From IMG/VR virus record IMGVR_UViG_3300044568_003163, positions 124,001-188,000 of that record: a stretch of DNA of 64,000 bases. One strand, written 5' to 3'. Made by a program: the position numbers and the translations under genes. Every line of letters starts with the position of its first letter. The stretch's first letter is position 1. The notes under the pieces are model-generated. The model made no database searches and was not told where the DNA came from. It was given only the letters and a program-made list of their open reading frames with translations. Shown here piece by piece: positions 1 to 64,000 of the stretch.

Positions 1-183
1 TGACGTATACCAATTTTTGTCGTATAAACCTTTTGGCCATTCTTTTGATTCGATTACAACACCTTGAAATTCTTTACTCGAGTAGTTGCAGGTAGTTTCA
101 GTACACATAATTATAGTGTTACCTGATTTGTTTGTGTATAATTCTCCTTTTAGGAAAACTTTTCTTTCTATAAAATCTTCCAT
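1..183 (-). CDS. hypothetical protein (runs off window edge)
   Basis: ATG at 183, open frame MEDFIERKVF... to the edge. Confidence 0.6.
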   Translation of the reverse strand, partial: MEDFIERKVFLKGELYTNKSGNTIIMCTETTCNYSSKEFQGVVIESKEWPKGLYDKNWYTS

Positions 184-186
184 ATC

Positions 187-762
187 TTATTGGTTTTCGT
201 CATAATATCCGTAATCTACTCCTGTGCAATCGACGCATCTATCGCATTGTTCTAAACATTGTTCGTCATAATCTACCTTATCGCCGCAATAGAAGTTTCT
301 TTTGCGTTTGCTGTTTTCTAGCTTTTCAGTTTCATATTTAGTTAAAATCCATCTAACATTCGTTTCCGTATCTTTGCCTTCTAGGCCAGCTTCAACGATA
401 TTGTATTGGTTGTAGCCGGCATTATAAGCTCTTCGCATTAACTCTAAAATATCTACATTGGTTAGGCTGAAAGTTTTTTGTGCTAATTTATAACCATCAA
501 TAAATGATAGTTCATCTCCATATTGATTTCTTTCAACCGATGATAGTAAATAATTTTCAGCAAGTTTATCAAGTGTTTCTTGTTTAGGTTCTTCTAATGT
601 AATTTCCTTCAATGATTGTAATTCTATAATACTTCGATTTCCAAAACCTATTTGTTTTAATTTTCGAGGTTCTATGTTAATAGCCTCTTCGAAAGTTATA
701 TTAAATTGTTTAAAGGAATTTTCTAACCTTGCCGATATTTCTTGTTCGTTGTTATTTGTCAT
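187..762 (-). CDS. hypothetical protein, Cys-rich C-terminus
   Basis: ORF in tightly packed run; FIDGYKLAQ motif shared with 12880..13170. Confidence 0.75.
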   Translation of the reverse strand: MTNNNEQEISARLENSFKQFNITFEEAINIEPRKLKQIGFGNRSIIELQSLKEITLEEPKQETLDKLAENYLLSSVERNQYGDELSFIDGYKLAQKTFSLTNVDILELMRRAYNAGYNQYNIVEAGLEGKDTETNVRWILTKYETEKLENSKRKRNFYCGDKVDYDEQCLEQCDRCVDCTGVDYGYYDENQ

Positions 763-1174
763 CTTCTATATCTTTAGGTCCACATTCACATGTTGTAGTG
801 TGTCCACAATAGCATTTTATTTCGATTGTATCTTCGATGCAAGTACATGACTCTAATGCTGTATTGCAATCATTACATACTTTTGGCAGCCATTTGATGT
901 TGGCAAGTATTTCTCTAGCTCTATCATTACTCTTTTTGAATAGCTCTTGACCTTTAAATTTGTCGATGAATTCTTTAAGTTTAGCCTTCTTGTCGTCGTT
1001 AAAGACTTCTTCGTGAGTAATTTCCCTTTTAGAAACTTTCGATTCTTCTTCATCTACTTCCGTGATAGATGAGATTTTGAAATTGTATCTTTTTATCCAA
1101 CTAGCTAATTCACTAGATTCCATTGTTGATACTGAACTACCAAATTCGGTAAAATATCTGACTGCTACTTTCAT
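752..1174 (-). CDS. hypothetical protein, Cys-rich C-terminus
   Basis: ORF packing; CxxC/CxC clusters. Confidence 0.7.
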   Translation of the reverse strand: MKVAVRYFTEFGSSVSTMESSELASWIKRYNFKISSITEVDEEESKVSKREITHEEVFNDDKKAKLKEFIDKFKGQELFKKSNDRAREILANIKWLPKVCNDCNTALESCTCIEDTIEIKCYCGHTTTCECGPKDIEDDK

Positions 1175-1262
1175 ATTAATTTATTATGACATTATGACAT
1201 ACATTACTATTTCTACAAATATTATAAATAAGGCAAACATACAGATTGCAAATTTATCGTCA

Positions 1263-1802
1263 CTACTCAACCGTTTCACTTGTTCTGCGTTTTGGTTGAT
1301 GCTTAGCTAAACGCATTTCAATTTTGTTGACTAACTTTAGATTTTTGTACATTTCTATATTGTCAAGGTATTTTTGATGTCCGGCTTTTGCCACTTTAAT
1401 TAAATCCGATTCTTCAGCATCGGTAAGTTCATAAACTAAATCACCACATTGAATTTTTGTTACAAAATTCCATTCTCGTTCACATAATACAATATTCGGA
1501 CGAAGAAACCTTTTCTTAAAGATTGTTTCCTTTTCGTTAATATTTGTGCTAGTGTATACTCGAATGTCAGGTTCACCATCAGGAAATTTCAAACTAAAAG
1601 AAAGAATGTCTCGTTCAAAATATTCTCTTTTAGGGTAAGCACCATTATCTACTGCAATGTCAGTTAACCATTTAGTGCAATAATTACCTTTCCATGTCGG
1701 ATCACATCCACCAACAATACTATTGATGGTGTCTTTAAATACTGACTTGTCGGTCATACCCTCAATTTCGAGATGAATTAGTCTTAGTAGTTTTTCTTTC
1801 AT
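1263..1802 (-). CDS. hypothetical protein
   Basis: ORF packing. Confidence 0.75.
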   Translation of the reverse strand: MKEKLLRLIHLEIEGMTDKSVFKDTINSIVGGCDPTWKGNYCTKWLTDIAVDNGAYPKREYFERDILSFSLKFPDGEPDIRVYTSTNINEKETIFKKRFLRPNIVLCEREWNFVTKIQCGDLVYELTDAEESDLIKVAKAGHQKYLDNIEMYKNLKLVNKIEMRLAKHQPKRRTSETVE

Positions 1803-1804
1803 GA

Positions 1805-2149
1805 TTACTTGTTTCTTGATTTTAATAATTCAACTGCTATTTCGATACCATCTAACTTAGCTTCGTAATAACCTATGGCATTGTCGTCTGTAGTTTCCTC
1901 TTCTCCTTCTTGTAAATAAGAATATACATCGGCAATAAAGGTAGGTTGACCTTCTAATGTGTGACCTTCATATGTTACTTGAACAATAATATCATGTTCA
2001 ACTCGCAACCAATCAATGACATTACTCATTTCGATTCGTTTATCGTAGTGGTCTATTTCAAGTTCATCAAAAGTATTAGGGGTGATATATTCATTTACGA
2101 AGATATAACCTAACTCTTCGAGTTCAGTAAATAAGTTTGGATTAGTCAT
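1805..2149 (-). CDS. hypothetical protein, paralog of 4352..4735
   Basis: shared WLRxxHxI motif. Confidence 0.75.
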   Translation of the reverse strand: MTNPNLFTELEELGYIFVNEYITPNTFDELEIDHYDKRIEMSNVIDWLRVEHDIIVQVTYEGHTLEGQPTFIADVYSYLQEGEEETTDDNAIGYYEAKLDGIEIAVELLKSRNK

Positions 2150-2411
2150 GTAGAATTATTTCTTTAGTTGGTTTAACGTATTTTCTGGATTTTTCAATTG
2201 CAATATAATTTTCGGCTTCTTTAAGAGTATAAAATAGAACCTTTGTTAAATAACCACCACTATAAGTCGCTACATGTCGATAACAATATTTCCAATATGT
2301 TATTCCAAGAAAGCTTTTTCGTTCCTTTATATTGTAGAAAACCTGATTAGGATTACCAAACGAGTTATACTCTTGAACTTTGATTATTTTATATTTAGTA
2401 GCCTTTGCCAT
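2142..2411 (-). CDS. hypothetical protein
   Basis: ORF directly downstream of class II promoter. Confidence 0.7.
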   Translation of the reverse strand: MAKATKYKIIKVQEYNSFGNPNQVFYNIKERKSFLGITYWKYCYRHVATYSGGYLTKVLFYTLKEAENYIAIEKSRKYVKPTKEIILHD

Positions 2412-2428
2412 AATTTTATCATTTTAAG

Positions 2429-2456
2429 TTATATGCTGAATTTTTGACTTAGTTTT
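2429..2456 (-). promoter_or_regulatory. class II promoter AAAACT-N15-CATATAA
   Basis: repeated bipartite motif with fixed spacer, upstream of an ATG. Confidence 0.6.
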
Positions 2457-2512
2457 CTAGCGAGGACACCTAGAAGAAATCCCATAGATTCTTCCAGGTC
2501 CACCAGGTGTTG

Positions 2513-2962
2513 TTAATACAAAATTTCAGATAATAATTTCGATTGAGTAATTGCAACAATTGCAAGTAAAAATCCAATCAAAATTTGAGTGATTATCATA
2601 ATGTTAAATCCAACGTATTGATTAACTTTATGATACCAAGTACCTTTGCCGACAATTCGATATTGATGGTCTTTGACATTGATTTGTATCATATTACTTT
2701 TGTAAGTTTCGTCAACTTTTACTAAAGCACTAATACCATCGGTTTGAAGAACTAAGCCGTTATTGACATATTGATTTGATTCCGAACCTATATTTTCATA
2801 CATCCGGTCAGGTAAAGAAATGTAATCGTATGCTACAATTTTTTGATTTGGTGAAATATTATCAACAAATTTTGGCTCGCTTGAATAAAATATAAAAATA
2901 ATAAATGTTAGCATACTTAGCATAAGAGCAAGTAATGCAAATGCAGATTGTTTCTTTGTCAT
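2513..2962 (-). CDS. membrane protein (2 TM); start reassigned to MTKKQ
   Basis: two hydrophobic segments; upstream extension overlaps 2967..3197. Confidence 0.7.
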   Translation of the reverse strand: MTKKQSAFALLALMLSMLTFIIFIFYSSEPKFVDNISPNQKIVAYDYISLPDRMYENIGSESNQYVNNGLVLQTDGISALVKVDETYKSNMIQINVKDHQYRIVGKGTWYHKVNQYVGFNIMIITQILIGFLLAIVAITQSKLLSEILY

Positions 2963-2966
2963 AATG

Positions 2967-3197
2967 TTAGTGTGAAATGGTTGGTATTCCGTGATTGTTA
3001 CAGATATTTTGAATTGTTTCTTGATTGAAATATGAAGGAACTCCTTGTCCTTCACTGCCTGGAGTCCAAGCAAAAATATTGTCATCTTCTTGTACAAAGA
3101 ATCCTCTCTGTCCTGCCCATGTATATCGAGTTTTTTCGTAAATTTCGATTGTTCCAGGAAAAGCTTTAATTTGCATAATTGCGTTTTGCATATTCAT
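2967..3197 (-). CDS. hypothetical protein
   Basis: ORF packing. Confidence 0.7.
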   Translation of the reverse strand: MNMQNAIMQIKAFPGTIEIYEKTRYTWAGQRGFFVQEDDNIFAWTPGSEGQGVPSYFNQETIQNICNNHGIPTISH

Positions 3198-3204
3198 ATT
3201 TGTA

Positions 3205-3645
3205 TTAGTTTTTAAATGAATTACATATTGGTCCTAATCCGGTTTCGATACTATGTGCATCGGTTAATTCTCTTCCACATTTTAAGCACTTACCGGTATG
3301 AAATACTTCAGCTTGTTCGTTTAATCGATGAGTATTACCACTTTCTATTTGTCTAAGTAACCAAGAGATTCCTTTTGCAGTATCAGATTCTACAATTGAA
3401 CCGGACTTAATAACATTACCGTCTTTATAATATCCTAAATGTTTAAATTTCAAATATTGAGTTTCTACATATACATGAGTAAACCACCTGTCATTAAATT
3501 CTGAACGAGATATTCGATATGTAAAATCTTTATTGGTTTTTTTACCTCTCAATGTAAAGTTACCACCTTTATTTTTCTTTTCGCTTGTTATAACCGAGAT
3601 TAAAGATTCAGGTTTGATAAATCCAATTTGTGTATTCATAATCAT
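3205..3645 (-). CDS. DUF6011-type Zn-finger protein
   Basis: C-terminal CLKCGRELTDAHSIETGLGPIC. Confidence 0.7.
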   Translation of the reverse strand: MIMNTQIGFIKPESLISVITSEKKNKGGNFTLRGKKTNKDFTYRISRSEFNDRWFTHVYVETQYLKFKHLGYYKDGNVIKSGSIVESDTAKGISWLLRQIESGNTHRLNEQAEVFHTGKCLKCGRELTDAHSIETGLGPICNSFKN

Positions 3646-3721
3646 ATTAGTTTAATTTGATATACAAATATAAGCAAAAAACTCGACATTAAAAAATGTC
3701 GAGTCATAAAGTTATTAACAA
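3646..3721 (-). promoter_or_regulatory. class I (host-type) promoter with TTGTTAATAACTTT box and embedded terminator hairpin
   Basis: TATATTTG (Bacteroidota -7 TAnnTTTG); near-identical copies at 13561 and 31771. Confidence 0.8.
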
Positions 3722-3727
3722 TTGTTA

Positions 3728-4042
3728 TTACTTAATATGTACCTTTTCGATAGTACCATTGTCCCAATTAGAAAACGTAGGCAATCCAACTGCTATTTTA
3801 ATGGCCTTTTCTAAGGAGCAGTTAATTGTAGCTAACGCTTGTTTTTTGTTGTCTACCTCGATACTGATTTGCCAATTGCCGGTTTCAGTTAATTTATGAT
3901 TGCTCATCAATTCAACACCTACTGGAGTTGCTAAAAATTCTTGAACTTGGTCATCAATAGTCATTTGACTAACCTCGTATTTTTGTCTTTCTAACCTATC
4001 AATGTTAGCTTGAATCTCGTTAATTTTATCTTCTTTTCTCAT
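3728..4042 (-). CDS. hypothetical protein
   Basis: ORF packing. Confidence 0.7.
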   Translation of the reverse strand: MRKEDKINEIQANIDRLERQKYEVSQMTIDDQVQEFLATPVGVELMSNHKLTETGNWQISIEVDNKKQALATINCSLEKAIKIAVGLPTFSNWDNGTIEKVHIK

Positions 4043-4350
4043 TCGTTATGGTTGTTTAAGTGGTATGTTGCACATTTTATTGCTATCAAAAAATTTATTA
4101 CTAAGTGCCATCTCCAAGCAGGAGCAGTCATCAATTCACCAGAATAAAACCACATATCCAATATGTCAAATAAAGGTCGAGTTAATTCAATGCCTAAGAG
4201 CACATTGAATATTACCCATAAAATAGTAGCACCGATAATAAAAATATTGTAAAGTAAAAATAGACCGAGATGCAATTCCCATTCATATTCCTTTAAAAAC
4301 TTCCAATGGCCTATAATAGGATCTAGTACTCCGGTTAAAAGATTTTTCAT
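4039..4350 (-). CDS. membrane protein
   Basis: hydrophobic segments. Confidence 0.7.
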   Translation of the reverse strand: MKNLLTGVLDPIIGHWKFLKEYEWELHLGLFLLYNIFIIGATILWVIFNVLLGIELTRPLFDILDMWFYSGELMTAPAWRWHLVINFLIAIKCATYHLNNHNE

Positions 4351-4351
4351 A

Positions 4352-4735
4352 TTATTTGATAATTTTTATTGCTTCTACTAATCCAAAATTAACTACCGAC
4401 TCATAATTTTGGTCAATAATCCATCCTGGAAGTAATTTTATTCCCATTTTTGTGTCATAGATATCGAAAAAATAACCTTCAATATCTCTTGCTTTGTCAA
4501 CCGTCAGATGCATCTGGTGGACATCTCGTAACCACCTGGTCATCGTTGTCTGTGTGACACAAGATATTCTAACGGAACCAAATTGAAACTCGTCGTTAAA
4601 GTTTTCTTTTTTCTCTTTGTCTTTACTTACATAACGTTGACCATTTTGCTTAGCGTAAAATGCGTTTGTTGGTAAATCAAATCCTTTACTTTTCGCTAAT
4701 GTAGCTACTTCAAAAGAAACCGGTTCGTCTTCCAT
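4352..4735 (-). CDS. hypothetical protein, paralog of 1805..2149
   Basis: VSFEVAxLxKxKGF and WLRDVH motifs. Confidence 0.75.
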   Translation of the reverse strand: MEDEPVSFEVATLAKSKGFDLPTNAFYAKQNGQRYVSKDKEKKENFNDEFQFGSVRISCVTQTTMTRWLRDVHQMHLTVDKARDIEGYFFDIYDTKMGIKLLPGWIIDQNYESVVNFGLVEAIKIIK

Positions 4736-4942
4736 CTATTCTTTATCCTTTTCTATTAAATGACTACCTAACCAATACTCGTCTTTAAATTTGATATGTT
4801 TGAATGGTAATTTAATTTCACCGGTTTCTTCGTCAAATTTAACTTCTTCTGATTTTCTTAATAGATTCCATTTTATCCACTTTTTGATAATGATAAATGA
4901 AATTATGAGACCTATTATTGCAACAATTGTAAATGTTATCAT
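4736..4942 (-). CDS. small membrane-anchored protein
   Basis: N-terminal TM. Confidence 0.65.
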   Translation of the reverse strand: MITFTIVAIIGLIISFIIIKKWIKWNLLRKSEEVKFDEETGEIKLPFKHIKFKDEYWLGSHLIEKDKE

Positions 4943-4952
4943 AATTTAAAAT

Positions 4953-5204
4953 TTAAGGCATTACCCAATAATACTTACCTTTATGTAAGCATACTGGTAT
5001 GTTTGTTAGTGGTTGTTCAATTGGTACTCTATAAATAATTACTAAACCTTTGTCTGTTAGGATGGTAACTTTTCTAGTATGCTGATATGTAGGAACTGCA
5101 TAAATTACTTCGCCATCTAATCTGATAGATTTTTTGCAGATATTCTTCGGACCTGAACAAGCTGATAACATTATGCAAAATAAGAGAACAGTTAGCCTTT
5201 TCAT
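4953..5204 (-). CDS. putative lipoprotein
   Basis: signal peptide with lipobox LSAC. Confidence 0.65.
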   Translation of the reverse strand: MKRLTVLLFCIMLSACSGPKNICKKSIRLDGEVIYAVPTYQHTRKVTILTDKGLVIIYRVPIEQPLTNIPVCLHKGKYYWVMP

Positions 5205-5229
5205 TATTTTATATTTTAATGTTATATGC

Positions 5230-5487
5230 CTATTCTTCCTCTTTGATTAATATAAGTGCTGTTTGATATTTGTATTCCCAAGCACCATTCATTCCTTTAA
5301 CAATTTCAAATTCTACTTCATCGCCTATTTTTAGGCCTCGAGTAGAATTAGGATCGATCGGTAATTGTTTTGTTATTGTATGAACATCATACACAATGCC
5401 ATTCATGTCCTTTACTGATCTAAAAAACTCAGCATATTCAACAACCATACCGAGTTCTTCGTGCTTTACTATTTTTCCTTTATCCAT
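5230..5487 (-). CDS. hypothetical protein
   Basis: ORF packing. Confidence 0.7.
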   Translation of the reverse strand: MDKGKIVKHEELGMVVEYAEFFRSVKDMNGIVYDVHTITKQLPIDPNSTRGLKIGDEVEFEIVKGMNGAWEYKYQTALILIKEEE

Positions 5488-5957
5488 TAGTATTTACATT
5501 TTTGCATTCTTGAGGCAATTCTCTTACCCATTGGAGTGCTCATTAATTCAACTTTAGGAACAATTCCTACTCTTATAAGTTCGATTCGGTCGGCATCAAA
5601 ACATGCACCAATCGTTATATCTTCACTAATACCGCCTTTAGCATGTAACAAACAGGCAGTATATAATTTTACAAATTGGACAACGGTTAAAAAATCTAAC
5701 AAACCTTCTGCTCTAAGTTGGTTTACGTATTCTGCTGATCGGTCACCATGCTCATAATCTCCATTGTCTTCCACTCTTTTGCAGTCATGCAAATAAGCAA
5801 AAAGATGAACAACTACAGGATCTACACCTTCTTGTAAGGCTAGCATTTCACCGTTCAAATCTACTTCTTTCCAATGGCGTAATCCATGACATGAATTTTC
5901 ATCCATTACAAATTGAGCCTTTGCTAGCTCAATGATATGTTCTATTTTATCGTTCAT
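5487..5957 (-). CDS. HD-domain phosphohydrolase
   Basis: HGLRHW...YLHD...HG...DADR. Confidence 0.85.
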   Translation of the reverse strand: MNDKIEHIIELAKAQFVMDENSCHGLRHWKEVDLNGEMLALQEGVDPVVVHLFAYLHDCKRVEDNGDYEHGDRSAEYVNQLRAEGLLDFLTVVQFVKLYTACLLHAKGGISEDITIGACFDADRIELIRVGIVPKVELMSTPMGKRIASRMQKCKY

Positions 5958-6259
5958 AGGTTTTCGAATTTAAGCATACACACTTGTATAGTAACAAATC
6001 CTGTTCCTATAAGTCGATGAGGTTGTTCTATGATATTATTGTCTAATAGGAATTCTAACACGCCTTCATTTTCTGACCAGTTTTTAATTGCAATTTCGTT
6101 TTCAGCTAAACTCGGATGGTCGACTGATGCTGTTGCAAATGGAAATCCATCGGCACAATCAATCAATTGCATTCGATTATTGCCTGAAGCATATTTACTC
6201 ATCTGAATTTGCAATGTGTATTGCTGATTTCCATAAAGGGATCTAAATTGGTAGTTCAT
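5954..6259 (-). CDS. conserved phage protein (possibly DUF4313-like)
   Basis: PFATASV...IKNWSENEG motif. Confidence 0.6.
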   Translation of the reverse strand: MNYQFRSLYGNQQYTLQIQMSKYASGNNRMQLIDCADGFPFATASVDHPSLAENEIAIKNWSENEGVLEFLLDNNIIEQPHRLIGTGFVTIQVCMLKFENL

Positions 6260-6263
6260 ATCT

Positions 6264-6452
6264 TTATTTTTTCATTTTTTCTTTATACCAATCTAATTCT
6301 AGACACTTAGGACATAGATTACGTTGGTAGAGTCCGTTCTTTGGATTGCCAGTATTAACTAACAAATCTGTGATAGTGATTTCTGTTTCTTGGAAATCTT
6401 CATAACATGAACCACACATTATGATTTTAATTTTCTTAGCTCGTTTTGCCAT
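6264..6452 (-). CDS. small Zn-ribbon protein
   Basis: CGSC...CPKC; ATG at 6452 preferred over TTG. Confidence 0.6.
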   Translation of the reverse strand: MAKRAKKIKIIMCGSCYEDFQETEITITDLLVNTGNPKNGLYQRNLCPKCLELDWYKEKMKK

Positions 6453-6453
6453 C

Positions 6454-6633
6454 TTAGTTAGATTCAAATTTTTCTAATACAAAACAAAATTTACCTTCTA
6501 TTTTAGAAGTAAATGAAGAACTAGTAGAGATTGCAACATGTTGTGCAGTTACAGATTTAAGATCCCAACCTGCTCGGATTAGCTCGTTGATTTTGAATTC
6601 GTCATCGGTAATAACAATTTTTTGTAGTGTCAT
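6454..6633 (-). CDS. 59-aa hypothetical protein (not in ORF track)
   Basis: MTLQKIVITDDEFK...LEKFESN fills the gap. Confidence 0.65.
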   Translation of the reverse strand: MTLQKIVITDDEFKINELIRAGWDLKSVTAQHVAISTSSSFTSKIEGKFCFVLEKFESN

Positions 6634-6640
6634 AATTAGA

Positions 6641-6763
6641 TTATTTATCGTATGAATATTTTGGTTTATGTTTGTCCTTTCGATTATAGGTTTTCTTACT
6701 CTTTTGAACTGAGCTACGAGAAGCAGACCATATTTCTTGAATTGTAAATTGAACGGTTTTCAT
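6641..6763 (-). CDS. 40-aa basic peptide, ArfA-like motif (not in ORF track)
   Basis: MKTVQFTIQEIWSASRSSVQKSKKTYNRKDKHKPKYSYDK; first ORF after a class I promoter. Confidence 0.6.
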   Translation of the reverse strand: MKTVQFTIQEIWSASRSSVQKSKKTYNRKDKHKPKYSYDK

Positions 6764-6769
6764 AATGTT

Positions 6770-6839
6770 TTTAATTATAGAGTAAAACTAATCAATTTAG
6801 GTGACATATGGAAATAAAATGTGATAAAGTTGTTAACAA
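6770..6839 (-). promoter_or_regulatory. class I promoter variant (TAGTTTTA) with TTGTTAACAACTTT box
   Basis: same box spacing as other copies. Confidence 0.7.
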
Positions 6840-6847
6840 TTAACTAT

Positions 6848-6877
6848 AAAAAAAGCTCGACCAATAAGTCGAGCTTT
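6848..6877 (-). terminator. intrinsic terminator
   Basis: GCTCGAC/GTCGAGC stem plus T run, after the beta-barrel gene. Confidence 0.85.
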
Positions 6878-6899
6878 GTATATCTTTATGTATAGTTTA

Positions 6900-7448
6900 T
6901 TAGAAACGGTAGTTCAAACCGAATGTAGGAGTAGTGAACGGATTTGTTACACCATTGAAACCTACAGTTGTTGTATTTACGGCTGAAGCATTACCTGCTT
7001 TTACTGAAGCATATGAGGCAAGATTAGCTACTTGAAGAGTTAAAGATAGATTTTTAGTTACAAAATAATTAGCACCTAAACCTAGATTAGCATTTAACGA
7101 TTTAGTATCTGCAGCTTTGTCATCATTTGAAGTAATAGATAATTGTGAAAATGTTTTGAAGTGCTCACCAATATTTAAGAAATAACATCTGCCAAATGCA
7201 CCTACTCCAAAGGAATCAGAGGTTGTTACACCTGCAGTTTTTGTGCTTTGTGTGTTAATTGTTACACCTGCAGCAAATTTATCAGTTAAGAAATATCCTA
7301 CTGATGGATTGAAATTGAAAGTTTTAACATCATCAGATGTTACGAAATTTACGGTACCTTCTACAAAAGTATCGCCTTTAGAAAATGTTTGAGCATTGCT
7401 CGTGGCAAATGCAAAGAATGCAATTGCAATTAAAAGAAATTTTTTCAT
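6900..7448 (-). CDS. outer-membrane beta-barrel protein (Bacteroidota type)
   Basis: signal peptide, amphipathic strands (FNPSVGYF, GLGANYF), C-terminal YRF. Confidence 0.85.
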   Translation of the reverse strand: MKKFLLIAIAFFAFATSNAQTFSKGDTFVEGTVNFVTSDDVKTFNFNPSVGYFLTDKFAAGVTINTQSTKTAGVTTSDSFGVGAFGRCYFLNIGEHFKTFSQLSITSNDDKAADTKSLNANLGLGANYFVTKNLSLTLQVANLASYASVKAGNASAVNTTTVGFNGVTNPFTTPTFGLNYRF

Positions 7449-7507
7449 TTTTGTTTATTTTAAATTTAAGTCCTACTCTATTGACAGTTTTCGGTTCCCT
7501 GTTTAAT

Positions 7508-7535
7508 TTATATGATTGGTTTTTAACCGAGTTTC
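7508..7535 (-). promoter_or_regulatory. class II promoter GAAACT-N15-CATATAA
   Basis: repeated motif, upstream of the beta-barrel gene. Confidence 0.7.
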
Positions 7536-7536
7536 A

Positions 7537-7959
7537 CTATTTAGTTAAGTAAAGATACCCTAAAAGTACAATAGCAACGGCAATAACAAATAAGATAATT
7601 CTACCTTTGTCATTTTCTTCTTTAGATTTCTTTATGTACGTATCGATCGGATCAACTTCCCAATACTCTTTAGTTGCAGGTTTGTCAATTTCTGTTTGTA
7701 CAACTTCTGCTTCCATTTTAGAAACTTGAGTTGCATCAACTTCAATTGTTTTGTAATCAACACCGGTAATAGGAGATTCAGTCATAACTGTTCTTGATTC
7801 TTTTTTAGCCTGAGGTTTTGCTTGAATTTTAGCCTTAGGTTGTGTTGGAGTTTTAGCCTGAGAATCTATAGGAAATTCTGTTTTAGGCTTTGCCTTAGGC
7901 TTTGGTTTTGATTTCGATTTAGCCTTTTTAATAGGCAGGTTTTCTTGTTCTTGATTCAT
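7537..7959 (-). CDS. Lys/Pro-rich protein with C-terminal TM anchor
   Basis: KPKPKAKPK low complexity; C-terminal hydrophobic helix. Confidence 0.7.
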   Translation of the reverse strand: MNQEQENLPIKKAKSKSKPKPKAKPKTEFPIDSQAKTPTQPKAKIQAKPQAKKESRTVMTESPITGVDYKTIEVDATQVSKMEAEVVQTEIDKPATKEYWEVDPIDTYIKKSKEENDKGRIILFVIAVAIVLLGYLYLTK

Positions 7960-7969
7960 AATTTTTGTT

Positions 7970-8137
7970 TTAAAATGGTAGTTCTTCTACCTTTGGTTGT
8001 TCAACATTAGGGATTTGTTTGTACCCTTTTTTCTTAAATCTGATTAATAATTTATCAAAATGTTTTTGGTCAGTACATTGTATTGTAACTCCACCTGCAT
8101 TTTTATGTTGCATACTGAGTATTAATGGATTTTCCAT
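7970..8137 (-). CDS. 55-aa protein ending EELPF (not in ORF track)
   Basis: MENPLILSMQHK...KVEELPF; first ORF after a class I promoter. Confidence 0.65.
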   Translation of the reverse strand: MENPLILSMQHKNAGGVTIQCTDQKHFDKLLIRFKKKGYKQIPNVEQPKVEELPF

Positions 8138-8140
8138 AAT

Positions 8141-8214
8141 TGATTAATTTTATAAGACAAATATAATCAAAATTCCGGTCACCTAGAAATTTTTTATCAA
8201 TAAGTTATTAACAA
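8141..8214 (-). promoter_or_regulatory. class I promoter
   Basis: TATATTTG plus TTGTTAATAACTT box. Confidence 0.75.
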
Positions 8215-8925
8215 TTAAATTGTAGCAAATGTCATTGACTTAAATTTTTCTTTATTGTAAATGATGTAAGAATTATTTTCTATCCAATCTCCACAATTCA
8301 AATAATGAATTTCATCTATGATTTTATTTTCCGGTTTGTGAATATGTCCGCAGATAACACCTTTACAATCTCGCTTCTTAGCTTGATAAACTAATTGAGA
8401 TTCGAAAGCTGTAATAAATTTGACTGCACTTTTTACTGAGTCTTTTGCCCATTTTGATATTGATCGCTTATAACCTAATTTCTTTAATAGCCTATCGGTA
8501 GTTATTGCAATTTCATATCCTGTAGAACCTAGATGAGCAAGCCACTTCATATTCATTACTCCATCATAAAGGTCACCATGTGTAATATAATACTCGTTCC
8601 AAATAAATTCATCAACTATTTGAATATTTCCTATAAACTCGCTAGGTGAATATTCTCTGAGAAATTCATCATGATTACCGGTTACGTAAATAACTTCGGT
8701 TCCTTTCTTAGACATTGAAAGAATTTTTCGGATAACGTTAGTATAGTCTTGAGTCCAATAATGTCTTTTCTTTAACAACCAACCGTCAATAAAATCACCA
8801 ACAATAAAAAGTTTCTTAGGTTGGTATTTTTTAAGGGTTTGTAGAAGTTTTTCTGCATTACATCCTTTACTTCCTAAATGAACATCAGATATAAATAAAG
8901 CTTCTACTTTTATAATTTTACTCAT
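8215..8925 (-). CDS. metallophosphoesterase, LpxH/YbbF-like (UDP-2,3-diacylglucosamine hydrolase-like)
   Basis: SDVHLG, GDFID, GNHD, HGD, GHIH, NCGDW motifs. Confidence 0.85.
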   Translation of the reverse strand: MSKIIKVEALFISDVHLGSKGCNAEKLLQTLKKYQPKKLFIVGDFIDGWLLKKRHYWTQDYTNVIRKILSMSKKGTEVIYVTGNHDEFLREYSPSEFIGNIQIVDEFIWNEYYITHGDLYDGVMNMKWLAHLGSTGYEIAITTDRLLKKLGYKRSISKWAKDSVKSAVKFITAFESQLVYQAKKRDCKGVICGHIHKPENKIIDEIHYLNCGDWIENNSYIIYNKEKFKSMTFATI

Positions 8926-8942
8926 ATTTTAGTATGTAGCTA

Positions 8943-9218
8943 TTAAGCTGGCTGTTCAGAAAATGAATTTAGTTTTTTAACTAACTGGTCTTCTGTCATT
9001 ACACCAATTACTCTATCTACAACCTCATCGTTTATTTTGATAATTGTAGCAGGTATATTTCTAATTTGATGTTTAGCTGCTAAATCCGCATCTTCATCAA
9101 CGTTTATTGCTTCAAATTCCCAGCCTTCTACTAAAGCTTTTGCTCTTTCAAATATAGGTGCATACATTTTGCACGGTCCGCACCAATCTGCGGTAAATCT
9201 AATTACTTTTTTGCTCAT
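8943..9218 (-). CDS. trxA: thioredoxin
   Basis: WCGPC active site. Confidence 0.9.
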   Translation of the reverse strand: MSKKVIRFTADWCGPCKMYAPIFERAKALVEGWEFEAINVDEDADLAAKHQIRNIPATIIKINDEVVDRVIGVMTEDQLVKKLNSFSEQPA

Positions 9219-9219
9219 A

Positions 9220-9471
9220 TTATTGTGGTTGTGTTGAAGGAAATAGGTGGTAGCCTCTTTCCAATGTTATAGCTTCATGCCTTAATGCTGCGCTAATTTC
9301 TTCTCGGGTAACGTTTCTTTTGTCTTCAGTTATTCGGTTAGAAATTTCAGCTATTTGAAATGATTCCCATGCAGATATTTCCTCATTTGTCAACTTAGTC
9401 ATCCAAGTATATAAACCAGGTGACCAATTGATTTGTGGTTTATCTCTTAATTCTGATACATTTATTATCAT
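9220..9471 (-). CDS. hypothetical protein
   Basis: ORF packing. Confidence 0.65.
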   Translation of the reverse strand: MIINVSELRDKPQINWSPGLYTWMTKLTNEEISAWESFQIAEISNRITEDKRNVTREEISAALRHEAITLERGYHLFPSTQPQ

Positions 9472-10076
9472 TAGTTATATGTTGTTGTTCCTGTTGTTGT
9501 AGTTGTAGTTCCGTAAGTAATTTTCAATTGTCTAGGACATGCAGTCGACCAACAAGGTTTAGAACCATCATTACCGCAGTGACAGGATGGATATGTATTG
9601 TGATTAGGATATATTGGTAGATATGGTTCACCAATAAAAGGATTTTGTGCAGGCTTATTCTTTGCCTCTTCGATGATTTCTTTCAAACCTTTAAGAATTC
9701 CTTCAAATTCTTTTACTGGCTCTTCTGGCTTAGCTGAATCTACAACAGAAAAGTAATGTTCTTTGATGAAGTCAATTATTACTTGAGGACTTAGGCCTTT
9801 AGCTAAATGAACTTCGCAAATGTTGATAACTTCTCGTTTAGCGATTTCTCGTAAGAATTCGTCGTAAGTTAGTTCTTTAAAGAATTGTGGAGAATTTGTA
9901 ACAATCTCAGCCGAAAGATAATATTGTGGATCGTCACCAATACCGCAAGTTTTATATTCCATACCTGGATTTTCAGATAATACCTTCTCTTCAACGATTA
10001 AAGTTCCAGAAGGAATATTTGTTAGTTTAGTAGTTGTACCACCATGATGAGTGTAATCTCTAATTGTAATATACAT
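9471..10076 (-). CDS. hypothetical protein
   Basis: ORF packing; Thr-rich tail. Confidence 0.7.
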   Translation of the reverse strand: MYITIRDYTHHGGTTTKLTNIPSGTLIVEEKVLSENPGMEYKTCGIGDDPQYYLSAEIVTNSPQFFKELTYDEFLREIAKREVINICEVHLAKGLSPQVIIDFIKEHYFSVVDSAKPEEPVKEFEGILKGLKEIIEEAKNKPAQNPFIGEPYLPIYPNHNTYPSCHCGNDGSKPCWSTACPRQLKITYGTTTTTTGTTTYN

Positions 10077-10083
10077 TGTTTGT

Positions 10084-10401
10084 TTATTTTTCGTTTTCGA
10101 ATTCCTTTTTAAGTCTTAGATAGCTTTCATATCTACGAGTTTTCATATCTTCTTCGCTTCTCTTATTTCTTGCAATTCTTTTCTCAAATTCTTCATCAGT
10201 TTCTTCAACCATACGAGTAATTTGATTATGCCAATATCCATGATAGTCAAAGTTTTCATCGTCAACCCAACCAGAATGAATGACGTCATCGTCTTCTAAT
10301 TGTAAATTTTTGATATGAGACCATTTCATTGGACTGTTGTTATAGCCATGAAATATCTGCTTTTCCTTTTTGATTTTCTTTGGTGATTTTGTATCTTCCA
10401 T
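10084..10401 (-). CDS. hypothetical protein
   Basis: ETDEEFEKR...YLRLKKEFE. Confidence 0.7.
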   Translation of the reverse strand: MEDTKSPKKIKKEKQIFHGYNNSPMKWSHIKNLQLEDDDVIHSGWVDDENFDYHGYWHNQITRMVEETDEEFEKRIARNKRSEEDMKTRRYESYLRLKKEFENEK

Positions 10402-10404
10402 TTT

Positions 10405-10713
10405 TTAGTAATTTTCTCTGCTACCTGCATTATAAGGCTGAGAACCAGATACTGAAGAATCAACTTTTGCTTGCGTAACAAAATCTTCAGTCATTATGGT
10501 TTTCAATTTGATTAAATCTTCTAATTGTTCTTTAGCTACAATTTCTCTTGCATATGCAGTTGCTAATTGAAAAGCTTCTGGTGAAATTGTCCATTTCTTA
10601 ATACCTTCTAATTCGATTATTTCGACTTGCAACGAAGAAATCATATCGTGAGTTCGTTCGATTGCATTATCTACTAATTCAAGAGCAGCATGAGGTATTG
10701 TAATGGTTATCAT
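10405..10713 (-). CDS. hypothetical protein
   Basis: ORF packing. Confidence 0.7.
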   Translation of the reverse strand: MITITIPHAALELVDNAIERTHDMISSLQVEIIELEGIKKWTISPEAFQLATAYAREIVAKEQLEDLIKLKTIMTEDFVTQAKVDSSVSGSQPYNAGSRENY

Positions 10714-11240
10714 TAAGCTTTTGATTTAGATTTAGATTTTGCATCATTAATTGCAGATTCTGACATTCTTTCATACGTTCGGCTAACCAGAACGAATATT
10801 CTTTTATATGCAGATTTGATTGGTCTGTTTACTAAATTCCAAGTTAAAGAAAATGGCCAATACGACATCCAATTGATGATTTTACTCTTGTTTCTAGACA
10901 AGTTAAAATCACTCTCATAAACTGTACTACCTTCAGATTGTTTGGTAACTAAATCAACTAGGTAGAATTTCCATTTTATTAAAGACCATACAATACCTGC
11001 AATAAAGTACAAGAGAATGACTCCTATTGATTCGAGAGGATGATTACTAATCCACGTAGCAATGTCGGTTAACTCGGTTCGGCAACCGAAAAAGAAAAGA
11101 AGTGCTAAAAATACTACTGTGGTAATTGAAGATGCGATTGAGGTTAATTCCTTATCTTCTAAAATACCCATCATAATACCTATATATGCGAATGTAAGTA
11201 CGTAAAACCAAATGGTTCCTATTGCTAAAAATGTTATCAT
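10713..11240 (-). CDS. multi-pass membrane protein
   Basis: 3-4 TM segments. Confidence 0.75.
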   Translation of the reverse strand: MITFLAIGTIWFYVLTFAYIGIMMGILEDKELTSIASSITTVVFLALLFFFGCRTELTDIATWISNHPLESIGVILLYFIAGIVWSLIKWKFYLVDLVTKQSEGSTVYESDFNLSRNKSKIINWMSYWPFSLTWNLVNRPIKSAYKRIFVLVSRTYERMSESAINDAKSKSKSKA

Positions 11241-11241
11241 A

Positions 11242-11487
11242 TTAAATTAAAATCATGTAAGGTGAAACTTCTGGTTTTGTTTCTAAAGAAACTGTTGGTT
11301 CGTTTTGATAAATTTTATCAGAATTGTCTTGTGCAATTAGCTGATTGTATTTTTCATTGTGCCAATCAATTACTACACCGTCGAACATAGATTGATGCAT
11401 AATTTTTTCTATTTCTGCAACTGCATCTATGCCATAAGTCTTAGCATAATGGTAATAATCTCCTAATGTTTTGTTTTCTTCTCTCAT
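11242..11487 (-). CDS. hypothetical protein ending YMILI
   Basis: ATG at 11487 coupled to upstream stop. Confidence 0.65.
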   Translation of the reverse strand: MREENKTLGDYYHYAKTYGIDAVAEIEKIMHQSMFDGVVIDWHNEKYNQLIAQDNSDKIYQNEPTVSLETKPEVSPYMILI

Positions 11488-11948
11488 TATATTAAAGGTC
11501 TTCCGGTTATTACTTCCCAAGTATCTGCAATTTCCGATAGAATATTTGCAAGAATCTCGTGGTTTTTAAATGATTTCGATATTAGCAAGGCAGAACGTAA
11601 TTCGTTGATGTCCTTACTGTATTCGTGTAAGTGTGTTAAATATTCTAATGCCGAATCATAATCTTTAGCATCATAAAAGGCAGCTAAATGATGATGTATT
11701 CGATGGCATTTAATAGTAGGGCTTACTTTATGCACCAATTGAAATCTAGGCATCAAAACACCTTTTCTATCTTCTACGGTATCATTCCACATTAGTAAAG
11801 GTCGAATATGTGGTACAGTATAACCCATTGATTGATAAACTACCAACCATTCTTCGTTTTCGGTGTGTTGTGCAACCGAAAGAATTTCATAAACACCACC
11901 TTTATAGTGACGCCATAATTCTCCAGTATTCGGTATCGTCATGTCCAT
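11487..11948 (-). CDS. DUF1653-domain protein
   Basis: WRHYKGGVYEILSVAQHTE...VVYQ...RPL. Confidence 0.8.
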   Translation of the reverse strand: MDMTIPNTGELWRHYKGGVYEILSVAQHTENEEWLVVYQSMGYTVPHIRPLLMWNDTVEDRKGVLMPRFQLVHKVSPTIKCHRIHHHLAAFYDAKDYDSALEYLTHLHEYSKDINELRSALLISKSFKNHEILANILSEIADTWEVITGRPLI

Positions 11949-12229
11949 TATTTGATAGGATGTTTTGCTAAGTCAGTATTTAAAGAATCTACCATTTTGA
12001 TTGCAGCTTCCCATGTAACATCTTTAGATAATTTAATAGTTTCATCTGTGCAATTTTCGATGTCTACATTGATTTCTGGAATTCCATCTGAATATTTACC
12101 ACTTAAATCATATCGAATAACATGTTTAGGTGCCAGAATATGATGAACTAACACTCCTAATAGGGTTGCAAGTACTCCCATTAAGAAGTACATCCAAGCT
12201 TTTTCCATTGATGATAAATTTGAACTCAT
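11948..12229 (-). CDS. membrane-anchored hypothetical protein
   Basis: N-terminal TM. Confidence 0.65.
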   Translation of the reverse strand: MSSNLSSMEKAWMYFLMGVLATLLGVLVHHILAPKHVIRYDLSGKYSDGIPEINVDIENCTDETIKLSKDVTWEAAIKMVDSLNTDLAKHPIK

Positions 12230-12268
12230 AGTTTGTTTATTAGTATTTTTGCCATTATCTATTTTATG

Positions 12269-12469
12269 CTAGTTTAGCGTTAAAGTTTTAATTTCTTCGT
12301 TAATTTCTGTCGTTTTATTACAGAAGATAGCAAATTCCATTTGATTGAGTTCTTCGCCCTTAATAGTCTTTTGAGCTAATAATGTAATAATTTTAGCAGG
12401 CACATTGCCAGTATCTACATAGGTTTTGTAGATTTTTTCTGTGACTTTAGGTTGAAAAAATGAAAACAT
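12269..12469 (-). CDS. hypothetical protein
   Basis: ORF packing. Confidence 0.6.
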   Translation of the reverse strand: MFSFFQPKVTEKIYKTYVDTGNVPAKIITLLAQKTIKGEELNQMEFAIFCNKTTEINEEIKTLTLN

Positions 12470-12501
12470 ACTTTATTTCTTTTTAAATTTATTAAACCAT
12501 T

Positions 12502-12876
12502 TTAAATGTACTTATGATATAAATTTGCTATTTTTTGATTAATGCCATAATCAAGTAAAATATAATTCTTACCTTCCATTCCCCAGTTTTCAGTGTTATG
12601 TAAATCACAGTCACTAAAATCAAACTCATGAACTTTTGATTTAATACGTCTTACAACTATATTAGGAATTGTTAATAATTCTGTATCATATCTTTTTTGA
12701 CATACAACACCTAAATACATCCATTTTAATTCTGCTAATGATGTAATATCTTTATACTTATCCCAAATAACTTTCTCATTGAGTCCTTGTAAATAACCTC
12801 TTCTGCTTATAGGTATTTTGATAACTACATTCTTGAGTATTATTACAACCCTTGTTGAATACTTAAATGAAAACAT
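12502..12876 (-). CDS. minimal protein-kinase-like protein
   Basis: VIKIP...NE...DLHNTENWG...LLDYG. Confidence 0.55.
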   Translation of the reverse strand: MFSFKYSTRVVIILKNVVIKIPISRRGYLQGLNEKVIWDKYKDITSLAELKWMYLGVVCQKRYDTELLTIPNIVVRRIKSKVHEFDFSDCDLHNTENWGMEGKNYILLDYGINQKIANLYHKYI

Positions 12877-12879
12877 ATT

Positions 12880-13170
12880 TTATTTCTTTTTAAATTGTTC
12901 AAACCATTTTACAACATCTTCTTTTTCGACTCCAATACCAACCTCATCTTTATCAATAAAACTAAATAAATACTCATTATACTCATTTAATAGGTGTAAT
13001 TGTTCTTCCTCACTATACAATTTCTTATCTTGTGCTAATTTATAACCTTCAACGAAAGCTTCTCGCAAGTTTTCTATTTCACAATTTCTATCAAATACTC
13101 CATATCCTACTTCAAGAGGGTATTTTATTTCAGCAAACTCTTCGATTGTTAATTTTTTATTTTCGCTCAT
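12880..13170 (-). CDS. hypothetical protein
   Basis: AFVEGYKLAQ motif. Confidence 0.7.
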   Translation of the reverse strand: MSENKKLTIEEFAEIKYPLEVGYGVFDRNCEIENLREAFVEGYKLAQDKKLYSEEEQLHLLNEYNEYLFSFIDKDEVGIGVEKEDVVKWFEQFKKK

Positions 13171-13172
13171 AA

Positions 13173-13556
13173 TTAGATTAATTCAAATTTAGTTAATTTG
13201 TCTCTACTCTCTTCTTTGTTAATTCCTATTAAATAGTTCTTAACATTCTTAACAATTAGTTTACTATAGAAAGTACCTATGTAAGCTAAAGTTACTTTTT
13301 TCTTTTCGGATGGTCTTTGTGTTAGGTCGATTTTAGCATTTTTAACATCACTAATTGCAGTTAGAATTTGGTTTTTGTAACCGGAATAACCATCGACTAA
13401 ATTGATAACTCGGTTTGTTAAAATACCATTAACTACAATTCTAATTTGATGAGGCTTTTTACCCTTTAGGTATGAAATTACATATTCGTCATAACCAATA
13501 TGGGTGAAACCTTCATCAGTCTTTACATATTTGGCAACTTTAAAATTATTTTGCAT
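13173..13556 (-). CDS. hypothetical protein
   Basis: first ORF after a class I promoter. Confidence 0.7.
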   Translation of the reverse strand: MQNNFKVAKYVKTDEGFTHIGYDEYVISYLKGKKPHQIRIVVNGILTNRVINLVDGYSGYKNQILTAISDVKNAKIDLTQRPSEKKKVTLAYIGTFYSKLIVKNVKNYLIGINKEESRDKLTKFELI

Positions 13557-13560
13557 ATCG

Positions 13561-13637
13561 TATTAGTTTAAATTGATATACAAATATAAGCAAAAAACTC
13601 GACATTAAAAAATATCGAGTCTTAAAGTTATTAACAA
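13561..13637 (-). promoter_or_regulatory. class I promoter/terminator repeat, copy 2
   Basis: near-identical to 3646 and 31771. Confidence 0.8.
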
Positions 13638-14342
13638 TTATAAGAATAAATCAGGAAATCTAGCCTTTTCTAGTCGTCTGACCATTATGGCATTATATAA
13701 ATCTAAGTTCCATTTGGCATCAGCTAAAGCATTATGTTCTTCTACTGGAGTAGGACAATTTTCTTGCATCCAATCCGGACCTAATTCACCTTCTTCATCA
13801 AAAATTTGTTTTAAATCTCTACAATAAAATGGAAATCCTTTAGGCATATCAATCATTCTGCCAAACAACCAACAAAGAACAACCCAATCATAATCTGCAT
13901 AGTAGCCATAAAACTCAACTGGAAATAAATGCTTAACATCTTCCCAATTGGCAATAGCTTCCGGATCGTTGATTTGACTGTGCAGATAAACAAAATTCTT
14001 TACTCTTTCAGCAATAACTGGTTTAGTAGATCCTTGATTACGTAACAAATAAGCTAAATTCTTAATGTTATAATCACTAACGTCTAATTCAGTAAATGGA
14101 AATTCTTTCTCTAAGTTGAGTAAGTCTTGGAATAACTTGGTCAATACATTTGCATTTAACCACTCGTTATTCCAAGCTGCCTCTATGTCAAATTCATTGC
14201 AGATTTCATATAAAGTCTCACCGGTTTCTGTTACAATGCCTATCGAGATGAGGTCGATTGTATCTATTGCGGCAGTTTGAATTCCTAAAATTCTTTTGCA
14301 TTTCTTGAATTCGTGGAATTCAGTGTCTAGAAAAAACTTCAT
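13638..14342 (-). CDS. DEDD 3'-5' exoribonuclease (Rv2179c-like)
   Basis: FLDTEF, YADYDWV, HNALADA. Confidence 0.85.
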   Translation of the reverse strand: MKFFLDTEFHEFKKCKRILGIQTAAIDTIDLISIGIVTETGETLYEICNEFDIEAAWNNEWLNANVLTKLFQDLLNLEKEFPFTELDVSDYNIKNLAYLLRNQGSTKPVIAERVKNFVYLHSQINDPEAIANWEDVKHLFPVEFYGYYADYDWVVLCWLFGRMIDMPKGFPFYCRDLKQIFDEEGELGPDWMQENCPTPVEEHNALADAKWNLDLYNAIMVRRLEKARFPDLFL

Positions 14343-14343
14343 A

Positions 14344-14607
14344 TTAGCAACGCATTAATTCGCCACCCTTACCTGATTGAGGCTCTTTGCCTGGAAATCC
14401 GTTGTAAACTGGAAATCCATTAGCAGCACCGAGTTCGGCTAATGTAGGATTTTGACTACCGTCGTTAATAGAAGGTTCTTCCGCAACATGTTCAAAAATA
14501 CGGTTGAGCTTATTCTTAATCATGTTGGTTTGGTGAATATTCAATTGCTCGCCAGAGGCATCTAAAAATCCATCTAACCAAATAACAAATGTTTGTATTT
14601 TGTCCAT
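14344..14607 (-). CDS. hypothetical protein, paralog of 18147..18392
   Basis: FxxWLxGF...IKNxL...F, C-terminal Cys. Confidence 0.7.
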   Translation of the reverse strand: MDKIQTFVIWLDGFLDASGEQLNIHQTNMIKNKLNRIFEHVAEEPSINDGSQNPTLAELGAANGFPVYNGFPGKEPQSGKGGELMRC

Positions 14608-14621
14608 TCTTTAAATTTTAG

Positions 14622-14826
14622 TGGTCGACTAAGGACTCGAACCTTCTTCGCTTTATCAGTGCGGTGCTTCCATACAGCTGCCTTCCATTTGTAGTTTTTG
14701 TAATACCCTCAGAACTACTAACTGCGCTAACCTACGATTTAGAGGTAAAAGTGTGCATAACTCTAATGAGTAGAGGCATTAACCTGTCTTCGATACTTAC
14801 CAGTGCACTGACAGAGGTCTTCTTCA
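14622..14826 (-). ncRNA. candidate structured RNA with 3' tRNA-Ile(GAU)-like module (14622-14687)
   Basis: T-arm AAGG-TTCGAGT-CCTT, loop CTGATAA, D-like GCT/AGC; acceptor stem does not pair locally; GC-richer intergenic gap behind its own promoter. Confidence 0.5.
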
Positions 14827-14831
14827 ATTTA

Positions 14832-14860
14832 TTATATGCTGAATTTACTCATTCAGATTC
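14832..14860 (-). promoter_or_regulatory. class II promoter variant GAATCT-N16-CATATAA
   Basis: variant of the repeated motif. Confidence 0.55.
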
Positions 14861-14862
14861 AA

Positions 14863-17800
14863 TTAATTAGAAATTTTAAAAGTGGACATCGCTTCTCCTT
14901 TTTCAACCCTTAACAAATAAATTCCTTTACTTATATTAGTCATGTCCAGTAAATTACCTGATAATTTGACATCTATTTGTTTTCCGGCCATATCATAAAC
15001 TTTAACTTGGCCATCTTCTAAATTTATGATTTCAAATATCGAAGGCTTTGGATTTATTACCACCATTCCGTATTCATATTCACCAACACCTAGCAGATTA
15101 GTATAAACTAACTCAAATCGATTGTTAAATTCACCTTCTTCAGTAGTAAAGGTATATGGTAATGTATGAGTTACTCCATAGTCTTTAATGTAGACGTTAT
15201 CAATTCCGTCAATAGAATCTAACGTAATTGTGTATGTTTCTGGAATTGCACTAAAATAACCTACTTTCACTACATCGGATATATCAAAATTTCCTCTTGC
15301 TTGAATTTTGTATTTAATATCGTTTTCAATAGTATAAAACTTAAGTGCAGATCTACCACCAGGTTGTTTTAAATCCCAACCATCTTCAAAATCTAAAGTA
15401 GTAGTATCATTATAATTTATTAATTGTTGTGAGTACAAACCTAATTCAGTACTCATACTAATTCTATATTTTGTTTGGTTGTTATTTTGTAATCTAAAGA
15501 AATTAATAGGAGTATCGTTCAAATATCCAGGTGCCATAAAACTCGGTCTAAATACTAAATTTGCTGCATTTTTTGCTTGAATCATAAATCCTTGACAAGA
15601 TGCAATATATCCACTTGGAGTTTTACCACCAAAAGATGCATTTATACCACCTGATAAATTATAATGAGCATAATCGTTAGTAGAAAAATTCAATAACATT
15701 AAACCTGGATATGCTGAACTTAAAGTTCCAGCGTGAGACCAAAAACTTAAAGTGCCAAGTATGTTGTCGATATTAGCATTGATAAAATCGTCAGCAAAAA
15801 TACTAGATGAGTAAGGATTTCCAACTAAATTAAAGTCGTCAACATTCGATGTAGCATTTGCACTTAATACCATTGGATAGCTAATAATTCCAGCATTTAA
15901 TCCACCAGTAAAAGAAACAGTTTCGGTTCTTGGAAATATACCATCTGGTTGAACCATTGATGCATATCCTTTACCTGGTATAAAATTATCAGTTTGATTA
16001 ACCGACAACCAAGCATCACCATCATCATCTTGACCATCAGGACCTGGAGTAATTACTCCATTTAATTGAGTTTGTATGTCGTAAAAATTTTGAGTTTCGA
16101 AAGTAAAAGTACGATAATACCACCAATTAGTAGGTAATAATGCTGAGTCAATAACTGCATTTGTTGGTGAAGACCAATATGTGTAATCATAAATTTTTAA
16201 TGAAGGTGTTGTTCGTTGAACTGTAACATTGCCAGTTGCAGTCGAAGTGTCACTAACTGGAATCAATTTACCGCCAGATCTTACTAATAGAGTTCCAGAA
16301 GGATTGACTACAATATCATTAAGAACTTCTACGTAAGCATTATTATTTATAGTCAATGTTGAATTTACTATCAAATTACAAGTAGAAAAACTTGATGCAG
16401 CAGTTGCAGTATAAGGACCGTCAATTTGTGCAATGACGGTTAAATTAGGTGATCCGTTTGACCACATTGAACCATTCCATACTGTGGTTATTGTACATGT
16501 TGAATTTAGAACATTAACGACTTGATTTAAGTTGTTATATCCGGTAGTAGAATTAAATGCTACATCGGAATTAGCTAAACGAATTGAATATTCAGGTCGG
16601 TTTTCTAAATTTTGGTCAGCTAAGTGTAAATGAGCGGTGTATTGTCCATCTGGTAAATCGTTGACTAATGATTCGGATATTGTATGAGTAGCTTTTAGTA
16701 ATCTTACATCAAGATTTAATAGCTTTTTGTATTCTGTACCATCAGTACTTACAAATACAAGATATGCATTTTTCGGTGATACTACATTTGCATATCCAAT
16801 ATTAGATATGTTCATTGTAAAATCAATAGTAGAACCAACGGTTAGCGTAGTAGAATTTAATTGTAATCGATAACCTAAATTTCTAACAATTTCATCATAG
16901 TGACCAGTAGCAATCCATCCACCCCATACATCTGGATGATAATCTCTATTTAATGTTGAGAAATTTAGCTGATTTAATTCAATAACTGCATTTTCTCCGG
17001 TTGTTCTAAATCCTCCGTTACAAGGATTATATCCGTTACTCTCTCCGTTCATAGGAAGATATTGAGCAGCATTTGCAATAAAATTATAATCAGAAGTTCC
17101 AACCGGAGTAGTACAATTACTAATATTGTAAGTTCCCATATCTCCATATTCATTTAAGAATGCATCGTTATAGAAACCTATACGAGCTGATGGAGTATTT
17201 TGGTATGCAGTTGCATCGGTTAATAATGTACTACCATACATTCGTCTTTTTGCTTCTGCGTATCTAACTTGAATTGGAATTTGTGAATTAAAATTAGACA
17301 ACATTGCATCTACGATTTCCTTTCTATTAAGCCATTGAGTAGAAGTTATGTTGTCTTCGTCGCCTAATTCAGGACTACCTTCAGTATAATACCATTCTCC
17401 ATATACGCCAATAAATCCACCTTGTAAAGAAACAATAATGTCTTTATTAGCATTAACAATAGGAGCTAATTGCTGTATATGATTTAGTATAGTTTGTTTA
17501 TTTGGCTGAACGTTAGCCACGTATTGGTCAGTGTAAGCTGGTCGTAATATAACTTTTAGTCCAGCATTTCTGATTCGATTAAAATCAGTTTGTAGGTTAG
17601 TTAAATATGCATTGCTAATAGTGGAGTTGTTATTAACAAACTCGCTCAGCATTACATATCGATAGATAACTGTTATTTTATCAGTATTTCGCCAATTTGT
17701 TAATGTAGTTTGGTTTACGAAGCTGTAATTACCGGAATTATTTATGTTTTTTGAGTATTTTTGTAATCCTCTTTCTGGATTAGCGATGTTTTCGGTTGAT

Positions 17801-17883
17801 GATGCGTAAGTAACATTTTGTGATACTATATTAACAGAAAACAAAAATAATAATAACACTAATCTAATAAGTTTAGTCGTCAT
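14863..17883 (-). CDS. secreted DUF4874/DUF4832 glycoside-hydrolase-like protein with T9SS-type C-terminal domain
   Basis: signal peptide; NPERG, GFIGVYGEW, GFYNDAFL, LGYRL; YTYWSSP/NLVGNPY region; C-terminal KGIYLLRV...K. Confidence 0.75.
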   Translation of the reverse strand: MTTKLIRLVLLLFLFSVNIVSQNVTYASSTENIANPERGLQKYSKNINNSGNYSFVNQTTLTNWRNTDKITVIYRYVMLSEFVNNNSTISNAYLTNLQTDFNRIRNAGLKVILRPAYTDQYVANVQPNKQTILNHIQQLAPIVNANKDIIVSLQGGFIGVYGEWYYTEGSPELGDEDNITSTQWLNRKEIVDAMLSNFNSQIPIQVRYAEAKRRMYGSTLLTDATAYQNTPSARIGFYNDAFLNEYGDMGTYNISNCTTPVGTSDYNFIANAAQYLPMNGESNGYNPCNGGFRTTGENAVIELNQLNFSTLNRDYHPDVWGGWIATGHYDEIVRNLGYRLQLNSTTLTVGSTIDFTMNISNIGYANVVSPKNAYLVFVSTDGTEYKKLLNLDVRLLKATHTISESLVNDLPDGQYTAHLHLADQNLENRPEYSIRLANSDVAFNSTTGYNNLNQVVNVLNSTCTITTVWNGSMWSNGSPNLTVIAQIDGPYTATAASSFSTCNLIVNSTLTINNNAYVEVLNDIVVNPSGTLLVRSGGKLIPVSDTSTATGNVTVQRTTPSLKIYDYTYWSSPTNAVIDSALLPTNWWYYRTFTFETQNFYDIQTQLNGVITPGPDGQDDDGDAWLSVNQTDNFIPGKGYASMVQPDGIFPRTETVSFTGGLNAGIISYPMVLSANATSNVDDFNLVGNPYSSSIFADDFINANIDNILGTLSFWSHAGTLSSAYPGLMLLNFSTNDYAHYNLSGGINASFGGKTPSGYIASCQGFMIQAKNAANLVFRPSFMAPGYLNDTPINFFRLQNNNQTKYRISMSTELGLYSQQLINYNDTTTLDFEDGWDLKQPGGRSALKFYTIENDIKYKIQARGNFDISDVVKVGYFSAIPETYTITLDSIDGIDNVYIKDYGVTHTLPYTFTTEEGEFNNRFELVYTNLLGVGEYEYGMVVINPKPSIFEIINLEDGQVKVYDMAGKQIDVKLSGNLLDMTNISKGIYLLRVEKGEAMSTFKISN

Positions 17884-17938
17884 AATATGAGTTTATTATA
17901 TTTATTTAGGAAATTCAATTTCCCTCATAATAATAACA

Positions 17939-18160
17939 TTATGTTACATTCTTAACATTTTCTTTCTTATGGTCTTTCCAATCTAACCAAAAGCCTATTG
18001 CTACAATAATATTCATTCCTAAAGAGGCTGCAATTTCGTAAATGTCTTTATACATGTTCATTGATAGGTGAATATGGCCTATCATCCAAAATGGAATCGC
18101 TAGGTTATTCGATATCCATCGTACTAAATAATTTACGAAACTCATTTTAGCATTTAACAA
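17939..18160 (-). CDS. small membrane protein
   Basis: two hydrophobic segments. Confidence 0.65.
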   Translation of the reverse strand: MLNAKMSFVNYLVRWISNNLAIPFWMIGHIHLSMNMYKDIYEIAASLGMNIIVAIGFWLDWKDHKKENVKNVT

Positions 18161-18392
18161 CTAATTCACCTGGTTTTCTTTTAGGTGGTGATATTATTGG
18201 ATGATTGCCATCGTGAATGGCTTGCATAGTTTCGCTAGTTTTTTGATCGACTCCATACGATTTATCGATGTCATAATAGAAAACTAATTTGAGGTGATTT
18301 TTGATAATCTCTACTTGTCTATGTGTAATTTCGTTGGTTTCTGATAGTTCAAAAAAACCTTGCAACCAATATGCAAATTCCGTACTTCTCAT
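18147..18392 (-). CDS. conserved phage protein, paralog of 14344..14607
   Basis: FAYWLQGFFE...IKNHLKLVF. Confidence 0.75.
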   Translation of the reverse strand: MRSTEFAYWLQGFFELSETNEITHRQVEIIKNHLKLVFYYDIDKSYGVDQKTSETMQAIHDGNHPIISPPKRKPGELVVKC

Positions 18393-18393
18393 A

Positions 18394-18624
18394 TTAGTAT
18401 TTTTTTATTGTGATTATATATTTTCCTTTACCTGTGATTTCTCTTTCGTGACTATCAACTTCTCCGTCTTCTATTAATATTATGATTTTGCCTTCTTCGG
18501 TAGGTAACATATCCATTCTGCTGTATTTCTCAGCTATTTCTTTCCCTAATTGAATCATCATTTCAGGAAATTCAACTTCTACTTCTGAAAAATCAGATTC
18601 TCGGGTAATTGTTAATGTTTGCAT
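18394..18624 (-). CDS. hypothetical protein
   Basis: ORF packing. Confidence 0.65.
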   Translation of the reverse strand: MQTLTITRESDFSEVEVEFPEMMIQLGKEIAEKYSRMDMLPTEEGKIIILIEDGEVDSHEREITGKGKYIITIKKY

Positions 18625-18629
18625 ATTTT

Positions 18630-19472
18630 TTAATTTTCGGTTTCTAATCTTTTAATTACGTCTTTGATATTTAAGAATGATATGATAAGACTTGGTAATC
18701 CTAATAGAGCATTACAAAAATCAAACATATATCGATAGGTAGAAAATACACTACCAACAGTTACTTTGTTGTACATTACATAATATGTTAATAGTGCGGT
18801 AACACTTCCATAAACAATAAATTGAATCCAAAATCCAAATTTTACATCGATTTGCGAAGCTTTAATTTGTAGCAATCTACTACGTCTTAACAAATTATTG
18901 ATACGATTTACCTTTCGGCTACTAACAATTTCAGTTTGTTCTTCTGATACGTCATTAGTTAATTTAGCTATACCTGCTAATTGAGGAGAAAAATAGAAGC
19001 TGACGAAAACTATTAAGATTCCGGTAAGTATCATAAATCCTACAATTGGCCAACTCACTAATGATAAAAAGTAAATTGAACCTATAACGCCTAAAACTGT
19101 TTGAATAACAACAACCATATCGAATTCAAAGAATCTAACAATGTTATTCATTAGGGTTAATCGACCATTGATTTTAGTTGTTTCTACTCCTGCTTCAAGT
19201 TGTTTATGCGTTTCAGTAGAAGCAAATTTTCGATAAATGCCAGAAAATACCCTAACATCATATAGTTTACCAAAATAACCTAATGCCATCATCGAACCAA
19301 ATACTAAGATTAAATACCAAGCGTAATAATAATCTTTTGCCATTAAATGGTCAATTGTATTTCCTAATACTTTAGGTTGTATGATTGTTAAAGCTGAATG
19401 TACAGCAAACAAAAAATAAGATAGAAGGATGGTTTTCCAATTAGCTTTAAATATTACCTTTAATTTATTCAC
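18630..19472 (-). CDS. ABC-transporter-like six-TM domain protein (no ATPase)
   Basis: about six TM segments; PKVLGNTID, YDVRVFSGIY, FFEFD, TVGSVFS. Confidence 0.7.
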   Translation of the reverse strand: MNKLKVIFKANWKTILLSYFLFAVHSALTIIQPKVLGNTIDHLMAKDYYYAWYLILVFGSMMALGYFGKLYDVRVFSGIYRKFASTETHKQLEAGVETTKINGRLTLMNNIVRFFEFDMVVVIQTVLGVIGSIYFLSLVSWPIVGFMILTGILIVFVSFYFSPQLAGIAKLTNDVSEEQTEIVSSRKVNRINNLLRRSRLLQIKASQIDVKFGFWIQFIVYGSVTALLTYYVMYNKVTVGSVFSTYRYMFDFCNALLGLPSLIISFLNIKDVIKRLETEN

Positions 19473-19686
19473 CTAATAGTATTTTTATAGTTTTGTCGTA
19501 TTCGTATTTTTTACCTTCTACTAAAATATTAGAAAGAACGGTCAATCCGCTTAATATTTGTTCGTATTCTTCGATAGTTCTAGCATTTGTACCATCTGGT
19601 AATCTGCGATAAAATATATCACCAGTTTCTACGTCAAAGAGAACTACGTCGTTCTCGAATTTTTGTCTAATCCCAATCGTTTGCAT
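19465..19686 (-). CDS. hypothetical protein
   Basis: ORF packing. Confidence 0.65.
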   Translation of the reverse strand: MQTIGIRQKFENDVVLFDVETGDIFYRRLPDGTNARTIEEYEQILSGLTVLSNILVEGKKYEYDKTIKILLGE

Positions 19687-20078
19687 ATTCTATATTTTAT
19701 TGAATGTAGATGTAACTTAAATAAAGCCCAGCTACTTATTTCTTTAATTACTTGTTTTTTTATTTCAAATTCTGCTTTATCGATAGTAAAATCTAAAGGT
19801 TCAACCATTTCGTATTTACTAGCATCTACCATTGTAGTTGGTAATTCCGTAATTATTGGATCTGTCTTTACTGACATATCGTATTTTACCTTCTTGGATG
19901 TAGGTGGTAAATCTCCTAAGCATTTATTACCCCAATCGATATAGAATTGTTTATCATAACATATTTTATCTAAGAACTCGGATTTTGACAAAATGTCAAA
20001 TCTGTTTGAGTGAATTACCGGATGGTTGTTATGATAGTATAAATATTTTTGATATGCTTCTTCCACCTTAGTTGCCAT
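19644..20078 (-). CDS. hypothetical protein
   Basis: ORF packing. Confidence 0.65.
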   Translation of the reverse strand: MATKVEEAYQKYLYYHNNHPVIHSNRFDILSKSEFLDKICYDKQFYIDWGNKCLGDLPPTSKKVKYDMSVKTDPIITELPTTMVDASKYEMVEPLDFTIDKAEFEIKKQVIKEISSWALFKLHLHSIKYRICKRLGLDKNSRTT

Positions 20079-20565
20079 AAGAGTTAATGAATTTGAAATC
20101 TTCTCGTATTTGCATCAGGATTTTACCTAGCATATTTTCTCCTTCTCCTTCACAAACACCCCAAAATGTATCTTTCCAATGGTTACCTTCAACTAGTAGT
20201 TTATCGCCAGTGTCTAATAGCCATCTACGAATACCTTTGTTTCTGTAGAATTTATCAAAAATTACAGCGTACATTACTTCGACTCTGACTTCGTTCCAAT
20301 CTGGTCTTAGTTTAATAGTTCGACCGAGGGCTTTTGCTTCTTTAGGAGAAATATGAACAAATTGGAGACGTTCGTCTCTATCTAAAGTTTTTGCTGCCAT
20401 AAAGGCATTTTCTGTTGATGGGTACATTACACCTTCATAATAAACTGGACATTCATGGAAATTTGATAGCCATCGATATCCACCAAAAAATCCATTGATT
20501 TCTTTGTCGCTCCATACAATGTAATCTCTCATCACACCGCCTATTTCATGTCCTTTAATATTCAT
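20068..20565 (-). CDS. NADAR (YbiA-like) family protein
   Basis: LSNFH...YPSTENAFMAAK...DW...LLDTG..LVEGNHWKDTFWG...GENMLGKILM. Confidence 0.9.
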   Translation of the reverse strand: MNIKGHEIGGVMRDYIVWSDKEINGFFGGYRWLSNFHECPVYYEGVMYPSTENAFMAAKTLDRDERLQFVHISPKEAKALGRTIKLRPDWNEVRVEVMYAVIFDKFYRNKGIRRWLLDTGDKLLVEGNHWKDTFWGVCEGEGENMLGKILMQIREDFKFINSYGN

Positions 20566-21335
20566 TATCTAATTGATTTTGTTAAATGTAATTGTTCGTA
20601 ATAAAAATTATCTGCTGAACCTGGAGTAATAACGATAGTAGACCATTCAGTAAGAGTCATAGCTTTGCTGCCATCTGACATTTCGGTGTCGTTGATTTCT
20701 CGATTTGCAATTAAATAGTGAAGGCCTTTCTCTCTAATCGTATTTTGCCTACCAAATAAAATGGTATCATCATCAGCAATTAGTCGAGGATGTACAAATA
20801 CTTGAATTCTATCTAGTAAATTACCTACATAATAAATATTAGTTTCACCAGAATTGACAGGATTAAAATGAGCAAAAGAAGACATTTCCATAATAATAGA
20901 AGCCATTTTGTAATTAACAACAATAAACTTATATGGTGGCTTGCCATTATTTAGCGCAGTCTTAATGATGTATTCTTCGAAACCTTTTAGGTTATGAATT
21001 TTCCTAGTGAACTTATAGCCGAATAGTTTAGTAATCAACTTCTTCAACCATTGCCATTTTACCTTAACTGATTGCTTAGTAAGATTTCCTAAAATACACA
21101 TACCTTGATAGCAATTATGTTCTAGCTTTTCGTCTATTCTATCAGCTAATTGTTTTCTTAGAACTGAATGCATATCAGGAATTTGAGATAACATCTCTGG
21201 TGTATATTGTTGAACTAAAGTTTCTTTGTTCATTGAGTATTGCACATCCTTAGTATTCCAATACCCGTCACCATATCGATAGTTACCATGAGTGCCTACT
21301 ACTTTTTGCTTAGATATTAAATCAAATAACCGCAT
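20565..21335 (-). CDS. truncated T4 gp23-like (major capsid) paralog
   Basis: KFIVVNYKMASII, YYVGNLLDRIQVFVHP, DTILFG..GLHY resemble the gp23 C-terminal half. Confidence 0.55.
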   Translation of the reverse strand: MRLFDLISKQKVVGTHGNYRYGDGYWNTKDVQYSMNKETLVQQYTPEMLSQIPDMHSVLRKQLADRIDEKLEHNCYQGMCILGNLTKQSVKVKWQWLKKLITKLFGYKFTRKIHNLKGFEEYIIKTALNNGKPPYKFIVVNYKMASIIMEMSSFAHFNPVNSGETNIYYVGNLLDRIQVFVHPRLIADDDTILFGRQNTIREKGLHYLIANREINDTEMSDGSKAMTLTEWSTIVITPGSADNFYYEQLHLTKSIR

Positions 21336-21534
21336 ACATTTTTTCTAAATTAGTGGTTTCTACTTTCTTGCATTTCTCGATTGGGTACCAAGAGTTACCA
21401 ATGATGTTATTCATTGCTGACCAATCTCCTCTTAATTCAAGTTCATGCTCACGAATTCCAACTACCGTAAACTTTTCTGTTGCATAGTAATCCGTAAGCA
21501 CTTCATCAAATAATTGTACGTCTGTATATTTCAT
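21322..21534 (-). CDS. hypothetical protein
   Basis: ORF packing. Confidence 0.65.
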   Translation of the reverse strand: MKYTDVQLFDEVLTDYYATEKFTVVGIREHELELRGDWSAMNNIIGNSWYPIEKCKKVETTNLEKMYAVI

Positions 21535-22031
21535 TATGCAAATCTAAATTGTTTAAGGAATGTGCGCAAGAAAACTATTGTATCTGCATCATCACCGAAT
21601 TGTTTCTTCCATTCGATAAATTCTATTTCTCGATATTCATCTAAGTCTTCAGGTCCTCTGCCGTTATGGAATTTCATTGGCACTAAGTCAGGATAGGTTT
21701 CTTTGTCCCATACTCTATCGTCAACTAAAAATACTATGGCTGTCATTTGATCGCCTAAATCCGGCTCATAAAACTTTGCTAACTTAATGTTGTTTTGTAA
21801 CAACGTAGTCAAATGCTGATTAAGAGTTCCTTGAGTATATTGATTAGTATTTGTAGTACCACCGTTCAATACAATAACCGTTTTGTCGTATCTTGACCAT
21901 CTCCAATAAGCACTGGTATCACTAAATTCATTTGCATACTCAATAGCCGCATGCATAAATTGAATACCGCCTTGCATTCCAGTTAATTGGTAAGGCACTA
22001 AGCCATACATTCTATATTTTCTATCTTCCAT
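21534..22031 (-). CDS. peptidyl-tRNA hydrolase 2-like protein
   Basis: QFMHAAIEY...KTVIVL...FYEPDLGDQMTAI. Confidence 0.7.
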   Translation of the reverse strand: MEDRKYRMYGLVPYQLTGMQGGIQFMHAAIEYANEFSDTSAYWRWSRYDKTVIVLNGGTTNTNQYTQGTLNQHLTTLLQNNIKLAKFYEPDLGDQMTAIVFLVDDRVWDKETYPDLVPMKFHNGRGPEDLDEYREIEFIEWKKQFGDDADTIVFLRTFLKQFRFA

Positions 22032-22263
22032 TTAATTTTGCGTATCGGTTAACAATTTCGTCTTTGAAAAGTAAAACGGCAATCAAAGCAGCACCATCAG
22101 GGTAATGTTGAGCAATTTTATCTTTTAGTTCTTTTACCTTACCTTCAAATAATTTACCGGTAAGTTCATATCTCACTAAGTCTTGTGCACACAATATCAT
22201 ATCTTCGTCAATGATATTATGCAAATCAACTTTCCATTCTGCAATTAATTCGTCGTCGTTCAT
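22021..22263 (-). CDS. hypothetical protein
   Basis: ORF packing. Confidence 0.65.
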   Translation of the reverse strand: MNDDELIAEWKVDLHNIIDEDMILCAQDLVRYELTGKLFEGKVKELKDKIAQHYPDGAALIAVLLFKDEIVNRYAKLNGR

Positions 22264-22829
22264 TATAGTATTTCGTCAATTACACCTAATTTTTTTGCTT
22301 CTTCACTATCCATAAACCAATCTTTTTTAGTTTTATAGATACGCTCTAATTTCTTTTGAGTGATTTTTGTGCTACTCAAAGTTACATCTTCAATTAAAGC
22401 TTGTAATCTTTTTGCTTCAATAATTTCCTCTTCCATTTCTTTTACTTTACCAATAGCACCTGAAGATACTTGGTGATATAAGTAAGTTGAACGAGGATAT
22501 CCAAATCTTTTGTGACCGGAAATAGAAATTAAGAATCCACAGGACATAGCACATCCAGTTACGATTGTGTGGATAGGCACTGTACTCGCTTTCATTAAGC
22601 TAATTAAGCCCATACATTGATAAACATAACCGCCATAAGAATCAATATACATCTTAATAGGTTTTGTTTCGTAAGTTAAATCGTAAGCCGCATAGATTTT
22701 CTTTAGCTTCTCGTCATCTTCGTTGATTGCAATGATAGCTCTAGATAGAGTATTAATGGAATCTTGGTCAACTTGTTTAGATAGGAAAATGTTGCGGTTA
22801 AGAGGTTCTGGTAAACTTATTGCTGACAT
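22263..22829 (-). CDS. clpP: ClpP-family protease subunit
   Basis: IDSYGG, CAMSCG (Ser), YHQ (His), EAKKLGVIDEI. Confidence 0.85.
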   Translation of the reverse strand: MSAISLPEPLNRNIFLSKQVDQDSINTLSRAIIAINEDDEKLKKIYAAYDLTYETKPIKMYIDSYGGYVYQCMGLISLMKASTVPIHTIVTGCAMSCGFLISISGHKRFGYPRSTYLYHQVSSGAIGKVKEMEEEIIEAKRLQALIEDVTLSSTKITQKKLERIYKTKKDWFMDSEEAKKLGVIDEIL

Positions 22830-22845
22830 AAATTGAGTTTAATGA

Positions 22846-23175
22846 TTAATCTTCGTCTTCGTCTTCTTCGTCTTCTTCTGGTGCTTGATTCCAAAATTCG
22901 GTAAATCCAAATTCAGTTCCAAACATCTTAAGGATAAAATTCATTTCTTCTGATGTGATGTCTTCTACATCTACTTCAGCTAAAAGAGCATTACCGTTCG
23001 AATATTCAATTCCTTCATTTGTACCTACATAAATTTCAAAGTCTAGTTTTTTCTGCTCTAAACGAGATTTCCAATCTTCATATTCATTTGCAGTGGTAAC
23101 TACAAATCCTTGAATATCCATTTCATCGGCCCAGTTAGAAGACCAAGTAAGCAACACATTTTTGTTTCCTGACAT
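22846..23175 (-). CDS. acidic hypothetical protein
   Basis: NWADEMD, GTNE motifs; acidic tail. Confidence 0.7.
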   Translation of the reverse strand: MSGNKNVLLTWSSNWADEMDIQGFVVTTANEYEDWKSRLEQKKLDFEIYVGTNEGIEYSNGNALLAEVDVEDITSEEMNFILKMFGTEFGFTEFWNQAPEEDEEDEDED

Positions 23176-23191
23176 ATTTATAATTATTTGT

Positions 23192-23581
23192 TTATTTACA
23201 TAATTTTAGGCATAACCTAAAGTATTTTTCTCCTGGTCGATCTGAATAAAAGTAAAAATCAACATAATCCCAACTTCGATTTTCTAATGCTATTCTAACG
23301 CTGGATTCTAGATAGTCGTCATCTACTAAAGTAATTAAAAAATTGTATTCTCTAATAAATATTTGTTTAGATTTTACATACATCTTGTAATTACGACTAG
23401 GTGTAATAATAGAAATAGTATTTGTATGTTTGTCTTCGTAAAAAACAACTTCACCGTGAACCGGTAAAATATCCCAACCTTCAGCGGTTCTTACGTCGAT
23501 GGATTCAAATTCAAATCTCTTTTCTTGACTAAATGCCAATGAAGAAATTACGAATAAAATTACAAATATTAAGTTTCTCAT
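23192..23581 (-). CDS. secreted hypothetical protein
   Basis: signal peptide ending AFS-Q. Confidence 0.7.
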   Translation of the reverse strand: MRNLIFVILFVISSLAFSQEKRFEFESIDVRTAEGWDILPVHGEVVFYEDKHTNTISIITPSRNYKMYVKSKQIFIREYNFLITLVDDDYLESSVRIALENRSWDYVDFYFYSDRPGEKYFRLCLKLCK

Positions 23582-23588
23582 ATAAGTG

Positions 23589-23616
23589 TTATATGTTGAT
23601 GTTAATCCATTGTTTC
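23589..23616 (-). promoter_or_regulatory. class II promoter GAAACA-N15-CATATAA
   Basis: repeated motif. Confidence 0.65.
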
Positions 23617-24315
23617 TAAGACGTCTAACATAAATTGCATACCTACGGTAGCTGGTAATTGAATGTGTTGAAATACCTTCTGAACATAAGTCGGAATTTC
23701 AAATCCTAATTCTCCAGGATCTACACAATAAATAGGAGTGTTAGGTTTAGTGTGGAATGGAATTTCGTTTGCTGGAGAAACTAACATAGAAGTTCCAATG
23801 ATAATACACACATCACATTCTCTTGCTGCGTTGATAGCTTTGTCTGTATCTTTCTCATTTAAACCTTCACCAAACCAAACAATATGAGGACGTAATTGTG
23901 AACCTTTCTCGCATTTATCACCGATTAGAGTATCTTTGTCTGTATCGTAGACCAACGAAGAATTTAAACTCGAACGAACTTTAGTCAACTCACCATGCAA
24001 ATGGACTACATTCGTAGAACCAGCTCGTTCATGCAAATTATCAACATTCTGAGTCACTACGGTGACATTGAAAAGAGTTTCTAATTGAGCAATTATTAAA
24101 TGAGCTTCATTTGGCTCTACTGTCTTTAATTGTGCTCTACGTTTATTGTAGAAATCTAGCACCTTTTCTCGGTCTTTTCTCCAAGCGTTTGGCGTTGCTA
24201 CATCTTCGATTTTGACGTTTTCCCAAAGCGCATTCTGTCCATCTCTAAAGGTTTCTACTCCACTTTCTTTTGATACTCCAGCACCTGAAAATATCAGCAA
24301 TTTTTTCTTTTCCAT
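23602..24315 (-). CDS. cobB: Sir2/CobB NAD-dependent deacylase
   Basis: GAGVSKESG, TQNVDNLHERAG, LHG, RPHIVWFGE, GTS. Confidence 0.92.
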   Translation of the reverse strand: MEKKKLLIFSGAGVSKESGVETFRDGQNALWENVKIEDVATPNAWRKDREKVLDFYNKRRAQLKTVEPNEAHLIIAQLETLFNVTVVTQNVDNLHERAGSTNVVHLHGELTKVRSSLNSSLVYDTDKDTLIGDKCEKGSQLRPHIVWFGEGLNEKDTDKAINAARECDVCIIIGTSMLVSPANEIPFHTKPNTPIYCVDPGELGFEIPTYVQKVFQHIQLPATVGMQFMLDVLETMD

Positions 24316-24605
24316 TATCTATAACCTGCTTTATATTCTGCGTCTTCTAATTTGTCGGATAATCTACTTGCATGAACTGATGGATAAAATTCATCATAAG
24401 TAGTTTCCGGTGCAGGTTTAAATCGATTTGAGGTTGCCGACATAATTCCTTTACCATTTCTACCATCCATTTCAACAAATAAGATAACTACCAATTGGGT
24501 ATTATGTGTTCCATTAGGCACTAACTTCATGTCAACAAGCGTTCCGATTCGGCCGTCTTCGTAAAGAACTCTTTCGCCGATTTTAATTTCTATTAATGAA
24601 CTCAT
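24315..24605 (-). CDS. hypothetical protein
   Basis: ORF packing. Confidence 0.65.
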   Translation of the reverse strand: MSSLIEIKIGERVLYEDGRIGTLVDMKLVPNGTHNTQLVVILFVEMDGRNGKGIMSATSNRFKPAPETTYDEFYPSVHASRLSDKLEDAEYKAGYR

Positions 24606-24913
24606 ATCGTTTTAAATTTAGCATCGTTAAACAGTTCATCATAATTTGGTTCGTCGTAATCTACTCGCTCTGCATGTGGTTGAATGTCCAACCAATCCAT
24701 ATCATTTTTAATCCAATCCAACGCAATGTCTGGATTTAAAGTAGATTCATAATATTCTCGATACTTATTAGCTTCGATTTTATCATCGCCTTTGAAGTTT
24801 TTGATGTCAACGATAAAGGGTGCATAATGTTTTGCTCTATTGTGAGCAACTATCCTAATTGGCACTAAAAATTTATGACCGTTAGGAAATTTGATTTTGA
24901 TATACTCTTGCAT
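24602..24913 (-). CDS. hypothetical protein
   Basis: ORF packing. Confidence 0.7.
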   Translation of the reverse strand: MQEYIKIKFPNGHKFLVPIRIVAHNRAKHYAPFIVDIKNFKGDDKIEANKYREYYESTLNPDIALDWIKNDMDWLDIQPHAERVDYDEPNYDELFNDAKFKTI

Positions 24914-24916
24914 AGC

Positions 24917-25201
24917 TTAATATTTAATAATCATCGAAAGGCTGTCACCAACTTCTTTGTTTTCATTTACACGAACCCAAACATTAGTTCCTTTTAAGTG
25001 ACATTTCCAATAAGGACTTACCTGTAAAGTATTGTCCTTTCCTGATGCATGATAATCTACGCTATCAATAGCAAAAGTTTTACTGTTTTCTTTGAATTGA
25101 TGTTTGCTCGCATTTTCTACGCTAGAAATAAATACTTTCATGCATAAACCTAATGACATTAAACATAACCCAATTAATACCCAAATTGTAGCTCTATTCA
25201 T
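24917..25201 (-). CDS. membrane-anchored hypothetical protein
   Basis: N-terminal TM. Confidence 0.65.
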   Translation of the reverse strand: MNRATIWVLIGLCLMSLGLCMKVFISSVENASKHQFKENSKTFAIDSVDYHASGKDNTLQVSPYWKCHLKGTNVWVRVNENKEVGDSLSMIIKY

Positions 25202-25219
25202 AATTTTCTATTTTATATG

Positions 25220-25717
25220 TTAACCGAATTCAATCATTCCATCCGGATGATTAATCCAAAATTCTTTTAATTTCTCCATTCCAAATTCAGAGATTTCACA
25301 TTTACCTTCAGCATAATCTAAAGTTTCTTGTAAAGAAAACAACATATCATCTGGATATCCGTAGATTCGAAAAAGGTCGTGAGGTAATTCATCAGTAGAT
25401 TCATAGAATCCTCGACCTTCAAGATAATAACCTACTTTCATACTCAATTCCATGCTTTTCGAGAATATCCAATCATCAGTAAATTCTCCTATTTTCAGCA
25501 TTTCTAACATTTCGGTTAGAGTTGGCTTTTGAGATTCTGCCCATTCCGGAGTCCATTCTGGATATGCCTCGAGTAAATCTTGGTCAAAAGATTCTCTATC
25601 GTTAATTAGCCTTTCAACAAAGCTCATTTCCTTCTCGTAAGCTTTTACTACTTTTTGTATAGCTTCTTCTCGAGTAAATCCTTTTACTTTTTTATGAAAC
25701 CAAGTATGACATCCCAT
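25220..25717 (-). CDS. hypothetical protein
   Basis: MGCHTWF...HPDGMIEFG. Confidence 0.75.
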   Translation of the reverse strand: MGCHTWFHKKVKGFTREEAIQKVVKAYEKEMSFVERLINDRESFDQDLLEAYPEWTPEWAESQKPTLTEMLEMLKIGEFTDDWIFSKSMELSMKVGYYLEGRGFYESTDELPHDLFRIYGYPDDMLFSLQETLDYAEGKCEISEFGMEKLKEFWINHPDGMIEFG

Positions 25718-25718
25718 A

Positions 25719-25946
25719 TTATTCAGTTGTTAAGTTTTTAATTTTCTTATAGTTTTTGATAATTCGACCAAATTGTGCAATTGATATAAAATCTTCGGTA
25801 GAAACTTCATCAGGTTTTAATCCATGAGGTGCAGTTTCTGGCATTTTAAATACGATACTACCCTTTTCGAATCTCATTAAGTCTTCTAATTCGACCATAT
25901 AAAAATCTGATAGTCTTTCTAATTCCATTAACGTAGGCTCTGTCAT
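25719..25946 (-). CDS. hypothetical protein
   Basis: ORF packing. Confidence 0.65.
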   Translation of the reverse strand: MTEPTLMELERLSDFYMVELEDLMRFEKGSIVFKMPETAPHGLKPDEVSTEDFISIAQFGRIIKNYKKIKNLTTE

Positions 25947-26473
25947 TATCTATTGAATTTAAAAGATTTATCTAGATTGTTTAAATCAAAATCAGCTAGC
26001 ATGTTATCAGCAGCACCAAAGATTTGTAGCATATCAAAGATTCCTTGGTCTTTCCAATCTTGAATTTGACGGTCACGTTTTACTGGTCGCATATCACCTA
26101 GTTGATGAAATCTCATGTGATTTTTACAAATAAGAGCCACGGTATCTGGATCTGCATTGTTTTGAGTACAAAAAGCTCTAACTTGCATATTGTCCATAAT
26201 CAATGTGAATGCAACATCATCATGTCCTGGAGAAGTAGGAAATCCAGTTTTAGGATTTTGTTTTACTGTATCGAATTTTGCAATATCATGTAGAACTCCT
26301 GCCATAATTAAATTAGGATTGCCGGTAGGAATTAGCCTATCCGTAACAATTTGAATGTGATGAAAAGCACTTGGCTCAGGATGAAAATCCGGACGCTCTC
26401 TAAGAAATTTCAATTGCTCTAACTTACGTTTGATAATGTGAGGAGCAGTATCGACGATTTGAGTAAAGTTCAT
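25946..26473 (-). CDS. HD-domain protein (CCA-enzyme/Pnkp-associated type)
   Basis: FHPE...H...LHDIAK...GH...NHM...AD. Confidence 0.8.
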   Translation of the reverse strand: MNFTQIVDTAPHIIKRKLEQLKFLRERPDFHPEPSAFHHIQIVTDRLIPTGNPNLIMAGVLHDIAKFDTVKQNPKTGFPTSPGHDDVAFTLIMDNMQVRAFCTQNNADPDTVALICKNHMRFHQLGDMRPVKRDRQIQDWKDQGIFDMLQIFGAADNMLADFDLNNLDKSFKFNR

Positions 26474-26480
26474 AATAGTT

Positions 26481-26549
26481 TTATTTATAAGACAAATATA
26501 ACAAAAAACCTCGATACTAGAAAATATCGAGGCTTAAAGTTGTTAACAA
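26481..26549 (-). promoter_or_regulatory. class I promoter with embedded hairpin
   Basis: TATATTTG, box TTGTTAACAACTTT, CCTCGATA/TATCGAGG stem plus T run. Confidence 0.75.
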
Positions 26550-26551
26550 TT

Positions 26552-27130
26552 TTACAAGCTTAGCAGCAAGTATTTTAGTTGTTGTTCGGTCAGATTGTAT
26601 CTGCTTTCACCATATACATAATCAATATAGAAAAAATGATTAGAAGGAAATGACATTGGCATAACTGGTATTATATCTGAAGCGAGAGATTTAGCAGATC
26701 CTCGGAGTCTTTCAGCTCTTTCTAATGCCCGGTTTTCATCTATTTCGGATTGATTAAATTTTAGCCATTGTTTCATCCATTGATTAATTACCGAATTGTT
26801 ACATTCAGTAAATTCAATATCAACTTTAGCAGTCATTACATTTTCAAAATTTTCAACTGGCTCAAACTCATTACCTAAATCACTAAAGGCTTGTATAAAT
26901 CGCCAATGAGTAATAATTGACTTTATAGAATCAAAAGAGATTTGACCGGTAGATAGTAAAGTAAACATTGGATTTCCATCTACTCTAGAATTACCAATAA
27001 ATTCTACTTTAAATTCTTGACCTGATCGAGGCATTTGGATATGTCGATACTTTCCTTTTTGTGTATCTAAAAGCTCCCAGCCATATTTATATTTGACCGG
27101 AACTTTTATTTTAATGACTTTATTGAACAT
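26552..27130 (-). CDS. hypothetical protein with C-terminal gp23-like segment
   Basis: LASDIIPVMPMSFPSNHFFYIDYVYG. Confidence 0.65.
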   Translation of the reverse strand: MFNKVIKIKVPVKYKYGWELLDTQKGKYRHIQMPRSGQEFKVEFIGNSRVDGNPMFTLLSTGQISFDSIKSIITHWRFIQAFSDLGNEFEPVENFENVMTAKVDIEFTECNNSVINQWMKQWLKFNQSEIDENRALERAERLRGSAKSLASDIIPVMPMSFPSNHFFYIDYVYGESRYNLTEQQLKYLLLSL

Positions 27131-27141
27131 GACTTTTTATT

Positions 27142-27681
27142 TTATTCGTCCCATTCAACTGATGGACATTGTTTTTCGTAAACCGCTTTGATGTACTCAA
27201 TAATCATCCATTTTTTTTCTGGTCTAGGTTTTCTACTAATAATATAACCATCTTCATCTCTAATAACCAAAGCTTCATATTGACGATTTTCATAGTCAGT
27301 GTGCAATTTCATTCCATACCATACTAATCCAACGATTACTGCTATTGCCACCACCATACAACCTAAAAATGCCATATTTTCTAAGACTGAATTTTTAGTA
27401 AATGTTATAAATAGACTAGCTAATGAAACTAGTGGAGTTAGTACACAAAATATGCAAATCCACATAAAAGCACCACATGCCATTTTAGCAAATAGATTGG
27501 CGTTCTTAAATTCATAAGATTCCCATAACATCCAAGGCAATCCAAGGACTACCGTTGGCAAAATTAGCATATACATGGCCACTACTTTCCAAAAGTAAGG
27601 ACATAAATTATTAGGCATTTTGTCTTCGTTATAGAACCAACGATACAACCTAGATGTGTAAGAAGATTTTTTTAATTTCAT
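27142..27681 (-). CDS. membrane protein
   Basis: NLCPYFW, three TM segments. Confidence 0.75.
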   Translation of the reverse strand: MKLKKSSYTSRLYRWFYNEDKMPNNLCPYFWKVVAMYMLILPTVVLGLPWMLWESYEFKNANLFAKMACGAFMWICIFCVLTPLVSLASLFITFTKNSVLENMAFLGCMVVAIAVIVGLVWYGMKLHTDYENRQYEALVIRDEDGYIISRKPRPEKKWMIIEYIKAVYEKQCPSVEWDE

Positions 27682-28403
27682 AATAGGGATATTAATAAGT
27701 ATTCTTTTGGTAGGCCGTTAATTTTTTCACCACCAAATTTAATGATTGTTGAAGCCGGATATTCAATAGTTGAACCAGATTTTATCATATCTCTTAAATT
27801 ACTGTAAGGATCGTGTATAGTAGCAGTATTGATATTTGTATTGCAACCAGCGATTGGAGCATTACTAGAACCTGTCAAATTATTATCTAAATAATTTTCA
27901 AAATCAACTTTAACATTATCGTAAGACTTAACATTTGAATCGACATAATCTTTCGTAGAAAATAAATCAGCAAAATTTCTTTCGGTCATTTTATCAAATT
28001 CTAAATCTGCGTGATTAGTCCAATCAGTTTCATCGGTTACCGACATCGAGAAAAACTCAGCAGTTCGCAAAGAATTTCCTCTTTGATTATTACCTATATT
28101 GGCAACATCAACAATGATTTGTAGTTTTTCTGCTCGGCTATTCCAACTACCATTAATCTTCTTGTTGAATGCGTCGATTTGTCCATATAGACCTCTGCCA
28201 ATTTTCATAGGTCTTCCACTACTTCGATTTGAAGATTCCGGAAGAACTAACAATGTATCACAGCTAAGCAAATCATCGTGACTGTACTTAGTTGTACCTT
28301 TGTACTCTACTATTTCAATAGGTAGAGTTTTTAAATACGATCTAACTCGCTCCACCAAATGTGGCGAAGCGTTATTAGATTTCGCAAAGTATACTCTTTT
28401 CAT
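27678..28403 (-). CDS. hypothetical protein, possible NDT/TIR-like N-terminal domain
   Basis: RVYFAKS...CDTLLVLP...IGRG pattern; weak. Confidence 0.55.
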   Translation of the reverse strand: MKRVYFAKSNNASPHLVERVRSYLKTLPIEIVEYKGTTKYSHDDLLSCDTLLVLPESSNRSSGRPMKIGRGLYGQIDAFNKKINGSWNSRAEKLQIIVDVANIGNNQRGNSLRTAEFFSMSVTDETDWTNHADLEFDKMTERNFADLFSTKDYVDSNVKSYDNVKVDFENYLDNNLTGSSNAPIAGCNTNINTATIHDPYSNLRDMIKSGSTIEYPASTIIKFGGEKINGLPKEYLLISLL

Positions 28404-28409
28404 AACTGA

Positions 28410-28763
28410 TTACTCAGCTGAATCAGTAAACCATTCTTTAACGATAGCTTCTGCTTCGCTAAGTTCGATGCCTTTCAATTTGATTTGCATCTTTAAAGAG
28501 TGCAATTCAGCAACCCATTTAGTAGCATCGAAGTTTTTTGCACCTGGTCTCAAAGAGTCAGATGTTTCTGGAGCCATATCAACTAAGTTGTTGATTTTGA
28601 ATTCCAAATTCAATTTTTCCTTTTTCAATTTGTCAACTAATCCACTAGCTTCTAAAGATGCTAATTGTGACAGGTTTGACGCTCTTGTTTCTTTGATTGT
28701 TGAATCCGAAGCACTCAAGTTTTGAGTAAATTTGTTTCCTTTTAATTCTGGTGATTTTCCCAT
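28410..28763 (-). CDS. coiled-coil hypothetical protein
   Basis: ORF after a class II promoter. Confidence 0.75.
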   Translation of the reverse strand: MGKSPELKGNKFTQNLSASDSTIKETRASNLSQLASLEASGLVDKLKKEKLNLEFKINNLVDMAPETSDSLRPGAKNFDATKWVAELHSLKMQIKLKGIELSEAEAIVKEWFTDSAE

Positions 28764-28796
28764 GATTTTCTTTATTTAATTTGTTAGATTTGATTA

Positions 28797-28824
28797 TTAT
28801 ATGTGAATTTGTTTTATTAGTTTC
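28797..28824 (-). promoter_or_regulatory. class II promoter GAAACT-N15-CATATAA
   Basis: repeated motif. Confidence 0.7.
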
Positions 28825-28841
28825 TGCCTTTAACTTTATTG

Positions 28842-29399
28842 TTAATAATTAACTTCAACTCCTAAGAAGAAGCTTAAATCTGAAGGACTTGGCTTCATAT
28901 GGATTGATTGTTCCGGAAAGTGCCATACTTTGCCTTTTGAATCCGTAATGTCAAATTTGCCATTTACATAATCCACAATTTCATCAACGGTAAATTCTTT
29001 AATGGTTTGACGATATTGGTCAACTACTAAAATTCCTCGAAAAGTTTCGTGCATTTTTAAAATACCACCTTCGGAATTTAGTAAGTCAAGCGTTTCTAAT
29101 TTTTTACTTTGCATATTTTGTGTTTTTAATGGGTTGCTTAGAATTACTCTAAGTTTTTCGTTTAATTGACTATTCAGTTCTCCGGATATATCATGAGCAT
29201 CTCGATCACCACTCATCCATCTACTATCAAACATCTCATCATACAACCAAATTAATTTTCGGCAATTACATCCTTGCTGAACTGTTTTGCAGGCTTCAAT
29301 ATTTCTACTGATCCAAAGGCCGATGTCTCTTTTATTTAAAGCAACATGTGGCTTGACATTACTCTGGTTTTCCAATTTGTCTGTAGATTTTTTCAACAT
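28842..29399 (-). CDS. hypothetical protein
   Basis: ORF packing. Confidence 0.65.
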   Translation of the reverse strand: MLKKSTDKLENQSNVKPHVALNKRDIGLWISRNIEACKTVQQGCNCRKLIWLYDEMFDSRWMSGDRDAHDISGELNSQLNEKLRVILSNPLKTQNMQSKKLETLDLLNSEGGILKMHETFRGILVVDQYRQTIKEFTVDEIVDYVNGKFDITDSKGKVWHFPEQSIHMKPSPSDLSFFLGVEVNY

Positions 29400-30234
29400 A
29401 ATTTTTGTCTTGAGTTAGTATTGGCATTTCGTTATCAATAATCCATTTAGAACGATAATAGAATTCATAAGGTGTCTCTCCTGTAACCTGGTCCATATAC
29501 ATATGTTCACGACCTTCAGGAATTTGTACTCCAAATGATTTTTCGCCTTTCTTTTTATAGAAGGTATCTCTCGTTTTAATGATAGCAGCACCTCTTTTAA
29601 ATCGAGTAGGAAAGTCATTCCAATTAACACCTTTGTCCATCATCAGATCTTGCATTTTGTCACACTTAACTCCATGAAGTTGAGATGTTGAAAACATAGA
29701 TTGAGCTGCCATAGAAACTGAGTTTCTAGTTGCATCTTGTTGTCTCCAAATAAAGTAATTAACTACCTCATCGATATGAGGTATTACAAATACTCTCGCA
29801 TCGAATGTTGCAAGTGGAATTTGTTCAATGTCTTCAGTATCAAGAAGTACTTTTGAAGTAGCTCTCATAGTTCTTAGTTGATTGAATTTTGCAGTTGCAA
29901 GTGAAGCTGCAATTGAGCACATTTTCTGTAGATTGTAATCAAACCATGCAGATGTGTCTTTAGTATCATAATCAGTCAACCAGATTGAAATCTCATCGGA
30001 TTGAACATAACCCATCTTAGCACCTTGAATGTTTTCACATAGGTACTTAGTGGTTTCATTCATATCATCAAGAAGTCCTTGGTCATATGGCTTATTAAGT
30101 CCACGAGTGTATGTATGAAATGCTTTTCCATCAATACGAATCAGTATGTTGTTTCTACGAGTTAGATATGTTCTAGTCCTATCTTCATAGAAGGACTTCA
30201 TTCTATCTCCTAGTGAGTCTTTTGATTTTTTCAT
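29359..30234 (-). CDS. thg1: tRNA(His) guanylyltransferase Thg1-like protein
   Basis: RIDGKAFHT, YVQSDEIS, FDARV, WRQQDATRNS, NWND...KRG. Confidence 0.92.
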   Translation of the reverse strand: MKKSKDSLGDRMKSFYEDRTRTYLTRRNNILIRIDGKAFHTYTRGLNKPYDQGLLDDMNETTKYLCENIQGAKMGYVQSDEISIWLTDYDTKDTSAWFDYNLQKMCSIAASLATAKFNQLRTMRATSKVLLDTEDIEQIPLATFDARVFVIPHIDEVVNYFIWRQQDATRNSVSMAAQSMFSTSQLHGVKCDKMQDLMMDKGVNWNDFPTRFKRGAAIIKTRDTFYKKKGEKSFGVQIPEGREHMYMDQVTGETPYEFYYRSKWIIDNEMPILTQDKNYVEKIYRQIGKPE

Positions 30235-30252
30235 AATAGTTATATGATTAAT

Positions 30253-30507
30253 TTAGAAAGGTAATTCATTAATAGGAAACACATGACATGCATTTACTGA
30301 TACTTTTCTTGATTCAGGAGTAAAAGGTTTATCAATTACACCCCAAAGTCCTTTACGAGTTTCTACATTGTTTAATCTTACCTTATGAGTTTCCTCATTT
30401 ACTGCTTCGGCTATTCCTTTAGCAATCCACACATGTCCGCTTGATTGCTGTGAATATCCATAAAGTCTACCGATTTCAATGTCGTTTCCTAATGCGTCTT
30501 TTGCCAT
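30253..30507 (-). CDS. hypothetical protein ending NELPF
   Basis: KDALGNDIEIG; ORF packing. Confidence 0.7.
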   Translation of the reverse strand: MAKDALGNDIEIGRLYGYSQQSSGHVWIAKGIAEAVNEETHKVRLNNVETRKGLWGVIDKPFTPESRKVSVNACHVFPINELPF

Positions 30508-30845
30508 TCTGATAATTTTGTGTGGAGTTGTTCTATCTCCAAGTTAGTTAAATTTGATTTTTTACCGTTGATGTCTACCGTGCAGGCAACAACGTTATTG
30601 TCTAAATAGCCAATAGCTGAATCTACCCTATCAATACTTCGACTTAAGAGTCCGTCTGGTTCAAATTTCACACCCGTATAGAAACATCTCTTAGTGGTAA
30701 GTAGTTTCTTAACTGCTCTAAATGATAGGTTAAATTCGATTCCTCGTGAACCTGCAGATTGATGCAATTTGATGAGCTTATTTGCTATGTCTAGATCCGT
30801 AAGTATTTCCTTAGGTTCAGATTTTATTTTATCAGCTTTTGCCAT
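30489..30845 (-). CDS. HNH-like endonuclease
   Basis: CFYTG...SIDRVDSAIGYLDNNVVAC...N; start reassigned to MAKADK. Confidence 0.75.
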   Translation of the reverse strand: MAKADKIKSEPKEILTDLDIANKLIKLHQSAGSRGIEFNLSFRAVKKLLTTKRCFYTGVKFEPDGLLSRSIDRVDSAIGYLDNNVVACTVDINGKKSNLTNLEIEQLHTKLSEWQKTH

Positions 30846-30846
30846 A

Positions 30847-31089
30847 TTATTTAATGTTTTCCTCGTAAGTTGTTTTACCAGATTTTTGAGAAGATATCGT
30901 TTCACCTTTTGATGTAAAATAATGCCAACGATTTCCATCAATAAATCGATAAACCTTTACACCGTCTTTAGTAAACAGATATTCAACATGAAAGCCATTG
31001 CCTTCTATAGATGTTGATTGTGCTGGTTTGTAGTCCATGCAAGATGTTGCTAATACTGCAACCGCAAATAATAAGATTAGATTTTTCAT
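30847..31089 (-). CDS. putative lipoprotein
   Basis: lipobox ATSC; LFTKDGVKVYRF. Confidence 0.7.
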   Translation of the reverse strand: MKNLILLFAVAVLATSCMDYKPAQSTSIEGNGFHVEYLFTKDGVKVYRFIDGNRWHYFTSKGETISSQKSGKTTYEENIK

Positions 31090-31640
31090 TAGTTTAATTT
31101 TTTAAAAAAGTTAATATCTTCAAATTCTTCGGTTAATTGTAGCATTTTATAGATTTCATCGAGTTCGTCTTTAGTTAAATCGTTAATAGATTTACTATCA
31201 GATTTGTCCTTAGAAAAGATTTCATGTTTGTGAATGAATGCCGAAGTTACTCGTTGCATTTCTTTCGCTTGTTCCTTACGTTTTTTCATGATTGCTCTAC
31301 GTAATTCTAAACGGTAGATTTCCCATCGTTCGCTAAAATTGTACCATTCAGATTCATTCATTTCAGTAGCATACATTCCTTTACCTCTACATTTATTTGC
31401 AGTAAAATCAGAACCTACAATCGAAGCAACTAAATTGACCATCATTTGTTTATTGTCAAGTGTTACTTTATAAATGATACGTCTGGTTCTAGCTTCTGGT
31501 GCTACATCGCTGATTCGTAAGTCGTACTTTTCTAAGAATGCAGTTAGCATTTTAGTAGCAGTTTCTTGTTCACCACCTACTCCTTGAACTGCAAGTGCAT
31601 GAAGTTTTTGTCCTAATTTGATAATTTTTTCTGTTGCCAT
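31089..31640 (-). CDS. DUF2786-like protein
   Basis: KLHALA..GVGGEQETA...LEKY. Confidence 0.65.
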   Translation of the reverse strand: MATEKIIKLGQKLHALAVQGVGGEQETATKMLTAFLEKYDLRISDVAPEARTRRIIYKVTLDNKQMMVNLVASIVGSDFTANKCRGKGMYATEMNESEWYNFSERWEIYRLELRRAIMKKRKEQAKEMQRVTSAFIHKHEIFSKDKSDSKSINDLTKDELDEIYKMLQLTEEFEDINFFKKLN

Positions 31641-31642
31641 GA

Positions 31643-31765
31643 TTACGAATTTATAGCTTTACAAACCCATGATTGAGAAACATTAAGTCGAGATGCAATA
31701 ACTGAGGTTGTAAGATTTTCGTTGAAGAACAAATCTTTGGCCATTTGTGTTTTTGTGATTTTCAT
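31643..31765 (-). CDS. 40-aa helix-turn-helix protein (not in ORF track)
   Basis: TTSVIASRLNVSQSWVCKAI; first ORF after a class I promoter. Confidence 0.65.
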   Translation of the reverse strand: MKITKTQMAKDLFFNENLTTSVIASRLNVSQSWVCKAINS

Positions 31766-31770
31766 ATTTG

Positions 31771-31847
31771 TATTAGTTTAATTTGATATACAAATATAAG
31801 CAAAAAACTCGACATTAAAAAATGTCGAGTCATAAAGTTATTAACAA
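31771..31847 (-). promoter_or_regulatory. class I promoter/terminator repeat, copy 3
   Basis: near-identical to 3646 and 13561. Confidence 0.8.
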
Positions 31848-31848
31848 T

Positions 31849-32829
31849 TTATCTTCGACTGTAGACTTTTTGCATTTCTTCGTAAGTCTCAAATATATTA
31901 TCAGTAGGTTCTTGCTTATTTGAATAAATTTCAATAGCTAGATTTTCTTTGATATATTGAACTGCATTCTTACGAATATCTACTTTACCCTTTTGAATGT
32001 GTGCATATCTATTATAACCTGCGATTTCAAAATTAGTTAAACTTTCTTTGACTTCTCTTCTGTGGTCATTTTTTAACTTACAATTTGAGTATCTCGAAGT
32101 GTACATCAAATTACGAAGTAACTCTATGTTTGTATCTGTATTTGTAAATTGAGGATTCACTCTTTCGCCTTGGTCTTTATCTGAAGCCAAGTAATTTTCT
32201 TTAACTACTTTGTTTGATAGAGGATAGTCATCAAGTCTGAATTTACCGTTTGGCATTTCATAAGCAAAGAATGCTCTTTCAGGAGTTTCATCGATATATT
32301 TTAAATGCGTTGTGGTTCGAGAATATCCATAACCGTATTGAATCTTCGTACTTAAGGTAGCAATATTGAATGTTCCGAGGTAAACCATTACGTTACCTTG
32401 CTTACAAATTGCACTAATTACTCTATCGCCTGGAGTTAATTGCTTAACTGAATAAGTTTTAGCTTCTTCTTTCTCTTTTTTGTCATGAAGCATTTCCATG
32501 TAATCTAAAGTATCAGCTCTCACTAAGACCATTGAACCACCTTGCATAATTTCTTCAACAAAAGTAATAGGATTCTTAATTACTCCATACTCTAATTGTA
32601 TTTTGTCAAGCGGCAATTGGTAAAAATCTACCCAAATGTTTTTTGGTAAGTCCGGATGAGCCAATTGAAATCCTTGGTCATTCCATGAAACGATTTTGAC
32701 ATCGGTCATTGGTTCGTTCTTGAAAGGCACTGTATTTTTGTCCTTTGTTTTACGTACTCTTAAACCGATATGTACGTCTTTTAAAATTCGATAGCTACAA
32801 TTCATATTTTTAGTTTTCTTGAATTCCAA
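31849..32829 (-). CDS. hypothetical protein
   Basis: long ORF. Confidence 0.8.
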   Translation of the reverse strand: MEFKKTKNMNCSYRILKDVHIGLRVRKTKDKNTVPFKNEPMTDVKIVSWNDQGFQLAHPDLPKNIWVDFYQLPLDKIQLEYGVIKNPITFVEEIMQGGSMVLVRADTLDYMEMLHDKKEKEEAKTYSVKQLTPGDRVISAICKQGNVMVYLGTFNIATLSTKIQYGYGYSRTTTHLKYIDETPERAFFAYEMPNGKFRLDDYPLSNKVVKENYLASDKDQGERVNPQFTNTDTNIELLRNLMYTSRYSNCKLKNDHRREVKESLTNFEIAGYNRYAHIQKGKVDIRKNAVQYIKENLAIEIYSNKQEPTDNIFETYEEMQKVYSRR

Positions 32830-33061
32830 ATGTTAAACCTCTATTATACCATCCGCTTCCAGATAGGCAATACTTGACATCATCTTTGTAATAAGTCATC
32901 CAAAAATCCCAATCCCATCCATTTGAATCAAAATCACCTTCCTCAAATCCATTCTCTTTAAGTATTTTAGAAGCTTCTTCCGGTGACATTAACGTCGATG
33001 TTTTAAATTCAGTTATCTCTCCAGTTAAAACTTTAAGCAATTGTTCTTTAAACTCTTCCAT
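32810..33061 (-). CDS. hypothetical protein
   Basis: NGWDWDFW; start reassigned to MEEFK. Confidence 0.7.
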   Translation of the reverse strand: MEEFKEQLLKVLTGEITEFKTSTLMSPEEASKILKENGFEEGDFDSNGWDWDFWMTYYKDDVKYCLSGSGWYNRGLTFGIQEN

Positions 33062-33062
33062 A

Positions 33063-33260
33063 TTATTTGTCTTGAATGTCCATATAACCAACGATACAAC
33101 CTACTCCAGTAAATGTTGCAGCAGTATAGATAACTTCCGCTTTGCCGATAGGTTCCCAATTACAATTTATCATCTTGATGATGCATTTTACTTCTCCTAC
33201 TAATAAGGCTATCGATATAGCCAATACAATAATTCCTCCAATTAATCCAGTTTTTCTCAT
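33063..33260 (-). CDS. small membrane protein
   Basis: two hydrophobic segments. Confidence 0.65.
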   Translation of the reverse strand: MRKTGLIGGIIVLAISIALLVGEVKCIIKMINCNWEPIGKAEVIYTAATFTGVGCIVGYMDIQDK

Positions 33261-33271
33261 AATATTTGATT

Positions 33272-33520
33272 TTAATATTTTACTAATGATACAAGTACAA
33301 TGTGACCTGCAGTTGCTTGACTACTGATGATATAACCTTTCTTTAGGTAACCATTTACTTTTGATTGGTCACTACCAAATCCATCAACTCCAATTTGCAA
33401 GTAAACTTGCGATTTAGGCTGAGCTGGTTTGATAGTAATTAAATTTTGTACTGCTGGTGTTGCAGCAACTGAGACGATAAGAACGATTCCTAAAAGAAAT
33501 CCGATGAGTGCGTTTTTCAT
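33272..33520 (-). CDS. secreted/membrane hypothetical protein
   Basis: N-terminal hydrophobic segment. Confidence 0.65.
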   Translation of the reverse strand: MKNALIGFLLGIVLIVSVAATPAVQNLITIKPAQPKSQVYLQIGVDGFGSDQSKVNGYLKKGYIISSQATAGHIVLVSLVKY

Positions 33521-33530
33521 AATGATTAAT

Positions 33531-33596
33531 TTTGATATGTAAAAGTAATCAATCTAGACGACAATGTGAAATGAATTTGTATAAAGTTATTAACAA
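33531..33596 (-). promoter_or_regulatory. class I promoter variant (TACTTTTA)
   Basis: box at conserved spacing. Confidence 0.65.
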
Positions 33597-34120
33597 AATT
33601 CAATTATCTCATAATCATCTAGACTGAGTCTAGGTTCAGCAATTTCTGGTTCATGAAACTTTAAACATTCGTGAATGTACTTTGAATGGTCAATCCATTT
33701 TTCGTTTGCATAACCTAATGTAAGGTGAAAGCTGAAATATGGAATTCTACTAGTTCCGCAAATTTCACGTATAGATTCAGCATCCGGTGACCATACTCGT
33801 AACCACCAGTGTTCACCGTTGGTTCTTGGTGAAGGGTCTATATAAAATACTATTTCTTTTTTATCAAACAACTTAGCGCCTTCGTCAAAATTAGGAGTTT
33901 CCCTTTCCGAATCATTAATGAAAGTAACGTGAGAACCTCTGATAGGTTTGTTTAATTCTAAGTTGAATCGCTTTTTAATAAACCATGCATAATAGTTGTG
34001 CAGCTCGTCATTAGTCAAAATGACAGCTACTCGTTTCCAAGAAGCTTGTGCGTTGTGCTTCTTTGTTTTATTAGGAGGCTGGAATTCCATCACTCCTTTG
34101 ACCTTTATTAACTTACTCAT
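33590..34120 (-). CDS. 2H phosphoesterase-like protein
   Basis: two HxT motifs: SHVTF and FHLTL. Confidence 0.65.
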   Translation of the reverse strand: MSKLIKVKGVMEFQPPNKTKKHNAQASWKRVAVILTNDELHNYYAWFIKKRFNLELNKPIRGSHVTFINDSERETPNFDEGAKLFDKKEIVFYIDPSPRTNGEHWWLRVWSPDAESIREICGTSRIPYFSFHLTLGYANEKWIDHSKYIHECLKFHEPEIAEPRLSLDDYEIIEFC

Positions 34121-34443
34121 TATTTGGTTAGTTTTGAGTTAGCAACGTTAAGAGTTTTGATTTCTCGTTTAAGCTGAGTTAAGTTTTTGATTACCGCTTT
34201 ACGATTCCAATTATTGACTGCCATTTCCTTTTTGTATTTTTGCATCTTAGTAGAATTTCTAATAGACAATACAATAGAATATTTAGTAGAGTACAATTTT
34301 AGCTTTTCGGCCTTTAAGATTCTTTCGTATTCTGCATCGAACTTGCGAATTATACGAGGACGTTCTAATTCGAGGTTGTTCAAATTCATAAGGTTAATGT
34401 AACGTTCGTTTAGCTTGTCTTTGAGGATTTCTAATAGAGTCAT
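34120..34443 (-). CDS. basic hypothetical protein
   Basis: first ORF after a class I promoter. Confidence 0.65.
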   Translation of the reverse strand: MTLLEILKDKLNERYINLMNLNNLELERPRIIRKFDAEYERILKAEKLKLYSTKYSIVLSIRNSTKMQKYKKEMAVNNWNRKAVIKNLTQLKREIKTLNVANSKLTK

Positions 34444-34451
34444 GATAATCG

Positions 34452-34533
34452 TTTTTAATTATAAAGTAAAACTAATCAATTTAGACGATATATGAAAATA
34501 AAAATGAAGCTATTTTTTGAAAGTTATTAACAA
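34452..34533 (-). promoter_or_regulatory. class I promoter variant, box shifted +10 bp
   Basis: TAGTTTTA plus TTGTTAATAACTTT. Confidence 0.7.
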
Positions 34534-34950
34534 TTAGGCCTTTACTAATTTGTTTGATTCCCATTTGAATTCACCAAAGATGATACCGTCGACGATTGTA
34601 TTTTCTTTAACGATATCTAAGAAGTGGCTTAAGTAAATTTCTACCGTCCAACCTTCAGGAGTTATTACAGATGCCCAGTTTTGACTTTGACCAAATCTCC
34701 AGGATTCTAATTGCCAACCGCCTCGGAATTCTTCAGTATGAATTTGTATTACTGGCATTGGCAAATACTCTTTCTTTTCGTAATCATATGCATTACCCCA
34801 ATCAATAAAAGATTTTGGCAATTCTCCTTTCTGTGTTAGCTTTGCGAGAAAGCCGGTTTCAGGTTCGTTAGGATATCGTTGACTTGCAGGTCTTACTTTT
34901 AAAAGATATTCGTTTTCTTGTAGCTTATAGCCTAGTTCGTATAGTCTCAT
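34534..34950 (-). CDS. hypothetical protein
   Basis: ORF packing. Confidence 0.75.
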   Translation of the reverse strand: MRLYELGYKLQENEYLLKVRPASQRYPNEPETGFLAKLTQKGELPKSFIDWGNAYDYEKKEYLPMPVIQIHTEEFRGGWQLESWRFGQSQNWASVITPEGWTVEIYLSHFLDIVKENTIVDGIIFGEFKWESNKLVKA

Positions 34951-35237
34951 ATATTAAATCTTTTCATTACTTTCATTCGGTCAATTTCAAAGGCCATTTG
35001 TTCTAATGATTTCGTATCAAAAATAACTTGATTAGTTTTAGAATCCATCATAACTCTATCATATTCACCAGTAGCCTTATTACGAGTAACAAAGCAATGA
35101 ATATTTTTTAAAGCATCTTTATTAAGACCATTGTCGGTTTGAGCATAATTAGTGCTAGATTTATCGTGAAACCATTCATGAGTATCAGACTCAAAATATA
35201 GGCCATCGTGTTCTAAAAATTGATTTCTTTCTTCCAT
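34947..35237 (-). CDS. hypothetical protein
   Basis: ORF packing. Confidence 0.7.
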   Translation of the reverse strand: MEERNQFLEHDGLYFESDTHEWFHDKSSTNYAQTDNGLNKDALKNIHCFVTRNKATGEYDRVMMDSKTNQVIFDTKSLEQMAFEIDRMKVMKRFNI

Positions 35238-35405
35238 TTATTGATTAGTGTTTTCGAAAATAATGATTTGGTTGTTCACAAAAGCATATTGTCGATGCTG
35301 TGCCTCGATTTTTTTGTCTAGGTATTTTTCAGTTTTGCTTTTCTGAGTTAATCTCGTTGATGAACATCCAGTTACCAACATTGCAATAAGTAAATATTTC
35401 CACAT
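35238..35405 (-). CDS. 55-aa putative lipoprotein (not in ORF track)
   Basis: MWKYLLIAMLVTGC lipobox. Confidence 0.6.
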   Translation of the reverse strand: MWKYLLIAMLVTGCSSTRLTQKSKTEKYLDKKIEAQHRQYAFVNNQIIIFENTNQ

Positions 35406-35407
35406 AA

Positions 35408-35602
35408 TTAAATTGTTATTCCATTAACACTAATTGATCGTATCGATTGGTCACCTCGTAATTTTGCAAGATAAGCACCAACATTTTTGATATTGTCGTA
35501 AGTTACCGAATAACCGGAATAGTAAACTTTAACGACTGAACCGCCTAATGTTTTAGAAAGAGGATTGGTTCTCATGAAAGGTTTTGGATTGTAATTTGAC
35601 AT
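35408..35602 (-). CDS. hypothetical protein
   Basis: ORF packing. Confidence 0.65.
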   Translation of the reverse strand: MSNYNPKPFMRTNPLSKTLGGSVVKVYYSGYSVTYDNIKNVGAYLAKLRGDQSIRSISVNGITI

Positions 35603-35605
35603 AAT

Positions 35606-35926
35606 TTATTTTTTATGGGATTTGAAAGTAAATGAAGCTGGCCATGTTCTATCATCATCAGATTCGAAATTTGTAACGTCGACCAATTCAAAACGATATT
35701 CTGTAGTTTGCAGATTAGCCTTTTCGATTACATCGGCTAATTGCATTGTACTTTCCTGTTCCCAATAACGTAAGTTGTATGTTCTCATATAATTACATTC
35801 ACAAGAATCTTCGGTATTTGGATTACAAGAAGTCATTGAATTACCAATGTTTTGCTTTTCGGTTTCAGTAAATTCACATAAGATAGCCAAATCTGGATGT
35901 GAACTCGGAATTGTATAATTTTTCAT
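35606..35926 (-). CDS. hypothetical protein
   Basis: ATG at 35926, downstream of a promoter. Confidence 0.7.
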   Translation of the reverse strand: MKNYTIPSSHPDLAILCEFTETEKQNIGNSMTSCNPNTEDSCECNYMRTYNLRYWEQESTMQLADVIEKANLQTTEYRFELVDVTNFESDDDRTWPASFTFKSHKK

Positions 35927-35930
35927 TTGA

Positions 35931-36001
35931 TTAATTTTATAAGACAAATATAATCAATACGTGTGATACCTGAAAATAAATTTACATAAAGTTGTTAACA
36001 A
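35931..36001 (-). promoter_or_regulatory. class I promoter
   Basis: TATATTTG plus TTGTTAACAACTTT. Confidence 0.75.
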
Positions 36002-36012
36002 TTTAATACAAC

Positions 36013-36040
36013 AAAAGGCTTACCGTAAAGCAAGCCTTTG
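36013..36040 (-). terminator. intrinsic terminator
   Basis: AAAGGCTT/AAGCCTTT stem plus T run. Confidence 0.7.
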
Positions 36041-36056
36041 AATGAGTTTTGTTCGT

Positions 36057-36419
36057 TTATGTGAAAATTACTGCATATAAACCTACAGCTATACTTGCAC
36101 CGATGATTCCTCCATAGGTACCAAAATTAATATCTTCTTCACTCCATGGTGCTTTATATTTAGCTCCATAATACCACTCACGAACCCAGTTTACTGCTTT
36201 AGCACCGAATCCACCAACAAATACTTGAAATAATATTGGAGTGTCTGCTAAATGCATAAAATTTAACATTAGCAATATACAAGGAATAGTTAGAACTAGT
36301 GAATATAAGAAATGCTTGTGATAATTTTGTTTAATGAAATCTTTCGTTAAAAAGAATTTCATGTCAGTAAAGAATTTAATGATTCCATCTCTTAACATTG
36401 GCCAAATTGTTATTTCCAT
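36057..36419 (-). CDS. membrane protein
   Basis: HKHF...E...D pattern with three TM segments. Confidence 0.7.
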   Translation of the reverse strand: MEITIWPMLRDGIIKFFTDMKFFLTKDFIKQNYHKHFLYSLVLTIPCILLMLNFMHLADTPILFQVFVGGFGAKAVNWVREWYYGAKYKAPWSEEDINFGTYGGIIGASIAVGLYAVIFT

Positions 36420-36514
36420 AATATTTAATTTTTTTAAAGCACCTAAATTAATTAGATTTGCTTTAATTATCTATCTAAATATGGATATAATTCAAATAAC
36501 AAATTCACATTTAT

Positions 36515-36543
36515 AAAAAAGAGGACTCTTTCGAATCCTCTTT
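36515..36543 (-). terminator. intrinsic terminator of the Ro-like gene
   Basis: GAGGATTC-GAAA-GAGTCCTC-TTTTTT. Confidence 0.85.
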
Positions 36544-36565
36544 AAATAGCAATCATTATATTTGA

Positions 36566-38002
36566 TTACTGAATAACACTGTATCTCTCAGTATCAATAG
36601 CTTTAAGCATAATACTCATAGGACTCATAGAATCTCCACTAAGCACTGCTTTAAGAATTGACGGTGAAAATCCACTGATTAAAGCGGTACCATTCTCAGT
36701 TGCTCTAACTGGAACGTTGTCGTGTCGAGAAACTAAGTTCCAAAACACAATCTTTGGCATTGCATAGCCAGAATCAGAGTATTTTCTTTCGATCATACTG
36801 ATAGCATTGTCACTTATACGTGACGCTTGGTTGAATTCCATGTCAGACATAATCAATAGACATGTTGGCATTTGGTCAATCGAAACGTTATGTTTGATTG
36901 CTTGTTCAAGAATCATATCGAAGGTAGCTTCTAGATTCGTTGACATACCCCATTGAGCACGTTCTAATTGTTGCATTCTCGAACGTAAATCTCCTGTTAG
37001 GTACTCTAACTTTGGTCTTTCGCTGAAAGTTACAAATGCATCTTTGAAGGGACCTTCATTTCTTTCAGAAATATAAAGACCTAATGAGATACAAACGTCT
37101 AGTGCAGAAACTGAACCAGAAACAGTTGTAGACATTGAACCAGAAACATCACAGATAGGTAAAACCATTTCTTTAGATCCTTCCATAAAGTTAGGAAGAG
37201 CTTTCCATTGCTCGTTTGATAACGTAGTGTCACCGTAAGACATTGTTTTTGTAACGTCATATGGATATACGGCACCTGCATTAACTTTAGTTTCACCTTT
37301 AACTAGTGACTCTTTGTAAGCCTCGAATGCTTCGGCATCATTTTTACCAAAAGCTTTTGAGTATCTCGCCATTGCAACAGAAGGTATATGAGCATAGTTA
37401 ACATTACCAAAGTCTTTGTTACATAAGTTAGTTTCAATAACGTTAGTTAAAGAAACAATCTTAGTTCTAAATTCTTTAGGTGATAAGCCCATTTTGGTTC
37501 TGATTTTGTTAGCAATAGCCTTTTTATCAGCCGATACTTTACCACCAGTTCGAGGAATCCATTTTGCAAGTAATCCATTACCTTCTTCAAGATTATGAAT
37601 AACTGTAGCAATTGCAGCATCTTCTACCGCAGTTCCGAATGTTACGAATATGTCATCCCATCTACCGAACTCGGCAATCAAATGAATGTTTTCAATAACT
37701 TCGTTAGGATAAACCTCAGAAGCATGACGTAAAAGTACTCGGAAAGCTTCACGTTCTCCTGCTCCACCTCTAACGTCTCTTCCCCAATACATCAATTTTC
37801 TTGTGATTAAAGGATTCTCATTATGTGCAGCTTCAAACTTAGCTATCAAACGTGATTTACCTTCATCGGTTTTCATTTGAGCTCTTACCGCTCCCATCAC
37901 GAAAAATAAATCTACACAAGCATTAAGAGAAGTGGTAGATGTTACCATTCCATTTTCAGTAGTTGTGTTTTTAGTACGCATTGCATCAACAAAAGTTGTC
38001 AT
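36566..38002 (-). CDS. DUF2828-family Ro60/TROVE-like protein with C-terminal vWA domain
   Basis: TENG, RDVRGGAGER, GRWDD, AKWIPR; MIDAS DVSGSM...STN...SDMEF; FWNL. Confidence 0.85.
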   Translation of the reverse strand: MTTFVDAMRTKNTTTENGMVTSTTSLNACVDLFFVMGAVRAQMKTDEGKSRLIAKFEAAHNENPLITRKLMYWGRDVRGGAGEREAFRVLLRHASEVYPNEVIENIHLIAEFGRWDDIFVTFGTAVEDAAIATVIHNLEEGNGLLAKWIPRTGGKVSADKKAIANKIRTKMGLSPKEFRTKIVSLTNVIETNLCNKDFGNVNYAHIPSVAMARYSKAFGKNDAEAFEAYKESLVKGETKVNAGAVYPYDVTKTMSYGDTTLSNEQWKALPNFMEGSKEMVLPICDVSGSMSTTVSGSVSALDVCISLGLYISERNEGPFKDAFVTFSERPKLEYLTGDLRSRMQQLERAQWGMSTNLEATFDMILEQAIKHNVSIDQMPTCLLIMSDMEFNQASRISDNAISMIERKYSDSGYAMPKIVFWNLVSRHDNVPVRATENGTALISGFSPSILKAVLSGDSMSPMSIMLKAIDTERYSVIQ

Positions 38003-38032
38003 AGTTTTTGGTTTTAAATATGTTAAAAAATT

Positions 38033-38094
38033 CAGAGTGATATATCGGTTTCAAATTAAAAGTTTGATGATAAAAGTTGCTGAAATCACTCTTT
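38033..38094 (-). ncRNA. stem-loop RNA 3 (Y-RNA-like candidate, Lys anticodon-arm mimic)
   Basis: AGAGTGAT/ATCACTCT stem, TTCAGCAA, inner TCAAA-CTTTTAA-TTTGA. Confidence 0.65.
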
Positions 38095-38116
38095 GTATTG
38101 TTTAAAAAAAAATTAT

Positions 38117-38169
38117 CAGGGTACGGTTGGTTTTCAATTGCTGAATGTTAATTGCTGAATGTACCCTTT
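38117..38169 (-). ncRNA. stem-loop RNA 2 (Y-RNA-like candidate)
   Basis: AGGGTAC/GTACCCT stem, two ATTCAGCAATT copies. Confidence 0.65.
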
Positions 38170-38183
38170 GTAATTATAATCGA

Positions 38184-38376
38184 CAGATTGGCTGTTTAGA
38201 TTTTGTGAAGCATCTAGAAACTTCCTCAGTAGTTTTGAAGTGGGATTTGATACCACCAGTCGCTTTGTTTTAAAGTGATGACTAAACTCACTTAATCAAC
38301 CGGCTTTTGAATTTCACGATTGATTTCGTTAATGGTTATCTGTAGATAAGTTGTTTGTTTGCTGAACCCAATCTTT
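38184..38376 (-). ncRNA. stem-loop RNA 1 (long Y-RNA-like candidate)
   Basis: AGATTGG/CCAATCT stem, TTCAGCAA, several inner hairpins including T-arm-like GTGG-TATCAAATC-CCAC. Confidence 0.6.
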
Positions 38377-38415
38377 GATATATTGTAAGAACGTATGTCG
38401 TTGTAACTAGAATTA

Positions 38416-38443
38416 TTATATGTGAGCTAATTTATTTAGTTTC
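38416..38443 (-). promoter_or_regulatory. class II promoter GAAACT-N15-CATATAA driving the RNA array and Ro-like gene
   Basis: exact match to the repeated motif. Confidence 0.7.
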
Positions 38444-38445
38444 AA

Positions 38446-38844
38446 TTAAATTTTAATTTTTTCTAAAAATTTATAAACTCCTTTATCATAATTGAATAAG
38501 ATAAACCATTTTGATTTGTTCCATTTGCCAGTTCTAATACTTGCAAGAGATTTTTGAACGTAAGGTGCACTTGAACTTTGAACGTTATAAGCTTTTACTT
38601 CTACAAAATCTCCGTTTTCATCAATCAAATCATGATATCGAGAATCAGAAAGTTGAAAGTTGTAATTTTCGGTAAGCCAAAGTTCTAATGTTTTGCCTTG
38701 CTTAACAGTACCTTTAATTTCCTCCAGACTTCGGCTCCTTCTTGTATAAGGAGAATCGAAAAGCGCTTGGGATTCGGATTCGATGAGCCTTTCCAATAAT
38801 AATTTGTCCTTTATGTCCGATTCGGTAAATTGTGCGTTTTCCAT
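38446..38844 (-). CDS. PD-(D/E)xK-like nuclease-fold protein
   Basis: GKTLE...HDL...VEVKAY. Confidence 0.55.
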   Translation of the reverse strand: MENAQFTESDIKDKLLLERLIESESQALFDSPYTRRSRSLEEIKGTVKQGKTLELWLTENYNFQLSDSRYHDLIDENGDFVEVKAYNVQSSSAPYVQKSLASIRTGKWNKSKWFILFNYDKGVYKFLEKIKI

Positions 38845-38986
38845 TTTTTGCTTGTTTTACAACTTCTTTTAAAGTTCTATCTGCTAAAACTATAGAGATA
38901 TTACTTGGGTCTTGCATTACTAACTGAAATTCTTCAGGTGTAAGGGAAGTCATAATGTAACCATAGAGATTACTGAGTTGGTTCAT
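38714..38986 (-). CDS. hypothetical protein (3' end overlaps neighbour)
   Basis: fills the gap; 131-nt overlap lowers confidence. Confidence 0.45.
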   Translation of the reverse strand: MNQLSNLYGYIMTSLTPEEFQLVMQDPSNISIVLADRTLKEVVKQAKNGKRTIYRIGHKGQIIIGKAHRIRIPSAFRFSLYKKEPKSGGN

Positions 38987-39407
38987 TGATTAGTGATTGT
39001 AAATATTTTATACGGTCGTTAACTGCTTCTTTATATTGTTCTGATGCAAATGCAGATAGCTCGCTTATTGCTAATTTGATAGCCAGCTCACTGTACTTAG
39101 CTTGAACTTCTCCTATGGTGATGTTAGTTTTCCAATCACATACTTCACAAATCTCATCTACCCATTCTGAATAATCATGTTGGATTCTTTCTCTAACATT
39201 CATTGGCTCAACATCAATCCAAGGTTTAATCCAACAAAAAGGAATGTTGATTCTCATTTCATCTAATCCTAGACCAAATAAGACATCATAAACATCTTTA
39301 GTAAGTACATCTATTATGATGCCTTCTGTGCCTCTTAGTACATTTTGGTAATCCGAGTCACATATAACTCTATCTCCCTTTTTGTATACTTTTGATATAT
39401 CGGTCAT
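38970..39407 (-). CDS. hypothetical protein, SH3-like N-terminus
   Basis: KKGDRV...GTEGII. Confidence 0.7.
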   Translation of the reverse strand: MTDISKVYKKGDRVICDSDYQNVLRGTEGIIIDVLTKDVYDVLFGLGLDEMRINIPFCWIKPWIDVEPMNVRERIQHDYSEWVDEICEVCDWKTNITIGEVQAKYSELAIKLAISELSAFASEQYKEAVNDRIKYLQSLINEPTQ

Positions 39408-39822
39408 AATCTTTTAATGTTTGGTTGATTCTTTCTCTGCCTGCAGGATTCATCGAGTGAACGATGCATTCTGGTAATGCGATTCCATTATCAATACAGA
39501 ATTGAACAAACCATCTTGCAGATTCATTTCCTGTATCTTCTTTAAATTGAGTTGCCTTAACATTATAATTGTCAATTCCATGATACATTGATGGGTCGTA
39601 ATGCTCATCGGCTAAATCGTGATCGAATGAAACTAATTCTGGAAATTGACCGTTGGCAAATCTTTCAGCTACTTCGATAACGAATGCTGAATGAGACCTA
39701 ACAGTTATCCATTCCCGAGTTCCGTATCGAGCCTCTCTCATGTAATTAGTACAGTCAGTTGGTACTCTAATATCGTCTAAAAATAGACTGTAAGTTTTGA
39801 AGTTTATAATGTGATTTCTCAT
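39370..39822 (-). CDS. cyclic-phosphate-processing receiver-like domain protein
   Basis: LFLDDIRVP, VSFDHDL, TG, VHSMNPAG. Confidence 0.8.
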   Translation of the reverse strand: MRNHIINFKTYSLFLDDIRVPTDCTNYMREARYGTREWITVRSHSAFVIEVAERFANGQFPELVSFDHDLADEHYDPSMYHGIDNYNVKATQFKEDTGNESARWFVQFCIDNGIALPECIVHSMNPAGRERINQTLKDYDRYIKSIQKGR

Positions 39823-39852
39823 AATTGTTATATGCAATAAAGGTGTTTTTGA

Positions 39853-40410
39853 TTAAACCTTTTCGTCGAAAAATACTTCACAATGGTCTTTTGAATAGCA
39901 ACCAGTAAGTCCACGAGATTCGTTAATAGATTTGATATTATCATAAGCAACTGCCATACCCTCATATCGGTAATTAAGGCTCATTTTAGAGAAAGCTTTT
40001 TGCCAAACTTTAACTTCAGTTTTAACCCATTCTCCATGTCGTTCGATGATTTCATATGGCTTAACAAATTCTAATAGATGATGCCAAATAAGACCATCTC
40101 GTTTAGTGAATTCTCTACGCATTGCACTGATTGCAATCTTTCTACGTCGATAATATTCATCATAAGCTTTAGCACATTCTTCATCTGACATGGTTTCGTC
40201 ATATTCTAAATTCTTAGGAGTTGTACCTGGTTGATACACATCCATAGCACCAATTAGATAAAGCTCTTGTGCAACTAATGGCATTGCATAGAATCCTCTT
40301 GGTGCTGGCGGTGAATGAAAAGTTTTTGGAATAATATTGAAACCTTTTTGTTTCTTTATTTCTAGACCTCCAAACCTTACAAATCTCGTTAAGTCTTTAC
40401 CTTTTGTCAT
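39853..40410 (-). CDS. hypothetical protein
   Basis: RFGGL...FHSPPAPRGFYA...IWHHL...DHCEVF. Confidence 0.75.
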   Translation of the reverse strand: MTKGKDLTRFVRFGGLEIKKQKGFNIIPKTFHSPPAPRGFYAMPLVAQELYLIGAMDVYQPGTTPKNLEYDETMSDEECAKAYDEYYRRRKIAISAMRREFTKRDGLIWHHLLEFVKPYEIIERHGEWVKTEVKVWQKAFSKMSLNYRYEGMAVAYDNIKSINESRGLTGCYSKDHCEVFFDEKV

Positions 40411-40411
40411 A

Positions 40412-40651
40412 TTAATCTCCTGAATCTACCGTATGAATTACTGTATACGTTTGGTCTTCAATAAGAACATCAAAGCCGTATTCGTTATAGCATCTACCTA
40501 AATTTCTAGAAGTTCCTGAGTTAGCAACTTTAAATTCTTGCAATGCTTTGTACTGATCTCCGGTTTTTTGGTTCCAACCATTTGCAGTACCTAAATTGAT
40601 TATTCCTTCTTTGGCTCTTTCGATTGCCTCTTTGATAATTTCTGAGTTCAT
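40412..40651 (-). CDS. hypothetical protein
   Basis: first ORF after a class I promoter. Confidence 0.7.
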   Translation of the reverse strand: MNSEIIKEAIERAKEGIINLGTANGWNQKTGDQYKALQEFKVANSGTSRNLGRCYNEYGFDVLIEDQTYTVIHTVDSGD

Positions 40652-40660
40652 AATATATGT

Positions 40661-40741
40661 TTTTAATTATAGAGTAAAACTAATCAATATTTCGGACATA
40701 GAGAAATAAATTATGTTAAATTTTTATTAAGTTATTAACAA
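40661..40741 (-). promoter_or_regulatory. class I promoter variant, box shifted +10 bp
   Basis: TAGTTTTA plus TTGTTAATAACTT. Confidence 0.7.
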
Positions 40742-40755
40742 GAAAACTGCGCCAC

Positions 40756-40781
40756 AAAACCTCGTACTTTAAATACGAGGT
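40756..40781 (-). terminator. probable intrinsic terminator
   Basis: ACCTCGTA/TACGAGGT stem plus short T run. Confidence 0.6.
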
Positions 40782-40789
40782 CGTTAGTT

Positions 40790-41101
40790 TTATGAATTTA
40801 GTGGTTGGTCTTCTGCTGGTGTTTCTGTAGGAGTATCAGTAGGTGTAACTTCTGCATTTTTTGCACCCATTACATTTTTAACTCCTAATAGAGCAGCTCC
40901 TATTGTAGTAAACATTACTGCTTGATTGATGATGTCAACTGATTTATCAATAAACATTTTATCAATTACTCCTAAAAAGAAAGAAAGTCCTCCTATAAGG
41001 ATAATGTAAAGACCGGCTGTTGATGTTGCGGAAGTTTTTCCGTTGTTGTTAGAAGTCATTTCACCGAAAGAAAACTTCTTAATATTTGCTAACATAGACA
41101 T
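40790..41101 (-). CDS. two-TM membrane protein (holin-like?)
   Basis: two TM segments; family not certain. Confidence 0.65.
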   Translation of the reverse strand: MSMLANIKKFSFGEMTSNNNGKTSATSTAGLYIILIGGLSFFLGVIDKMFIDKSVDIINQAVMFTTIGAALLGVKNVMGAKNAEVTPTDTPTETPAEDQPLNS

Positions 41102-41128
41102 AATATAAATTGTTTTTTATATCTATCT

Positions 41129-42685
41129 TTAGATGCTTTTAAATTTAGCATATTTCATTGCAGATCTTTTATTGAATATTTGATCGGTTATAGATTTTAT
41201 TCTTTCAGGATCTTCTACGATATTTCCAATTGAATCTTTTGCTTCAAATTCTAGTCCAGCTTGTTTACTATTAGTGGTAGCAGATCTTAATCTAATTTCA
41301 TATGCAATATCAGCAATAGTAACATAATAAAATATAACAAGGTCTAATCGACTAAACGAATCTAATATAACTACTTTAGCAGTATTATCGTTAGAACCAA
41401 TCATAGAAATAGTATCTCCACCATGAAAGAATTCATGAGTACCTTTACTTTTTATCTTGCCTGTGATTTTATGATATGGCGGATTTACGTTTTTATCTGA
41501 TTGTTTTAATCCAAATTTCAAAATACCTATTAGATTATTATCCAGATTAGATGTATCACCATTAGGTAAAGTAAATAAATGATAGACTAATTTTATAGCT
41601 GCGAGTTTATCTCCTAAATTTTGTTCTTTAATGTTATCTACACTTCCAGGATTGTAATGTATTTCCATGTATGAACCTGAATTAAGACCTCCTATCAATT
41701 GCTGATATTTTAATATTTCTGATTTGACCCATGGAATATCTTTTTTATATCGAGATATTTCTTCTGGCGTTAGATTATATATTGCGTCTTTAGGTGATAA
41801 AGATTTTAAATATTCCTTTGCTCTTCCTAATCTAGCAGCTTCTTGCTTTAACGATATTGCAACGATTGAGCCTATCGGTTCAGCAGAAGAAGATCTAGGA
41901 CTAAATTCCGTGCTAAATAATAAATTTAACTCGCCTATAGTAGTAGCATTATTTACATAATTAATTATAGAAGATTTTGCACTTTGGTCTATTAAATATA
42001 CATCTCCAGGACACCAGTTATCAGCAGAACTTAAACTAGAAAGTTTTAAACTTTTGCTTCTAATCATATTAAAAATTTCGTTTCGATCTAATCTATATCC
42101 GCTAGATGCAAAATCGGTCATAACGTTAGCAGTAGATTTCCATTGTAAAATTTGGTCTCGGTTAGCTTTATCGAAATTAGATAACCACGTTTTTAGTTTG
42201 TTTGCAGTTTTAGGATATAAATCTCCAGATGGAATATTATCTACTAAAGAAACTGCTTCAGAAGGGTCCATCGAAAGAATATCTGCATCTTGATTATAAT
42301 AAAAGAAAGCTACCATACCTTCTTTAGTATCTGTATCAGTCGAAGTTTTAGAGTGACCAGTAAATAATCCAGTTTTTAATAAATGAGTTAGAGGAACTTT
42401 TACTCCTTTAACATCCATTAATGGTTCTTTACCTGAAACTTCTTTATCACTTTCTATATACGATTTAATGTAATCTAAATTAGATATGTCTGATACTAAA
42501 AACTTAGAAAATGAGTACAGATCTTTTTTATCATCATCGATCATAAGATAAATATTCGGATCTTCGAGAAATTCTAAAAATTTTGGTCTATATTTCGCCT
42601 TCCTTTTTGGTTCATTCCACGCAGTAGGCAACATAGCAGCTTCATTTAATGACAGAACAAAATCTTTGAATTTTAGCATTTTCAT
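41129..42685 (-). CDS. leader-bearing putative internal head protein with PD-(D/E)xK-like nuclease motif
   Basis: MLKFKDFVLSLNE leader; DNWCPGDVYL...ISLKQ. Confidence 0.65.
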   Translation of the reverse strand: MKMLKFKDFVLSLNEAAMLPTAWNEPKRKAKYRPKFLEFLEDPNIYLMIDDDKKDLYSFSKFLVSDISNLDYIKSYIESDKEVSGKEPLMDVKGVKVPLTHLLKTGLFTGHSKTSTDTDTKEGMVAFFYYNQDADILSMDPSEAVSLVDNIPSGDLYPKTANKLKTWLSNFDKANRDQILQWKSTANVMTDFASSGYRLDRNEIFNMIRSKSLKLSSLSSADNWCPGDVYLIDQSAKSSIINYVNNATTIGELNLLFSTEFSPRSSSAEPIGSIVAISLKQEAARLGRAKEYLKSLSPKDAIYNLTPEEISRYKKDIPWVKSEILKYQQLIGGLNSGSYMEIHYNPGSVDNIKEQNLGDKLAAIKLVYHLFTLPNGDTSNLDNNLIGILKFGLKQSDKNVNPPYHKITGKIKSKGTHEFFHGGDTISMIGSNDNTAKVVILDSFSRLDLVIFYYVTIADIAYEIRLRSATTNSKQAGLEFEAKDSIGNIVEDPERIKSITDQIFNKRSAMKYAKFKSI

Positions 42686-42686
42686 A

Positions 42687-43610
42687 TTAGTTAAATAGTG
42701 TTGGATATAATTGTTCTACTTCAGTTGGCGCTGGCATTTTAGCCGATACAATATAAATTTTAAATCTATTTAGAATAGCATCTAAACGATCTTTGTGTAT
42801 AAATGTTGGTGATGTTGCTAATGCGAATGCATTTTCAAAAGTCATAATTTCGGCAGGTTTAACACCTTCACCAAAAGCAAATTTAACAACTTCTTCTGGT
42901 GTACTCGTAATGAATTTGTCTTGGTCATGTAAAAGAGTGGCAGTTTTAACTAATGAACCCTTTTTGCCCATGAAAGTTTTTTCTACTTGATAGATTCCTT
43001 TCTCTAAACGAATAACATATTGTTTGTATTGTTCGGTTTCTCCGGTTTCCGTTTTCTTAGTAGTTTCTTTCATACATTCAGAAACTATCGACATTAGGAG
43101 TACATTTCGGTACATTCCTTTGTATTTCGATTCTGCAATTTTAAAGTTTGGCGAGTAATACATAAAACGAGACCAATCTAAATTAGTAGAAAGCATAAAA
43201 TCTACTTGTGCAGTTCCACTATTTTTCTTACCTCCTACCGGAACTCCGATAGATATTTGTTCAAATCCTTTTGCAGTTCTAGTTGAATATCCTTCTTTCT
43301 TAAATGTATCTTCTAAAAATTGTAGTGCATCTTCCATCGATATTCCATTAACTCCAGCAATTTTATCTACTGAAACTGCAATATCTATGTCACCACTAGT
43401 AATTTCATCGGCTTTCTTACCATATGAACCAATTGGTGATGCATCAATTCCTTTACCTTCTAATCCGATTAGAGGAAATAAAGTCTTTTCAACCCACTCA
43501 TAAGTAGCAAGTACTTCAGGTTGAGTTAGAGGACGAGAATCCTCAATAGCATTTCCACTTTCGTTCAAAAACGTAGAAACAAAATCTTTAAATTTTAGCA
43601 TATTTCTCAT
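42687..43610 (-). CDS. leader-bearing Pol-beta-superfamily nucleotidyltransferase
   Basis: MLKFKDFVSTFLNE; IGSYGKK...SGDIDIAV...QVDFM. Confidence 0.75.
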   Translation of the reverse strand: MRNMLKFKDFVSTFLNESGNAIEDSRPLTQPEVLATYEWVEKTLFPLIGLEGKGIDASPIGSYGKKADEITSGDIDIAVSVDKIAGVNGISMEDALQFLEDTFKKEGYSTRTAKGFEQISIGVPVGGKKNSGTAQVDFMLSTNLDWSRFMYYSPNFKIAESKYKGMYRNVLLMSIVSECMKETTKKTETGETEQYKQYVIRLEKGIYQVEKTFMGKKGSLVKTATLLHDQDKFITSTPEEVVKFAFGEGVKPAEIMTFENAFALATSPTFIHKDRLDAILNRFKIYIVSAKMPAPTEVEQLYPTLFN

Positions 43611-43612
43611 AT

Positions 43613-43837
43613 TTATTCTTCTTCACATTCATATGCAGGACCAATTCCTTTGATAGGCACCTTTAATTTTTTACCTGTTTTATCGTCAACCACAATTATA
43701 TAATCGCCTTTAACTTCAGCAACTTTTCCTGTATGATTTACGTGAGTTCCAGGAACTATGTATTCGATGATGTTTCCTGGTCGAACATGGGAATATGCTT
43801 CGGCAATAAATTCCTCGTAAGTAGGTAATTTTTTCAT
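43613..43837 (-). CDS. leader-bearing small SH3/KOW-like protein
   Basis: MKKLPTYEEFIAE, nearly the T4 CTS. Confidence 0.7.
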   Translation of the reverse strand: MKKLPTYEEFIAEAYSHVRPGNIIEYIVPGTHVNHTGKVAEVKGDYIIVVDDKTGKKLKVPIKGIGPAYECEEE

Positions 43838-43852
43838 TCTAACTTTCATTTT

Positions 43853-44521
43853 TTATTGAATACCTTTAACCGAATAAGAGGTTATTAATTTTCTGTTATT
43901 TGCTGGTCTAGCCTTAAATGCTCTTAATGGGTAATAGTCATAATCGTGAGATTTTAACATTTTCAATAAATCATCTTTAGTAGCTTCTGACATATCAACA
44001 ATTGTATGTTTCTTACCTAATCTTCGGTTAGTATCATTTCCAATCAACTCAACTTCATCACCCTTTTCAAAAGAATCCTTAGTACCTAATAGTAAATAAC
44101 TTCCACTAGTTAAAAATGCATATAGTCCTTTATTTTCAAAAATAGACCAACCAAACATCGTAGCACCGGTAGTCATATTAATAACACCTACACTAAGTAC
44201 CATTGCTCTTAAAGAACGTCCTTCATTAAGTGAAGACTCACATAAGCTTTCATCAATTTTAGTTACGTTAGCATTTAAGTAATTCAAATCTACGTCGATA
44301 GCTAAACTAACATTTTTCTTTTTAGCCAAATCATTATCTGGCTTAATAGTAATTTCATCTGCAGATCTTCTTCGGTTAAAGAGGCCACTCATTCCTCTAG
44401 GTTTAACTACTTTCCAAGCTTCACCATCTTTGAAATGGATAATTGCATCTACTGGAAAATCTGTTATTTTAAACGAATTAGCTTCATTTAAGAAGTTTTC
44501 GAATGTAGGTATGTTTTTCAT
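43853..44521 (-). CDS. leader-bearing two-module protein
   Basis: MKNIPTFENFLNE; internal ESLCESSLNE. Confidence 0.75.
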   Translation of the reverse strand: MKNIPTFENFLNEANSFKITDFPVDAIIHFKDGEAWKVVKPRGMSGLFNRRRSADEITIKPDNDLAKKKNVSLAIDVDLNYLNANVTKIDESLCESSLNEGRSLRAMVLSVGVINMTTGATMFGWSIFENKGLYAFLTSGSYLLLGTKDSFEKGDEVELIGNDTNRRLGKKHTIVDMSEATKDDLLKMLKSHDYDYYPLRAFKARPANNRKLITSYSVKGIQ

Positions 44522-44536
44522 ATTATGTTATATGTT

Positions 44537-44956
44537 TTAATTTTTTATTGATTCTATTGTTAGTGTACAATCATCCATTAGACTGCCTAAAGCCGTTTGT
44601 ATTGCTGATTGAGATTCATCTGACGTAAACGTAACTAATTTTGTATAGTTTTCATGATGAGCATCAATTAAAAAATGATTCTTTAGCACTTTGAGAACTT
44701 CTGATGCAATTGAAGGTGTATCACAATCAATTTCGTAAGATTTATCTCTAGCTTCATTCATTGGCTTATTGATTTTACCTTTCTTTTCATGAAGAAGTCT
44801 TAATCTTTCTCTAAGGATTGCTTCTTGCTTTTCTCGGTTATCTTCCGGCAAACCTTTGATTTGCTTTTTAATTTCCTTAATTTTAGCTTGAATGTTGTCC
44901 ATTAAAGACTCAGCAGATTCACTAATAAATTCTTCAAATGTAGGTAAGTTCTTCAT
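44537..44956 (-). CDS. leader-bearing protein
   Basis: MKNLPTFEEFISE. Confidence 0.75.
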   Translation of the reverse strand: MKNLPTFEEFISESAESLMDNIQAKIKEIKKQIKGLPEDNREKQEAILRERLRLLHEKKGKINKPMNEARDKSYEIDCDTPSIASEVLKVLKNHFLIDAHHENYTKLVTFTSDESQSAIQTALGSLMDDCTLTIESIKN

Positions 44957-44964
44957 AGGTTAAT

Positions 44965-44995
44965 TTGCTATACAAATATAAACAATTTTCTCGAA
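44965..44995 (-). promoter_or_regulatory. host-type promoter (TATATTTG) without upstream box
   Basis: TATATTTG at 44973-44980. Confidence 0.5.
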
Positions 44996-45015
44996 AGAAA
45001 AAAATTTATTTGAAA

Positions 45016-46428
45016 TTATTTTTTGTGATTTTCTTTCCAAATTCCTTGCAACCAATCGTGCAATTCTTTGTTATTGTCTTTCTTACCAATGCCGTATTCT
45101 TTAATAAATTCAGCTTTAAATTCATCAAAAGTAGCAGCCTCTTCAGCCATAATATGAACATCACCCATAGCAGATTCTGCAATAAAAGTAGAAGATTCTT
45201 TGATATTAGTTTCCCAATAATCATGAAGTTTTTCAAATTCTTTACGACCCATATTAGCAATCATGTACTCTACGATATCGTTATCGTAGTCTTCCGCTTC
45301 ATCTCTATAACCACCTGGAGTATCAATATATTTGCTACCCATGATTCTTTTGATTCTAACTTCTGGCATTCCATCAATTTCTTCTAAGAATTCTTCAAAG
45401 TCTTTAGTTGCTTTGAATTTTTCAGCTTCATTAACGTAAGACTCTTTCATTAATGCTAAAGCACCTAATTCACTTAATGTAACTTTTGCGCCTTTATCTT
45501 TACCATTAACAGAAGAATGATATAACAATCCAGCATTAAACAATCTTTTTAAAACTTCACCTTTAACTAAATCAAAGCTAATTGTATCGCTTACATTATC
45601 CCATGAATCTACTACATATTCCGGTTCAATCCAACCATAACCTCTTTTAATGTTTTTAATCAAAGTTTCTACGTCTTTGTCGAATTGCTTAGCGGCAGCT
45701 TCATTAACTGAAGATTCAAATACTTGAGTATCATCCTTATTCCATTCACCTCTTTTAACAAATCCATGAACTGTAAAATTTGCTTGAGATATTCCGGTAG
45801 CTTTTACCAATTTGTTAATAGCATCGACTTCTACTTTTGCGTTGCTAATTCCTTTGATATACTTAAATTTGTATGTCTCTTTATTTTTAAAATCTAGAAC
45901 TTTAAAACCGTCGTAAAATTTAGTCATATCTCCTTCATTAATAACAGATTCATTAAGATAACCGTTATGTCTAAGATATTTTATCAAATCATTTTTATCT
46001 CTAGAAGGTATTTTATCAGCGTTGATTGTATATCCATCTTTTGATTTTACTACATCAATATCTGATTTTACATAAAGATTTTGACTGATCCATTTAATTA
46101 AACGTGTATGGTCAATGTCTGAAATATTCTTAAGATTAATATTTTCTTCATTAACAGATTTAACTTTACCTGAAAGAATTTTCTTAGCTTTGTCTAAGTC
46201 TCTTTGATTTTTGAAGATTAAGTTACCATCATCAGATACTTGAGGAAATGCATAATGTTGGTAAGGAATTCCTTTAAACAAAACATTCAAATAAGCAGTT
46301 GTTAAATTCATGTTAGCTGGCAAATCGTCATAATTAATGCGATATTTCGTATCCCATAGCTTTGCTTTCGGATCATTTAAAATGTCTTCATTTACGAAGT
46401 CTTCGTAAGTTGGTATATGATTTTTCAT
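45016..46428 (-). CDS. leader-bearing putative polyprotein (about six modules)
   Basis: MKNHIPTYEDFVNE; five internal SVNE/SVINE/SSVNE/SYVNE/FIAE linkers. Confidence 0.75.
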   Translation of the reverse strand: MKNHIPTYEDFVNEDILNDPKAKLWDTKYRINYDDLPANMNLTTAYLNVLFKGIPYQHYAFPQVSDDGNLIFKNQRDLDKAKKILSGKVKSVNEENINLKNISDIDHTRLIKWISQNLYVKSDIDVVKSKDGYTINADKIPSRDKNDLIKYLRHNGYLNESVINEGDMTKFYDGFKVLDFKNKETYKFKYIKGISNAKVEVDAINKLVKATGISQANFTVHGFVKRGEWNKDDTQVFESSVNEAAAKQFDKDVETLIKNIKRGYGWIEPEYVVDSWDNVSDTISFDLVKGEVLKRLFNAGLLYHSSVNGKDKGAKVTLSELGALALMKESYVNEAEKFKATKDFEEFLEEIDGMPEVRIKRIMGSKYIDTPGGYRDEAEDYDNDIVEYMIANMGRKEFEKLHDYWETNIKESSTFIAESAMGDVHIMAEEAATFDEFKAEFIKEYGIGKKDNNKELHDWLQGIWKENHKK

Positions 46429-47442
46429 TTATGATTGGTTTAATTTTTTTCTTAATTCTTTATAAAATGGATGAACCGATTTAGGAGTTAAAATCTTAAA
46501 TGCAGTTTCATCGTCAGCTAAAATAGCTTCTCTAACTTTAGTTCCTGAAGGACCACCTTCTTGTCTGCTATCAACCATTGCAACCGAAAATTCATCAACA
46601 GGTACATCAGATTTTTCAGATGTTAAATAGGCAACTTGTCTTTCATAATCTTTTTGTCTATCAGATCCACAACCTACACCAATCGGATTAAATCCCTTTT
46701 CTTGAATAAATTTTACCATTTGAGGTATTACTGTCTTATTACCAAGAGGGTACATCGCAAATTCTTGAATAAAATCAAATTCACCAGCTACTCGATGACC
46801 TATTTTTGATAATAGAAGAACATCAAATGGAGATTTTTCGGTCTTTGAAAATATTTGTAATGGGATAACAGGACAACCAAATGCCTGTGAAGTTCTTCTT
46901 AGAGCTTCAATATGTCCATTATGAAATGGTTGAAATCTACCAGGAAATATACATACTCGTTTGCCATCGATAGTAGCTTCGAATACTTCGTTTTCGTTTA
47001 ATTTATCAATAAAGCTTCTAAACATTGGTTTTACTTTATCGGCTAATTTACTAAATAGTCCAGGATTTTCTTCTGGAACTACATCCGGAGAAGCATTTCT
47101 AATAGTACTATCTACCATATAATCGTTAACAAAAACTTTAGCATCTTCTTCAGTTTCTATTTTACGTTGAACCATACTGAAATCTCCAGTGTCTTGTAAC
47201 ATCTCACGTGAAGTAGTAGGAGATACTGCAAAATGATTACCGAGTTTTTTATTCATATCACCAAAAGCAACATCTACTGTCTTTCCAACAATAGTACCTA
47301 TTAAGTCTTTTACTGTATTTTGTACCTTTTCATCTTTAATAATTTGCAAAGCAAAATATTTGATAGCTGGTGACATAGATTCACAGATGATCTGTTCATT
47401 TGATTCGTTAACGAAATCTTCAAAATGAGGTATGTTTTTCAT
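46429..47442 (-). CDS. leader-bearing HxGH nucleotidyltransferase (cytidylyltransferase/NMNAT-like)
   Basis: MKNIPHFEDFVNE; FPGRFQPFHNGH, GSDR, SGTKVRE. Confidence 0.8.
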   Translation of the reverse strand: MKNIPHFEDFVNESNEQIICESMSPAIKYFALQIIKDEKVQNTVKDLIGTIVGKTVDVAFGDMNKKLGNHFAVSPTTSREMLQDTGDFSMVQRKIETEEDAKVFVNDYMVDSTIRNASPDVVPEENPGLFSKLADKVKPMFRSFIDKLNENEVFEATIDGKRVCIFPGRFQPFHNGHIEALRRTSQAFGCPVIPLQIFSKTEKSPFDVLLLSKIGHRVAGEFDFIQEFAMYPLGNKTVIPQMVKFIQEKGFNPIGVGCGSDRQKDYERQVAYLTSEKSDVPVDEFSVAMVDSRQEGGPSGTKVREAILADDETAFKILTPKSVHPFYKELRKKLNQS

Positions 47443-47721
47443 TTATTCTTCTAGTTTTAATTGTTTGATCGGTTTAACGAAAGATGAATCTACATTTGTA
47501 AAAATTTCACCATAATAATCATCTAAAATATCATAAAATACTTTAGCTTTAGAAAAACTAACTTTTACAATAGTTCCAAAACGATAATCTCGAGTAATTT
47601 TTCGATCATCTGCTTGTTTAGCCGATGGCACAAAATCCACTTTATCATCTATTGAATAGGCTGATGGAAATTCAGTAGCACCTTCGTACAAGAAATTATC
47701 AAATGTAGGTATGTTTTTCAT
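47443..47721 (-). CDS. leader-bearing small SH3-like protein
   Basis: start reassigned to MKNIPTFDNFLYE. Confidence 0.75.
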   Translation of the reverse strand: MKNIPTFDNFLYEGATEFPSAYSIDDKVDFVPSAKQADDRKITRDYRFGTIVKVSFSKAKVFYDILDDYYGEIFTNVDSSFVKPIKQLKLEE

Positions 47722-47722
47722 A

Positions 47723-48910
47723 TTATTTACGGCATTCACCTTCTTTAATTGCAAATTCTTGAGCAATAGATTTAATCGCTCTATCGTCAGTATTTGATAT
47801 CGAAGTATGGAAGAATTTACTACCATCTTCATTTTTAAATAAACCTTTTACTGATTTACCCATCCAAGTTTTCCAAGGAAGAGATTCACCATAAGCTTTA
47901 ATAGCTTTGTCTCCGGTTTTGATTGTTACTTTGTTATTATTACTTGCCGCTGCTACATATTTTTTAGCATCTGCATAATTCTCATCCATATAAGCATTAA
48001 AATACTTTACGAATTTTTTTGCGTTTTCATTATCTTCAGCTGAAGAGATGAATTTTTGTTCAATGATTGTGTAGAATATAATGTCAACTACATTGGTAAT
48101 TGATTGAACTTCTATTCTAATTCCTAAATCAGGAGATAAACTTTCGTTTATGAATTTCTTAAATGTAGGAACTTTGCTTTCATTATATGGAAACCTAACA
48201 TCGATTTTACCACCAGAAAGAGATTTAGCAACTTTATTAACTTGATTTGGTTCAATCTTAGGCATTTCTGGTCTTGGTGGAGCACCAGCTGGAGGACCAA
48301 ATTTTTGTATCAATTTAAGACCAAGTTGAACCTTTGATTTATTAGCTTCATACCAAGCAACCGCCTTTTCTTTATTATAGAATTGAGGTTCCATGTTTTG
48401 ACCATCATATATACAATTCTCAATATCTTTAATTGTTGCATTGAATATATTGACATCTCCACCAGAAGGAATTCCACCTCTTTCGTTACCTAAAGCATCA
48501 CCGGCTTGTCTTAAAACTGGAACTAAGTCACCAATAGATAATTCAGCTTTAGCACCAATTACTTTAGCATTTGGATCGTTAAACATAGTAGCTGCCCATC
48601 GATGATGACCATCTAATATTCTATTATCTGAAGATATTATTGCATCTAACTTACCTCCTTTAACCCCAGCAATTGCTAGTCCTAATGCTTTACCTAAATA
48701 AACAGCATCTTGTGACGGTTTAAGTGATTTAGCAGGAATACCAGCATCTTTTGTAATTACGATATCATCGGTTGGATTTCCATCTCTTTTACCGTCAGTA
48801 AAAAAATCTGGATCGTTTTTATCGCCTGGATTAGGAAATTTTACCGGATTTATTTCTTTCGTACTTAATTCTTCATTTAAGAATTGCTCGAACGTAGGTA
48901 TGTTTTTCAT
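47723..48910 (-). CDS. leader-bearing ParB/Srx-like protein fused to a second leader-bearing module
   Basis: LKPSQ...ILDGHHRWAA; internal KVPTFKKFINE. Confidence 0.75.
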   Translation of the reverse strand: MKNIPTFEQFLNEELSTKEINPVKFPNPGDKNDPDFFTDGKRDGNPTDDIVITKDAGIPAKSLKPSQDAVYLGKALGLAIAGVKGGKLDAIISSDNRILDGHHRWAATMFNDPNAKVIGAKAELSIGDLVPVLRQAGDALGNERGGIPSGGDVNIFNATIKDIENCIYDGQNMEPQFYNKEKAVAWYEANKSKVQLGLKLIQKFGPPAGAPPRPEMPKIEPNQVNKVAKSLSGGKIDVRFPYNESKVPTFKKFINESLSPDLGIRIEVQSITNVVDIIFYTIIEQKFISSAEDNENAKKFVKYFNAYMDENYADAKKYVAAASNNNKVTIKTGDKAIKAYGESLPWKTWMGKSVKGLFKNEDGSKFFHTSISNTDDRAIKSIAQEFAIKEGECRK

Positions 48911-48926
48911 ATAATATGTATCTCGT

Positions 48927-49799
48927 TTAATAACTCCAATTAGCGGCTATACTAACTTCAAGATTCCACCTTTTTGCAAAGGTTTCCATTAAGTCATATA
49001 TCTTAGAACTTAACTCAGAGTACTTTTGATATTCTTTTGATGACGTAGTATCTCCACCATATTCATTTTCATGACGATATTGTCTAGGTTCATCAATTCT
49101 CATTCTAACTTCTTTGTGAGCTAATACTAATCTAGGTTCATTACAAGTTATGCCTAATTTTTTAGCACTATTCCACATTTCACTGAAGATAGGAGATATT
49201 TTTTCTTTAACTTTTTTCCAATCAGTTTCAATTTTAAGTCTTTCTGCAATTATTTTCTTTGCAGTTCGAGGATTAAAATATTCTCCATTTTTCTTTTCAT
49301 AAGCATCGAAAATACCTACAATATCTTGTAGAACTTCATTATGCTTAGAAATTGATTTATAAGTTCCATAAACTACACTTCCAGTTTCTAACATATTTCC
49401 ATTTTCTGGGTGTCTGATACCGTCAAAATAATGTCCAAATTGATAAGAAGGACCACGAGTACCATCTCCGCAAGAATATTGAAAAGGTCCATCTGCATAA
49501 GTAGCTCTACTCATTCCTTTAATTCCAATAACTACAACCAAAGTACCTCCATAATTCCATTCTGAACGATAAACATATACGTCAATAGGCACTTTTAAGT
49601 TTTTACTTAAGAATCTAACGGCTTCCATTCCTTTAGCGAAATTAGAATTAGTTTCGTTGCCTTCAGGTGTTCCTTTAATAGCTTTAAAGAAATTAGCCGG
49701 AGACATTGGCTCCATAGAATTAAAAAGAGGTTTATTAGAACCTTTAGCGTAAATAACGTCCTCATTTAGGAAGTTCTCAAATAATGGTATGTTTATCAT
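48927..49799 (-). CDS. leader-bearing protein
   Basis: MINIPLFENFLNE. Confidence 0.75.
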   Translation of the reverse strand: MINIPLFENFLNEDVIYAKGSNKPLFNSMEPMSPANFFKAIKGTPEGNETNSNFAKGMEAVRFLSKNLKVPIDVYVYRSEWNYGGTLVVVIGIKGMSRATYADGPFQYSCGDGTRGPSYQFGHYFDGIRHPENGNMLETGSVVYGTYKSISKHNEVLQDIVGIFDAYEKKNGEYFNPRTAKKIIAERLKIETDWKKVKEKISPIFSEMWNSAKKLGITCNEPRLVLAHKEVRMRIDEPRQYRHENEYGGDTTSSKEYQKYSELSSKIYDLMETFAKRWNLEVSIAANWSY

Positions 49800-49811
49800 A
49801 ATTTTTGTATT

Positions 49812-50159
49812 TTAATATTCAAATGGTGGAGTTTCGTAATCTGATTTCTTAACAGCAAACCAATTTCTATCTATTTTAAAATACCACCAACCTCGAGAAG
49901 AATCTATTACATAATGATTTCCTTTAAGTTTATATCCTTTATAACCGCCTCGTGTAAAGAATTTAGTTATAGGAGTTTGGTCTGGCCAAGTTTTATTGGT
50001 TGATTGAGCTTGTATGGATCTACCATCGAAAGTTGCAAGAAAAATATCTACGACACTTCCTTCAGATCTTTCTTCTCCGGCAAATTCTTTAATACCAGGT
50101 AGCATCGCTTCAACTGCTTCGTTGATAAATTCATCAAAAGTAGGTATGTGATTTTCCAT
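49812..50159 (-). CDS. leader-bearing protein
   Basis: MENHIPTFDEFINE. Confidence 0.75.
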   Translation of the reverse strand: MENHIPTFDEFINEAVEAMLPGIKEFAGEERSEGSVVDIFLATFDGRSIQAQSTNKTWPDQTPITKFFTRGGYKGYKLKGNHYVIDSSRGWWYFKIDRNWFAVKKSDYETPPFEY

Positions 50160-50617
50160 TATCTAGGTAATTGAGTTTTGTTCATTACTACCATTGTAGC
50201 ATATTTTGCATTAGTATGTTGTAAAACCCATGTAACTGGTCCTATTGACTCAAAATATTTTTTAAATGATGGATCGTTTTGTATTTTTGCATAGTCAGCG
50301 CTTGATTGTCTTGCTGCATTAACATTACAAAAAATAGCTCCTCTGTATTTAAAAGGTCCTTCCTCTGTATTTAATTCTCGGATTTCAAATCCCATATCGG
50401 AAGGATCGAAATCATCGTAACCTAAGTCAAATAAAACTTTAACTAGAGCCTGTCTTGTTTTTTCAGCTTCTTTAGCGATATTTGCAACCCAATTCCAATT
50501 AGAAATTTCTTGCTTAACGTCTGCTACGAAATTTTTATCAGCAGGAGTATTGAAAGATTTCCAAGCTCCGCTATCAGCTTCATTTATAAATGAGCTAAAA
50601 GATTGTAAGTTTTTCAT
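50159..50617 (-). CDS. leader-bearing protein
   Basis: MKNLQSFSSFINE. Confidence 0.75.
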   Translation of the reverse strand: MKNLQSFSSFINEADSGAWKSFNTPADKNFVADVKQEISNWNWVANIAKEAEKTRQALVKVLFDLGYDDFDPSDMGFEIRELNTEEGPFKYRGAIFCNVNAARQSSADYAKIQNDPSFKKYFESIGPVTWVLQHTNAKYATMVVMNKTQLPR

Positions 50618-50636
50618 ATTTTTATTTAGATGATCG

Positions 50637-51098
50637 TTATTTTATTAGTAAGTTTTTGAAAAAATCTCGTTCGTCTGCCTTTACTGCATATAAGTAAAAA
50701 CTTCTATCATTTCCATTAACATATCTTATTGATTTGATAGATTTCATTTCTAAAACTCCTAATTGAACTGGATTTAAAGGGAATGTTATATCAGTTATAC
50801 CATCACACGTTAATTCAATATTCGATCTAATTGTCATATATTTGCCATCGACAAAAGTAAATATTAATGCATCTCTTTTACTGCATTTTCCAATATTTAA
50901 TTTTATTGTGATTAAATAATTTTTTTCAGATATTCCATTATATTTTTTAAAATGAGGTATAATGGTAAACCATTTACTTCTGTCTTCAGTAGAACAGATC
51001 AACATAGAATTTTCTTCCTTTTTAGTTGTAGGCTGTTCGTTTTGTGAATTACCAACAAATGTTAGTAATAAAAATAGTAAGATGCATAATTTTTTCAT
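50637..51098 (-). CDS. secreted hypothetical protein (no leader)
   Basis: Sec signal peptide MKKLCILLFLLLTFVGNS-Q. Confidence 0.7.
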   Translation of the reverse strand: MKKLCILLFLLLTFVGNSQNEQPTTKKEENSMLICSTEDRSKWFTIIPHFKKYNGISEKNYLITIKLNIGKCSKRDALIFTFVDGKYMTIRSNIELTCDGITDITFPLNPVQLGVLEMKSIKSIRYVNGNDRSFYLYAVKADERDFFKNLLIK

Positions 51099-51112
51099 TA
51101 GATTTATATTTT

Positions 51113-52378
51113 TTATGAATAAGCTTCGATGTCATATTGAATTCTTTCTAAAGGAGTTTCGTCGTTGCAAAGATTTTTCTTAACCCAATCAAGTAAACCT
51201 GGTTCAAATTTAGCATTTTGTGCCATATCATAAGCATTTTCTGCACCACCATTACCGGACATATCTTTAACCCATTTGTCATATATCTTTTTATTCCATG
51301 AATGTGCTTTTTGTTTCTGTGCATGAGGTCCATTACCTAAAGTAGAGAAAACCGCCATAGATGAATTAGGAATAAATACGTCTAATAAACCTTCAGTGCC
51401 TGATTTACCATTGTCATATTTAATTTCTCTTCTAAATTTTGCCAATGCATAATCTGCAGATGCTATTTGAGATGAACTTGACATTGCTCCAGTTTTCTTA
51501 CCGTAAGCTTTTTTAAGTTGCAGTTGTTTATCTGGATCGATTTCAAAGTGAATATCTCTGATATAATCATCAAACCAACCTTCATTTAAAAAAGATTCCA
51601 TAATACATTCATAAACATCACCTTTGAAGTTTTGGAGACCTCTTTCTTTACTATAATATAAAGTCAATGGTTGGTTACTACGATTTAGTAAATCAATTTC
51701 TTTGATATTACTCGAACCTCCTAATATTTTCTTTATCGTATAGGTTCCTACATCTCCAGTTCTACTATTTTTTAATTCTATAGTATCTTTTACTTTCATT
51801 TTAGATACGTCAAAATCTTCATTCACACCTTCCATAAGATTACCACCTCCATCAATTCCAGCACTATGCCAATATTCACCTTTACCATTATAAGTTTTAG
51901 TAAATGCTACATACTCTTTTGTTTTAGGATTCCAAAAGTGACTTTCACCATTAGAGGCTGTCATCATTTTTAAAATACCACTTTTAGCATCTTTTATCAG
52001 TTTTAATTGAACTGCTCTAGTTAAAGGCTCTCTAACTTTTAGTTTAGAAGGACTAGCTGCTGATAATGCTTCATCGATTTGCAAAGATTCTAGCATTTCA
52101 GGAGTTTCATTAAAATTTAAACTATTTCCTGATGCAACCGAAATTCCAGCAGCACCTCTAAGAGAAACTCGTAAATTGAATTTATCTCCTTTTTCGTTTT
52201 CTGCTGCTAAATCTCGAGTAGCATTAGTTTTTTGACCATAAGCTATAATAGTATAAGTTTCGGCTTTAGTTTTAATTACTGATCCAATTCTTAATTTATT
52301 AGCATCTTTAGGACTTAAATATCCTTCATTAATGATTGACTCATTAACAAAATCTTCAAATGTAGGTATGTTTTTCAT
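51113..52378 (-). CDS. leader-bearing putative polyprotein (about four modules)
   Basis: MKNIPTFEDFVNESIINE; internal ESLQIDE, EGVNE, ESFLNE. Confidence 0.75.
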   Translation of the reverse strand: MKNIPTFEDFVNESIINEGYLSPKDANKLRIGSVIKTKAETYTIIAYGQKTNATRDLAAENEKGDKFNLRVSLRGAAGISVASGNSLNFNETPEMLESLQIDEALSAASPSKLKVREPLTRAVQLKLIKDAKSGILKMMTASNGESHFWNPKTKEYVAFTKTYNGKGEYWHSAGIDGGGNLMEGVNEDFDVSKMKVKDTIELKNSRTGDVGTYTIKKILGGSSNIKEIDLLNRSNQPLTLYYSKERGLQNFKGDVYECIMESFLNEGWFDDYIRDIHFEIDPDKQLQLKKAYGKKTGAMSSSSQIASADYALAKFRREIKYDNGKSGTEGLLDVFIPNSSMAVFSTLGNGPHAQKQKAHSWNKKIYDKWVKDMSGNGGAENAYDMAQNAKFEPGLLDWVKKNLCNDETPLERIQYDIEAYS

Positions 52379-52390
52379 GGTTATATAATT

Positions 52391-53200
52391 TTAGTATCTT
52401 CCGTATCCTACTGAGCTTTCAAATGAACCTACAAAGTAATTAGTTCCATCAACATCGATCGTTACAGATGAAGATAATTCGGTAATGTCTACTTGAGTAA
52501 ATCCAATAGAATTAGAAATTGTTTTATTATCAACTCTAGAAACATCTTTATTGATTTCGATTTTAGAATCAGGAGTTAATTTGATTTTGTTTTTTCTAAG
52601 ACCAGCAATTATCATTTTATAAACTCTTTCAAAATCTGATCCTGAATATGCAGAATAGTTACATTCTTTGTTTACTGCAACTGCTAAGTTTAATCTAGCA
52701 GCAGGTGTTCCGGTTGACCAAGATTTTAAAACTTCAATCAAATTAGTTAGTGCATCTTTCATTGCTGGCAAATCTTTATTTTCAACAGTAAACGAAGGCT
52801 CGATTAATTTAACCGCTTCAGTAATAGGTCCTTGAGACCTTCCTCCTGGCGAAGCATCAGTATATATGAATGCCAAAAATTCAATAATTGGTGCAGTTGC
52901 TTTACCTGATCTTAAATAATCAGCAGCAGACTTAGCAACTTCTTTGAATTGAGCACCTGGAGATTTAGTAAAATAGCTAGGTCTTAATCCAGCAGATGGC
53001 CAACCTGCATCATAATGAAATAAAGTAAATAGTGGTTCGTGATCGATTCCATCTTTATAACCTTTAGCCGATCTAAATCGTAAAGTTTTTTGTAATGCAT
53101 GAGAAGTAGCAAAATCTAATCCATTTTCTTGTAGAGCTTCGTTGATAGAAGTTAATTTTGATTCATTAACGAAATTCTCAAATGTAGGTATATTTTTCAT
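52391..53200 (-). CDS. leader-bearing protein
   Basis: MKNIPTFENFVNE. Confidence 0.75.
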   Translation of the reverse strand: MKNIPTFENFVNESKLTSINEALQENGLDFATSHALQKTLRFRSAKGYKDGIDHEPLFTLFHYDAGWPSAGLRPSYFTKSPGAQFKEVAKSAADYLRSGKATAPIIEFLAFIYTDASPGGRSQGPITEAVKLIEPSFTVENKDLPAMKDALTNLIEVLKSWSTGTPAARLNLAVAVNKECNYSAYSGSDFERVYKMIIAGLRKNKIKLTPDSKIEINKDVSRVDNKTISNSIGFTQVDITELSSSVTIDVDGTNYFVGSFESSVGYGRY

Positions 53201-53208
53201 TTATGTGA

Positions 53209-53514
53209 TTACTTTTTATTAATAGTTACGCTAAAGGTATATTCTTGATTGCCAGGAACTTGTATATAAATGTCATATTTTTTAGCATTATCCCAAAGAG
53301 ATAATGACGTACCAAAAGATTGATGCATGTAAAATACTACACTATCACCTTTATCCCAGATTTGACTGATAGCATATCTAGGAGAAGTATACATCTGATC
53401 CTCTAATATTTTTTTAAAGTGAGGATAAGATTTACACAACTCTTCGTATTGTTTGAAATTCTCAGTTGTAGATGATTCGTTTACGAATCCGTCAAAGGTA
53501 GGTATGTTTTTCAT
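53209..53514 (-). CDS. leader-bearing protein
   Basis: MKNIPTFDGFVNE. Confidence 0.75.
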   Translation of the reverse strand: MKNIPTFDGFVNESSTTENFKQYEELCKSYPHFKKILEDQMYTSPRYAISQIWDKGDSVVFYMHQSFGTSLSLWDNAKKYDIYIQVPGNQEYTFSVTINKK

Positions 53515-53616
53515 TATAGTTCTTTAGATAATCTACTAATAATTTCTTGGTTATTAGCGATACGTTTTTGATTTTTAAGTTGGTTACCTCTATTAGGTTT
53601 TTGTTTGCCTTCTTTT

Positions 53617-53895
53617 TTAGATTTCGACATTATGTTTGATTATTTTGATTCGAACATCAGATGTTCCTTGTATAATTCTATGTATCTCACCGCATTTGAT
53701 GAATATTTCTTGATTAAGAGAAATAGGCAATTGGTTATCGAATTGAAACTGCCAATCCGTAGAATCCATTGCTTGAATGGTTCTATCTTGTTCATCCCAA
53801 TGCCATTTGAATTCTTCAGGATGAGTATCAGCACTAAATGTTCTTATAAAAACATTATCTCCTAAATCTTCTTCTATAAAGGGCAATTCTACCAT
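53617..53895 (-). CDS. cupin-like small protein
   Basis: WHWDEQDR...WQFQFDNQLP...HRII. Confidence 0.65.
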   Translation of the reverse strand: MVELPFIEEDLGDNVFIRTFSADTHPEEFKWHWDEQDRTIQAMDSTDWQFQFDNQLPISLNQEIFIKCGEIHRIIQGTSDVRIKIIKHNVEI

Positions 53896-54434
53896 GGATT
53901 GTCAGATGAAAGTCCTAATTGTTTAGTAAAAAGTGAAGGAGCATAGCAAGCCCAAAATCCTTTTTTAGAAGGATCCATTTTCTTTTGTAAATCACATTGT
54001 TGTCTAGCCCAAAAAGATGAAGCAGCTCCTTCATCGGCATTATTAATTGCACGATTTGGATCTCCCCATTCTATTTTAGTAGCAATGATATTTCCATCAT
54101 CATCTTTCTTACCACTGTTGTGATAAACTTGATATTTTTGTTCTCCGCCTCTTTGTGGTGTGTCTAATTTAACATCTATCCATGAATCATTGTCAGTTTT
54201 GAATTTAGCCTTTTTACCTACTTCTAGGTTCTTTGCCATCCAAGCTGATTTTCCATTTAAGATGATATTTCCTTTGTCCCAATATTGTTTTGCCTCTTCA
54301 AATAAATCATCATAAGCTTGTGAACCTAAACGAAATACTGAAGTAGATAAATCTAGTCCATTTGCTTGGTGATATTTGAAAGCTTCTGAAGAGTTTTCGC
54401 GAATGAAATCTTCAAATTCTGGTATGTTTTTCAT
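53889..54434 (-). CDS. leader-bearing protein
   Basis: MKNIPEFEDFIRE; WGDP...FWARQQC...FWAC. Confidence 0.75.
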   Translation of the reverse strand: MKNIPEFEDFIRENSSEAFKYHQANGLDLSTSVFRLGSQAYDDLFEEAKQYWDKGNIILNGKSAWMAKNLEVGKKAKFKTDNDSWIDVKLDTPQRGGEQKYQVYHNSGKKDDDGNIIATKIEWGDPNRAINNADEGAASSFWARQQCDLQKKMDPSKKGFWACYAPSLFTKQLGLSSDNPW

Positions 54435-54444
54435 ATAATTTTAT

Positions 54445-54490
54445 TTTTATAGTACAAATATAAACATAATTTCCGATACTAGGAAATTAT
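54445..54490 (-). promoter_or_regulatory. host-type promoter (TATATTTG) with hairpin
   Basis: TATATTTG at 54455-54462; ATAATTTCC/GGAAATTAT. Confidence 0.5.
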
Positions 54491-54602
54491 TTTAAACCCT
54501 TTTTAATTTCGTCGTATATCATGAGCATAAAAAGTAGGCCCATTATTCCAGCAAAGAAAGGTAGGCAATTAGGTTCAGAATTCACTGCATTAAACGATTA
54601 TT

Positions 54603-55544
54603 TTAGTATATGTCACCGGTTCTTAACATAGAAGATATGTCTGTAAAATATGCCATTTCTTCTGGAGTTAATTTAGATTTAATATATTTTCCAATTGTTG
54701 CTAATTCTCGAGCTCTGGCACTATATGCATTGGCCTTATATGGTGGCAAATCTTGATACATTTGTGCAAGTCTCGTATCACCATCAAATTTCTTAACGAT
54801 TTCAGCAATTAGTTCTTTTCTTTTACCTTTTGCTGCCATCTTAGCTTTTGACTCAGCTTTATTAGCAATTGCTTCTGCTGCATCTCCAAGAACATTACCT
54901 ACAACAGGTAAACCTTTAGCTAACGCCCATAAACCAGCTATTCCAACTGCTACGCCTATTGCAACATCGGCAATTAGACCAGCATCTTCGTTAATTACTG
55001 ATTCTCTGATCGAAATTTGCAAATGTTTCTTTATTGCAACTTTCATTTTAGTAATACTATTAATATTTTTATTCAACGGAGATTGTTGTCTTCCATCTTT
55101 GTATAATTCTATATAAGTATCACCCTCAGCACCACTAACTACTCTAATAGTACATAATGGATATTTTACGTTATTATAATCATCGTGGTATAATCTTCCT
55201 CTGCCGATAGGAGTTACATATGATTTAGATTCTTTACGAATCCAACCATTTTGTGTTAATACATCACCAAAGTCATGGCTATTATTTTCGTTTATTGATT
55301 CTCGAATTTCAAATCCATCAGCTTCGATTGCTTTTTTAGCTTTACGTAATTCGATAGCGTTAAGTGCCTTAACTACCATTTGTTCTGAATCATGTATTGC
55401 TGGTTCTGCAATTGCATCAACTCCAGCATCCATCAGAACATTTTGAATGTATTCTACGTCATCGTCGTCAGTATTATATTGAATCGAAAATGTATATTCT
55501 TTTGCTTCGTTGATGAAATCTTCAAATGTAGGTATGTTTTTCAT
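54603..55544 (-). CDS. leader-bearing putative polyprotein (three modules, last with a TM helix)
   Basis: MKNIPTFEDFINE; internal IRESINE and IRESVINE. Confidence 0.75.
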   Translation of the reverse strand: MKNIPTFEDFINEAKEYTFSIQYNTDDDDVEYIQNVLMDAGVDAIAEPAIHDSEQMVVKALNAIELRKAKKAIEADGFEIRESINENNSHDFGDVLTQNGWIRKESKSYVTPIGRGRLYHDDYNNVKYPLCTIRVVSGAEGDTYIELYKDGRQQSPLNKNINSITKMKVAIKKHLQISIRESVINEDAGLIADVAIGVAVGIAGLWALAKGLPVVGNVLGDAAEAIANKAESKAKMAAKGKRKELIAEIVKKFDGDTRLAQMYQDLPPYKANAYSARARELATIGKYIKSKLTPEEMAYFTDISSMLRTGDIY

Positions 55545-55550
55545 TTATGT

Positions 55551-55838
55551 TTATATTTTGATTTTTTTAACTTCGTAACCAGTATAAGAATCTTTGTCTT
55601 CTGGGTTGTGGAACCTATAAAAGGTCTTAAATTCATAATCATGTCTAGCTGGATTAAACCACTCATCATCATATTCATATTCATGGCTTTCTGCCCATTT
55701 CTCAGCTTCGATCTTAGAATTCCAATATTCTAATGTATAAGGAACATCATCTCCATGATCGCCATAAAAGATAACTTGCCATTTTTCATTTTTAACCGCT
55801 TCGTTAATAAACTCTTCTAATGTAGGTAGTTTGTGCAT
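55551..55838 (-). CDS. leader-bearing protein
   Basis: MHKLPTLEEFINE. Confidence 0.75.
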   Translation of the reverse strand: MHKLPTLEEFINEAVKNEKWQVIFYGDHGDDVPYTLEYWNSKIEAEKWAESHEYEYDDEWFNPARHDYEFKTFYRFHNPEDKDSYTGYEVKKIKI

Positions 55839-56218
55839 TATTTACTTTTTGGTATATTTCTATTGAAAATTATTGAAGATTCATTATCGTTAACTCTAAC
55901 TATTCTAAAATATATTCGATTCGTTTTGTCTTGATACAATGTTCGATTTAAACTTCCTACTGTACCTGCTATAGGAAATAGATTTTCTACCTTTTGAATA
56001 AATAATTGTTCATCTTTTAAATTCTTAAAATAAACATTAATATACAATTCAGATTTAGAACCAGATGCAAATCTAGAAACATTACTATCAAATCTCACAC
56101 CAGATACTAAAGTCTTCATACTATTTATTGAAGATTCTATATCTGCTTTAAGAGATTCCTTGTTGACCGGAGTTCCGCTTTCGTTTAAGAACTCTTCAAA
56201 AGTAGGTATGTGATTCAT
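55838..56218 (-). CDS. leader-bearing protein
   Basis: MNHIPTFEEFLNE. Confidence 0.75.
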   Translation of the reverse strand: MNHIPTFEEFLNESGTPVNKESLKADIESSINSMKTLVSGVRFDSNVSRFASGSKSELYINVYFKNLKDEQLFIQKVENLFPIAGTVGSLNRTLYQDKTNRIYFRIVRVNDNESSIIFNRNIPKSK

Positions 56219-56223
56219 TGTGA

Positions 56224-57513
56224 TTATTTTTTATATGCGATCATCGAACGGATTTGGTGCAATGGTGCAAAAATTCCAGTATACTTGTAAAGCTTACCTT
56301 TAAATAAGAAAGTAATTCCTTCGGTAGGCACTATTGATTCTAAACCACCAGCAGCAGCAACTCTACTCAATTCATGTTCTAATTTTTCAATGTCTTTCTC
56401 ATCGCCATTAACTCTAATTTTAGCAATAGAATCCTCTATTTCTTTTTTCATAGTCATGGCAGCTTCAGTTGGATTTGCGGATAAAAATGATGTGATATTT
56501 TTCATCATTTCCGTTCCTATTTCTAAGAAGATATTTTCAAGAGGAGCGTAAACTTCTCTCTTCCAAGCTTTTGCTTTTTTCTTTTCTAAATCAATAAACC
56601 AATTTGCGTTATCACCTAAGTCTTTTTTGATTTGTCCTACTGAGTAAGATTTATCAATATCTGCAAGTCTTCTAGCTAATCCATCAAGTGAATTTTCCGG
56701 CAAAGTAATTCCAGCATCATTAGCTTCTCTTGTGATAATGTTCTTACCCATACCTAAAGCATAATCACCAACAGTAGATGTTTGATTACAATTAGAATCC
56801 GACATTATTTGTGATAGTTTATCAGCATAGTATTTAGCTCTCGCTTTAGTATTTGGTAGCGGTTGATATGCAATATCTTGAGGACCTCTAACGAAGAAAG
56901 TTTCTTGTGCTGCTGCATTAGCGTCAGCTATTAACTTACCTAATTCTCTAGCTGCTTGTTTGTCTTCATCGATTACATTTGCAGCTTCATCATACTCAAC
57001 AACTCCATGAAACACTAACATATTTTGTCCATAAGGCACAGTATTTTGTGTAACTGGTGTGATTATTTCTACTGATGCAAATTTTTGTCCTTCGTTAAAA
57101 AATCTCTTTTTATCTTTATCTGATAGAGAACCTATCGAAGCAGTAAGATCAGCCATAGCTGCATTAAATGCAATTTCTATATCACCTCTACCGGCAAAAA
57201 GTTCTGCAGTTGTAGCAGAATTTAAAGCATTTTCACCAAAGTTTTTAAGGTGAGTTTTATTTCTCGCTGAAATCAATTGACCATTCTTCCAAGAGATAGA
57301 AAGTTGTTGACCATCAGTTTTTTCTTGTACAAAGTTTTCTGGACCGAACGCTCCATTAACGGTAGTTTGTAGCATTTCTTCTAAATCCAAAAAGGTCAAC
57401 CCGATATCCTCGAAAGGATGTGCGAGATGACCATAGGCACCACCCTCATTGAGAGGTACGTTAATGGATTCGTTCAATTTCTTAACGAAATCGTTAAATT
57501 TAAGTAGTTTCAT
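56224..57513 (-). CDS. leader-bearing ATP-dependent ligase-fold protein (DUF6267-like)
   Basis: MKLLKFNDFVKKLNE; HLAHPFED, EKTDG (KxDG), EII, EGITF, YKYTG. Confidence 0.65.
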   Translation of the reverse strand: MKLLKFNDFVKKLNESINVPLNEGGAYGHLAHPFEDIGLTFLDLEEMLQTTVNGAFGPENFVQEKTDGQQLSISWKNGQLISARNKTHLKNFGENALNSATTAELFAGRGDIEIAFNAAMADLTASIGSLSDKDKKRFFNEGQKFASVEIITPVTQNTVPYGQNMLVFHGVVEYDEAANVIDEDKQAARELGKLIADANAAAQETFFVRGPQDIAYQPLPNTKARAKYYADKLSQIMSDSNCNQTSTVGDYALGMGKNIITREANDAGITLPENSLDGLARRLADIDKSYSVGQIKKDLGDNANWFIDLEKKKAKAWKREVYAPLENIFLEIGTEMMKNITSFLSANPTEAAMTMKKEIEDSIAKIRVNGDEKDIEKLEHELSRVAAAGGLESIVPTEGITFLFKGKLYKYTGIFAPLHQIRSMIAYKK

Positions 57514-57533
57514 GTCTATAGTAGATTTAATTC

Positions 57534-57541
57534 TATTTATA
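57534..57541 (-). promoter_or_regulatory. possible T4-type late promoter TATAAATA at the head of the leader array
   Basis: exact octamer 20 nt upstream of the ATG, but common by chance in AT-rich DNA. Confidence 0.35.
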
Positions 57542-57564
57542 TATCTCTACCTGACACTTGAAAA

Positions 57565-57783
57565 TTATTTGGCTTTTTCCGATAATTTAGCTTCTTTCTT
57601 AGCTACCTTTCTAGCTTCTTCAGCTTCAGCGACTGCGATTGCAGCAGCATCTCTAACATTTAATTTCCATTCAGATTTAGGACAGAAAGACCATCCTTGA
57701 TTTTTAACCGCATAATCTGCATGAACATCTTCAATTCTTTTATATTCAGTTTCGTTATTTTGTATTTTCTTTATCGTTTTCAT
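57565..57783 (-). CDS. hypothetical protein
   Basis: GWSFCPKSEWK. Confidence 0.7.
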   Translation of the reverse strand: MKTIKKIQNNETEYKRIEDVHADYAVKNQGWSFCPKSEWKLNVRDAAAIAVAEAEEARKVAKKEAKLSEKAK

Positions 57784-57992
57784 TTGTTGTCTGTATTTGT
57801 TGATTGAGTTTTGTGAACTTTCTTAATTTCTATTCGAATTTGATTCGCCGTATTAGGTTCTTTTAATAAGATAATCAGAGAGTCTTTCTCTTTATCGTAA
57901 CCGTAAACTTCCCAATCATCGGTAGATATTGGTCGATCATTAATCCAAGAAGAAACTGCAAGATCTTCTTTTCGCTTTAATTCTAATTGCAT
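57780..57992 (-). CDS. hypothetical protein
   Basis: ORF packing. Confidence 0.65.
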   Translation of the reverse strand: MQLELKRKEDLAVSSWINDRPISTDDWEVYGYDKEKDSLIILLKEPNTANQIRIEIKKVHKTQSTNTDNK

Positions 57993-59212
57993 TATACGAA
58001 GTATTTCTTATTGTCGGTTATTCTATGAATTTCTGAATCTGGTACAATTCCACCAGCTTGAACTTGTTTCCATAATTTAGTAAATGTAGTTTTTGCTTCT
58101 TCTCTTCTACCTGAATAATAACAAGAAAGAGTATGTAAGTCAAATATTTTCCACATATAAACTGAATTATCTATAAACAAAGATGATTCCGGCATAGGTA
58201 ATTTACCAGCTACTTTCATTGCATGAGAAGAGTACATATAGGCTATATCGAATTCTTTAATTGAATGATAATGCAAAATTAGAGGTATCAGATGTTCAGC
58301 TCGATAAGTATTTAATTTACCACATTTTCTATATGATTCTAAAATATCATCGATTGGATATTGTAATTGACCTTTTAGTGAAGCTGCCATTAGTGCTGAG
58401 AAATACATTTCTTCCCAAAATCCATTTGGCATTGAAGCACGTTTCTCATACCATTCTAGAGATTTTTTACGATTCTCATCAGTATTTGCATCTCGATAAG
58501 ATTGAGCTAAATAAAATATCCATCGTGGATCTTTATTAGGATCGTTTTCTACATAATCTAATAAGATTTTTGCATGTCCTTCATATTTTTGAGTTTGAGT
58601 CTCAGATGTCCATGAATTACCATCTGGAGTTACTAATGCAACTAATCCTTCAGCTTCTCCTACTCGTTGGTGGTCATCTGAAACTAAAACTTCGTGAACC
58701 GGACCATACCATCTCCAAGTAGCTTTAGTAGAAAAGAATTGCATTCTAAAATAGTTTTGGCCAGAATAAGATACTTTTAGATTAGCTCCATCAAAATTAG
58801 ATAAATTAGCTTTGAATCGATCAACGTTAAATTTTTGATCGATAAGTAATTGCTCATCAGCATCTATCCAAAATCCAAAATCTGCCTTTCCTTTTACCGC
58901 ATTAAGTGCAGTATTTCTTGCATCTTCAAAATTCTTCCATGGATGATCGATTACTTCACCTGGAATTCCTTTCTCTTCAAAGAATTTTCTAATAATGTCT
59001 TGTGTACCATCAGTAGATCCTGTATCAATAACCACATAATAATCAAGAATAGGCCAAACCGTATTAAGCATACGCTCAATTACTTTAGCTTCATTCTTAA
59101 CAATAATGGAAAGAGAAATAGTAGATGGTGGTAAAGCTTCAACTGATGTGTTAGGTGCTTTAGGCCTAGGAGGTTGCGCTTTTTGTGGTTTGCGCTTTTT
59201 GTTTTGTGCCAT
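57992..59212 (-). CDS. GT2 glycosyltransferase with TPR-like C-terminus
   Basis: IVKNE, DTGSTDGT, F..ARN, IDADE, VHE; FYLAQSYRD. Confidence 0.88.
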   Translation of the reverse strand: MAQNKKRKPQKAQPPRPKAPNTSVEALPPSTISLSIIVKNEAKVIERMLNTVWPILDYYVVIDTGSTDGTQDIIRKFFEEKGIPGEVIDHPWKNFEDARNTALNAVKGKADFGFWIDADEQLLIDQKFNVDRFKANLSNFDGANLKVSYSGQNYFRMQFFSTKATWRWYGPVHEVLVSDDHQRVGEAEGLVALVTPDGNSWTSETQTQKYEGHAKILLDYVENDPNKDPRWIFYLAQSYRDANTDENRKKSLEWYEKRASMPNGFWEEMYFSALMAASLKGQLQYPIDDILESYRKCGKLNTYRAEHLIPLILHYHSIKEFDIAYMYSSHAMKVAGKLPMPESSLFIDNSVYMWKIFDLHTLSCYYSGRREEAKTTFTKLWKQVQAGGIVPDSEIHRITDNKKYFV

Positions 59213-59215
59213 TGC

Positions 59216-59407
59216 TTATTGTTTTTTTTCTCCAGGAATCTCTTCAGGTGTTAGAGTAGATTCCGTTCCTTGAATAAAACCTTCATTGAAGGTAAAACCC
59301 AATATAGTGTGAAACAGCTTTTTGTCGACATCGTTTAAGTCTAGTCGATCTATAAAATATTGTATGGTTCCATTTAAAGTAGGAGAGACGTCAAATGATT
59401 TAATCAT
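59216..59407 (-). CDS. hypothetical protein
   Basis: ORF after a class II promoter. Confidence 0.65.
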   Translation of the reverse strand: MIKSFDVSPTLNGTIQYFIDRLDLNDVDKKLFHTILGFTFNEGFIQGTESTLTPEEIPGEKKQ

Positions 59408-59428
59408 AATATAAGTGTTTTACTTTTA

Positions 59429-59456
59429 TTATATGATTAAATCATCATTCAGTTTC
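59429..59456 (-). promoter_or_regulatory. class II promoter GAAACT-N15-CATATAA
   Basis: exact motif. Confidence 0.7.
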
Positions 59457-59460
59457 TTAT

Positions 59461-60231
59461 TTATAAATCGAAATAAGATTTATTTGCTATTTTAATGTCA
59501 TTCCTTTGAATGAAATCGGTAACTTCAGTTTTTGGATTATCGAAGAACATAGTAATTAAATGTCCTCGAATTGAACCTAAAGGTTGACCATGAGACCAAT
59601 GAGTAAAGTTTAGATTCTTTGCTTTTTTGTCAAATCTAAGAAAGTTTTTAACTTCGTCGAAATCTTGGTCCTTAGACAAAATCATTTCGGTATAAGCAGA
59701 TGCAGATTCTTTTAAATAACCATAATCATCTAATTTACCGTTATGCCTAAGTTCTTGATATCGAGTTCCTATATCAAAAAGAGTACCAAAATGGTTACCG
59801 GATTTGTCAAAGAAATGAATGTTATCTCTATCTTCTTTATACTCATAACGATCTTTCATATTTCGTAAAAGATCAGTTTTTAAACCTACTAGGATTTTGT
59901 TTTTAGAATCGTTATAATCTACAGTTTTATGAGTAGATTCATTAACAAATTCATCAAAAGACTCATGCAATTTATTATTCATTTTGGCTTTATCGTAGGT
60001 CTTAAAATCTTGAATTGGAAGTTCTTCCTCTTGTTGAGGTTGTTCTTGTGGATATTTTAAGATAGTTCCTTTATATGGATCTTGTTCAACACCTCGTTTT
60101 TTCCAATAATCAAAGAAATTCTGCCATGTACCCTGATAGTATCGAATTTTTTCTAAGTCTTTGTCTTGATTATGTGTATAATCGATAGTTTCTTTCTCCT
60201 TTACGGGATTCTTGTCTATAGGATTGGCCAT
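59461..60231 (-). CDS. hypothetical protein with internal leader-like motif
   Basis: LHESFDEFVNES at about residue 88-99. Confidence 0.7.
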   Translation of the reverse strand: MANPIDKNPVKEKETIDYTHNQDKDLEKIRYYQGTWQNFFDYWKKRGVEQDPYKGTILKYPQEQPQQEEELPIQDFKTYDKAKMNNKLHESFDEFVNESTHKTVDYNDSKNKILVGLKTDLLRNMKDRYEYKEDRDNIHFFDKSGNHFGTLFDIGTRYQELRHNGKLDDYGYLKESASAYTEMILSKDQDFDEVKNFLRFDKKAKNLNFTHWSHGQPLGSIRGHLITMFFDNPKTEVTDFIQRNDIKIANKSYFDL

Positions 60232-60406
60232 TTTGAATTACTTCACCTTTAATTAAGGTGTTATTTTTTTTGATTCCGACGAAAGTTTCTTCGGTTTCAT
60301 TTATTACTGTTTTGATTTTGACGAAGATGCCAGATTCAATTTCAATAATATCTCCAATTTGAAGGGGAGCACTTATGTCTTCCCCTTCTTTGTAGAGTTT
60401 AACCAT
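60170..60406 (-). CDS. hypothetical protein
   Basis: ORF packing. Confidence 0.55.
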   Translation of the reverse strand: MVKLYKEGEDISAPLQIGDIIEIESGIFVKIKTVINETEETFVGIKKNNTLIKGEVIQNGQSYRQESRKGERNYRLYT

Positions 60407-60429
60407 AACAATGGTAATTTTTTTACTTC

Positions 60430-60657
60430 TTATTTAGAAGATTGAAGTCCTTCAACCTCTTCAGCTTCAGCTTCGAAAGGACCAATAGGACCATCTTGTT
60501 GAGGCTGGTTAAGTGATTCTAAATAATCTATAGAAGATTTAATAATTACTGCGTCTTCTAAAGAAAGAATTCCACTTTTTTGTGCTAATTGAGCAACTTG
60601 AATAAGTACGGAGATTGCTTCTCCGACAGTTTGAACGGTTGTTCTGTTTTCTGACAT
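60430..60657 (-). CDS. hypothetical protein
   Basis: ORF after a class II promoter. Confidence 0.7.
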   Translation of the reverse strand: MSENRTTVQTVGEAISVLIQVAQLAQKSGILSLEDAVIIKSSIDYLESLNQPQQDGPIGPFEAEAEEVEGLQSSK

Positions 60658-60675
60658 GTTATTTGTTTTTAAGAA

Positions 60676-60703
60676 TTATATGAAAATATTAGAAAGTTGT
60701 TTC
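60676..60703 (-). promoter_or_regulatory. class II promoter GAAACA-N15-CATATAA
   Basis: repeated motif. Confidence 0.65.
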
Positions 60704-60997
60704 TACTTGAGATCTGACCCATTGAGTACCTGTATGAACAAACATATAAGATGTTGCACCAGTTGCTCCAGTTAATCCAAAAGCTATTTGCCCTGTAGAA
60801 CCAGAAGAGTTTTTACTAGTAGGTGCAGTTGCAGATACCCAAAGACCGATACTACCAGTCAAACCTATTGGTCCGGCTAAGATTGAATCTTCTGCTTTAT
60901 TATAAGCAGAATCTATCATGTCTTCAAACTTTGATGCAGATGCTTGTTGTCCAGTTGCAGTTTGTGCGACTAATTGTGTTCTTGTTTTAATTGACAT
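60689..60997 (-). CDS. small virion/fibre-like protein
   Basis: APTS..SSGSTGQIAF...WVRS. Confidence 0.55.
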   Translation of the reverse strand: MSIKTRTQLVAQTATGQQASASKFEDMIDSAYNKAEDSILAGPIGLTGSIGLWVSATAPTSKNSSGSTGQIAFGLTGATGATSYMFVHTGTQWVRSQVETTF

Positions 60998-61007
60998 TGT
61001 AAATTAT

Positions 61008-61541
61008 TTAGTTTGCGTATAACATAGATACCGAAACGGTGTATGGAGATACGTTGTTTATTTTTATTTGAGGAGTTAAAATATCTTCAGTATTAACATG
61101 AAAGATGTCTTTATAAACTGTTGAATTTGTAGCGGCAGTTGCTCCTATATTAAAAGGAATATACATTCCAATTAATCCTGGTTGTTGATTTACTACTATC
61201 TCTACGTTCTTTTCAGTTTCTAATGCATTTGATGGCCATGCATTTTTAACGAAAACATACTTAGAATTTATGTTTACTGTTGCATCTTGTCCAGAATCTA
61301 ATAGTACAGTTACGAAATTGTAAGTACCTACTTCCTGAAACCAACTGCACATAGCTAAATCATCTGCAGTAAATAAAGTTTGTTGAGAACGAAAGACACT
61401 TGGCTTACATCCTACCCAACGAATAATTTTACGTTTATCTATATCGGTACAACAAAATCCTGATTGTAAATCAAGAGTTGCTTGAGAGAAACGGCTGGTT
61501 AATACTCCGTCTATTGATGTGGTTAATGTATTATCTGACAT
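61008..61541 (-). CDS. hypothetical beta-rich protein
   Basis: ORF packing. Confidence 0.7.
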   Translation of the reverse strand: MSDNTLTTSIDGVLTSRFSQATLDLQSGFCCTDIDKRKIIRWVGCKPSVFRSQQTLFTADDLAMCSWFQEVGTYNFVTVLLDSGQDATVNINSKYVFVKNAWPSNALETEKNVEIVVNQQPGLIGMYIPFNIGATAATNSTVYKDIFHVNTEDILTPQIKINNVSPYTVSVSMLYAN

Positions 61542-61543
61542 AT

Positions 61544-62329
61544 TTACATACCGCCAAACTTAACTATAGGAGGAGTGATAGTTTCTTCTATGTTAGTTTC
61601 GCTTTTAGTATATGTATCTTCCTCATCGATTTCTCGGATCTTCTCTTCAATCTGTTTTTTAAGTTCTGGATTCTTAGCTATCGCCTTTGCAATCTTTTGC
61701 TCTGTTTTACGAGATTTTTCTTTATCCGAGATTTCATCATTTGATTCGATCTTAGCTATTTCAGTTTTAATCTTTTCTATTTCTGCTAAATCTTCTTCAT
61801 TAGTAGGAACGAATTCATCAATTGCCTCTCTTGCAATTTCATCCTCAATAGCCTTTTTAGTTTCATATTCTTCTTTGATTTCTTCTACAGTAGAAGGTCG
61901 AATATAATCTACAAGAGATTTAATAAATCCTAAAGCGATAATAGGTAAAATAGCACCAGAAACTATTGAAAGAATTCTCTTTTGAAATATTGGCTCTTCT
62001 TCAATTAACCCAAACAACTCAGACCAATTTTTATAATCTGTTAAGTGAGTATATGCAAAGTACATATTACCCATCATTTGCATTAAAGTTATCAAAATGA
62101 AAAGTAACCAAACTAGTGATTTGCTTGTTTTATCTAAGATGATAATAGCTGCAAGAGATGCTGCTGCACCAATTTCGAAGGCAATGGCTAATGTAATAGC
62201 TAGCCATTCCGGATTCGATAATCTAAAGAAATCTATTACGTGGATAGTAGATATTGCGCTAACCATTAAATATAGGCCAACAAATATGGATATTACCGAC
62301 CATTTAATTATGTTATCTCTTTTACTCAT
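61544..62329 (-). CDS. four-TM membrane protein with charged C-terminal tail
   Basis: TM segments, then E/K-rich coiled coil. Confidence 0.75.
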   Translation of the reverse strand: MSKRDNIIKWSVISIFVGLYLMVSAISTIHVIDFFRLSNPEWLAITLAIAFEIGAAASLAAIIILDKTSKSLVWLLFILITLMQMMGNMYFAYTHLTDYKNWSELFGLIEEEPIFQKRILSIVSGAILPIIALGFIKSLVDYIRPSTVEEIKEEYETKKAIEDEIAREAIDEFVPTNEEDLAEIEKIKTEIAKIESNDEISDKEKSRKTEQKIAKAIAKNPELKKQIEEKIREIDEEDTYTKSETNIEETITPPIVKFGGM

Positions 62330-62747
62330 TTTGTAATTGTTTTTCTATTTCTTCACGAAGAATCGTAGTTGCTAATTCTACTGCATCTATGGAAGTTCCA
62401 TTAGTTTTGGCATCTTCATAAATCTGTTCAGAGGTCTTAGGTAGATCAGATTCTTTAACGAATGTCCCGTTTATCATTTGACCTTTTCTCTTAGCAATTA
62501 CTGCATAAGATCCATTAATACAATCTTCGATATTATAACCTTTTAGCTTTGCTAAATTAGTAAGTACTACTACACAATCGCCAATAGCATCTTGGAATTC
62601 TGCTTCGTCTTTAGTTAATAAAGATTTTGCTAATTCTCCTACTTCTTCCATTAGTTTTGCATATTGAGTTAAAGGATCGCCTTTTTCGTAGATACCTTTA
62701 TTTTCTGCCCAATCTCGGATTGATTGAAATTCTGTTGTTAATTGCAT
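62322..62747 (-). CDS. MazG-like NTP pyrophosphohydrolase
   Basis: KLMEEVGELA...DAIGD...RKGQMINGTFVKESD. Confidence 0.88.
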   Translation of the reverse strand: MQLTTEFQSIRDWAENKGIYEKGDPLTQYAKLMEEVGELAKSLLTKDEAEFQDAIGDCVVVLTNLAKLKGYNIEDCINGSYAVIAKRKGQMINGTFVKESDLPKTSEQIYEDAKTNGTSIDAVELATTILREEIEKQLQNE

Positions 62748-62748
62748 G

Positions 62749-62919
62749 TTATTCTTGGATTTGAGTTTTAGATACCAAATACACCTCGTGTGCTTCGATC
62801 ATAGTAATTAATTGTTTTGCCAATCTAGGATTTGGCTTGCCTTTTTTCATGGATTTAATGTATTTTTCAAAGAAATACAATAAATCTGATTCTGTGCTTA
62901 AAAGTTCTTCGGCTATCAT
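62749..62919 (-). CDS. 56-aa hypothetical protein (not in ORF track)
   Basis: MIAEELLSTESD... fills the gap. Confidence 0.55.
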   Translation of the reverse strand: MIAEELLSTESDLLYFFEKYIKSMKKGKPNPRLAKQLITMIEAHEVYLVSKTQIQE

Positions 62920-62922
62920 AGT

Positions 62923-63261
62923 TTATATATTTTCGTTAATATTGAAGTACTTAACTACATAATTAGTTCTAGCAGCTTCTTCATGAGCTTCATTCATTAA
63001 ACGAAGAGAACCTAAATAGATGTTCTTTAATTTAAACCTAACTCGGTTATCGATAACTTTATAGCTTTCAACTTCAAATACTCCAAGTACTTCGTTTGCC
63101 TTTACCGGAAATAAGTACTTAATTGTTGACGCTGCTTCTTCGGTCATAACCCAATCTCCGGCAGCAACTCTCTTTAAATCATATAAAGGATATTTGCCAT
63201 TGATTTTTGTAATTGATAACGTAACGTTTACGAATGCTGAATTGTGTGTTGTTGTTTCCAT
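62923..63261 (-). CDS. hypothetical protein
   Basis: ORF packing. Confidence 0.7.
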   Translation of the reverse strand: METTTHNSAFVNVTLSITKINGKYPLYDLKRVAAGDWVMTEEAASTIKYLFPVKANEVLGVFEVESYKVIDNRVRFKLKNIYLGSLRLMNEAHEEAARTNYVVKYFNINENI

Positions 63262-63329
63262 TTTTTTATATGTTTATTATTATATCATAAAGTAACATAA
63301 AGTTCTACAAAAAGAAAACTCTAGAACTG

Positions 63330-63343
63330 AAAGTTATTAACAA
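63330..63343 (-). promoter_or_regulatory. TTGTTAATAACTTT box
   Basis: 11th copy; -7 element not clear. Confidence 0.5.
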
Positions 63344-63628
63344 TTAGCTATTAATTTGTACAACTCTTTCGGATGATTCTATTTTTGAAAAATCACCAGT
63401 TTGTAAATCTACAATTAGTTCAGTAACTAATTGTTTGATGTCCATATGATCGAAGTTTTGTAAACGATTCCATGAGAGTTCATGTCTGGATTCAATTCCA
63501 TTAACATATAACTTATAAGTCTCAGTCATTTGTCCATCTTCGGTCACGAGTTTAACATCTTGACCAAATTCTTGTTTGATACGCTGAGCCACTAGGTCAA
63601 CGTATCTTTCTTGTGTTTCTTTACTCAT
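63344..63628 (-). CDS. hypothetical protein
   Basis: ORF packing. Confidence 0.7.
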   Translation of the reverse strand: MSKETQERYVDLVAQRIKQEFGQDVKLVTEDGQMTETYKLYVNGIESRHELSWNRLQNFDHMDIKQLVTELIVDLQTGDFSKIESSERVVQINS

Positions 63629-64000
63629 TATTCTGCGCTTACTGCTCTACCTACTTGTTTAGTCCAATCTAAGTCTGTTCTAACTTCAGTATTTTTATCT
63701 ATAGTTGCACATAACATAGTAGTGCTAATATTCATACCATTTGCTAAGAATTGCAAAGCTGCAATATCTTTAGGAAAGCAATGTCCACCAAATCCAAAAT
63801 CTCCATCAGGTCCTGGAACCGACCAATGCGAGTTACCTAATCGATCATCATATCTAGCATATTCAATTACTTTGTCGTAATCAATACCTAAGCCTTGACA
63901 TATTTGATAAATTTCATTTGCATAAGAAACTTTCATTGCTAAGAATGTGTTAGTTACATACTTAATAGTTTCTGCAATTGTAGAAGAAGTTTTAATGATT
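63628..64000 (-). CDS. UDP-glucose/GDP-mannose dehydrogenase-family protein (5' part outside window)
   Basis: AETIKYVTNTFLAMKVSYANE...GPDGDFGFGGHCFPKD. Confidence 0.85.
   Translation of the reverse strand, partial: IIKTSSTIAETIKYVTNTFLAMKVSYANEIYQICQGLGIDYDKVIEYARYDDRLGNSHWSVPGPDGDFGFGGHCFPKDIAALQFLANGMNISTTMLCATIDKNTEVRTDLDWTKQVGRAVSAE

Follow-up and report, generated by a model that had tools for sequence, protein, structure and literature searches.

A freshwater jumbo phage of Bacteroidota carries an invariant 13-base box 48/49 or 58/59 bp upstream of 35 of its early-type promoters, and the same box lies upstream of replication genes in Bacteroidota chromosomes, while its 9-mer core clusters at the inferred chromosome origin of two Flavobacteriaceae genomes. 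We consider it somewhat more likely than not that the phage has wired its early genes to the host replication initiator DnaA, although DnaA as the binder, the sign of the effect and its timing are inferred. We found no description of such an arrangement in the literature searched.

To determine whether the box is a genuine element, we searched the window, i.e. the whole stretch of 64,000 nucleotides analysed, corresponding to positions 124001-188000 of a 294,034-bp virus record (IMGVR_UViG_3300044568_003163). The window holds 11 exact copies of TTGTTAAYAACTT, all on the - strand (Table 1), and allowing one mismatch gives 13 matches against 1.08 expected, with 0 of 100 shuffles reaching 13. The sequence-only reading had placed ten of these copies at a fixed offset of 46 bp (eight promoters) or 56 bp (two promoters), counted from the -7 octamer to the G of the box; these offsets are exact, and correspond to 49 and 59 bp when counted from the first T of the box to the T of TAnnTTT[G/A]. 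The C variant of the box holds the perfect palindrome TTGTTAACAA, as had been noted, and the commoner T variant holds the 9-bp palindrome GTTA-A-TAAC.

Table 1 Boxes and box-less core promoters in the window (window positions; spacing from the first T of the box to the T of the -7 element).
Position	Strand	Element	-7 octamer	Spacing (bp)	Context
3709..3721	-	Box TTGTTAATAACTT	TATATTTG, 3665-3672	49	Spacer is a hairpin followed by a T-run
6827..6839	-	Box, C variant TTGTTAACAACTT	TAGTTTTA, 6783-6790	49	Terminator-like hairpin upstream of the box
8202..8214	-	Box	8158-8165	49	Abuts the stop codon of ORF 8215-8925
13625..13637	-	Box	13581-13588	49	Abuts the stop of ORF 13638-14342; spacer is a hairpin followed by a T-run
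26537..26549	-	Box, C variant	26493-26500	49	Spacer is a hairpin followed by a T-run
31835..31847	-	Box	31791-31798	49	Spacer is a hairpin followed by a T-run
33584..33596	-	Box	TACTTTTA, 33540-33547	49	Stop codon of the upstream ORF lies inside the box
34521..34533	-	Box	34467-34474	59	Abuts the stop of ORF 34534-34950
35989..36001	-	Box, C variant	35945-35952	49	Hairpin upstream of the box
40729..40741	-	Box	40675-40682	59	Hairpin upstream of the box
63331..63343	-	Box (eleventh copy)	Degenerate, TACTTTAT, 63287-63294	49	-7 followed by ATATAATAATAAA, which resembles the late-type motif
54455..54462	-	Core promoter of the same family, no box upstream (PWM score 35.3)			Genome coordinate 178462
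44973..44980	-	Core promoter of the same family, no box upstream (PWM score 25.4)			Genome coordinate 168980

Next, we extended the search to the whole phage genome, which contains 31 exact copies, all on the - strand, plus 5 copies with one mismatch, compared to 0 matches to a reversed-pattern control. Of the 31 boxes, 30 are followed by TAnnTTT[G/A], with the consensus TTGnTTAtaTTTg and the ATG about 25-35 nt downstream, in line with the Bacteroidota sigma-A promoter, in which a -7 element TAnnTTTG lies about 5 nt before the start (PMC6847099). A PWM of the core promoter alone, built without the box, detected 43 sites, all on the gene strand, of which 30 have an exact box, 5 have a one-mismatch box and 8 have none. 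In these 35 box-bearing promoters, the box starts 48/49 bp (26) or 58/59 bp (9) upstream of the -7 element, and never at another distance. The sequence-only reading had also stated that the box usually abuts the upstream stop codon; of 26 genome-wide copies with a called upstream ORF, the gap is 0-2 nt in 12 and 6-8 nt in 4, the called stop overlaps the box in 5 (by 7 nt in four, so that the stop lies inside the box, and by 18 nt in one), and the gap is 48-104 nt in the remaining 5, where a hairpin lies in between in those that were folded.

The genes downstream of these promoters are of early/middle type, including small ORFs, PNK, RNA ligase, nucleases, a primase-like gene, CCA-adding enzyme and NAPRTase, whereas head genes follow a different motif, and the phage has a gp55-like late sigma. 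The label 'early-type' fits the gene content and the presence of a distinct late-type motif elsewhere in the genome rather than resting on expression data; two metatranscriptome runs that we inspected gave only contigs that do not show transcription starts.

We subsequently asked whether the element is shared by other phages and by host chromosomes. The same 13-mer with the same periodic spacing (39/49/59/69 bp) occurs in more than 120 stretches from over 80 other IMG/VR phage contigs, with individual records carrying up to 14 strand-biased copies, and with almost no matches to the reversed-pattern control (2 against more than 100 box copies). About 20 of 30 unbiased Flavobacteriaceae gyrB upstream regions carry TTGTT(A/G)ATAACTT, next to a classic box TTTTYCACA. 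In other Bacteroidota, the exact box precedes dnaE, dnaB, a UvrD-like helicase, four RNR genes, three tdk genes, a dNK gene and three rsmH genes. Across other phages and host genomes, the spacing peaks at about 39/40, 47-51, 57-61 and 69-72 bp, supporting the earlier inference of face-of-helix dependence. However, the exact 13-mer is no commoner in host genomes than its control, so the host regulon rests on a few conserved sites, and the host of this phage is not identified below phylum level.

Several features point to DnaA in particular. Read on the + strand, the box is AAGTTATTAACAA, which is 7/9 to TTATCCACA and 8/9 to the DnaA consensus TTWTNCACA (Schaper and Messer, as quoted in bioRxiv 10.1101/866236), the T variant being TTATTAACA. 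The box varies only at 9-mer positions 3 and 5, the tolerant positions of that consensus, its nAG 5' flank is shared with the classic oriC boxes of other Bacteroidota, and its one-way orientation fits an asymmetric monomer site. In Flavobacterium sp. PS2, 15 copies of the core TTRTYAACA lie in 2.3 kb beside rpiB, against a background of 0.062 per kb, where sampled GC skew turns from - to +, and the same synteny and skew switch are seen in a second genome; in these two complete genomes the clustering is about 100-fold, at origins inferred from skew. Across 30 Flavobacteriaceae genomes, there are 85 copies per 100 kb around rpiB, against 14-28 for control words. Also, Flavobacteriaceae DnaA differs from that of E. 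coli at two of six base-contact residues (residue list from PMC2533591), with A at positions 423 and 435, where other Bacteroidota have K at 423 and S or T at 435; there is a precedent for a shifted box specificity (PMC5043019).

The phage itself encodes a 97-aa protein that is only DnaA domain IV (Bac_DnaA_C, 63.8 bits), and jumbo-phage contigs that encode relatives of this protein also carry box promoters. Nevertheless, only 1 of 29 other box-bearing viral records has a Bac_DnaA_C match; records rated 100% complete with 4 and 5 boxes lack it, as do fragments with 8-14 boxes, although many of these records are incomplete.

Taken together, our preferred explanation is that the box is a lineage-variant DnaA box, AAG-TTAT(T/C)AACA-A on the + strand, serving as an upstream, orientation-specific, face-of-helix-dependent regulatory site of phage promoters read by the host sigma-A RNA polymerase. 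In the F. johnsoniae numbering (T of TA = -12), the box spans -61 to -49 in the 49-bp class and -71 to -59 in the 59-bp class, and is therefore always on the same face of the helix as the polymerase. Host DnaA is present at the moment of injection, and we infer that it binds the box and stimulates initiation, as it would at host promoters built the same way (gyrB, RNR, tdk, dnaE, dnaB), which would tie about 35 early/middle phage operons to the host's replication-competent state; upstream position and phasing suggest activation but do not prove it. The phage domain-IV protein probably binds the same boxes, and could take over, block or time this control, and could also occupy the host oriC. 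These observations support the sequence-only proposal of an activator site for a host protein such as DnaA, whereas its alternative, an injected phage factor, gains no direct support, although a phage-encoded domain-IV protein, not shown to be injected, exists. A bolder extension remains tentative, namely that Flavobacteriaceae, and to a degree Bacteroidota at large, use a shifted DnaA-box specificity (nAG-TTRTYAACA-A) linked to the substitutions at positions 423 and 435, that a large, widespread group of their phages has made this box the defining upstream element of a whole early-promoter class, with the host initiator acting as general early transcription activator, and that some jumbo phages additionally use a stand-alone domain IV to take over or shut down both the phage boxes and the host origin.

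A second protein specific for the A-type box cannot be excluded, although we consider this unlikely. In this view, the box would be the operator of another, undescribed Bacteroidota DNA-binding protein, for example a dimeric HTH regulator reading the palindrome GTTA-N-TAAC, which would control a replication/dNTP regulon, bind at the origin and be exploited by phages, while DnaA would keep to classic TTWTNCACA boxes. Position 6 of the 9-mer is A in every phage copy, where the classic consensus fixes C; classic-type boxes with C (TTGTTCACA, TTTTYCACA) are conserved at Flavobacteriaceae dnaA and gyrB promoters, and classic TTATCCACA dominates the origins of other Bacteroidota. The palindromic core would suit a dimeric regulator, and the 13 invariant bases exceed a 9-mer. 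On the other hand, the box occurs in one orientation only with asymmetric conserved flanks (CTT on one side), the variable positions and the nAG flank match those of DnaA boxes, the skew-defined Flavobacteriaceae origin has almost no other candidate DnaA boxes (1 classic against 15 A-type), and the phage encodes a DnaA domain IV rather than another DNA-binding fold.

It is more doubtful that the box is read mainly by the phage domain-IV protein, acting like T4 MotA as an early product of a box-less promoter that switches on box-bearing 'middle' promoters, with host DnaA irrelevant or merely a competitor. The promoter of this gene lacks the standard box and has TTAACA repeats instead, and the genome shows a T4-like cascade, with the late sigma and late motif; however, this reading is opposed by the scarcity of the gene among other box-bearing records, many of them incomplete, and by the same box and spacing at conserved host genes, where no phage protein is present. 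An UP-element-like sequence contacted directly by RNA polymerase (alpha C-terminal domain or sigma), strengthening promoters without a separate factor, is very unlikely: the box is A/T-rich, lies at about -50 to -70, and phasing by whole helical turns is probably also a property of alpha-CTD sites, as at E. coli rrnB P1, but its invariant G and C positions are unlike known UP elements, there are only 0-3 exact copies per host genome, the host occurrences form a coherent replication/dNTP set rather than the most highly expressed genes, and the box clusters at the origin, where no promoter logic applies. Least likely is a non-transcriptional role, as part of a terminator-promoter cassette spread by recombination or as a DnaA-titration, replication or packaging signal confined to free intergenic space, since, although several modules are near-identical over about 80 bp, metagenome assemblies break or join at them, and T5-like phages carry DnaA boxes with a proposed non-transcriptional role (bioRxiv 10.1101/866236), the spacer varies freely while the box and its distance stay fixed, the same distance classes recur in unrelated phages and at host genes, and the box is absent from late-gene regions.

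Compared to known systems, the T4 MotA box similarly marks a temporal promoter class with a short conserved box, and the T4-like phage described here may encode the binder itself, but the MotA box replaces the -35 element at about -30 and needs AsiA, whereas the box described here lies 20-30 bp further upstream and also exists in host genomes; no MotCF domain was found, in a search whose control was uninformative. NrdR targets overlap with the host genes found here (RNR and replication genes), yet the NrdR box is probably a 16-bp palindrome of the ACAC...GTGT type in tandem pairs about 31-32 bp apart, and neither this sequence nor a tandem partner is seen in the RNR, tdk or gyrB upstream regions. 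Class I activator sites, such as those of CRP at -61.5 and -72.5, are also upstream and work only at positions one helical turn apart, but the site here is asymmetric and used in one orientation, and its protein and any contact with alpha-CTD remain unidentified. DnaA regulation of host promoters (E. coli dnaA and nrdAB, and the Caulobacter regulon of replisome, RNR and cell-cycle genes) appears similar in its gene set to the host genes found here (gyrB, dnaE, dnaB, RNR, tdk, rsmH/dcw), with a DnaA-box-like 9-mer just upstream of promoters of replication and dNTP genes; here, however, position 6 is A instead of C, a fixed 13-mer is conserved, the phasing at about -56/-66 is strict, the promoters are of the Bacteroidota -7 type, and about 35 copies are used by a phage. 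Finally, phage DNA is already known to carry sites for the host initiator, as in the T5 injection-stop region, for which TTATCAACA and TTATTAACA are even listed as non-consensus 'DnaA*' boxes (bioRxiv 10.1101/866236), and at lambda pR, which DnaA probably stimulates; in those cases there are one or a few sites, downstream of the promoter or in a non-coding repeat region, whereas here the site is a genome-wide, phased upstream element of a whole promoter class, in a different phylum.

The record from which the window is taken (bases 124001-188000 of 294,034 bp) is rated about 91% complete in IMG/VR, is 32% G+C and carries almost every gene on the - strand. PHROGs and Pfam scans showed a T4-like jumbo myovirus with recognisable structural, replication and sigma-factor genes, and a comparison of 12 kb of the window with the INPHARED phage collection gave no near match. 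One 1006-aa protein, which has DUF4874 and DUF4832 domains, ends in a type IX secretion C-terminal sorting domain, suggesting a phage protein exported by the host T9SS; together with the promoter type, this points to a Bacteroidota host. Near-identical DNA occurs in many lake-water metagenomes, and contigs from lake metagenome DNA runs break or join at the promoter modules, skipping 1.5-3.1 kb, which most likely reflects assembly-graph crossings or strain rearrangements at these roughly 80-bp repeats.

We first verified the promoter architecture. All numbers of the sequence-only reading, which had described 11 boxes and, in ten promoters, a -7 octamer at an offset of 46 or 56 bp, were confirmed: the 11 exact boxes in the window all lie on the - strand, eight have the octamer at 46 bp (49 bp when measured, as here, from the first T of the box to the T of TAnnTTT[G/A]), two have it at 56 bp (59 bp by our measure), and one (63331) has a degenerate -7 element. 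The whole genome has 31 exact copies, none on the other strand, and none of the reversed control word. To avoid circularity, we built a weight matrix from the core promoter only (26 nt upstream to 24 nt downstream of the -7 start) and scanned both strands, which returned 43 sites, all on the gene strand. Of these, 30 have an exact box and 5 have a one-mismatch box, and every one of these 35 boxes lies at 48/49 bp (26 cases) or 58/59 bp (9 cases). The remaining eight sites lack the box, and four of those carry TTAACA-type direct repeats instead, in the opposite orientation to the box.

The core consensus is atATTTyc-N3-TgTC-N7-TTGnTTAtaTTTg, followed by an A-rich leader and an ATG, and the extra 10 bp of the long class lies between the box and this core. 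As the -7 element occupies -12 to -5 in F. johnsoniae (PMC6847099), the box spans -61 to -49 or -71 to -59 on that numbering. The box usually touches the upstream stop codon, and sometimes supplies it. In 15 of 31 modules the spacer is a strong hairpin followed by a T-run, an intrinsic-terminator shape embedded between the box and the -7 element, so that terminator and promoter overlap in a module of about 60 bp and the T-run feeds into the TTGnTTA part of the core. Five more modules have a strong hairpin just upstream of the box. Two boxes directly follow the 3' ends of tRNA-like sequences, so the phage tRNA genes lie just upstream of box promoters. ARAGORN found no tRNA gene inside the window.

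Locations of features in the phage genome, in other IMG/VR records and in host genomes
Feature	Location	Strand	Description
Structural genes	genome 242-249 kb		portal, prohead protease and major head protein
Structural genes	genome 219-224 kb		terminase and tail sheath
Replication genes	genome 257-278 kb		helicase, DNA polymerase, RNR and SbcC
Late sigma	genome 251,797-252,156		gp55-like
Sigma-70-family protein	genome 201,598-202,200		200 aa, phrog_1740; behind a one-mismatch box and a weak core promoter
DnaA-domain-IV-only protein	genome 104,285-104,578 (locus L344:14288-14578)	-	97 aa, Bac_DnaA_C, 63.8 bits
Histidine kinase	genome 99,961-101,886		GAF-PAS-PAS
Protein with T9SS sorting domain	window 14866-17883	-	DUF4874, DUF4832, type IX secretion C-terminal sorting domain
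Core promoters without box	genome 236211, 121310, 104611 and 86682		three with ACTTTAACA, then 4 nt, then TTTAACA; 86682 with a single TTTAACA; one drives the DnaA-domain-IV gene
Hairpin and T-run in spacer	window 3665-3721, 13581-13637, 26493-26549 and 31791-31847		plus 11 more copies genome-wide
Second promoter-like motif	genome 242-256 kb, 18.8 kb and 282 kb; window 63270-63290		roughly GATATATAAnTAAA
Boxes after tRNA-like sequences	genome 73,5xx and 50,6xx
Contig breaks or joins	window 31820-31851, 34503 and 35953-35986		lake metagenome DNA runs
Box in the loop of a long hairpin	IMG/VR loci L009, L061, L068, L116 and L121		another phage group; arms flank the box, followed by a T-run
Likely Flavobacteriaceae oriC	L314:5590-8314 (genome G003 at 2.385 Mb)		intergenic DNA around rpiB, next to RNase R
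Likely Flavobacteriaceae oriC	L316:681-2300 (genome G031 at 1.187 Mb)		intergenic DNA around rpiB, next to RNase R
gyrB upstream regions	host loci L249-L278		Flavobacteriaceae
Host DnaA and dnaA promoters	host loci L279-L283 and L387-L416		Bacteroidota

Next, to determine whether the box is private to this phage, we scanned IMG/VR for the box, a 25-45-nt gap and a loose -7 word. The spacers recovered are unrelated in sequence, yet the distances pile up at 39/40, 47-49, 57-61 and 69-72, with few in between, and this holds after removing near-duplicates. Whole records carry up to 14 copies with strong strand bias, while the reversed control word occurs twice, against more than 100 box copies.

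The same scan of one genome per prokaryote species returned mainly Bacteroidota. In many Flavobacteriaceae the hit lies upstream of gyrB at the 59-bp spacing, and an Rfam search of six of these host loci found nothing, so the gene downstream of the host box is protein-coding gyrB and not an RNA. An unbiased sample of 30 family members showed a conserved arrangement in about 20, namely TTTT(T/C)CACA, a classic DnaA-type box, then 4-7 nt, then TTGTT(A/G)ATAACTT, then, where the regions show it, about 46 nt and TATATTTG, a -7 element at the 59-bp spacing. In other Bacteroidota, the exact box with a -7 element precedes dnaE, dnaB, a UvrD-like helicase, four RNR genes with ATP cones, three thymidine kinases, a deoxynucleoside kinase and three rsmH genes. 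Exact and one-mismatch boxes are, however, no commoner genome-wide in hosts than the reversed control. We therefore read the box as a rare operator of a replication/dNTP gene set, not a general promoter part.

Several lines of evidence point to DnaA as the binding protein. On the other strand the box reads AAG-TTATTAACA-A, which is 8/9 to TTWTNCACA, and the positions that vary among phage and host copies (A/G and T/C) are 9-mer positions 3 and 5, the tolerant positions of that consensus. The box is used in one orientation only, as expected for an asymmetric monomer site. In the complete genome of Flavobacterium sp. PS2 (G003), a one-mismatch scan showed a dense cluster on either side of rpiB, with 15 TTRTYAACA words in 2.3 kb against a background of 0.062 per kb and only one classic box present, and sampled GC skew turns from negative to positive between 2.25 and 2.5-2.8 Mb. 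A second complete genome (G031) has the same rnr-rpiB locus, with the skew switch between 1.07 and 1.25 Mb. Across 30 genomes the word is about 3-6 times commoner around rpiB than control words. In contrast, the dnaA-flanking DNA of five Flavobacteriaceae holds no box cluster, so the origin is not at dnaA in this family. In other Bacteroidota, DNA beside dnaA holds clusters of classic boxes written nAG-TTATCCACA, mixed with TTATCAACA, and this nAG flank is the same as in the phage box and in the Flavobacteriaceae origin boxes.

The base-contact residues of DnaA are also in line with this reading. The six residues of E. coli DnaA that contact bases are R399, P423, D433, H434, T435 and H439 (PMC2533591). 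Comparison through the PDB alignment showed that all five Flavobacteriaceae proteins examined have A at 423 and A at 435, whereas 27 of the 28 other Bacteroidota proteins read have K at 423 (one has T) and all have S or T at 435. Bacteroidota DnaA departs from E. coli and B. subtilis at residue 423 and often at 435. A shift in box specificity linked to residues 435/438/439 has a precedent in Epsilonproteobacteria (PMC5043019).

Additionally, the phage itself encodes a protein that is only DnaA domain IV. It keeps R399, H434 and H439, has L, N and A at positions 423, 433 and 435, and has no PHROG family. It has about 20 metagenomic relatives of 97-103 aa (117 aa in one more distant relative), and the contigs examined, which are jumbo-phage-like and reach 326 kb, also carry box promoters, some with the variant ATGTTAATAACTT, which leaves AAG-TTATTAACA intact. 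Candidate roles are a mimic or competitor of host DnaA at the phage boxes and at the host oriC. The phage also encodes a histidine kinase, and relatives (loci L437 and L438) carry a GAF kinase plus a response regulator next to the DnaA-domain-IV gene.

There is also evidence against DnaA. Position 6 of the 9-mer is A in every phage copy, Flavobacteriaceae keep classic-type boxes at dnaA (TTGTTCACA, overlapping the -7 element) and beside the gyrB box, and other Bacteroidota origins are mainly classic. A separate protein specific for the A-type box therefore remains possible.

A phage protein as the sole factor is less well supported. A single-protein scan of IMG/VR found only the same phage, and only one of 29 other box-bearing viral records has a Bac_DnaA_C match; records rated complete lack it, as do fragments with 8-14 boxes, although many of these records are incomplete. 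As host genes carry the same architecture, the general binder should be a host protein. In this phage the domain-IV mimic may nevertheless act on the same sites. Its gene sits behind a core promoter that lacks the standard box, in this phage and in the relatives whose upstream DNA could be read, except one that has a one-mismatch box about 70 bp from its -7 element, which hints at separate control. A search of the phage for MotCF gave no hit, but its control was also silent, making this uninformative. A general host promoter element was rejected on the lack of genome-wide enrichment, and NrdR, CRP/FNR-type and IHF-type readings were dropped because the sequences do not fit their probable consensus.

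Taken together, the box is a fixed-phase, fixed-orientation upstream element on a promoter class that drives small ORFs and nucleic-acid enzymes, while the portal, protease, head and other structural genes follow a different motif that resembles the T4 late promoter, in a phage that has a gp55-like late sigma. We infer that DnaA bound at about -56 or -66 may contact RNA polymerase on one face of the helix and stimulate initiation, as a class I activator does, and that the phage protein may then modulate this. Two lake metatranscriptome runs, which hold 6-9% of the words, gave contigs over 36606-37000 and small pieces near 31667-31848 and 33252-33351 when compared with 31001-37000 of the window, with no start-site information. 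The sign and timing of the proposed effect are inferred.

If this reading is correct, it gives the first defined upstream regulatory element for phage early promoters in Bacteroidota, a phylum whose transcription signals differ from the E. coli model and are poorly mapped, and shows a host replication initiator recruited as a genome-wide phage transcription factor, which would couple phage takeover to the host's replication state. It would also suggest the DnaA box and oriC position of Flavobacteriaceae, beside rpiB and rnr, together with a DnaA regulon for gyrB, RNR, tdk, dnaE and dnaB, and identify a family of phage proteins that mimic DnaA domain IV as candidate inhibitors of host initiation. 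On the practical side, the 13-mer with its 49/59-bp rule is a simple marker that can be used to annotate early operons and to assign Bacteroidota hosts to metagenomic phage contigs.

In the literature searched, we found no description of a phased DnaA-type box defining a whole phage promoter class, of its spread across Bacteroidota phages, of the variant origin box of Flavobacteriaceae, or of the phage family of domain-IV-only proteins. There are known precedents: DnaA probably acts as a transcription factor at E. coli dnaA and nrd and in the Caulobacter regulon, and DnaA boxes occur in phage DNA in the T5 injection-stop region (bioRxiv 10.1101/866236) and, it appears, at lambda pR.

What the first reader, a model, noticed from the sequence alone, without database searches (positions are those of the whole stretch)
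36515..38443. Self-contained unit: array of three covarying UUCAGCAA stem-loop RNAs plus a Ro60/TROVE-like vWA protein
Seen on the minus strand: promoter, three elements, DUF2828/vWA gene, strong terminator. Each element reads CAAAG-stem-TTCAGCAA-variable insert-stem-CTG. The stems differ in sequence yet pair perfectly (AGATTGG/CCAATCT, AGGGTAC/GTACCCT, AGAGTGAT/ATCACTCT), which is within-genome covariation. Lengths are about 193, 53 and 62 nt, with A/U-rich spacers. Known: Ro60/Rsr proteins bind adjacently encoded Y RNAs through a terminal stem, and bacterial Y RNAs carry tRNA-like domains. Inference: a Ro-like RNP family with its own RNA class, where a constant protein-binding handle carries variable payloads processed from one transcript. 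I cannot confirm it is undescribed.
Basis: partly seen in the sequence, partly recalled or inferred. Interest (0 to 1): 0.9.

Follow-up and report, generated by a model that had tools for sequence, protein, structure and literature searches.

The report
Ro-like protein with partner RNAs
A lake-water phage transcribes a Ro60-shaped RNA-binding protein together with three small structured RNAs of a widespread, apparently undescribed family; their stem-plus-CAGCAA handle matches the Class I RNAs of social amoebae, which suggests an old protein-RNA partnership tied to tRNA biology.

Summary
On the minus strand, 38445..36515 is one unit: a promoter-like site, three elements (38374..38184, 38167..38117, 38092..38033), a 478-aa DUF2828+DUF7788 gene (38002..36566) and a strong terminator.

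A covariance model built only from other genomes finds exactly these three elements in the 64-kb window (E 2e-9 to 1e-4). The AlphaFold model (pLDDT 89.6) matches full-length Ro60/Rsr structures.

The RNA family recurs next to homologous genes in about half of roughly 100 viral and bacterial loci. It is always on the gene strand, and the terminal stem is 98% paired with compensatory changes at all 7 pairs. It also occurs in cultured phages (E. coli wV8, Listeria LMTA-94).

The variable part is often an anticodon-arm mimic (loop CUNNNAA) or a nested tRNA-like domain, and the genes often sit in tRNA arrays. Metatranscriptome contigs cover the unit but not its flanks.

No Rfam family reaches its threshold. 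The only consistent sub-threshold match is Dictyostelium Class I RNA, which shares the AAG start, terminal stem, (CC)UUACAGCAA motif and CUG(U) end. Dictyostelids encode orthologues of the protein (33% identity).

Verdict: a Y-RNA-like RNP with a new RNA handle. Binding, processing and function are inferred, not shown.

The parts
38415..38445 (-). Promoter-like site: TTGAAA (38445..38440), 19-nt spacer, TATAAT (38420..38415)
   Evidence: Read. Conserved in the 71%-identity relative L130 (TTGAAACT...ACATATAA). RNA contigs of two runs end at 38392/38393, just downstream. Not called by the consensus scan because of the 19-nt spacer.
38184..38374 (-). Element E1, 191 nt. P1 is AGAUUGG (38374..38368) with CCAAUCU (38191..38185). 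Motif UUCAGCAA at 38366..38359, a large insert, then G at 38184.
   Evidence: the MFE structure closes P1. R3 matches the 5' part, 28.3 bits, E 1.3e-4. The orthologue in L130 2222..2376 keeps P1 and an inner hairpin with a compensatory change. Covered by RNA contigs.
38117..38167 (-). Element E2, 51 nt. P1 is AGGGUAC (38167..38161) with GUACCCU (38124..38118). Motif UUCAGCAA at 38159..38152, with a second copy at 38145..38138 inside the small hairpin UUCA-GCAAU-UGAA, followed by AACC.
   Evidence: R3 36.0 bits, E 1.3e-6. Full-length match to Rfam RF01414 (Dictyostelium Class I RNA), 24.7 bits, E 0.028, below its gathering score of 41.5.
38033..38092 (-). Element E3, 60 nt. P1 is AGAGUGAU (38092..38085) with AUCACUCU (38041..38034). 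Motif UUCAGCAA at 38084..38077.
   Evidence: R3 46.9 bits, E 1.8e-9.
38051..38067 (-). P2 of E3: a 5-bp stem UCAAA/UUUGA with the 7-nt loop CUUUUAA. This is the anticodon-loop signature C32 U33 NNN A37 A38 with 'anticodon' UUU.
   Evidence: In the family, 27 seven-nt P2 loops give C 18/27, U 22/27, NNN, A 24/27, A 25/27. P2 is 80% paired, with compensatory changes at 5 of 5 pairs.
36566..38002 (-). Gene for a 478-aa Ro60-fold protein: an N-terminal helical ring (DUF2828) and a C-terminal vWA domain (DUF7788) with MIDAS-type residues D285-x-S287-x-S289, T355 and D387.
   Evidence: AlphaFold pLDDT 89.6, pTM 0.90. Foldseek matches to Ro60/Rsr. PHROG 850 'RNA-binding protein', 1.2e-141. MIDAS residues read.
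36515..36543 (-). Intrinsic terminator: stem AAAGAGGAUUC/GAGUCCUCUUU, GAAA loop, U run
   Evidence: -15.2 kcal/mol, z -4.6, 0 of 200 shuffles as stable. RNA contig depth falls to 0 in the flank beyond it (36300..36542).

Best explanation
This is a Ro60-like ribonucleoprotein module.

Transcription: one promoter drives a transcript that carries three small RNAs and then the mRNA of a ring-plus-vWA protein of the DUF2828/DUF7788 family.

RNA anatomy: each RNA has a constant handle and a variable payload. The handle is a 7-8 bp stem that joins its 5' and 3' ends (closing pairs A-U and G-C), followed directly by single-stranded UUCAGCAA on the 5' side. On the 3' side an A-rich stretch precedes the stem and ...CUG ends it.

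Inferred steps:
- The A/U-rich spacers are cut to release discrete RNAs.
- The protein binds the handle, as Ro60/Rsr binds the terminal stem of Y RNAs.
- The payload, an anticodon-arm look-alike (E3: CUUUUAA, the tRNA-Lys(UUU) loop type) or in relatives a whole tRNA-like domain, connects the particle to tRNA-handling enzymes or to tRNA-targeting nucleases.

Most likely role: tRNA surveillance or repair, or protection against anticodon nucleases, during infection. The RNA would act either as a tether or gate for the ring (as Y RNA does for Rsr and PNPase) or as a protein-stabilised decoy.

Shown: the fold, the RNA family and its covariation, its linkage to the gene and strand, the tRNA-like payloads, the tRNA and RNA-repair neighbourhood, and transcription.
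Inferred: binding, processing and biological role.

The confidence of 0.7 is for the RNP partnership. The specific biological role is about 0.3.
For: Protein:
- Pfam DUF7788 and DUF2828.
- Confident AlphaFold model whose 11 best PDB matches are full-length Ro60, Rsr and phage Ro60.
- MIDAS-type residues present.

RNA family:
- A strict pattern scan gives 50 hits on the gene strand against 3 on the other, and 0-3 in shuffles.
- cmsearch R1 gives 65 and 67 hits at E <= 1, with 131 of 132 on the gene strand.
- R2 gives 80 hits at E <= 0.01, all on the gene strand, in 45 of 100 sources. 64 lie upstream (median 218 nt) and 16 just downstream.
- Covariation: P1 98% paired with 7 of 7 pairs compensatory; P2 80% with 5 of 5. 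The score is 0.643 against 0.17 in shuffles (0 of 500 reach it) and at most 0.097 when the partners are slid.
- The independent model R3 finds exactly the window's three elements.

Payload:
- CUNNNAA loops.
- tRNA model hits nested inside elements: L013 2398-2468 (50 bits), L012 2670-2733, L032 2530-2593, L016 955-1015.
- A YrlA-like hit overlapping element L046 4582-4701 (42.6 bits).

Context:
- 48 of 123 loci carry tRNA genes within 3 kb; 261 of 263 are on the gene strand.
- wV8 elements lie between tRNA genes, and Listeria phage LMTA-94 has RtcB 1.3 kb downstream.
- The window has cREC_REC (9e-13), conserved upstream in relatives, and a Thg1-like gene.

Expression:
- One 1786-nt RNA contig spans 36606..38392.
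- The RNA part is 2-5 times deeper than the CDS in two runs.
- The flanks are near zero.
Against: - No binding data exist. Adjacency does not prove partnership.
- The protein does not match Pfam TROVE, and no PDB sequence is detectable. The Ro60 link rests on a predicted fold with TM about 0.6 and rmsd 7-8 A.
- The canonical Ro-binding motifs GGUCCGA and GNCGAAN0-1G are absent, so the mode of recognition cannot be transferred from Ro60.
- About half of the loci show no element at E <= 0.01. Some of those contigs are truncated.
- The expression evidence comes from assembler contigs of a 95-99% identical strain. They carry no strand information and no read ends, so discrete processed RNAs are not shown and DNA carry-over is not formally excluded.
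- Folding energies are not exceptional.
- The window itself has no tRNA gene, and E1's insert matches no tRNA model.
- The overlap between the 'anticodon' preference (UGU, GUU, UUU) and the targets of the PARIS nuclease AriB rests on 27 related loops.
Confidence: 0.7

Rival explanations
1. The elements are cis-acting leader structures. They would act as autoregulatory operators, attenuators or mRNA stabilisers that control expression of the downstream gene, and would not be free-standing RNAs.
For: In the window and in most loci they lie between the promoter and the gene, on the same transcript. Autoregulation through an RNA mimic of the natural ligand is common for RNA-binding proteins (established knowledge).
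Against: - 16 of 80 matches lie downstream of the gene.
- In wV8 they are interspersed with tRNA genes 300-900 nt after the stop codon.
- Some lie 2 kb away (L016, L023).
- Copy number varies from 1 to 5.
- Some contain a complete tRNA-like domain.
- The RNA segment is 2-5 times more abundant than the CDS in two runs.
- The closest known RNAs (Class I, Y RNAs) act in trans.
Confidence: 0.1
2. The RNAs and the protein are independent passengers of phage tRNA islands. Some other factor would read the handle, for example a processing RNase or an RRM protein such as Rnp1A in Dictyostelium. The RNAs would then work alone, for example as anticodon-arm decoys for tRNA-cleaving defence nucleases.
For: - Strong association with tRNA arrays.
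- P2 loops mimic anticodon loops, and their commonest 'anticodons' UGU, GUU and UUU are the tRNAs cut by PARIS AriB.
- The only protein shown to bind a Class I RNA directly is the RRM protein Rnp1A (PMC7919456).
- In Dictyostelids the protein gene and the Class I genes are unlinked.
Against: - The window and its close relatives have the elements and the gene but no tRNA genes.
- The elements were found by searching around the protein gene, and they sit within about 200 nt of it on its strand in very distant lineages.
- The protein has the fold of a protein whose known job is to bind such stem-closed RNAs.
Confidence: 0.15
3. The resemblance among the three elements is a chance or repeat artefact, for example AT-rich direct repeats or a DNA-level motif such as a phage promoter or protein-binding site, with no RNA structure.
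For: The region is AT-rich. Folding energies of the elements are not far from shuffled controls.
Against: - An independent covariance model picks exactly these three sites out of 128 kb of searched strand.
- The stems differ in sequence but pair in 98% of cells across 80 sequences, with compensatory changes at every pair.
- Strand specificity is strict: 131 of 132 hits.
- The family is conserved from Chloroflexota MAGs to E. coli and Listeria phages.
Confidence: 0.02

Closest known systems
Ro60/Rsr with Y RNAs (bacterial YrlA/Yrn1, Rfam RF02553; Chen et al. 2014, PMC4201824)
   Same: - A ring-plus-vWA protein encoded next to one or more small RNAs on the same strand.
- Each RNA is closed by a stem of its 5' and 3' ends that carries the presumed protein site.
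- A second module mimics tRNA.
- Occurrence in phages.
- Neighbourhood of RNA-repair genes (RtcB).
- Fold match. A sub-threshold YrlA hit overlaps a relative's element.
   Different: - The protein belongs to another sequence family (DUF2828/DUF7788). It has no Pfam TROVE hit and no detectable PDB sequence relative.
- The handle is stem + UUCAGCAA, not GGUCCGA or GNCGAAN0-1G.
- Many payloads are only an anticodon-arm mimic, not a T/D-arm mimic.
- The window gives no YrlA hit.
- Chen et al. searched only TROVE-annotated genomes.
Dictyostelium Class I RNAs (Rfam RF01414; Kjellin et al. 2021, PMC7919456)
   Same: - Start (A)AG.
- A 6-8 bp stem joining the two ends, conserved in structure but not in sequence.
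- The conserved motif directly 3' of the 5' strand: CCUUACAGCAA against (N)UU(C/A)CAGCAA here. The exact 11-mer occurs in three bacterial elements.
- AAA-rich sequence after the motif.
- A small hairpin followed by GAAAACC before the 3' strand (E2, E3).
- End CUG(U).
- Length about 50-65 nt.
- RF01414 is the only family that repeatedly matches the elements full-length (23-28 bits, 6 elements, no match elsewhere).
- Dictyostelids encode the same protein family.
   Different: - All scores are below Rfam's gathering score of 41.5.
- Class I RNAs are eukaryotic and are expressed from about 30-40 dispersed genes with a DUSE promoter.
- They are reported as unique to Dictyostelia, and their only known direct binder is the RRM protein Rnp1A.
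- They are not linked to the DUF2828 gene.
- Here there are 1-5 copies next to the gene, and the payload can reach about 190 nt.
Phage tRNA genes and tRNA variants that counter tRNA-cleaving defences (for example T5 tRNAs against PARIS AriB; PMC12409363, PMC11464382)
   Same: Same genomic islands. The anticodon-loop signature CUNNNAA, with the commonest 'anticodons' UGU, GUU and UUU, equals the AriB target set.
   Different: The elements are not tRNAs. Most have only an anticodon-arm-like hairpin held in a foreign handle, and they cannot be aminoacylated. No decoy activity has been tested.

Membership tests
DUF2828/DUF7788 protein family (Pfam PF11443 + PF25043; PHROG 850) | Scores above the curated Pfam cut-offs for both domains, in that order | tested here: met
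   DUF7788 180.1 bits (cut-off 27.1) and DUF2828 93 bits (cut-off 29). PHROG 850, 1.2e-141 over residues 1-475.
Ro60/TROVE (Rsr) proteins | Sequence match to the TROVE domain (Pfam PF05731) or to a solved Ro60 | tested here: not met
   No TROVE hit at E <= 0.1. A profile search of PDB sequences finds no Ro60. UniRef does label some eukaryotic members 'TROVE domain-containing'.
Ro60/TROVE (Rsr) proteins | Fold: a helical-repeat ring followed by a vWA domain with a MIDAS motif | tested here: met
   Model pLDDT 89.6. The top 11 Foldseek hits are full-length Ro60/Rsr/phage Ro60, E 2.8e-8 to 4.7e-6, TM 0.45-0.62. DxSxS...T...D is present. The model is predicted, not solved.
Ro60/TROVE (Rsr) proteins | Binds Y RNA through the conserved helix motif (GGUCCGA in animals, GNCGAAN0-1G in bacteria) | tested here: not met
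   Neither motif occurs in 38003..38450 (-). Binding itself cannot be tested here.
Bacterial Y RNA (YrlA, RF02553) | Match to the covariance model; tRNA-like T/D-arm domain | tested here: not met
   No YrlA hit in the window, even at E <= 10. Relatives give sub-threshold hits only (L046 42.6 and 47.1 bits, L079 34.6; gathering score 69).
Bacterial Y RNA (functional class) | Small RNA(s) encoded within a few kb of the Ro-like gene on the same strand, closed by a 5'/3' stem | tested here: met
Dictyostelium Class I RNA (RF01414) | Score at or above Rfam's gathering score (41.5 bits) | tested here: not met
   E2 24.7 bits. Relatives 23.1-28.1 bits. All are full-length alignments, all coincide with elements, and none lies elsewhere.
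Dictyostelium Class I RNA (RF01414) | Short terminal stem of the 5' and 3' ends, conserved in structure but not sequence | tested here: met
Dictyostelium Class I RNA (RF01414) | The 11-nt motif CCUUACAGCAA next to the 5' strand of the stem | tested here: inconclusive
   The window has (G/A/U)UUCAGCAA, which shares CAGCAA and the UU but lacks the A. In the family, 16 of 80 have UUACAGCAA and 3 have the exact 11-mer. Dictyostelid sequences themselves vary at these positions.
Dictyostelium Class I RNA (RF01414) | Mature ends AAG... and ...CUGU | not testable with these tools
   The genomic sequence fits: AAAG in 31 of 80, CUG with G in 80 of 80. RNA ends cannot be read from contigs.
Dictyostelium Class I RNA (RF01414) | DUSE promoter about 60 nt upstream; dispersed multi-gene family in Dictyostelia | tested here: not met
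   This is a phage locus with a bacterial-type promoter and tandem copies on one transcript.

The most novel reading that the evidence does not exclude
The Class I RNAs of dictyostelid social amoebae are eukaryotic members of this RNA family. They are so far reported as unique to that group and have no established function. Their invariant stem plus CCUUACAGCAA motif would be the docking site of the DUF2828/DUF7788 Ro-like protein, which Dictyostelids encode as a vertically inherited, intronless gene.

The pair would then be an ancient RNP, a third TROVE-type particle beside Ro-Y RNA and TEP1-vault RNA. It would be shared by phages, bacteria and eukaryotes, and other eukaryotes with the protein (other Amoebozoa, Naegleria, chytrids, oomycetes) should carry unrecognised partner RNAs.
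Probability: 0.5. Interest if true: 0.9.

Novelty: new variant of a known kind. Interest (0 to 1): 0.82.

Why it matters
Four reasons.

1. It gives a testable function to a very large family of unknown function. The family has 6541 clusters at 50% identity, occurs in 710 deposited phage genomes including Felix O1-like, KVP40-like, Listeria P100-like and mycobacteriophages, and is present in many eukaryotes. It also gives the family a defined RNA ligand.

2. It adds a second, sequence-distinct handle to the Ro/Y-RNA principle. The payloads are anticodon-arm and tRNA mimics that sit in phage tRNA islands beside RNA-repair genes. This bears directly on the current question of how phages cope with tRNA-cleaving defences.

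3. It offers a concrete candidate partner and an evolutionary origin for Dictyostelium Class I RNAs. Their molecular role has been open since 2004, and they were thought to be lineage-specific.

4. Cultured, genetically tractable phage-host pairs carry the module (E. coli, M. smegmatis), so the key experiments are easy.

Tried and rejected
- **Rfam at gathering thresholds on the window:** nothing.
- **Megablast of the locus against GenBank phages:** nothing.
- **ARAGORN on the window:** no tRNA.
- **Profile search of PDB sequences:** no Ro60. Only the fold search showed it.
- **Consensus promoter/terminator scan:** missed both sites, for technical reasons.
- **Thermodynamic stability as evidence:** weak, so not used.
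- **My first strict scan:** missed E1 and E2 because it treated CUG as lying outside the stem. Fixed.
- **Short closure of E1 proposed by the model (38378..38312):** rejected, because the relative L130 conserves the distal closure.
- **Peptide and keyword search for a Dictyostelid DUF2828 in the Kjellin supplements:** only an unrelated vWA protein.
- **Picking AT-rich representatives:** gave a Rhizamoeba protein, which then led to the Dictyostelid orthologues.
- **Class I-like RNA within 10 kb of the D. purpureum and A. subglobosum genes:** none, with either R2 or Rfam.
- **Avesson et al. 2011, the pull-down of Class I RNA partners:** the paper is not held.
- **Literature searches for DUF2828, DUF7788, the motif, and TROVE with Dictyostelium:** no description of this RNA.
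- **Not done:** I did not type Dictyostelid RNA sequences into a model, to avoid long typed input. The reciprocal test therefore rests on Rfam's own RF01414 model.
Full report
**1. What is in the window**

The window is part of IMGVR_UViG_3300044568_003163, a 294-kb viral contig from lake water. On the minus strand I read, in order:
- a promoter-like site: TTGAAA at 38445..38440, 19 nt, TATAAT at 38420..38415;
- three elements: E1 38374..38184 (191 nt), E2 38167..38117 (51 nt), E3 38092..38033 (60 nt);
- a 478-aa ORF, 38002..36566;
- a hairpin terminator, 36543..36515, at -15.2 kcal/mol, z -4.6.

Each element reads (C)AAAG-stem-(N)UUCAGCAA...stem-CUG. The AG and the CU are the two outer base pairs of a 7-8 bp stem.

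TTCAGCAA occurs 12 times in the window against 4.3 expected, and four copies lie in this 290-nt stretch. Folding energies alone are unremarkable, so the case rests on comparison between genomes.

**2. The protein**

Pfam gives DUF7788 (4.9e-53) and DUF2828 (2.4e-26) but not TROVE. PHROG 850 calls the family 'RNA-binding protein'.

An AlphaFold model built from 48 homologues is confident (pLDDT 89.6, pTM 0.90). Its 11 best PDB matches are all full-length Ro60, Rsr or phage Ro60 (E 2.8e-8 to 4.7e-6, TM up to 0.62). Isolated vWA domains follow only at E > 4e-3. The vWA part keeps MIDAS-type residues. Sequence-only comparison with the PDB shows nothing.

The protein therefore has the Ro60 architecture but belongs to a separate sequence family. 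That family is very large: 6541 clusters at 50% identity. It occurs in 710 deposited phage genomes, where some records already carry the label 'Ro-like RNA binding protein', and in bacteria and eukaryotes.

**3. The RNA family**

A pattern scan of 43 viral loci holding homologues looked for AG + stem + at most 5 nt + CAGCAA ... stem + CUG. It gave 50 hits on the gene strand, 3 on the other strand, and 0-3 in shuffles.

Covariance-model searches:
- R1, built from 14 short elements, gave 65 matches at E <= 1 in the window plus 42 viral loci, 64 of them on the gene strand.
- R1 gave 67 matches, all on the gene strand, in 80 further loci from bacterial and archaeal assemblies: Chloroflexota, Clostridia, cyanobacteria, Rickettsiales and others, mostly MAGs and probably often prophages or binned phage contigs.
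- R2, which adds a second helix, gave 80 matches at E <= 0.01 in 45 of 100 sources, all on the gene strand. 64 lie upstream (median 218 nt) and 16 just downstream. There are 1-5 copies per locus.

On these 80 sequences the terminal stem P1 is paired in 98% of cells, with compensatory changes at all 7 pairs. The inner hairpin P2 is 80% paired, with 5 of 5 pairs compensatory. The covariation score is 0.643, against 0.17 in shuffles (0 of 500 reach it) and at most 0.097 when the partners are slid.

Consensus: (A/U)AAG, stem, N-U-(U/A)-C100-A94-G100-C99-A100-A94, a/c-n-UAAAA, a variable part, an A-rich run, stem, C-U89-G100.

R1 and R2 contained the window's E2 and E3. I therefore built R3 from 34 elements of other genomes only. 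With filters off it finds exactly E3, E2 and E1 as the three best hits in the window (E 1.8e-9, 1.3e-6, 1.3e-4; next 0.07).

A relative with 71% protein identity (L130) has the same layout. Its E1 orthologue keeps P1, and an inner hairpin changes from GAAGU/GCUUC to GUAGU/ACUAC around a conserved loop.

The family is also present in cultured phages:
- three copies between tRNA genes downstream of gene 47 of E. coli phage wV8 (Felix O1-like);
- two copies upstream of the gene in Listeria phage LMTA-94;
- a weak copy after the gene in mycobacteriophage Calm.

**4. The payload and the neighbourhood**

In about a third of the elements P2 is a 4-5 bp stem with a 7-nt loop. The loop composition is C (18/27), U (22/27), NNN, A (24/27), A (25/27), which is the anticodon-loop signature. 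The window's E3 has CUUUUAA.

Longer elements enclose sequences that match the tRNA model:
- L013 2398-2468, 50 bits, anticodon UCA;
- L012 2670-2733;
- L032 2530-2593;
- L016 955-1015.

One element (L046 4582-4701) overlaps a YrlA-like match of 42.6 bits.

Context:
- 48 of 123 loci have tRNA genes within 3 kb, and 261 of 263 are on the gene strand.
- Listeria phage LMTA-94 has RtcB close by.
- The window has a cyclic-phosphate-processing receiver-domain gene (cREC_REC, 9e-13) two to three genes upstream, conserved in relatives. It also has a Thg1-like gene 6 kb away.

The commonest 'anticodons' (UGU x6, GUU x3, UUU x3) are the three tRNAs that the PARIS nuclease AriB cleaves (PMC12409363). 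With 27 related loops this is a lead, not a result.

**5. Expression**

Four lake metatranscriptomes hold a 95-99% identical strain.
- In one run, a single 1786-nt contig covers 36606..38392.
- Contigs of two runs end at 38392/38393, just downstream of the -10 box.
- The RNA segment has depth 18.3 against 3.5-3.9 on the CDS in one run, and 8.0 against 2.1-3.6 in another.
- The flank 36300..36542 is at zero in all four runs. The flank 38406..38700 is zero in three runs and at most 2.2 in X16.

This fits a discrete, transcribed unit in which the RNA part is more abundant than the mRNA. The data are contigs without strand or read ends, so processing into discrete RNAs is not shown.

**6. Comparison with what is known**

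*Ro60/Rsr and Y RNAs.* The logic matches: a ring-vWA protein, adjacent same-strand RNAs closed by a terminal stem, tRNA-like modules, and links to phages and RNA repair (PMC4201824). The protein family, the handle motif (no GGUCCGA or GNCGAAN0-1G) and the frequent anticodon-arm payload differ. Chen et al. searched only TROVE-annotated genomes.

*Rfam.* No Rfam 15 family reaches its threshold, and I found no paper describing the motif.

*Dictyostelium Class I RNA.* The one family that keeps appearing below threshold is RF01414. The matches are full-length:
- E2, 24.7 bits, E 0.028 in a 600-nt search of all 4227 families;
- L038 24.8 bits and L012 23.1 bits;
- L066 28.1, L063 26.7 and L058 25.9 bits.

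Every match falls on an element defined independently, and none falls elsewhere in about 190 kb searched.

Kjellin et al. define Class I RNAs by these features:
- a start at AAG;
- a short terminal stem conserved in structure only;
- an 11-nt motif (CCUUACAGCAA) beside the 5' strand;
- a variable remainder;
- an end at CUGU;
- a length of about 60 nt.

Their sequence lists also show 'GAAAACC' before the 3' strand, as in E2 and E3. In my set, 16 of 80 elements have UUACAGCAA and three have the exact 11-mer.

Those authors report the class as unique to Dictyostelia, with only the RRM protein Rnp1A known to bind it directly.

*The Dictyostelid protein.* Dictyostelids do encode DUF2828+DUF7788 proteins: A. 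subglobosum, P. violaceum, D. purpureum, D. dimigraforme and D. firmibasis.
- The D. purpureum protein is 33% identical to the phage protein over its full length (E 7e-73).
- The genes are intronless and lie in ordinary nuclear contexts.
- They form a clade that follows the species tree and groups loosely (support 85/91, below the tree's significance mark) with other Amoebozoa, apart from the phage/bacterial clade.
- No Class I-like RNA lies within 10 kb of them.
- Physarum has the protein but no reported Class I RNA.

I therefore do not file the elements as members of RF01414, because the gathering score, the promoter type and the taxon are not met. I do rate a shared RNA-protein recognition code, and probably common ancestry, at about even odds.

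**7. Verdict**

This is a Ro60-like RNP module with its own RNA class. A constant stem + UUCAGCAA handle carries variable payloads that are often tRNA-like, co-transcribed with the protein.

Binding, processing and function are inferred. The most likely role lies in tRNA surveillance or repair, or in countering tRNA-targeting defence.

I rate it a new variant of a known kind, with an unusually interesting possible extension to the Class I RNAs of social amoebae.

Noticed in passing
L066 1007-1068: Rfam RF02979 'freshwater-1 RNA' matches above its gathering score (82.7 bits, gathering score 72). It sits inside the same array of tRNAs and CAGCAA elements upstream of a DUF2828 gene. This orphan motif may belong to the same RNA-island context.
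   Followed up: no
L013 1343-1417 and 2398-2469; L032 1484-1558; L049 4394-4468: Suppressor-type tRNAs lie beside the elements (anticodon CUA), and one (anticodon UCA) lies nested inside an element. This hints that some of these phages recode stop codons, and that such tRNAs can be carried inside the handle.
   Followed up: partly
window 39370-39837 (-), 29359-30234 (-), 33590-34120 (-): Neighbouring genes point to RNA-end repair: cREC_REC (cyclic-phosphate-processing receiver domain, 9e-13), a Thg1-like 3'-5' nucleotidyltransferase (1.6e-28), and a weak 2H phosphoesterase hit. cREC is conserved 2-3 genes upstream of the DUF2828 gene in three relatives.
   Followed up: partly
window 1-64000: ARAGORN finds no tRNA gene in the 64-kb window, although 39% of related loci sit in tRNA arrays (up to 26 tRNAs within 7 kb).
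   Followed up: yes
window 38138-38145 (-): E2 carries a second UUCAGCAA inside its variable part. It forms the small hairpin UUCA-GCAAU-UGAA followed by AACC, the arrangement seen in many Dictyostelid Class I RNAs.
   Followed up: no
L046 4595-4709 and 4937-5038; L079 2401-2689: Sub-threshold matches to the bacterial Y RNA model YrlA (31.8-47.1 bits, gathering score 69) lie next to DUF2828 genes. One overlaps a CAGCAA element, which suggests chimeras of the new handle with a YrlA-type tRNA-like domain.
   Followed up: no
window 28494-28549 (+): A weak match to the element model (17.9 bits, E 0.07) with AAAGAGUGCAAUUCAGCAAC lies on the opposite strand to the local genes and inside ORFs. It is probably chance.
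   Followed up: no
L066 796-904; L079 2470-2633: tRNA-model matches of 109 and 164 nt in these arrays are much longer than a tRNA. They may be intron-containing or composite tRNA-like genes.
   Followed up: no
L128 10001-11509; L129 10001-11512: The Dictyostelid DUF2828 genes are single-exon genes, flanked by ordinary eukaryotic genes (Slu7, tubulin, cyclin).
   Followed up: yes

What the first reader, a model, noticed from the sequence alone, without database searches (positions are those of the whole stretch)
38050..38068. tRNA-Lys(UUU) anticodon-arm mimic inside one array RNA
Seen: a 5-bp stem UCAAA/UUUGA closing the 7-nt loop CUUUUAA, which is the canonical tRNA-Lys anticodon loop (CU-UUU-AA). 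Known: tRNA-Lys is the target of PrrC and of the PARIS AriB nuclease. Inference: a decoy or repair-related substrate presented by the Ro-like protein. The AT-rich context allows a chance match.
Basis: partly seen in the sequence, partly recalled or inferred. Interest (0 to 1): 0.7.

Follow-up and report, generated by a model that had tools for sequence, protein, structure and literature searches.

The report
Anticodon-arm look-alike on a Ro-partner RNA
The hairpin is real: it is the anticodon-arm-like module of a 60-nt small RNA encoded beside a jumbo phage's Ro-like protein, and hundreds of phages carry related RNAs whose "anticodon" differs from phage to phage, so it mimics tRNA in general and not lysine tRNA in particular.

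Summary
Observation confirmed, on the minus strand. Window 38051-38067 reads UCAAA-CUUUUAA-UUUGA. In the 294-kb genome, the only other 5-bp hairpins with this loop are the two real tRNA-Lys genes.

The hairpin lies in a 60-nt unit (38033-38092). This is the last of three units upstream of a 478-aa DUF2828/DUF7788 protein whose predicted fold matches Ro60.

Each unit has a 7-bp terminal stem, a U(U/A)CAGCAA motif beside the 5' strand, a variable insert, and a 3' ...CUG. In 206 related phage loci I found 326 such units on the gene's strand and 2 on the other.

At the same place, homologous short units carry covarying 4-5-bp stems with canonical anticodon loops. C32, U33, A37 and A38 are kept; the triplet varies (UGU, UCU, GCA, UUU, GUU, GAU and others). 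Sibling units carry T arms or whole cloverleaves, and the gene often sits in a phage tRNA array.

So it is a tRNA-derived partner RNA of the Y-RNA kind that displays an anticodon arm. Lysine identity is lineage-specific. A decoy role against anticodon nucleases is plausible but untested.

In passing: the units share the defining grammar of the dictyostelid Class I RNAs.

The parts
38051..38067 (-). Anticodon-arm-like hairpin: stem UCAAA/UUUGA (5 Watson-Crick pairs, A31-U39-type closing pair) and 7-nt loop CUUUUAA (C32 U33 UUU A37 A38)
   Evidence: Sequence. One of only 3 such hairpins in the genome; the other two are tRNA-Lys genes. Homologous position in 19 aligned units: stem 96.5% paired, and all 5 pairs show changes on both sides.
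38033..38092 (-). Unit C, a 60-nt small RNA: closing stem, U, UUCAGCAA, linker, inner helix UAUC/GAUA, anticodon-like arm, A-rich linker, closing stem, G. It is followed by AAUUUUUU, and the Ro-like gene's ATG lies 30 nt further on.
   Evidence: Grammar scan. My covariance model R1 scores it 56.1 bits, E 2.7e-10. Metatranscriptome contigs cover it.
38086..38092 (-). 5' strand of the 7-bp terminal stem of unit C (AGAGUGA)
   Evidence: Pairs with 38034-38040. In alignment A3 this stem is 100% paired and 4 of its 7 pairs covary. Its first, second and fifth pairs (A-U, G-C, U-A) do not vary among the 19 units; in the wider set the first nucleotide is A in 195 of 254 units.
38077..38084 (-). Conserved motif UUCAGCAA, one nucleotide 3' of the 5' stem strand
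   Evidence: Among 254 unique units, UUCAGCAA occurs 83 times and UACAGCAA 82 times. The C, G, C and A at positions 6, 8, 9 and 10 of the 11-mer are invariant or nearly so. Part of this conservation is imposed by the search grammar.
38034..38040 (-). 3' strand of the terminal stem (UCACUCU), followed by the conserved G at 38033
   Evidence: Units end in CUG in 202 of 254 cases.
38043..38072 (-). Inner helix UAUC (38069-38072) / GAUA (38043-38046) that carries the anticodon-like arm, with a 1-nt bulge on the 5' side and a 4-nt bulge on the 3' side
   Evidence: Sequence. The equivalent short helices differ in sequence but still pair in homologs: GC/GC, UAC/GUA, GCA/UGC, CUA/UAG. In the MAFFT alignment the register varies, and only 62% of cells pair.
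38117..38167 (-). Unit B, 51 nt: stem AGGGUAC/GUACCCU, two copies of UUCAGCAA 14 nt apart, no anticodon-like loop, followed by a run of nine U
   Evidence: R1 scores it 35.4 bits. Its best Rfam family is RF01414 Dicty_Class_I_RNA at 24.7 bits, E 0.033, below the gathering score.
38184..38374 (-). Unit A, 191 nt: same terminal stem (AGAUUGG/CCAAUCU), same motif and same 3' G, with a long structured insert
   Evidence: A long unit heads the array in relatives as well; alignment A6 shows conserved hairpins.
36566..38002 (-). Ro-like protein, 478 aa: helical-repeat N-terminal part plus a vWA domain with the MIDAS-type motif D285-x-S287-x-S289
   Evidence: Pfam DUF7788 (4.9e-53) and DUF2828 (2.4e-26). 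phrog_850 'RNA-binding protein', 1.2e-141. AlphaFold2 model with pLDDT 81. Foldseek PDB top 13 hits are all Ro60. Invariant D285, S287, S289.
38415..38445 (-). Possible promoter of the array: TTGAAA, 19 nt, TATAAT. Inferred only.
   Evidence: Read from the sequence. RNA-library contigs from two runs stop at 38392/38393, just downstream. The consensus scan did not list it because its spacer limit is 16-18 nt.

Best explanation
The hairpin is the anticodon-arm module of a 60-nt, tRNA-derived small RNA (unit C). This RNA belongs to a large and apparently undescribed family of phage RNAs that are the likely Y-RNA-like partners of the DUF2828/phrog_850 Ro-like protein.

Every unit has a constant handle. 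It consists of a 7-bp terminal stem beginning A-G, the motif U(U/A)CAGCAA directly after the 5' strand, an A-rich 3' linker, and a 3' end ...C-U-G. I infer that the handle is the protein-binding part, by analogy with the conserved stem of Y RNAs.

The handle carries a variable cargo built from tRNA parts. The cargo can be a lone anticodon arm (as here), a T arm, or a whole cloverleaf.

In the anticodon-arm class, selection keeps the stem and the loop frame C32 U33 ... A37 A38 with an A31-U39 closing pair. The three 'anticodon' bases change between phages.

The most likely mode of action (inferred) is that the Ro-like particle displays a stable anticodon-arm look-alike to proteins that read tRNA anticodon loops. 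The most plausible such proteins are host tRNA-cleaving defence nucleases, against which the RNA would act as a competitive inhibitor or bait.

Shown: the hairpin, the unit grammar, its linkage and strand bias, the covariation, the tRNA-type loops, the Ro-like fold, and presence in RNA libraries.
Inferred: protein binding through the handle, processing to a discrete 60-nt RNA, and any decoy activity.
For: 1. The hairpin is real and not a chance match.

2. The unit grammar is real. There are 131 units on the gene strand versus 1 on the other in 124 loci, and 326 versus 2 in 206 loci, giving 254 unique units. All 148 matches of covariance model R1 at E<0.01 lie on the gene's strand. The closest relative, L045, has the same three-unit order of long, short, then short with a CUUUUAA loop.

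3. Anticodon-like loops are enriched. YU-NNU-AA loops closed by at least 4 bp occur in 14 of 105 unique units. Dinucleotide shuffles give 0.76 on average (maximum 4 in 300 shuffles), and the reverse complement gives 3. These loops sit at a fixed distance of 12-16 nt after the motif.

4. The loop frame is conserved and the triplet varies. Among the 25 short units whose best hairpin has a 7-nt loop, C32 occurs in 15, U33 in 20, A37 in 22 and A38 in 20, while positions 34-36 vary. Background in these inserts is C 0.17, U 0.27, A 0.48.

5. The stems covary. All 5 pairs of the arm and 4 of 7 pairs of the terminal stem change on both sides, and slid controls collapse to 22-44% paired.

6. The cargo is made of tRNA parts. 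The commonest 7-nt loops in all units are T-loop types (UUCGAUU 22, UUCGAAU 6, UUCAAUU 4), then AAUGGUA (10), which I read as D-loop-like, and CUUGUAA (9). Rfam's tRNA model hits the inside of three units. This genome holds a 100-nt unit inside its own tRNA array, with the loop CUUGAAA and a T arm. The gene lies in or beside tRNA arrays in relatives, including Felix O1-like phage wV8.

7. The protein has a Ro60 fold.

8. RNA-library contigs cover the array. In one run the array's contig is about 5 times deeper than the gene's contigs, and coverage ends near 38392/3.

9. There is precedent. Bacterial and phage Ro60 genes sit beside tRNA-like Y RNAs (PMC4201824). YrlA has been proposed as a possible competitive inhibitor of an anticodon nuclease (PMC7790460).
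Against: - Canonical anticodon-like loops are a minority: 52 of the 144 loci that have a unit carry one. Many gene-proximal short units have 9-nt or unrelated loops, so the arm is not essential to the family.
- In L045 an extra C.U mismatch could open the loop to 9 nt.
- The units are related by descent, so the shuffle statistics overstate independence. The 19 aligned units were chosen for having the hairpin, which inflates the percentage paired.
- No result shows that the protein binds these RNAs. The complex prediction was not run by the tool.
- The RNA evidence comes from unstranded assembled contigs of 95-99% related strains.
- A lone arm lacks the D loop that E. coli AriB also contacts.
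- No RtcB gene is present, and no RNA-repair gene was seen next to the Ro-like gene; the one RNA ligase found lies beside the distant tRNA array.
Confidence: 0.6

Rival explanations
1. One reading: a decoy or repair substrate aimed specifically at nucleases that cut tRNA-Lys (PrrC, PARIS AriB).
For: - The loop is exactly that of tRNA-Lys(UUU), and the U36-A-A-U39 element used by AriB is present.
- Loops in relatives include UGU and GUU. Together with UUU these are the three main E. coli AriB targets (PMC12409363).
- The phage also carries two tRNA-Lys genes of its own.
Against: - The triplet is not conserved: UCU, GCA, GAU, GCU, GUA, CAU, UAU and UGA also occur. The set UUU, UGU, UCU and GUU is connected by single base changes, so the overlap with AriB targets can arise by drift.
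- The AriB cleavage site C40|A41 is U40 U41 here, and the D-loop contact is absent.
- The stem is unlike real tRNA-Lys anticodon stems.
- The host and its defence systems are unknown.
Confidence: 0.12
2. An evolutionary leftover. The units descend from tRNA genes, and the anticodon arm survives only as a stable hairpin that spaces or stiffens the RNA. The loop sequence has no function of its own.
For: - Many units lack a canonical loop or have 9-nt loops.
- Cargo is highly variable, and long units are not tRNA-like.
- The triplet drifts freely.
Against: - C32, U33, A37, A38 and the A31-U39 pair are kept in phages whose Ro-like proteins are as little as about 35-45% identical to this one, while the linkers around them diverge.
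- Identical arms (UUCAA-CUUGUAA-UUGAA) persist in units whose terminal stems differ.
- The arms are not recent copies of co-resident tRNA genes, so they have been maintained as their own lineage.
Confidence: 0.2
3. A cis-acting element of the Ro-like gene's transcript (terminator, attenuator or leader structure) and not a separate RNA.
For: - Unit C ends 30 nt before the ATG, and units B and C are each followed by a U run.
- One RNA-library contig runs continuously from the array into the gene.
Against: - In other phages the units lie downstream of the gene (L003, L007 and the L047-L124 group), far from it, or inside tRNA arrays.
- U runs after units are not general.
- The terminator scan found none.
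- In one run the array's contig is deeper than the gene's contigs.
Confidence: 0.04
4. A chance hairpin in AT-rich DNA.
For: GC content is 32%. Six other CU-NNN-AA hairpins with 5-bp stems lie outside tRNA genes in this genome.
Against: - About 2e-4 such CUUUUAA hairpins are expected in the array, and about 0.005 for any CU-NNN-AA loop.
- The hairpin is conserved in L045, and its place and form recur with covarying stems in many loci.
Confidence: 0.02

Closest known systems
Bacterial and phage Y RNAs of the YrlA type with Ro60/Rsr (Chen et al. 2014, PMC4201824; Rfam RF02553)
   Same: - Small RNAs encoded next to a Ro-fold protein, often several in a row and processed from one precursor.
- A constant protein-binding module joined to a tRNA-like module.
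- Present in phages.
- An inhibitor role against an anticodon nuclease has been suggested (PMC7790460).
   Different: - The protein belongs to Pfam DUF2828/DUF7788, not TROVE, and has no sequence match to solved Ro60 structures.
- The conserved motif is U(U/A)CAGCAA, whereas YrlA RNAs have GNCGAAN0-1G.
- YrlA mimics the T arm, D arm and acceptor stem and has no anticodon arm. Here the terminal 7-bp stem takes the acceptor stem's place and the anticodon arm is what is displayed.
- No RF02553 match to any unit; the only sub-threshold hits lie on tandem tRNA genes.
Thermus phage phiLo Ro60 with Yrl1/Yrl2 (PMC12135203; PDB 9KOP, 9L5Y)
   Same: - It is the best structural match of the predicted protein (E 4e-8, TM about 0.6).
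- It is a phage Ro-type protein with two small RNAs encoded just upstream of the gene.
   Different: - Only 14-15% sequence identity.
- The phiLo RNAs were recognised by a CGAA motif in a bulged stem, and no tRNA-like part was reported.
Class I RNAs of dictyostelid social amoebae (Rfam RF01414; Kjellin et al. 2021, PMC7919456)
   Same: The grammar is the same:
- Length about 60 nt and GC about 33%.
- A short terminal stem joining the 5' and 3' ends, with compensatory changes.
- Start (A)AG and end CUG(U), with the G-C pair.
- A conserved motif directly after the 5' strand. The Rfam consensus is CCUUACAGCAA; phage units have UACAGCAA 82 times, UUCAGCAA 83 times and the exact 11-mer 12 times.
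- The rest of the RNA is variable.

RF01414 is the best Rfam family for three units, at 24.7-28.6 bits.
   Different: - All scores are below the gathering score of 41.5, and unit C itself gives no hit.
- The stem is 7 bp, not 6.
- Motif position 3 is U in only 35% of units.
- Class I RNAs have a eukaryotic promoter element (DUSE), were reported as unique to Dictyostelia, and their known direct binder is the RRM protein Rnp1A.
- I could not test whether dictyostelids have a DUF2828 protein.
Phage-encoded tRNA variants that defeat tRNA-cleaving defences (T5 tRNA-Lys, -Thr and -Asn against PARIS AriB; PMC11464382, PMC12409363)
   Same: - A phage RNA that carries the anticodon loop of a targeted tRNA.
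- It is encoded with or next to the phage's tRNA array.
- The loop types UUU, UGU and GUU recur.
   Different: The T5 RNAs are complete, functional tRNAs that replace the cleaved host tRNAs. Unit C has no D arm, T arm or aminoacyl acceptor end and cannot decode. ARAGORN finds no tRNA in the window, and Rfam's tRNA model gives no match at its gathering score.

Membership tests
Ro60 / TROVE protein family | Ring of helical (HEAT-like) repeats followed by a vWA domain, over the full length | tested here: met
   AlphaFold2 model with pLDDT 81. Foldseek PDB ranks 1-13 are all Ro60 structures, about 500 aligned columns, E 4e-8 to 7e-5, TM 0.37-0.59 by the model (0.50 or more in 11 of the 13). The top Swiss-Prot hits are Ro60 of frog, Deinococcus, worm, mouse and human, then Tetrahymena p80.
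Ro60 / TROVE protein family | Match to the Pfam TROVE domain (PF05731), or sequence similarity to known Ro60 proteins | tested here: not met
   Pfam gives only DUF7788 and DUF2828 at E<=0.01. phmmer against PDB sequences finds no Ro60 at E<=10. Structural identity is 10-15%. One Atlas cluster of DUF2828 proteins has 16% of members with a TROVE hit.
Ro60 / TROVE protein family | MIDAS-type DxSxS motif in the vWA domain | tested here: met
   D285, S287 and S289 are invariant in 25 aligned homologs; the consensus is DVSGSM.
YrlA-type bacterial Y RNA | Encoded next to the Ro-type gene, on its strand | tested here: met
   326 units on the gene's strand and 2 on the other in 206 loci. In the window the three units lie 30-372 nt upstream of the ATG.
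YrlA-type bacterial Y RNA | GNCGAAN0-1G motif near the 5' end | tested here: not met
   The conserved motif after the 5' strand is UUCAGCAA/UACAGCAA. I read no GNCGAA at that place in units A-C.
YrlA-type bacterial Y RNA | tRNA-like domain made of T and D arms around an acceptor-like stem; match to Rfam RF02553 | tested here: not met
   Unit C has only an anticodon-like arm. There is no Rfam match at gathering score in the window. The RF02553 hits of 27-28 bits in relatives lie on tandem tRNA genes, not on units. Some sibling units do carry T arms or cloverleaves.
tRNA-Lys(UUU) anticodon stem-loop | 5-bp stem, 7-nt loop C32 U33 U34 U35 U36 A37 A38 | tested here: met
   Sequence. The loop is identical to those of both phage tRNA-Lys genes.
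tRNA-Lys(UUU) anticodon stem-loop | Stem sequence shared with a real tRNA-Lys (host or phage) | tested here: not met
   The phage's own tRNA-Lys stems are AUAGA/UCUAU and CCUCA/UGAGG. The nearest of the 12 phage tRNA-Lys arms in the loci differs at 3 positions. Only 1 of 120 sampled genomic occurrences of the 17-mer lies in a tRNA-Lys gene.
Functional tRNA | Cloverleaf with D and T arms and an acceptor end | tested here: not met
   ARAGORN finds no tRNA in the window. Rfam's tRNA model gives no match at its gathering score in the window, and tRNA is not among the matches listed at E<=10 across the array.
Substrate of PARIS AriB (E. coli rules) | U36-A-A-U39 followed by C40|A41, plus D-loop U16/U17 contact | tested here: not met
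   U36AAU39 is present, but positions 40-41 are U U and there is no D arm (rules from PMC12409363). Actual cleavage or binding cannot be tested with these tools.
Dictyostelid Class I RNA (RF01414) | Length 42-65 nt, GC 32-41%, short terminal stem with compensatory changes | tested here: met
   Unit C is 60 nt with GC 0.30. Short units have a median of 59 nt and GC 0.33. The 7-bp stem covaries.
Dictyostelid Class I RNA (RF01414) | 11-nt motif next to the 5' strand with near-invariant U3, C6, C9, A10, A11; start AAG; end CUGU | tested here: met
   Unit C's 11-mer is GAUUUCAGCAA, which has U3, C6, C9, A10 and A11. It is preceded by A, giving A-A-G, and it ends CUG followed by A, not U. Family-wide, units end in CUG in 202 of 254 cases, and U follows the unit's last G in 156 of 254.
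Dictyostelid Class I RNA (RF01414) | Score at or above Rfam's gathering threshold (41.5 bits); eukaryotic DUSE promoter; dictyostelid genome | tested here: not met
   Best scores are 24.7 bits (unit B), 25.4 (L057) and 28.6 (L307). Unit C gives no hit at E<=10. These are phage genomes.

The most novel reading that the evidence does not exclude
DUF2828 Ro-like proteins and RNAs of the (A)AG-stem-UUACAGCAA ... stem-CUG(U) design form one ancient ribonucleoprotein class that spans phages and eukaryotes. On this reading the dictyostelid Class I RNAs, whose molecular role is unknown, are its eukaryotic members. In phages the variable region has been turned into an exchangeable anticodon arm (Lys here; Thr, Arg, Cys, Asn, Ile, Ser, Tyr and Met elsewhere). 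That arm would titrate or bait whichever tRNA-cleaving defence nuclease the host uses.
Probability: 0.15. Interest if true: 0.9.

Novelty: new variant of a known kind. Interest (0 to 1): 0.74.

Why it matters
Ro60 with a tRNA-like Y RNA is a known kind of particle, but its function in bacteria and phages is still unclear.

Here a second, very large branch appears. At least 7,960 homologous proteins turned up in metagenomes, and the branch includes the Felix O1-like coliphages. It comes with its own RNA family, and the cargo of that RNA is plainly built from tRNA parts. In many phages the cargo is a bare anticodon arm with a canonical loop.

That makes one idea directly testable in laboratory phage-host pairs: that Ro-type particles interfere with, or sense, attacks on tRNA anticodon loops. 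tRNA cleavage is now recognised as a common anti-phage strategy, which adds to the interest.

Separately, the units share their grammar with dictyostelid Class I RNAs, which were reported as unique to those amoebae. This suggests a candidate protein partner and an evolutionary origin for that RNA class.

Tried and rejected
- Rfam at gathering thresholds: nothing in the window. The only weak hit that means anything is RF01414.
- ARAGORN on the window: no tRNA.
- Folding the whole 443-nt spacer: z-score -0.07, uninformative because the signal lies in modular units.
- Looking for the exact 17-mer as a real tRNA-Lys arm in 185,579 species genomes: 120 sampled hits, 1 in a tRNA-Lys gene.
- Comparing unit arms with the anticodon arms of 582 phage tRNAs: no copies.
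- Protein-RNA complex prediction: the tool did not fold it, so it is no evidence either way.
- RtcB in this genome: absent. One RNA ligase (Pfam RNA_ligase family) is present, but next to the distant tRNA array.
- Promoter and terminator consensus scan: nothing above shuffles.
- G.U versus A.C mismatches in terminal stems as a test of the functional strand: too few cases, 2 versus 4.
- Finding a dictyostelid DUF2828 protein: not possible. AlphaFold DB organisms were hidden, Swiss-Prot has none, and the protein database gives no taxa.
- Gene neighbourhood of a relative: no RNA-repair genes beside the gene, only a gene-free gap of about 1.9 kb after it.
- A MITE-like DNA repeat was considered and rejected. 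The inverted ends differ between copies while staying complementary, the copies are almost all on one strand, and the loops are strand-specific tRNA loops.
Full report
THE OBSERVATION

The plus strand at window 38050-38068 reads TTCAAATTAAAAGTTTGAT. Its reverse complement is A-UCAAA-CUUUUAA-UUUGA-A, so the hairpin exists on the minus strand. This is the strand of every long ORF nearby. The stem-loop proper is 38051-38067.

The window is part of a 294-kb IMG/VR jumbo-phage record with 32% GC. The phage encodes 35 tRNAs outside the window, including two tRNA-Lys(UUU). Both have the loop CUUUUAA, but their stems are different: AUAGA/UCUAU and CCUCA/UGAGG.

Across the whole genome and both strands, CTTTTAA occurs 132 times. 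It is closed by five Watson-Crick pairs only three times: in the two tRNA-Lys genes and here. A chance match in the 440-nt spacer is therefore improbable. About 2e-4 is expected for this loop and about 0.005 for any CU-NNN-AA loop.

WHAT SURROUNDS IT

The spacer 38003-38445 lies upstream, on the minus strand, of a 478-aa ORF (36566-38002).

Family assignments of this protein:
- Pfam assigns it to DUF7788 and DUF2828.
- PHROGs assigns it to phrog_850, 'RNA-binding protein'.
- It has no sequence match to solved structures.

Its predicted structure:
- An AlphaFold2 model built on 25 homologs has pLDDT 81.
- The model's 13 best PDB matches are all Ro60/TROVE proteins over the full length: Thermus phage phiLo, Xenopus, Deinococcus and human.
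- The best Swiss-Prot matches are Ro60 orthologs, followed by Tetrahymena p80.
- The vWA part keeps an invariant DxSxS motif.

The label 'Ro-like' is therefore supported by fold, not by sequence family.

The spacer holds three units with one grammar:
- a 7-bp terminal stem that begins A-G;
- one nucleotide;
- UUCAGCAA;
- a variable insert;
- an A-rich stretch;
- the 3' strand of the stem, ending C-U;
- then G.

The units are:
- unit A, 38184-38374 (191 nt);
- unit B, 38117-38167 (51 nt, with the motif twice);
- unit C, 38033-38092 (60 nt).

The hairpin is the centre of unit C. It is carried on a 4-bp inner helix, UAUC/GAUA.

RELATED LOCI

Protein-guided searches of IMG/VR gave 206 loci. More than 576 exist there, and at least 7,960 homologous proteins are in the metagenome protein collection.

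A strict version of the grammar finds 326 units on the gene's strand and 2 on the opposite strand, 254 of them unique. A covariance model built from 19 short units finds 148 matches at E<0.01, all on the gene's strand. In the window it finds only units C and B.

The closest relative is L045, with 71% protein identity. It has the same long-short-short array, and its last unit carries UCAAA-C-CUUUUAA-U-UUUGA.

In many loci the gene lies inside or beside a phage tRNA array, including Felix O1-like coliphage wV8. This phage's own tRNA array also contains a 100-nt unit, at C1:64514-64613. It has an arm ACGAAA-CUUGAAA-UUUUGU and a T arm.

IS THE ANTICODON-LIKE ARM A FEATURE OF THE FAMILY?

Yes, for a sizeable minority.

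Enrichment. Loops of the form YU-NNU-AA closed by at least 4 bp occur in 14 of the first 105 unique units. Dinucleotide shuffles give 0.76 on average (maximum 4 in 300), and the reverse complement gives 3.

Range of triplets. In the larger set the arm sits 12-16 nt after the motif in short units. The loops seen are:
- CUUGUAA, 14
- CUUCUAA, 4
- CUGCAAA, 4
- CUUUUAA, 3
- CUGUUAA, 2
- CUGAUAA, 2
- UUUGUAA, 2
- single cases of CUCAUAA, CUGCUAA, CUGUAAA, CUUAUAA and CUUGAAA
.

Covariation. The stems differ while staying paired: UCAAA/UUUGA, UUCAA/UUGAA, UUUGA/UCAAA, UGGA/UCCA, CAAC/GUUG, UUAGA/UCUAA, UCAGA/UCUGA, CUUUA/UAAAG and others. On alignment A3 all five arm pairs and four of the seven terminal-stem pairs show changes on both sides. 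Sliding the partners drops pairing from 93% to 22-44%. The caveat is that these 19 units were picked for having the hairpin.

Loop frame. I then took short units without regard to loop sequence. The commonest loop length of the best hairpin is 7 nt. Within those 25 loops, C32 occurs in 15, U33 in 20, A37 in 22 and A38 in 20, while positions 34-36 vary.

Other tRNA parts. The commonest 7-nt loops over all units are T-loop types (UUCGAUU, UUCGAAU, UUCAAUU), then AAUGGUA, which I read as D-loop-like, and CUUGUAA. Some units enclose complete cloverleaves that Rfam's tRNA model recognises.

Limits. Only 52 of the 144 loci that have a unit carry an anticodon-like one, and many gene-proximal short units have 9-nt or unrelated loops.

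The arms are not copies of the anticodon arms of tRNA genes in the same contigs. The exact 17-mer is also not a common bacterial tRNA-Lys arm: 1 of 120 sampled hits.

EXPRESSION

Lake-water metatranscriptome assemblies of 95-99% related strains contain the gene and the array.
- One contig spans 36606-38392.
- In another run the array's contig (38049-38393) has word depth 18, against 3.5-3.9 for the gene's contigs.
- In a third run the figures are 8 against 2-3.6.
- Coverage ends at 38392/3 in two runs and is about 0-2 over the next ORF upstream.

A TTGAAA-19 nt-TATAAT pair lies at 38445-38415.

These are unstranded contigs, so they show presence in RNA libraries. They do not show discrete processed RNAs.

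INTERPRETATION

The architecture parallels Ro60 with its Y RNAs. In that system a constant stem binds the protein, and in bacteria a second module mimics tRNA (PMC4201824). Phage examples are known (PMC12135203; PMC7824862).

Here the protein family, the motif and the mimicked part all differ. The terminal stem has the length of an acceptor stem, and the anticodon arm is what is displayed. In YrlA, by contrast, the T arm, D arm and acceptor stem are mimicked and the anticodon arm is missing.

The loop frame is conserved while the triplet is free. This points to recognition by something that reads anticodon loops in general, or to a triplet tuned phage by phage. It does not point to a lysine-specific role.

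The overlap of UUU, UGU and GUU with the E. coli PARIS AriB targets (PMC12409363) is suggestive. However, those triplets are single-mutation neighbours, other triplets occur, and unit C lacks C40-A41 and the D-loop contact.

A competitive-inhibitor role has a precedent as a proposal for YrlA (PMC7790460). I rank it as the most likely function, but it is an inference only.

A SIDE FINDING THAT MAY MATTER MORE

Rfam's best family for unit B is Dicty_Class_I_RNA (RF01414): 24.7 bits, E 0.033, whole model aligned. The same family is the best for L307:389-443 (28.6 bits) and L057:1535-1592 (25.4 bits, E 0.004). All are below the gathering score of 41.5, and unit C itself gives no hit.

The published definition of Class I RNAs (PMC7919456) is:
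- about 60 nt, with GC 32-41%;
- a 6-bp terminal stem with compensatory changes;
- a start AAG and an end CUGU, with the G-C pair;
- an 11-nt motif directly after the 5' strand (the Rfam consensus printed reads CCUUACAGCAA; the paper names U3, C6, C9, A10 and A11 as nearly invariant);
- the rest variable.

This is the grammar of the phage units:
- the 8-mer UACAGCAA occurs in 82 of 254 unique units, UUCAGCAA in 83, and the exact 11-mer in 12;
- the 3' end is CUG in 202, and U follows the final G in 156 of 254;
- the first base is A in 195;
- short units have a median of 59 nt and GC 0.33.

Part of this is imposed by my search grammar: the G at position 2, the C next to last in the 3' strand, the G after the stem, and a motif within one mismatch. 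The length, the GC content, the first A and the trailing U are not imposed.

Class I RNAs were reported as unique to Dictyostelia and have no known molecular function. DUF2828 proteins occur in eukaryotes, viruses and bacteria. I could not test whether dictyostelids have one.

VERDICT

It is wrong in its specificity for lysine, and the decoy mechanism is untested.

Noticed in passing
window 38117-38167 (unit B); also L057:1535-1592 and L307:389-443: The units share the defining grammar of the dictyostelid Class I RNAs (RF01414): a terminal stem, (CC)UUACAGCAA directly after the 5' strand, about 60 nt, and an end of CUG(U). RF01414 is the best Rfam family for three units at 25-29 bits, below the gathering score. 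Class I RNAs were reported as unique to Dictyostelia.
   Followed up: partly
own genome outside the window: G000:C1:64514-64613 (minus strand), inside the tRNA array at C1:63.5-71.3 kb: A fourth unit (100 nt) with an exact UUCAGCAA motif sits between tRNA-Thr and tRNA-Gln. It carries the arm ACGAAA-CUUGAAA-UUUUGU (a Ser-UGA-type loop), a T arm and a GAAA hairpin. Just upstream of it (C1:64614-64640) lies what looks like the 3' half of a tRNA that ARAGORN did not call. A further UUCAGCAA next to a T arm lies near C1:68941.
   Followed up: partly
window 38145-38166 (minus strand): Unit B contains two copies of AUUCAGCAAUU, 14 nt apart, as if the motif had been duplicated inside the unit.
   Followed up: no
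L125 (Escherichia phage wV8, NC_012749, about 25.9-27.0 kb): In this Felix O1-like coliphage the Ro-like gene (annotated 'RNA-binding protein') is followed directly by the tRNA array. Four units lie interleaved with the tRNA genes, and two 'tRNA-OTHER' pseudo-tRNAs are annotated there. This is a culturable model for the family.
   Followed up: partly
L014:1343-1417 and 2398-2469; L033:1484-1558; L013:2670-2733: These phage loci encode suppressor-type tRNAs. Anticodon CUA is called 'Pyl'. A UCA cloverleaf (called 'SeC' in L014) sits nested inside a unit in L014, and a related nested cloverleaf in L013 is hit by Rfam's tRNA model. This hints at stop-codon reassignment in these phages.
   Followed up: no
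window 38184-38374 and alignment A6 (L016, L251, L255, L286 and others): The roughly 200-nt unit that heads the array is a conserved class of its own in the L017-like clade. It has several conserved hairpins (for example GGAGG-ACCACCGCAAGGUGU, CUGGAAAGACAG, GGUUUAAGAACC), and none of them is tRNA-like. The copies in this phage and in L045 are much more diverged.
   Followed up: partly
own genome outside the window: G000:C1:72186-72884 (minus strand): An RNA ligase (Pfam RNA_ligase, PF09414, E 1.7e-8) is encoded right next to the tRNA array. No RtcB gene is present in the genome.
   Followed up: no
L329:9398-11277 (relative of the gene on a 215-kb contig): A gene-free gap of about 1.9 kb follows the Ro-like gene. 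It probably holds units and tRNA genes, as in L003. An HNH endonuclease gene lies 1.6 kb upstream of the Ro-like gene.
   Followed up: no
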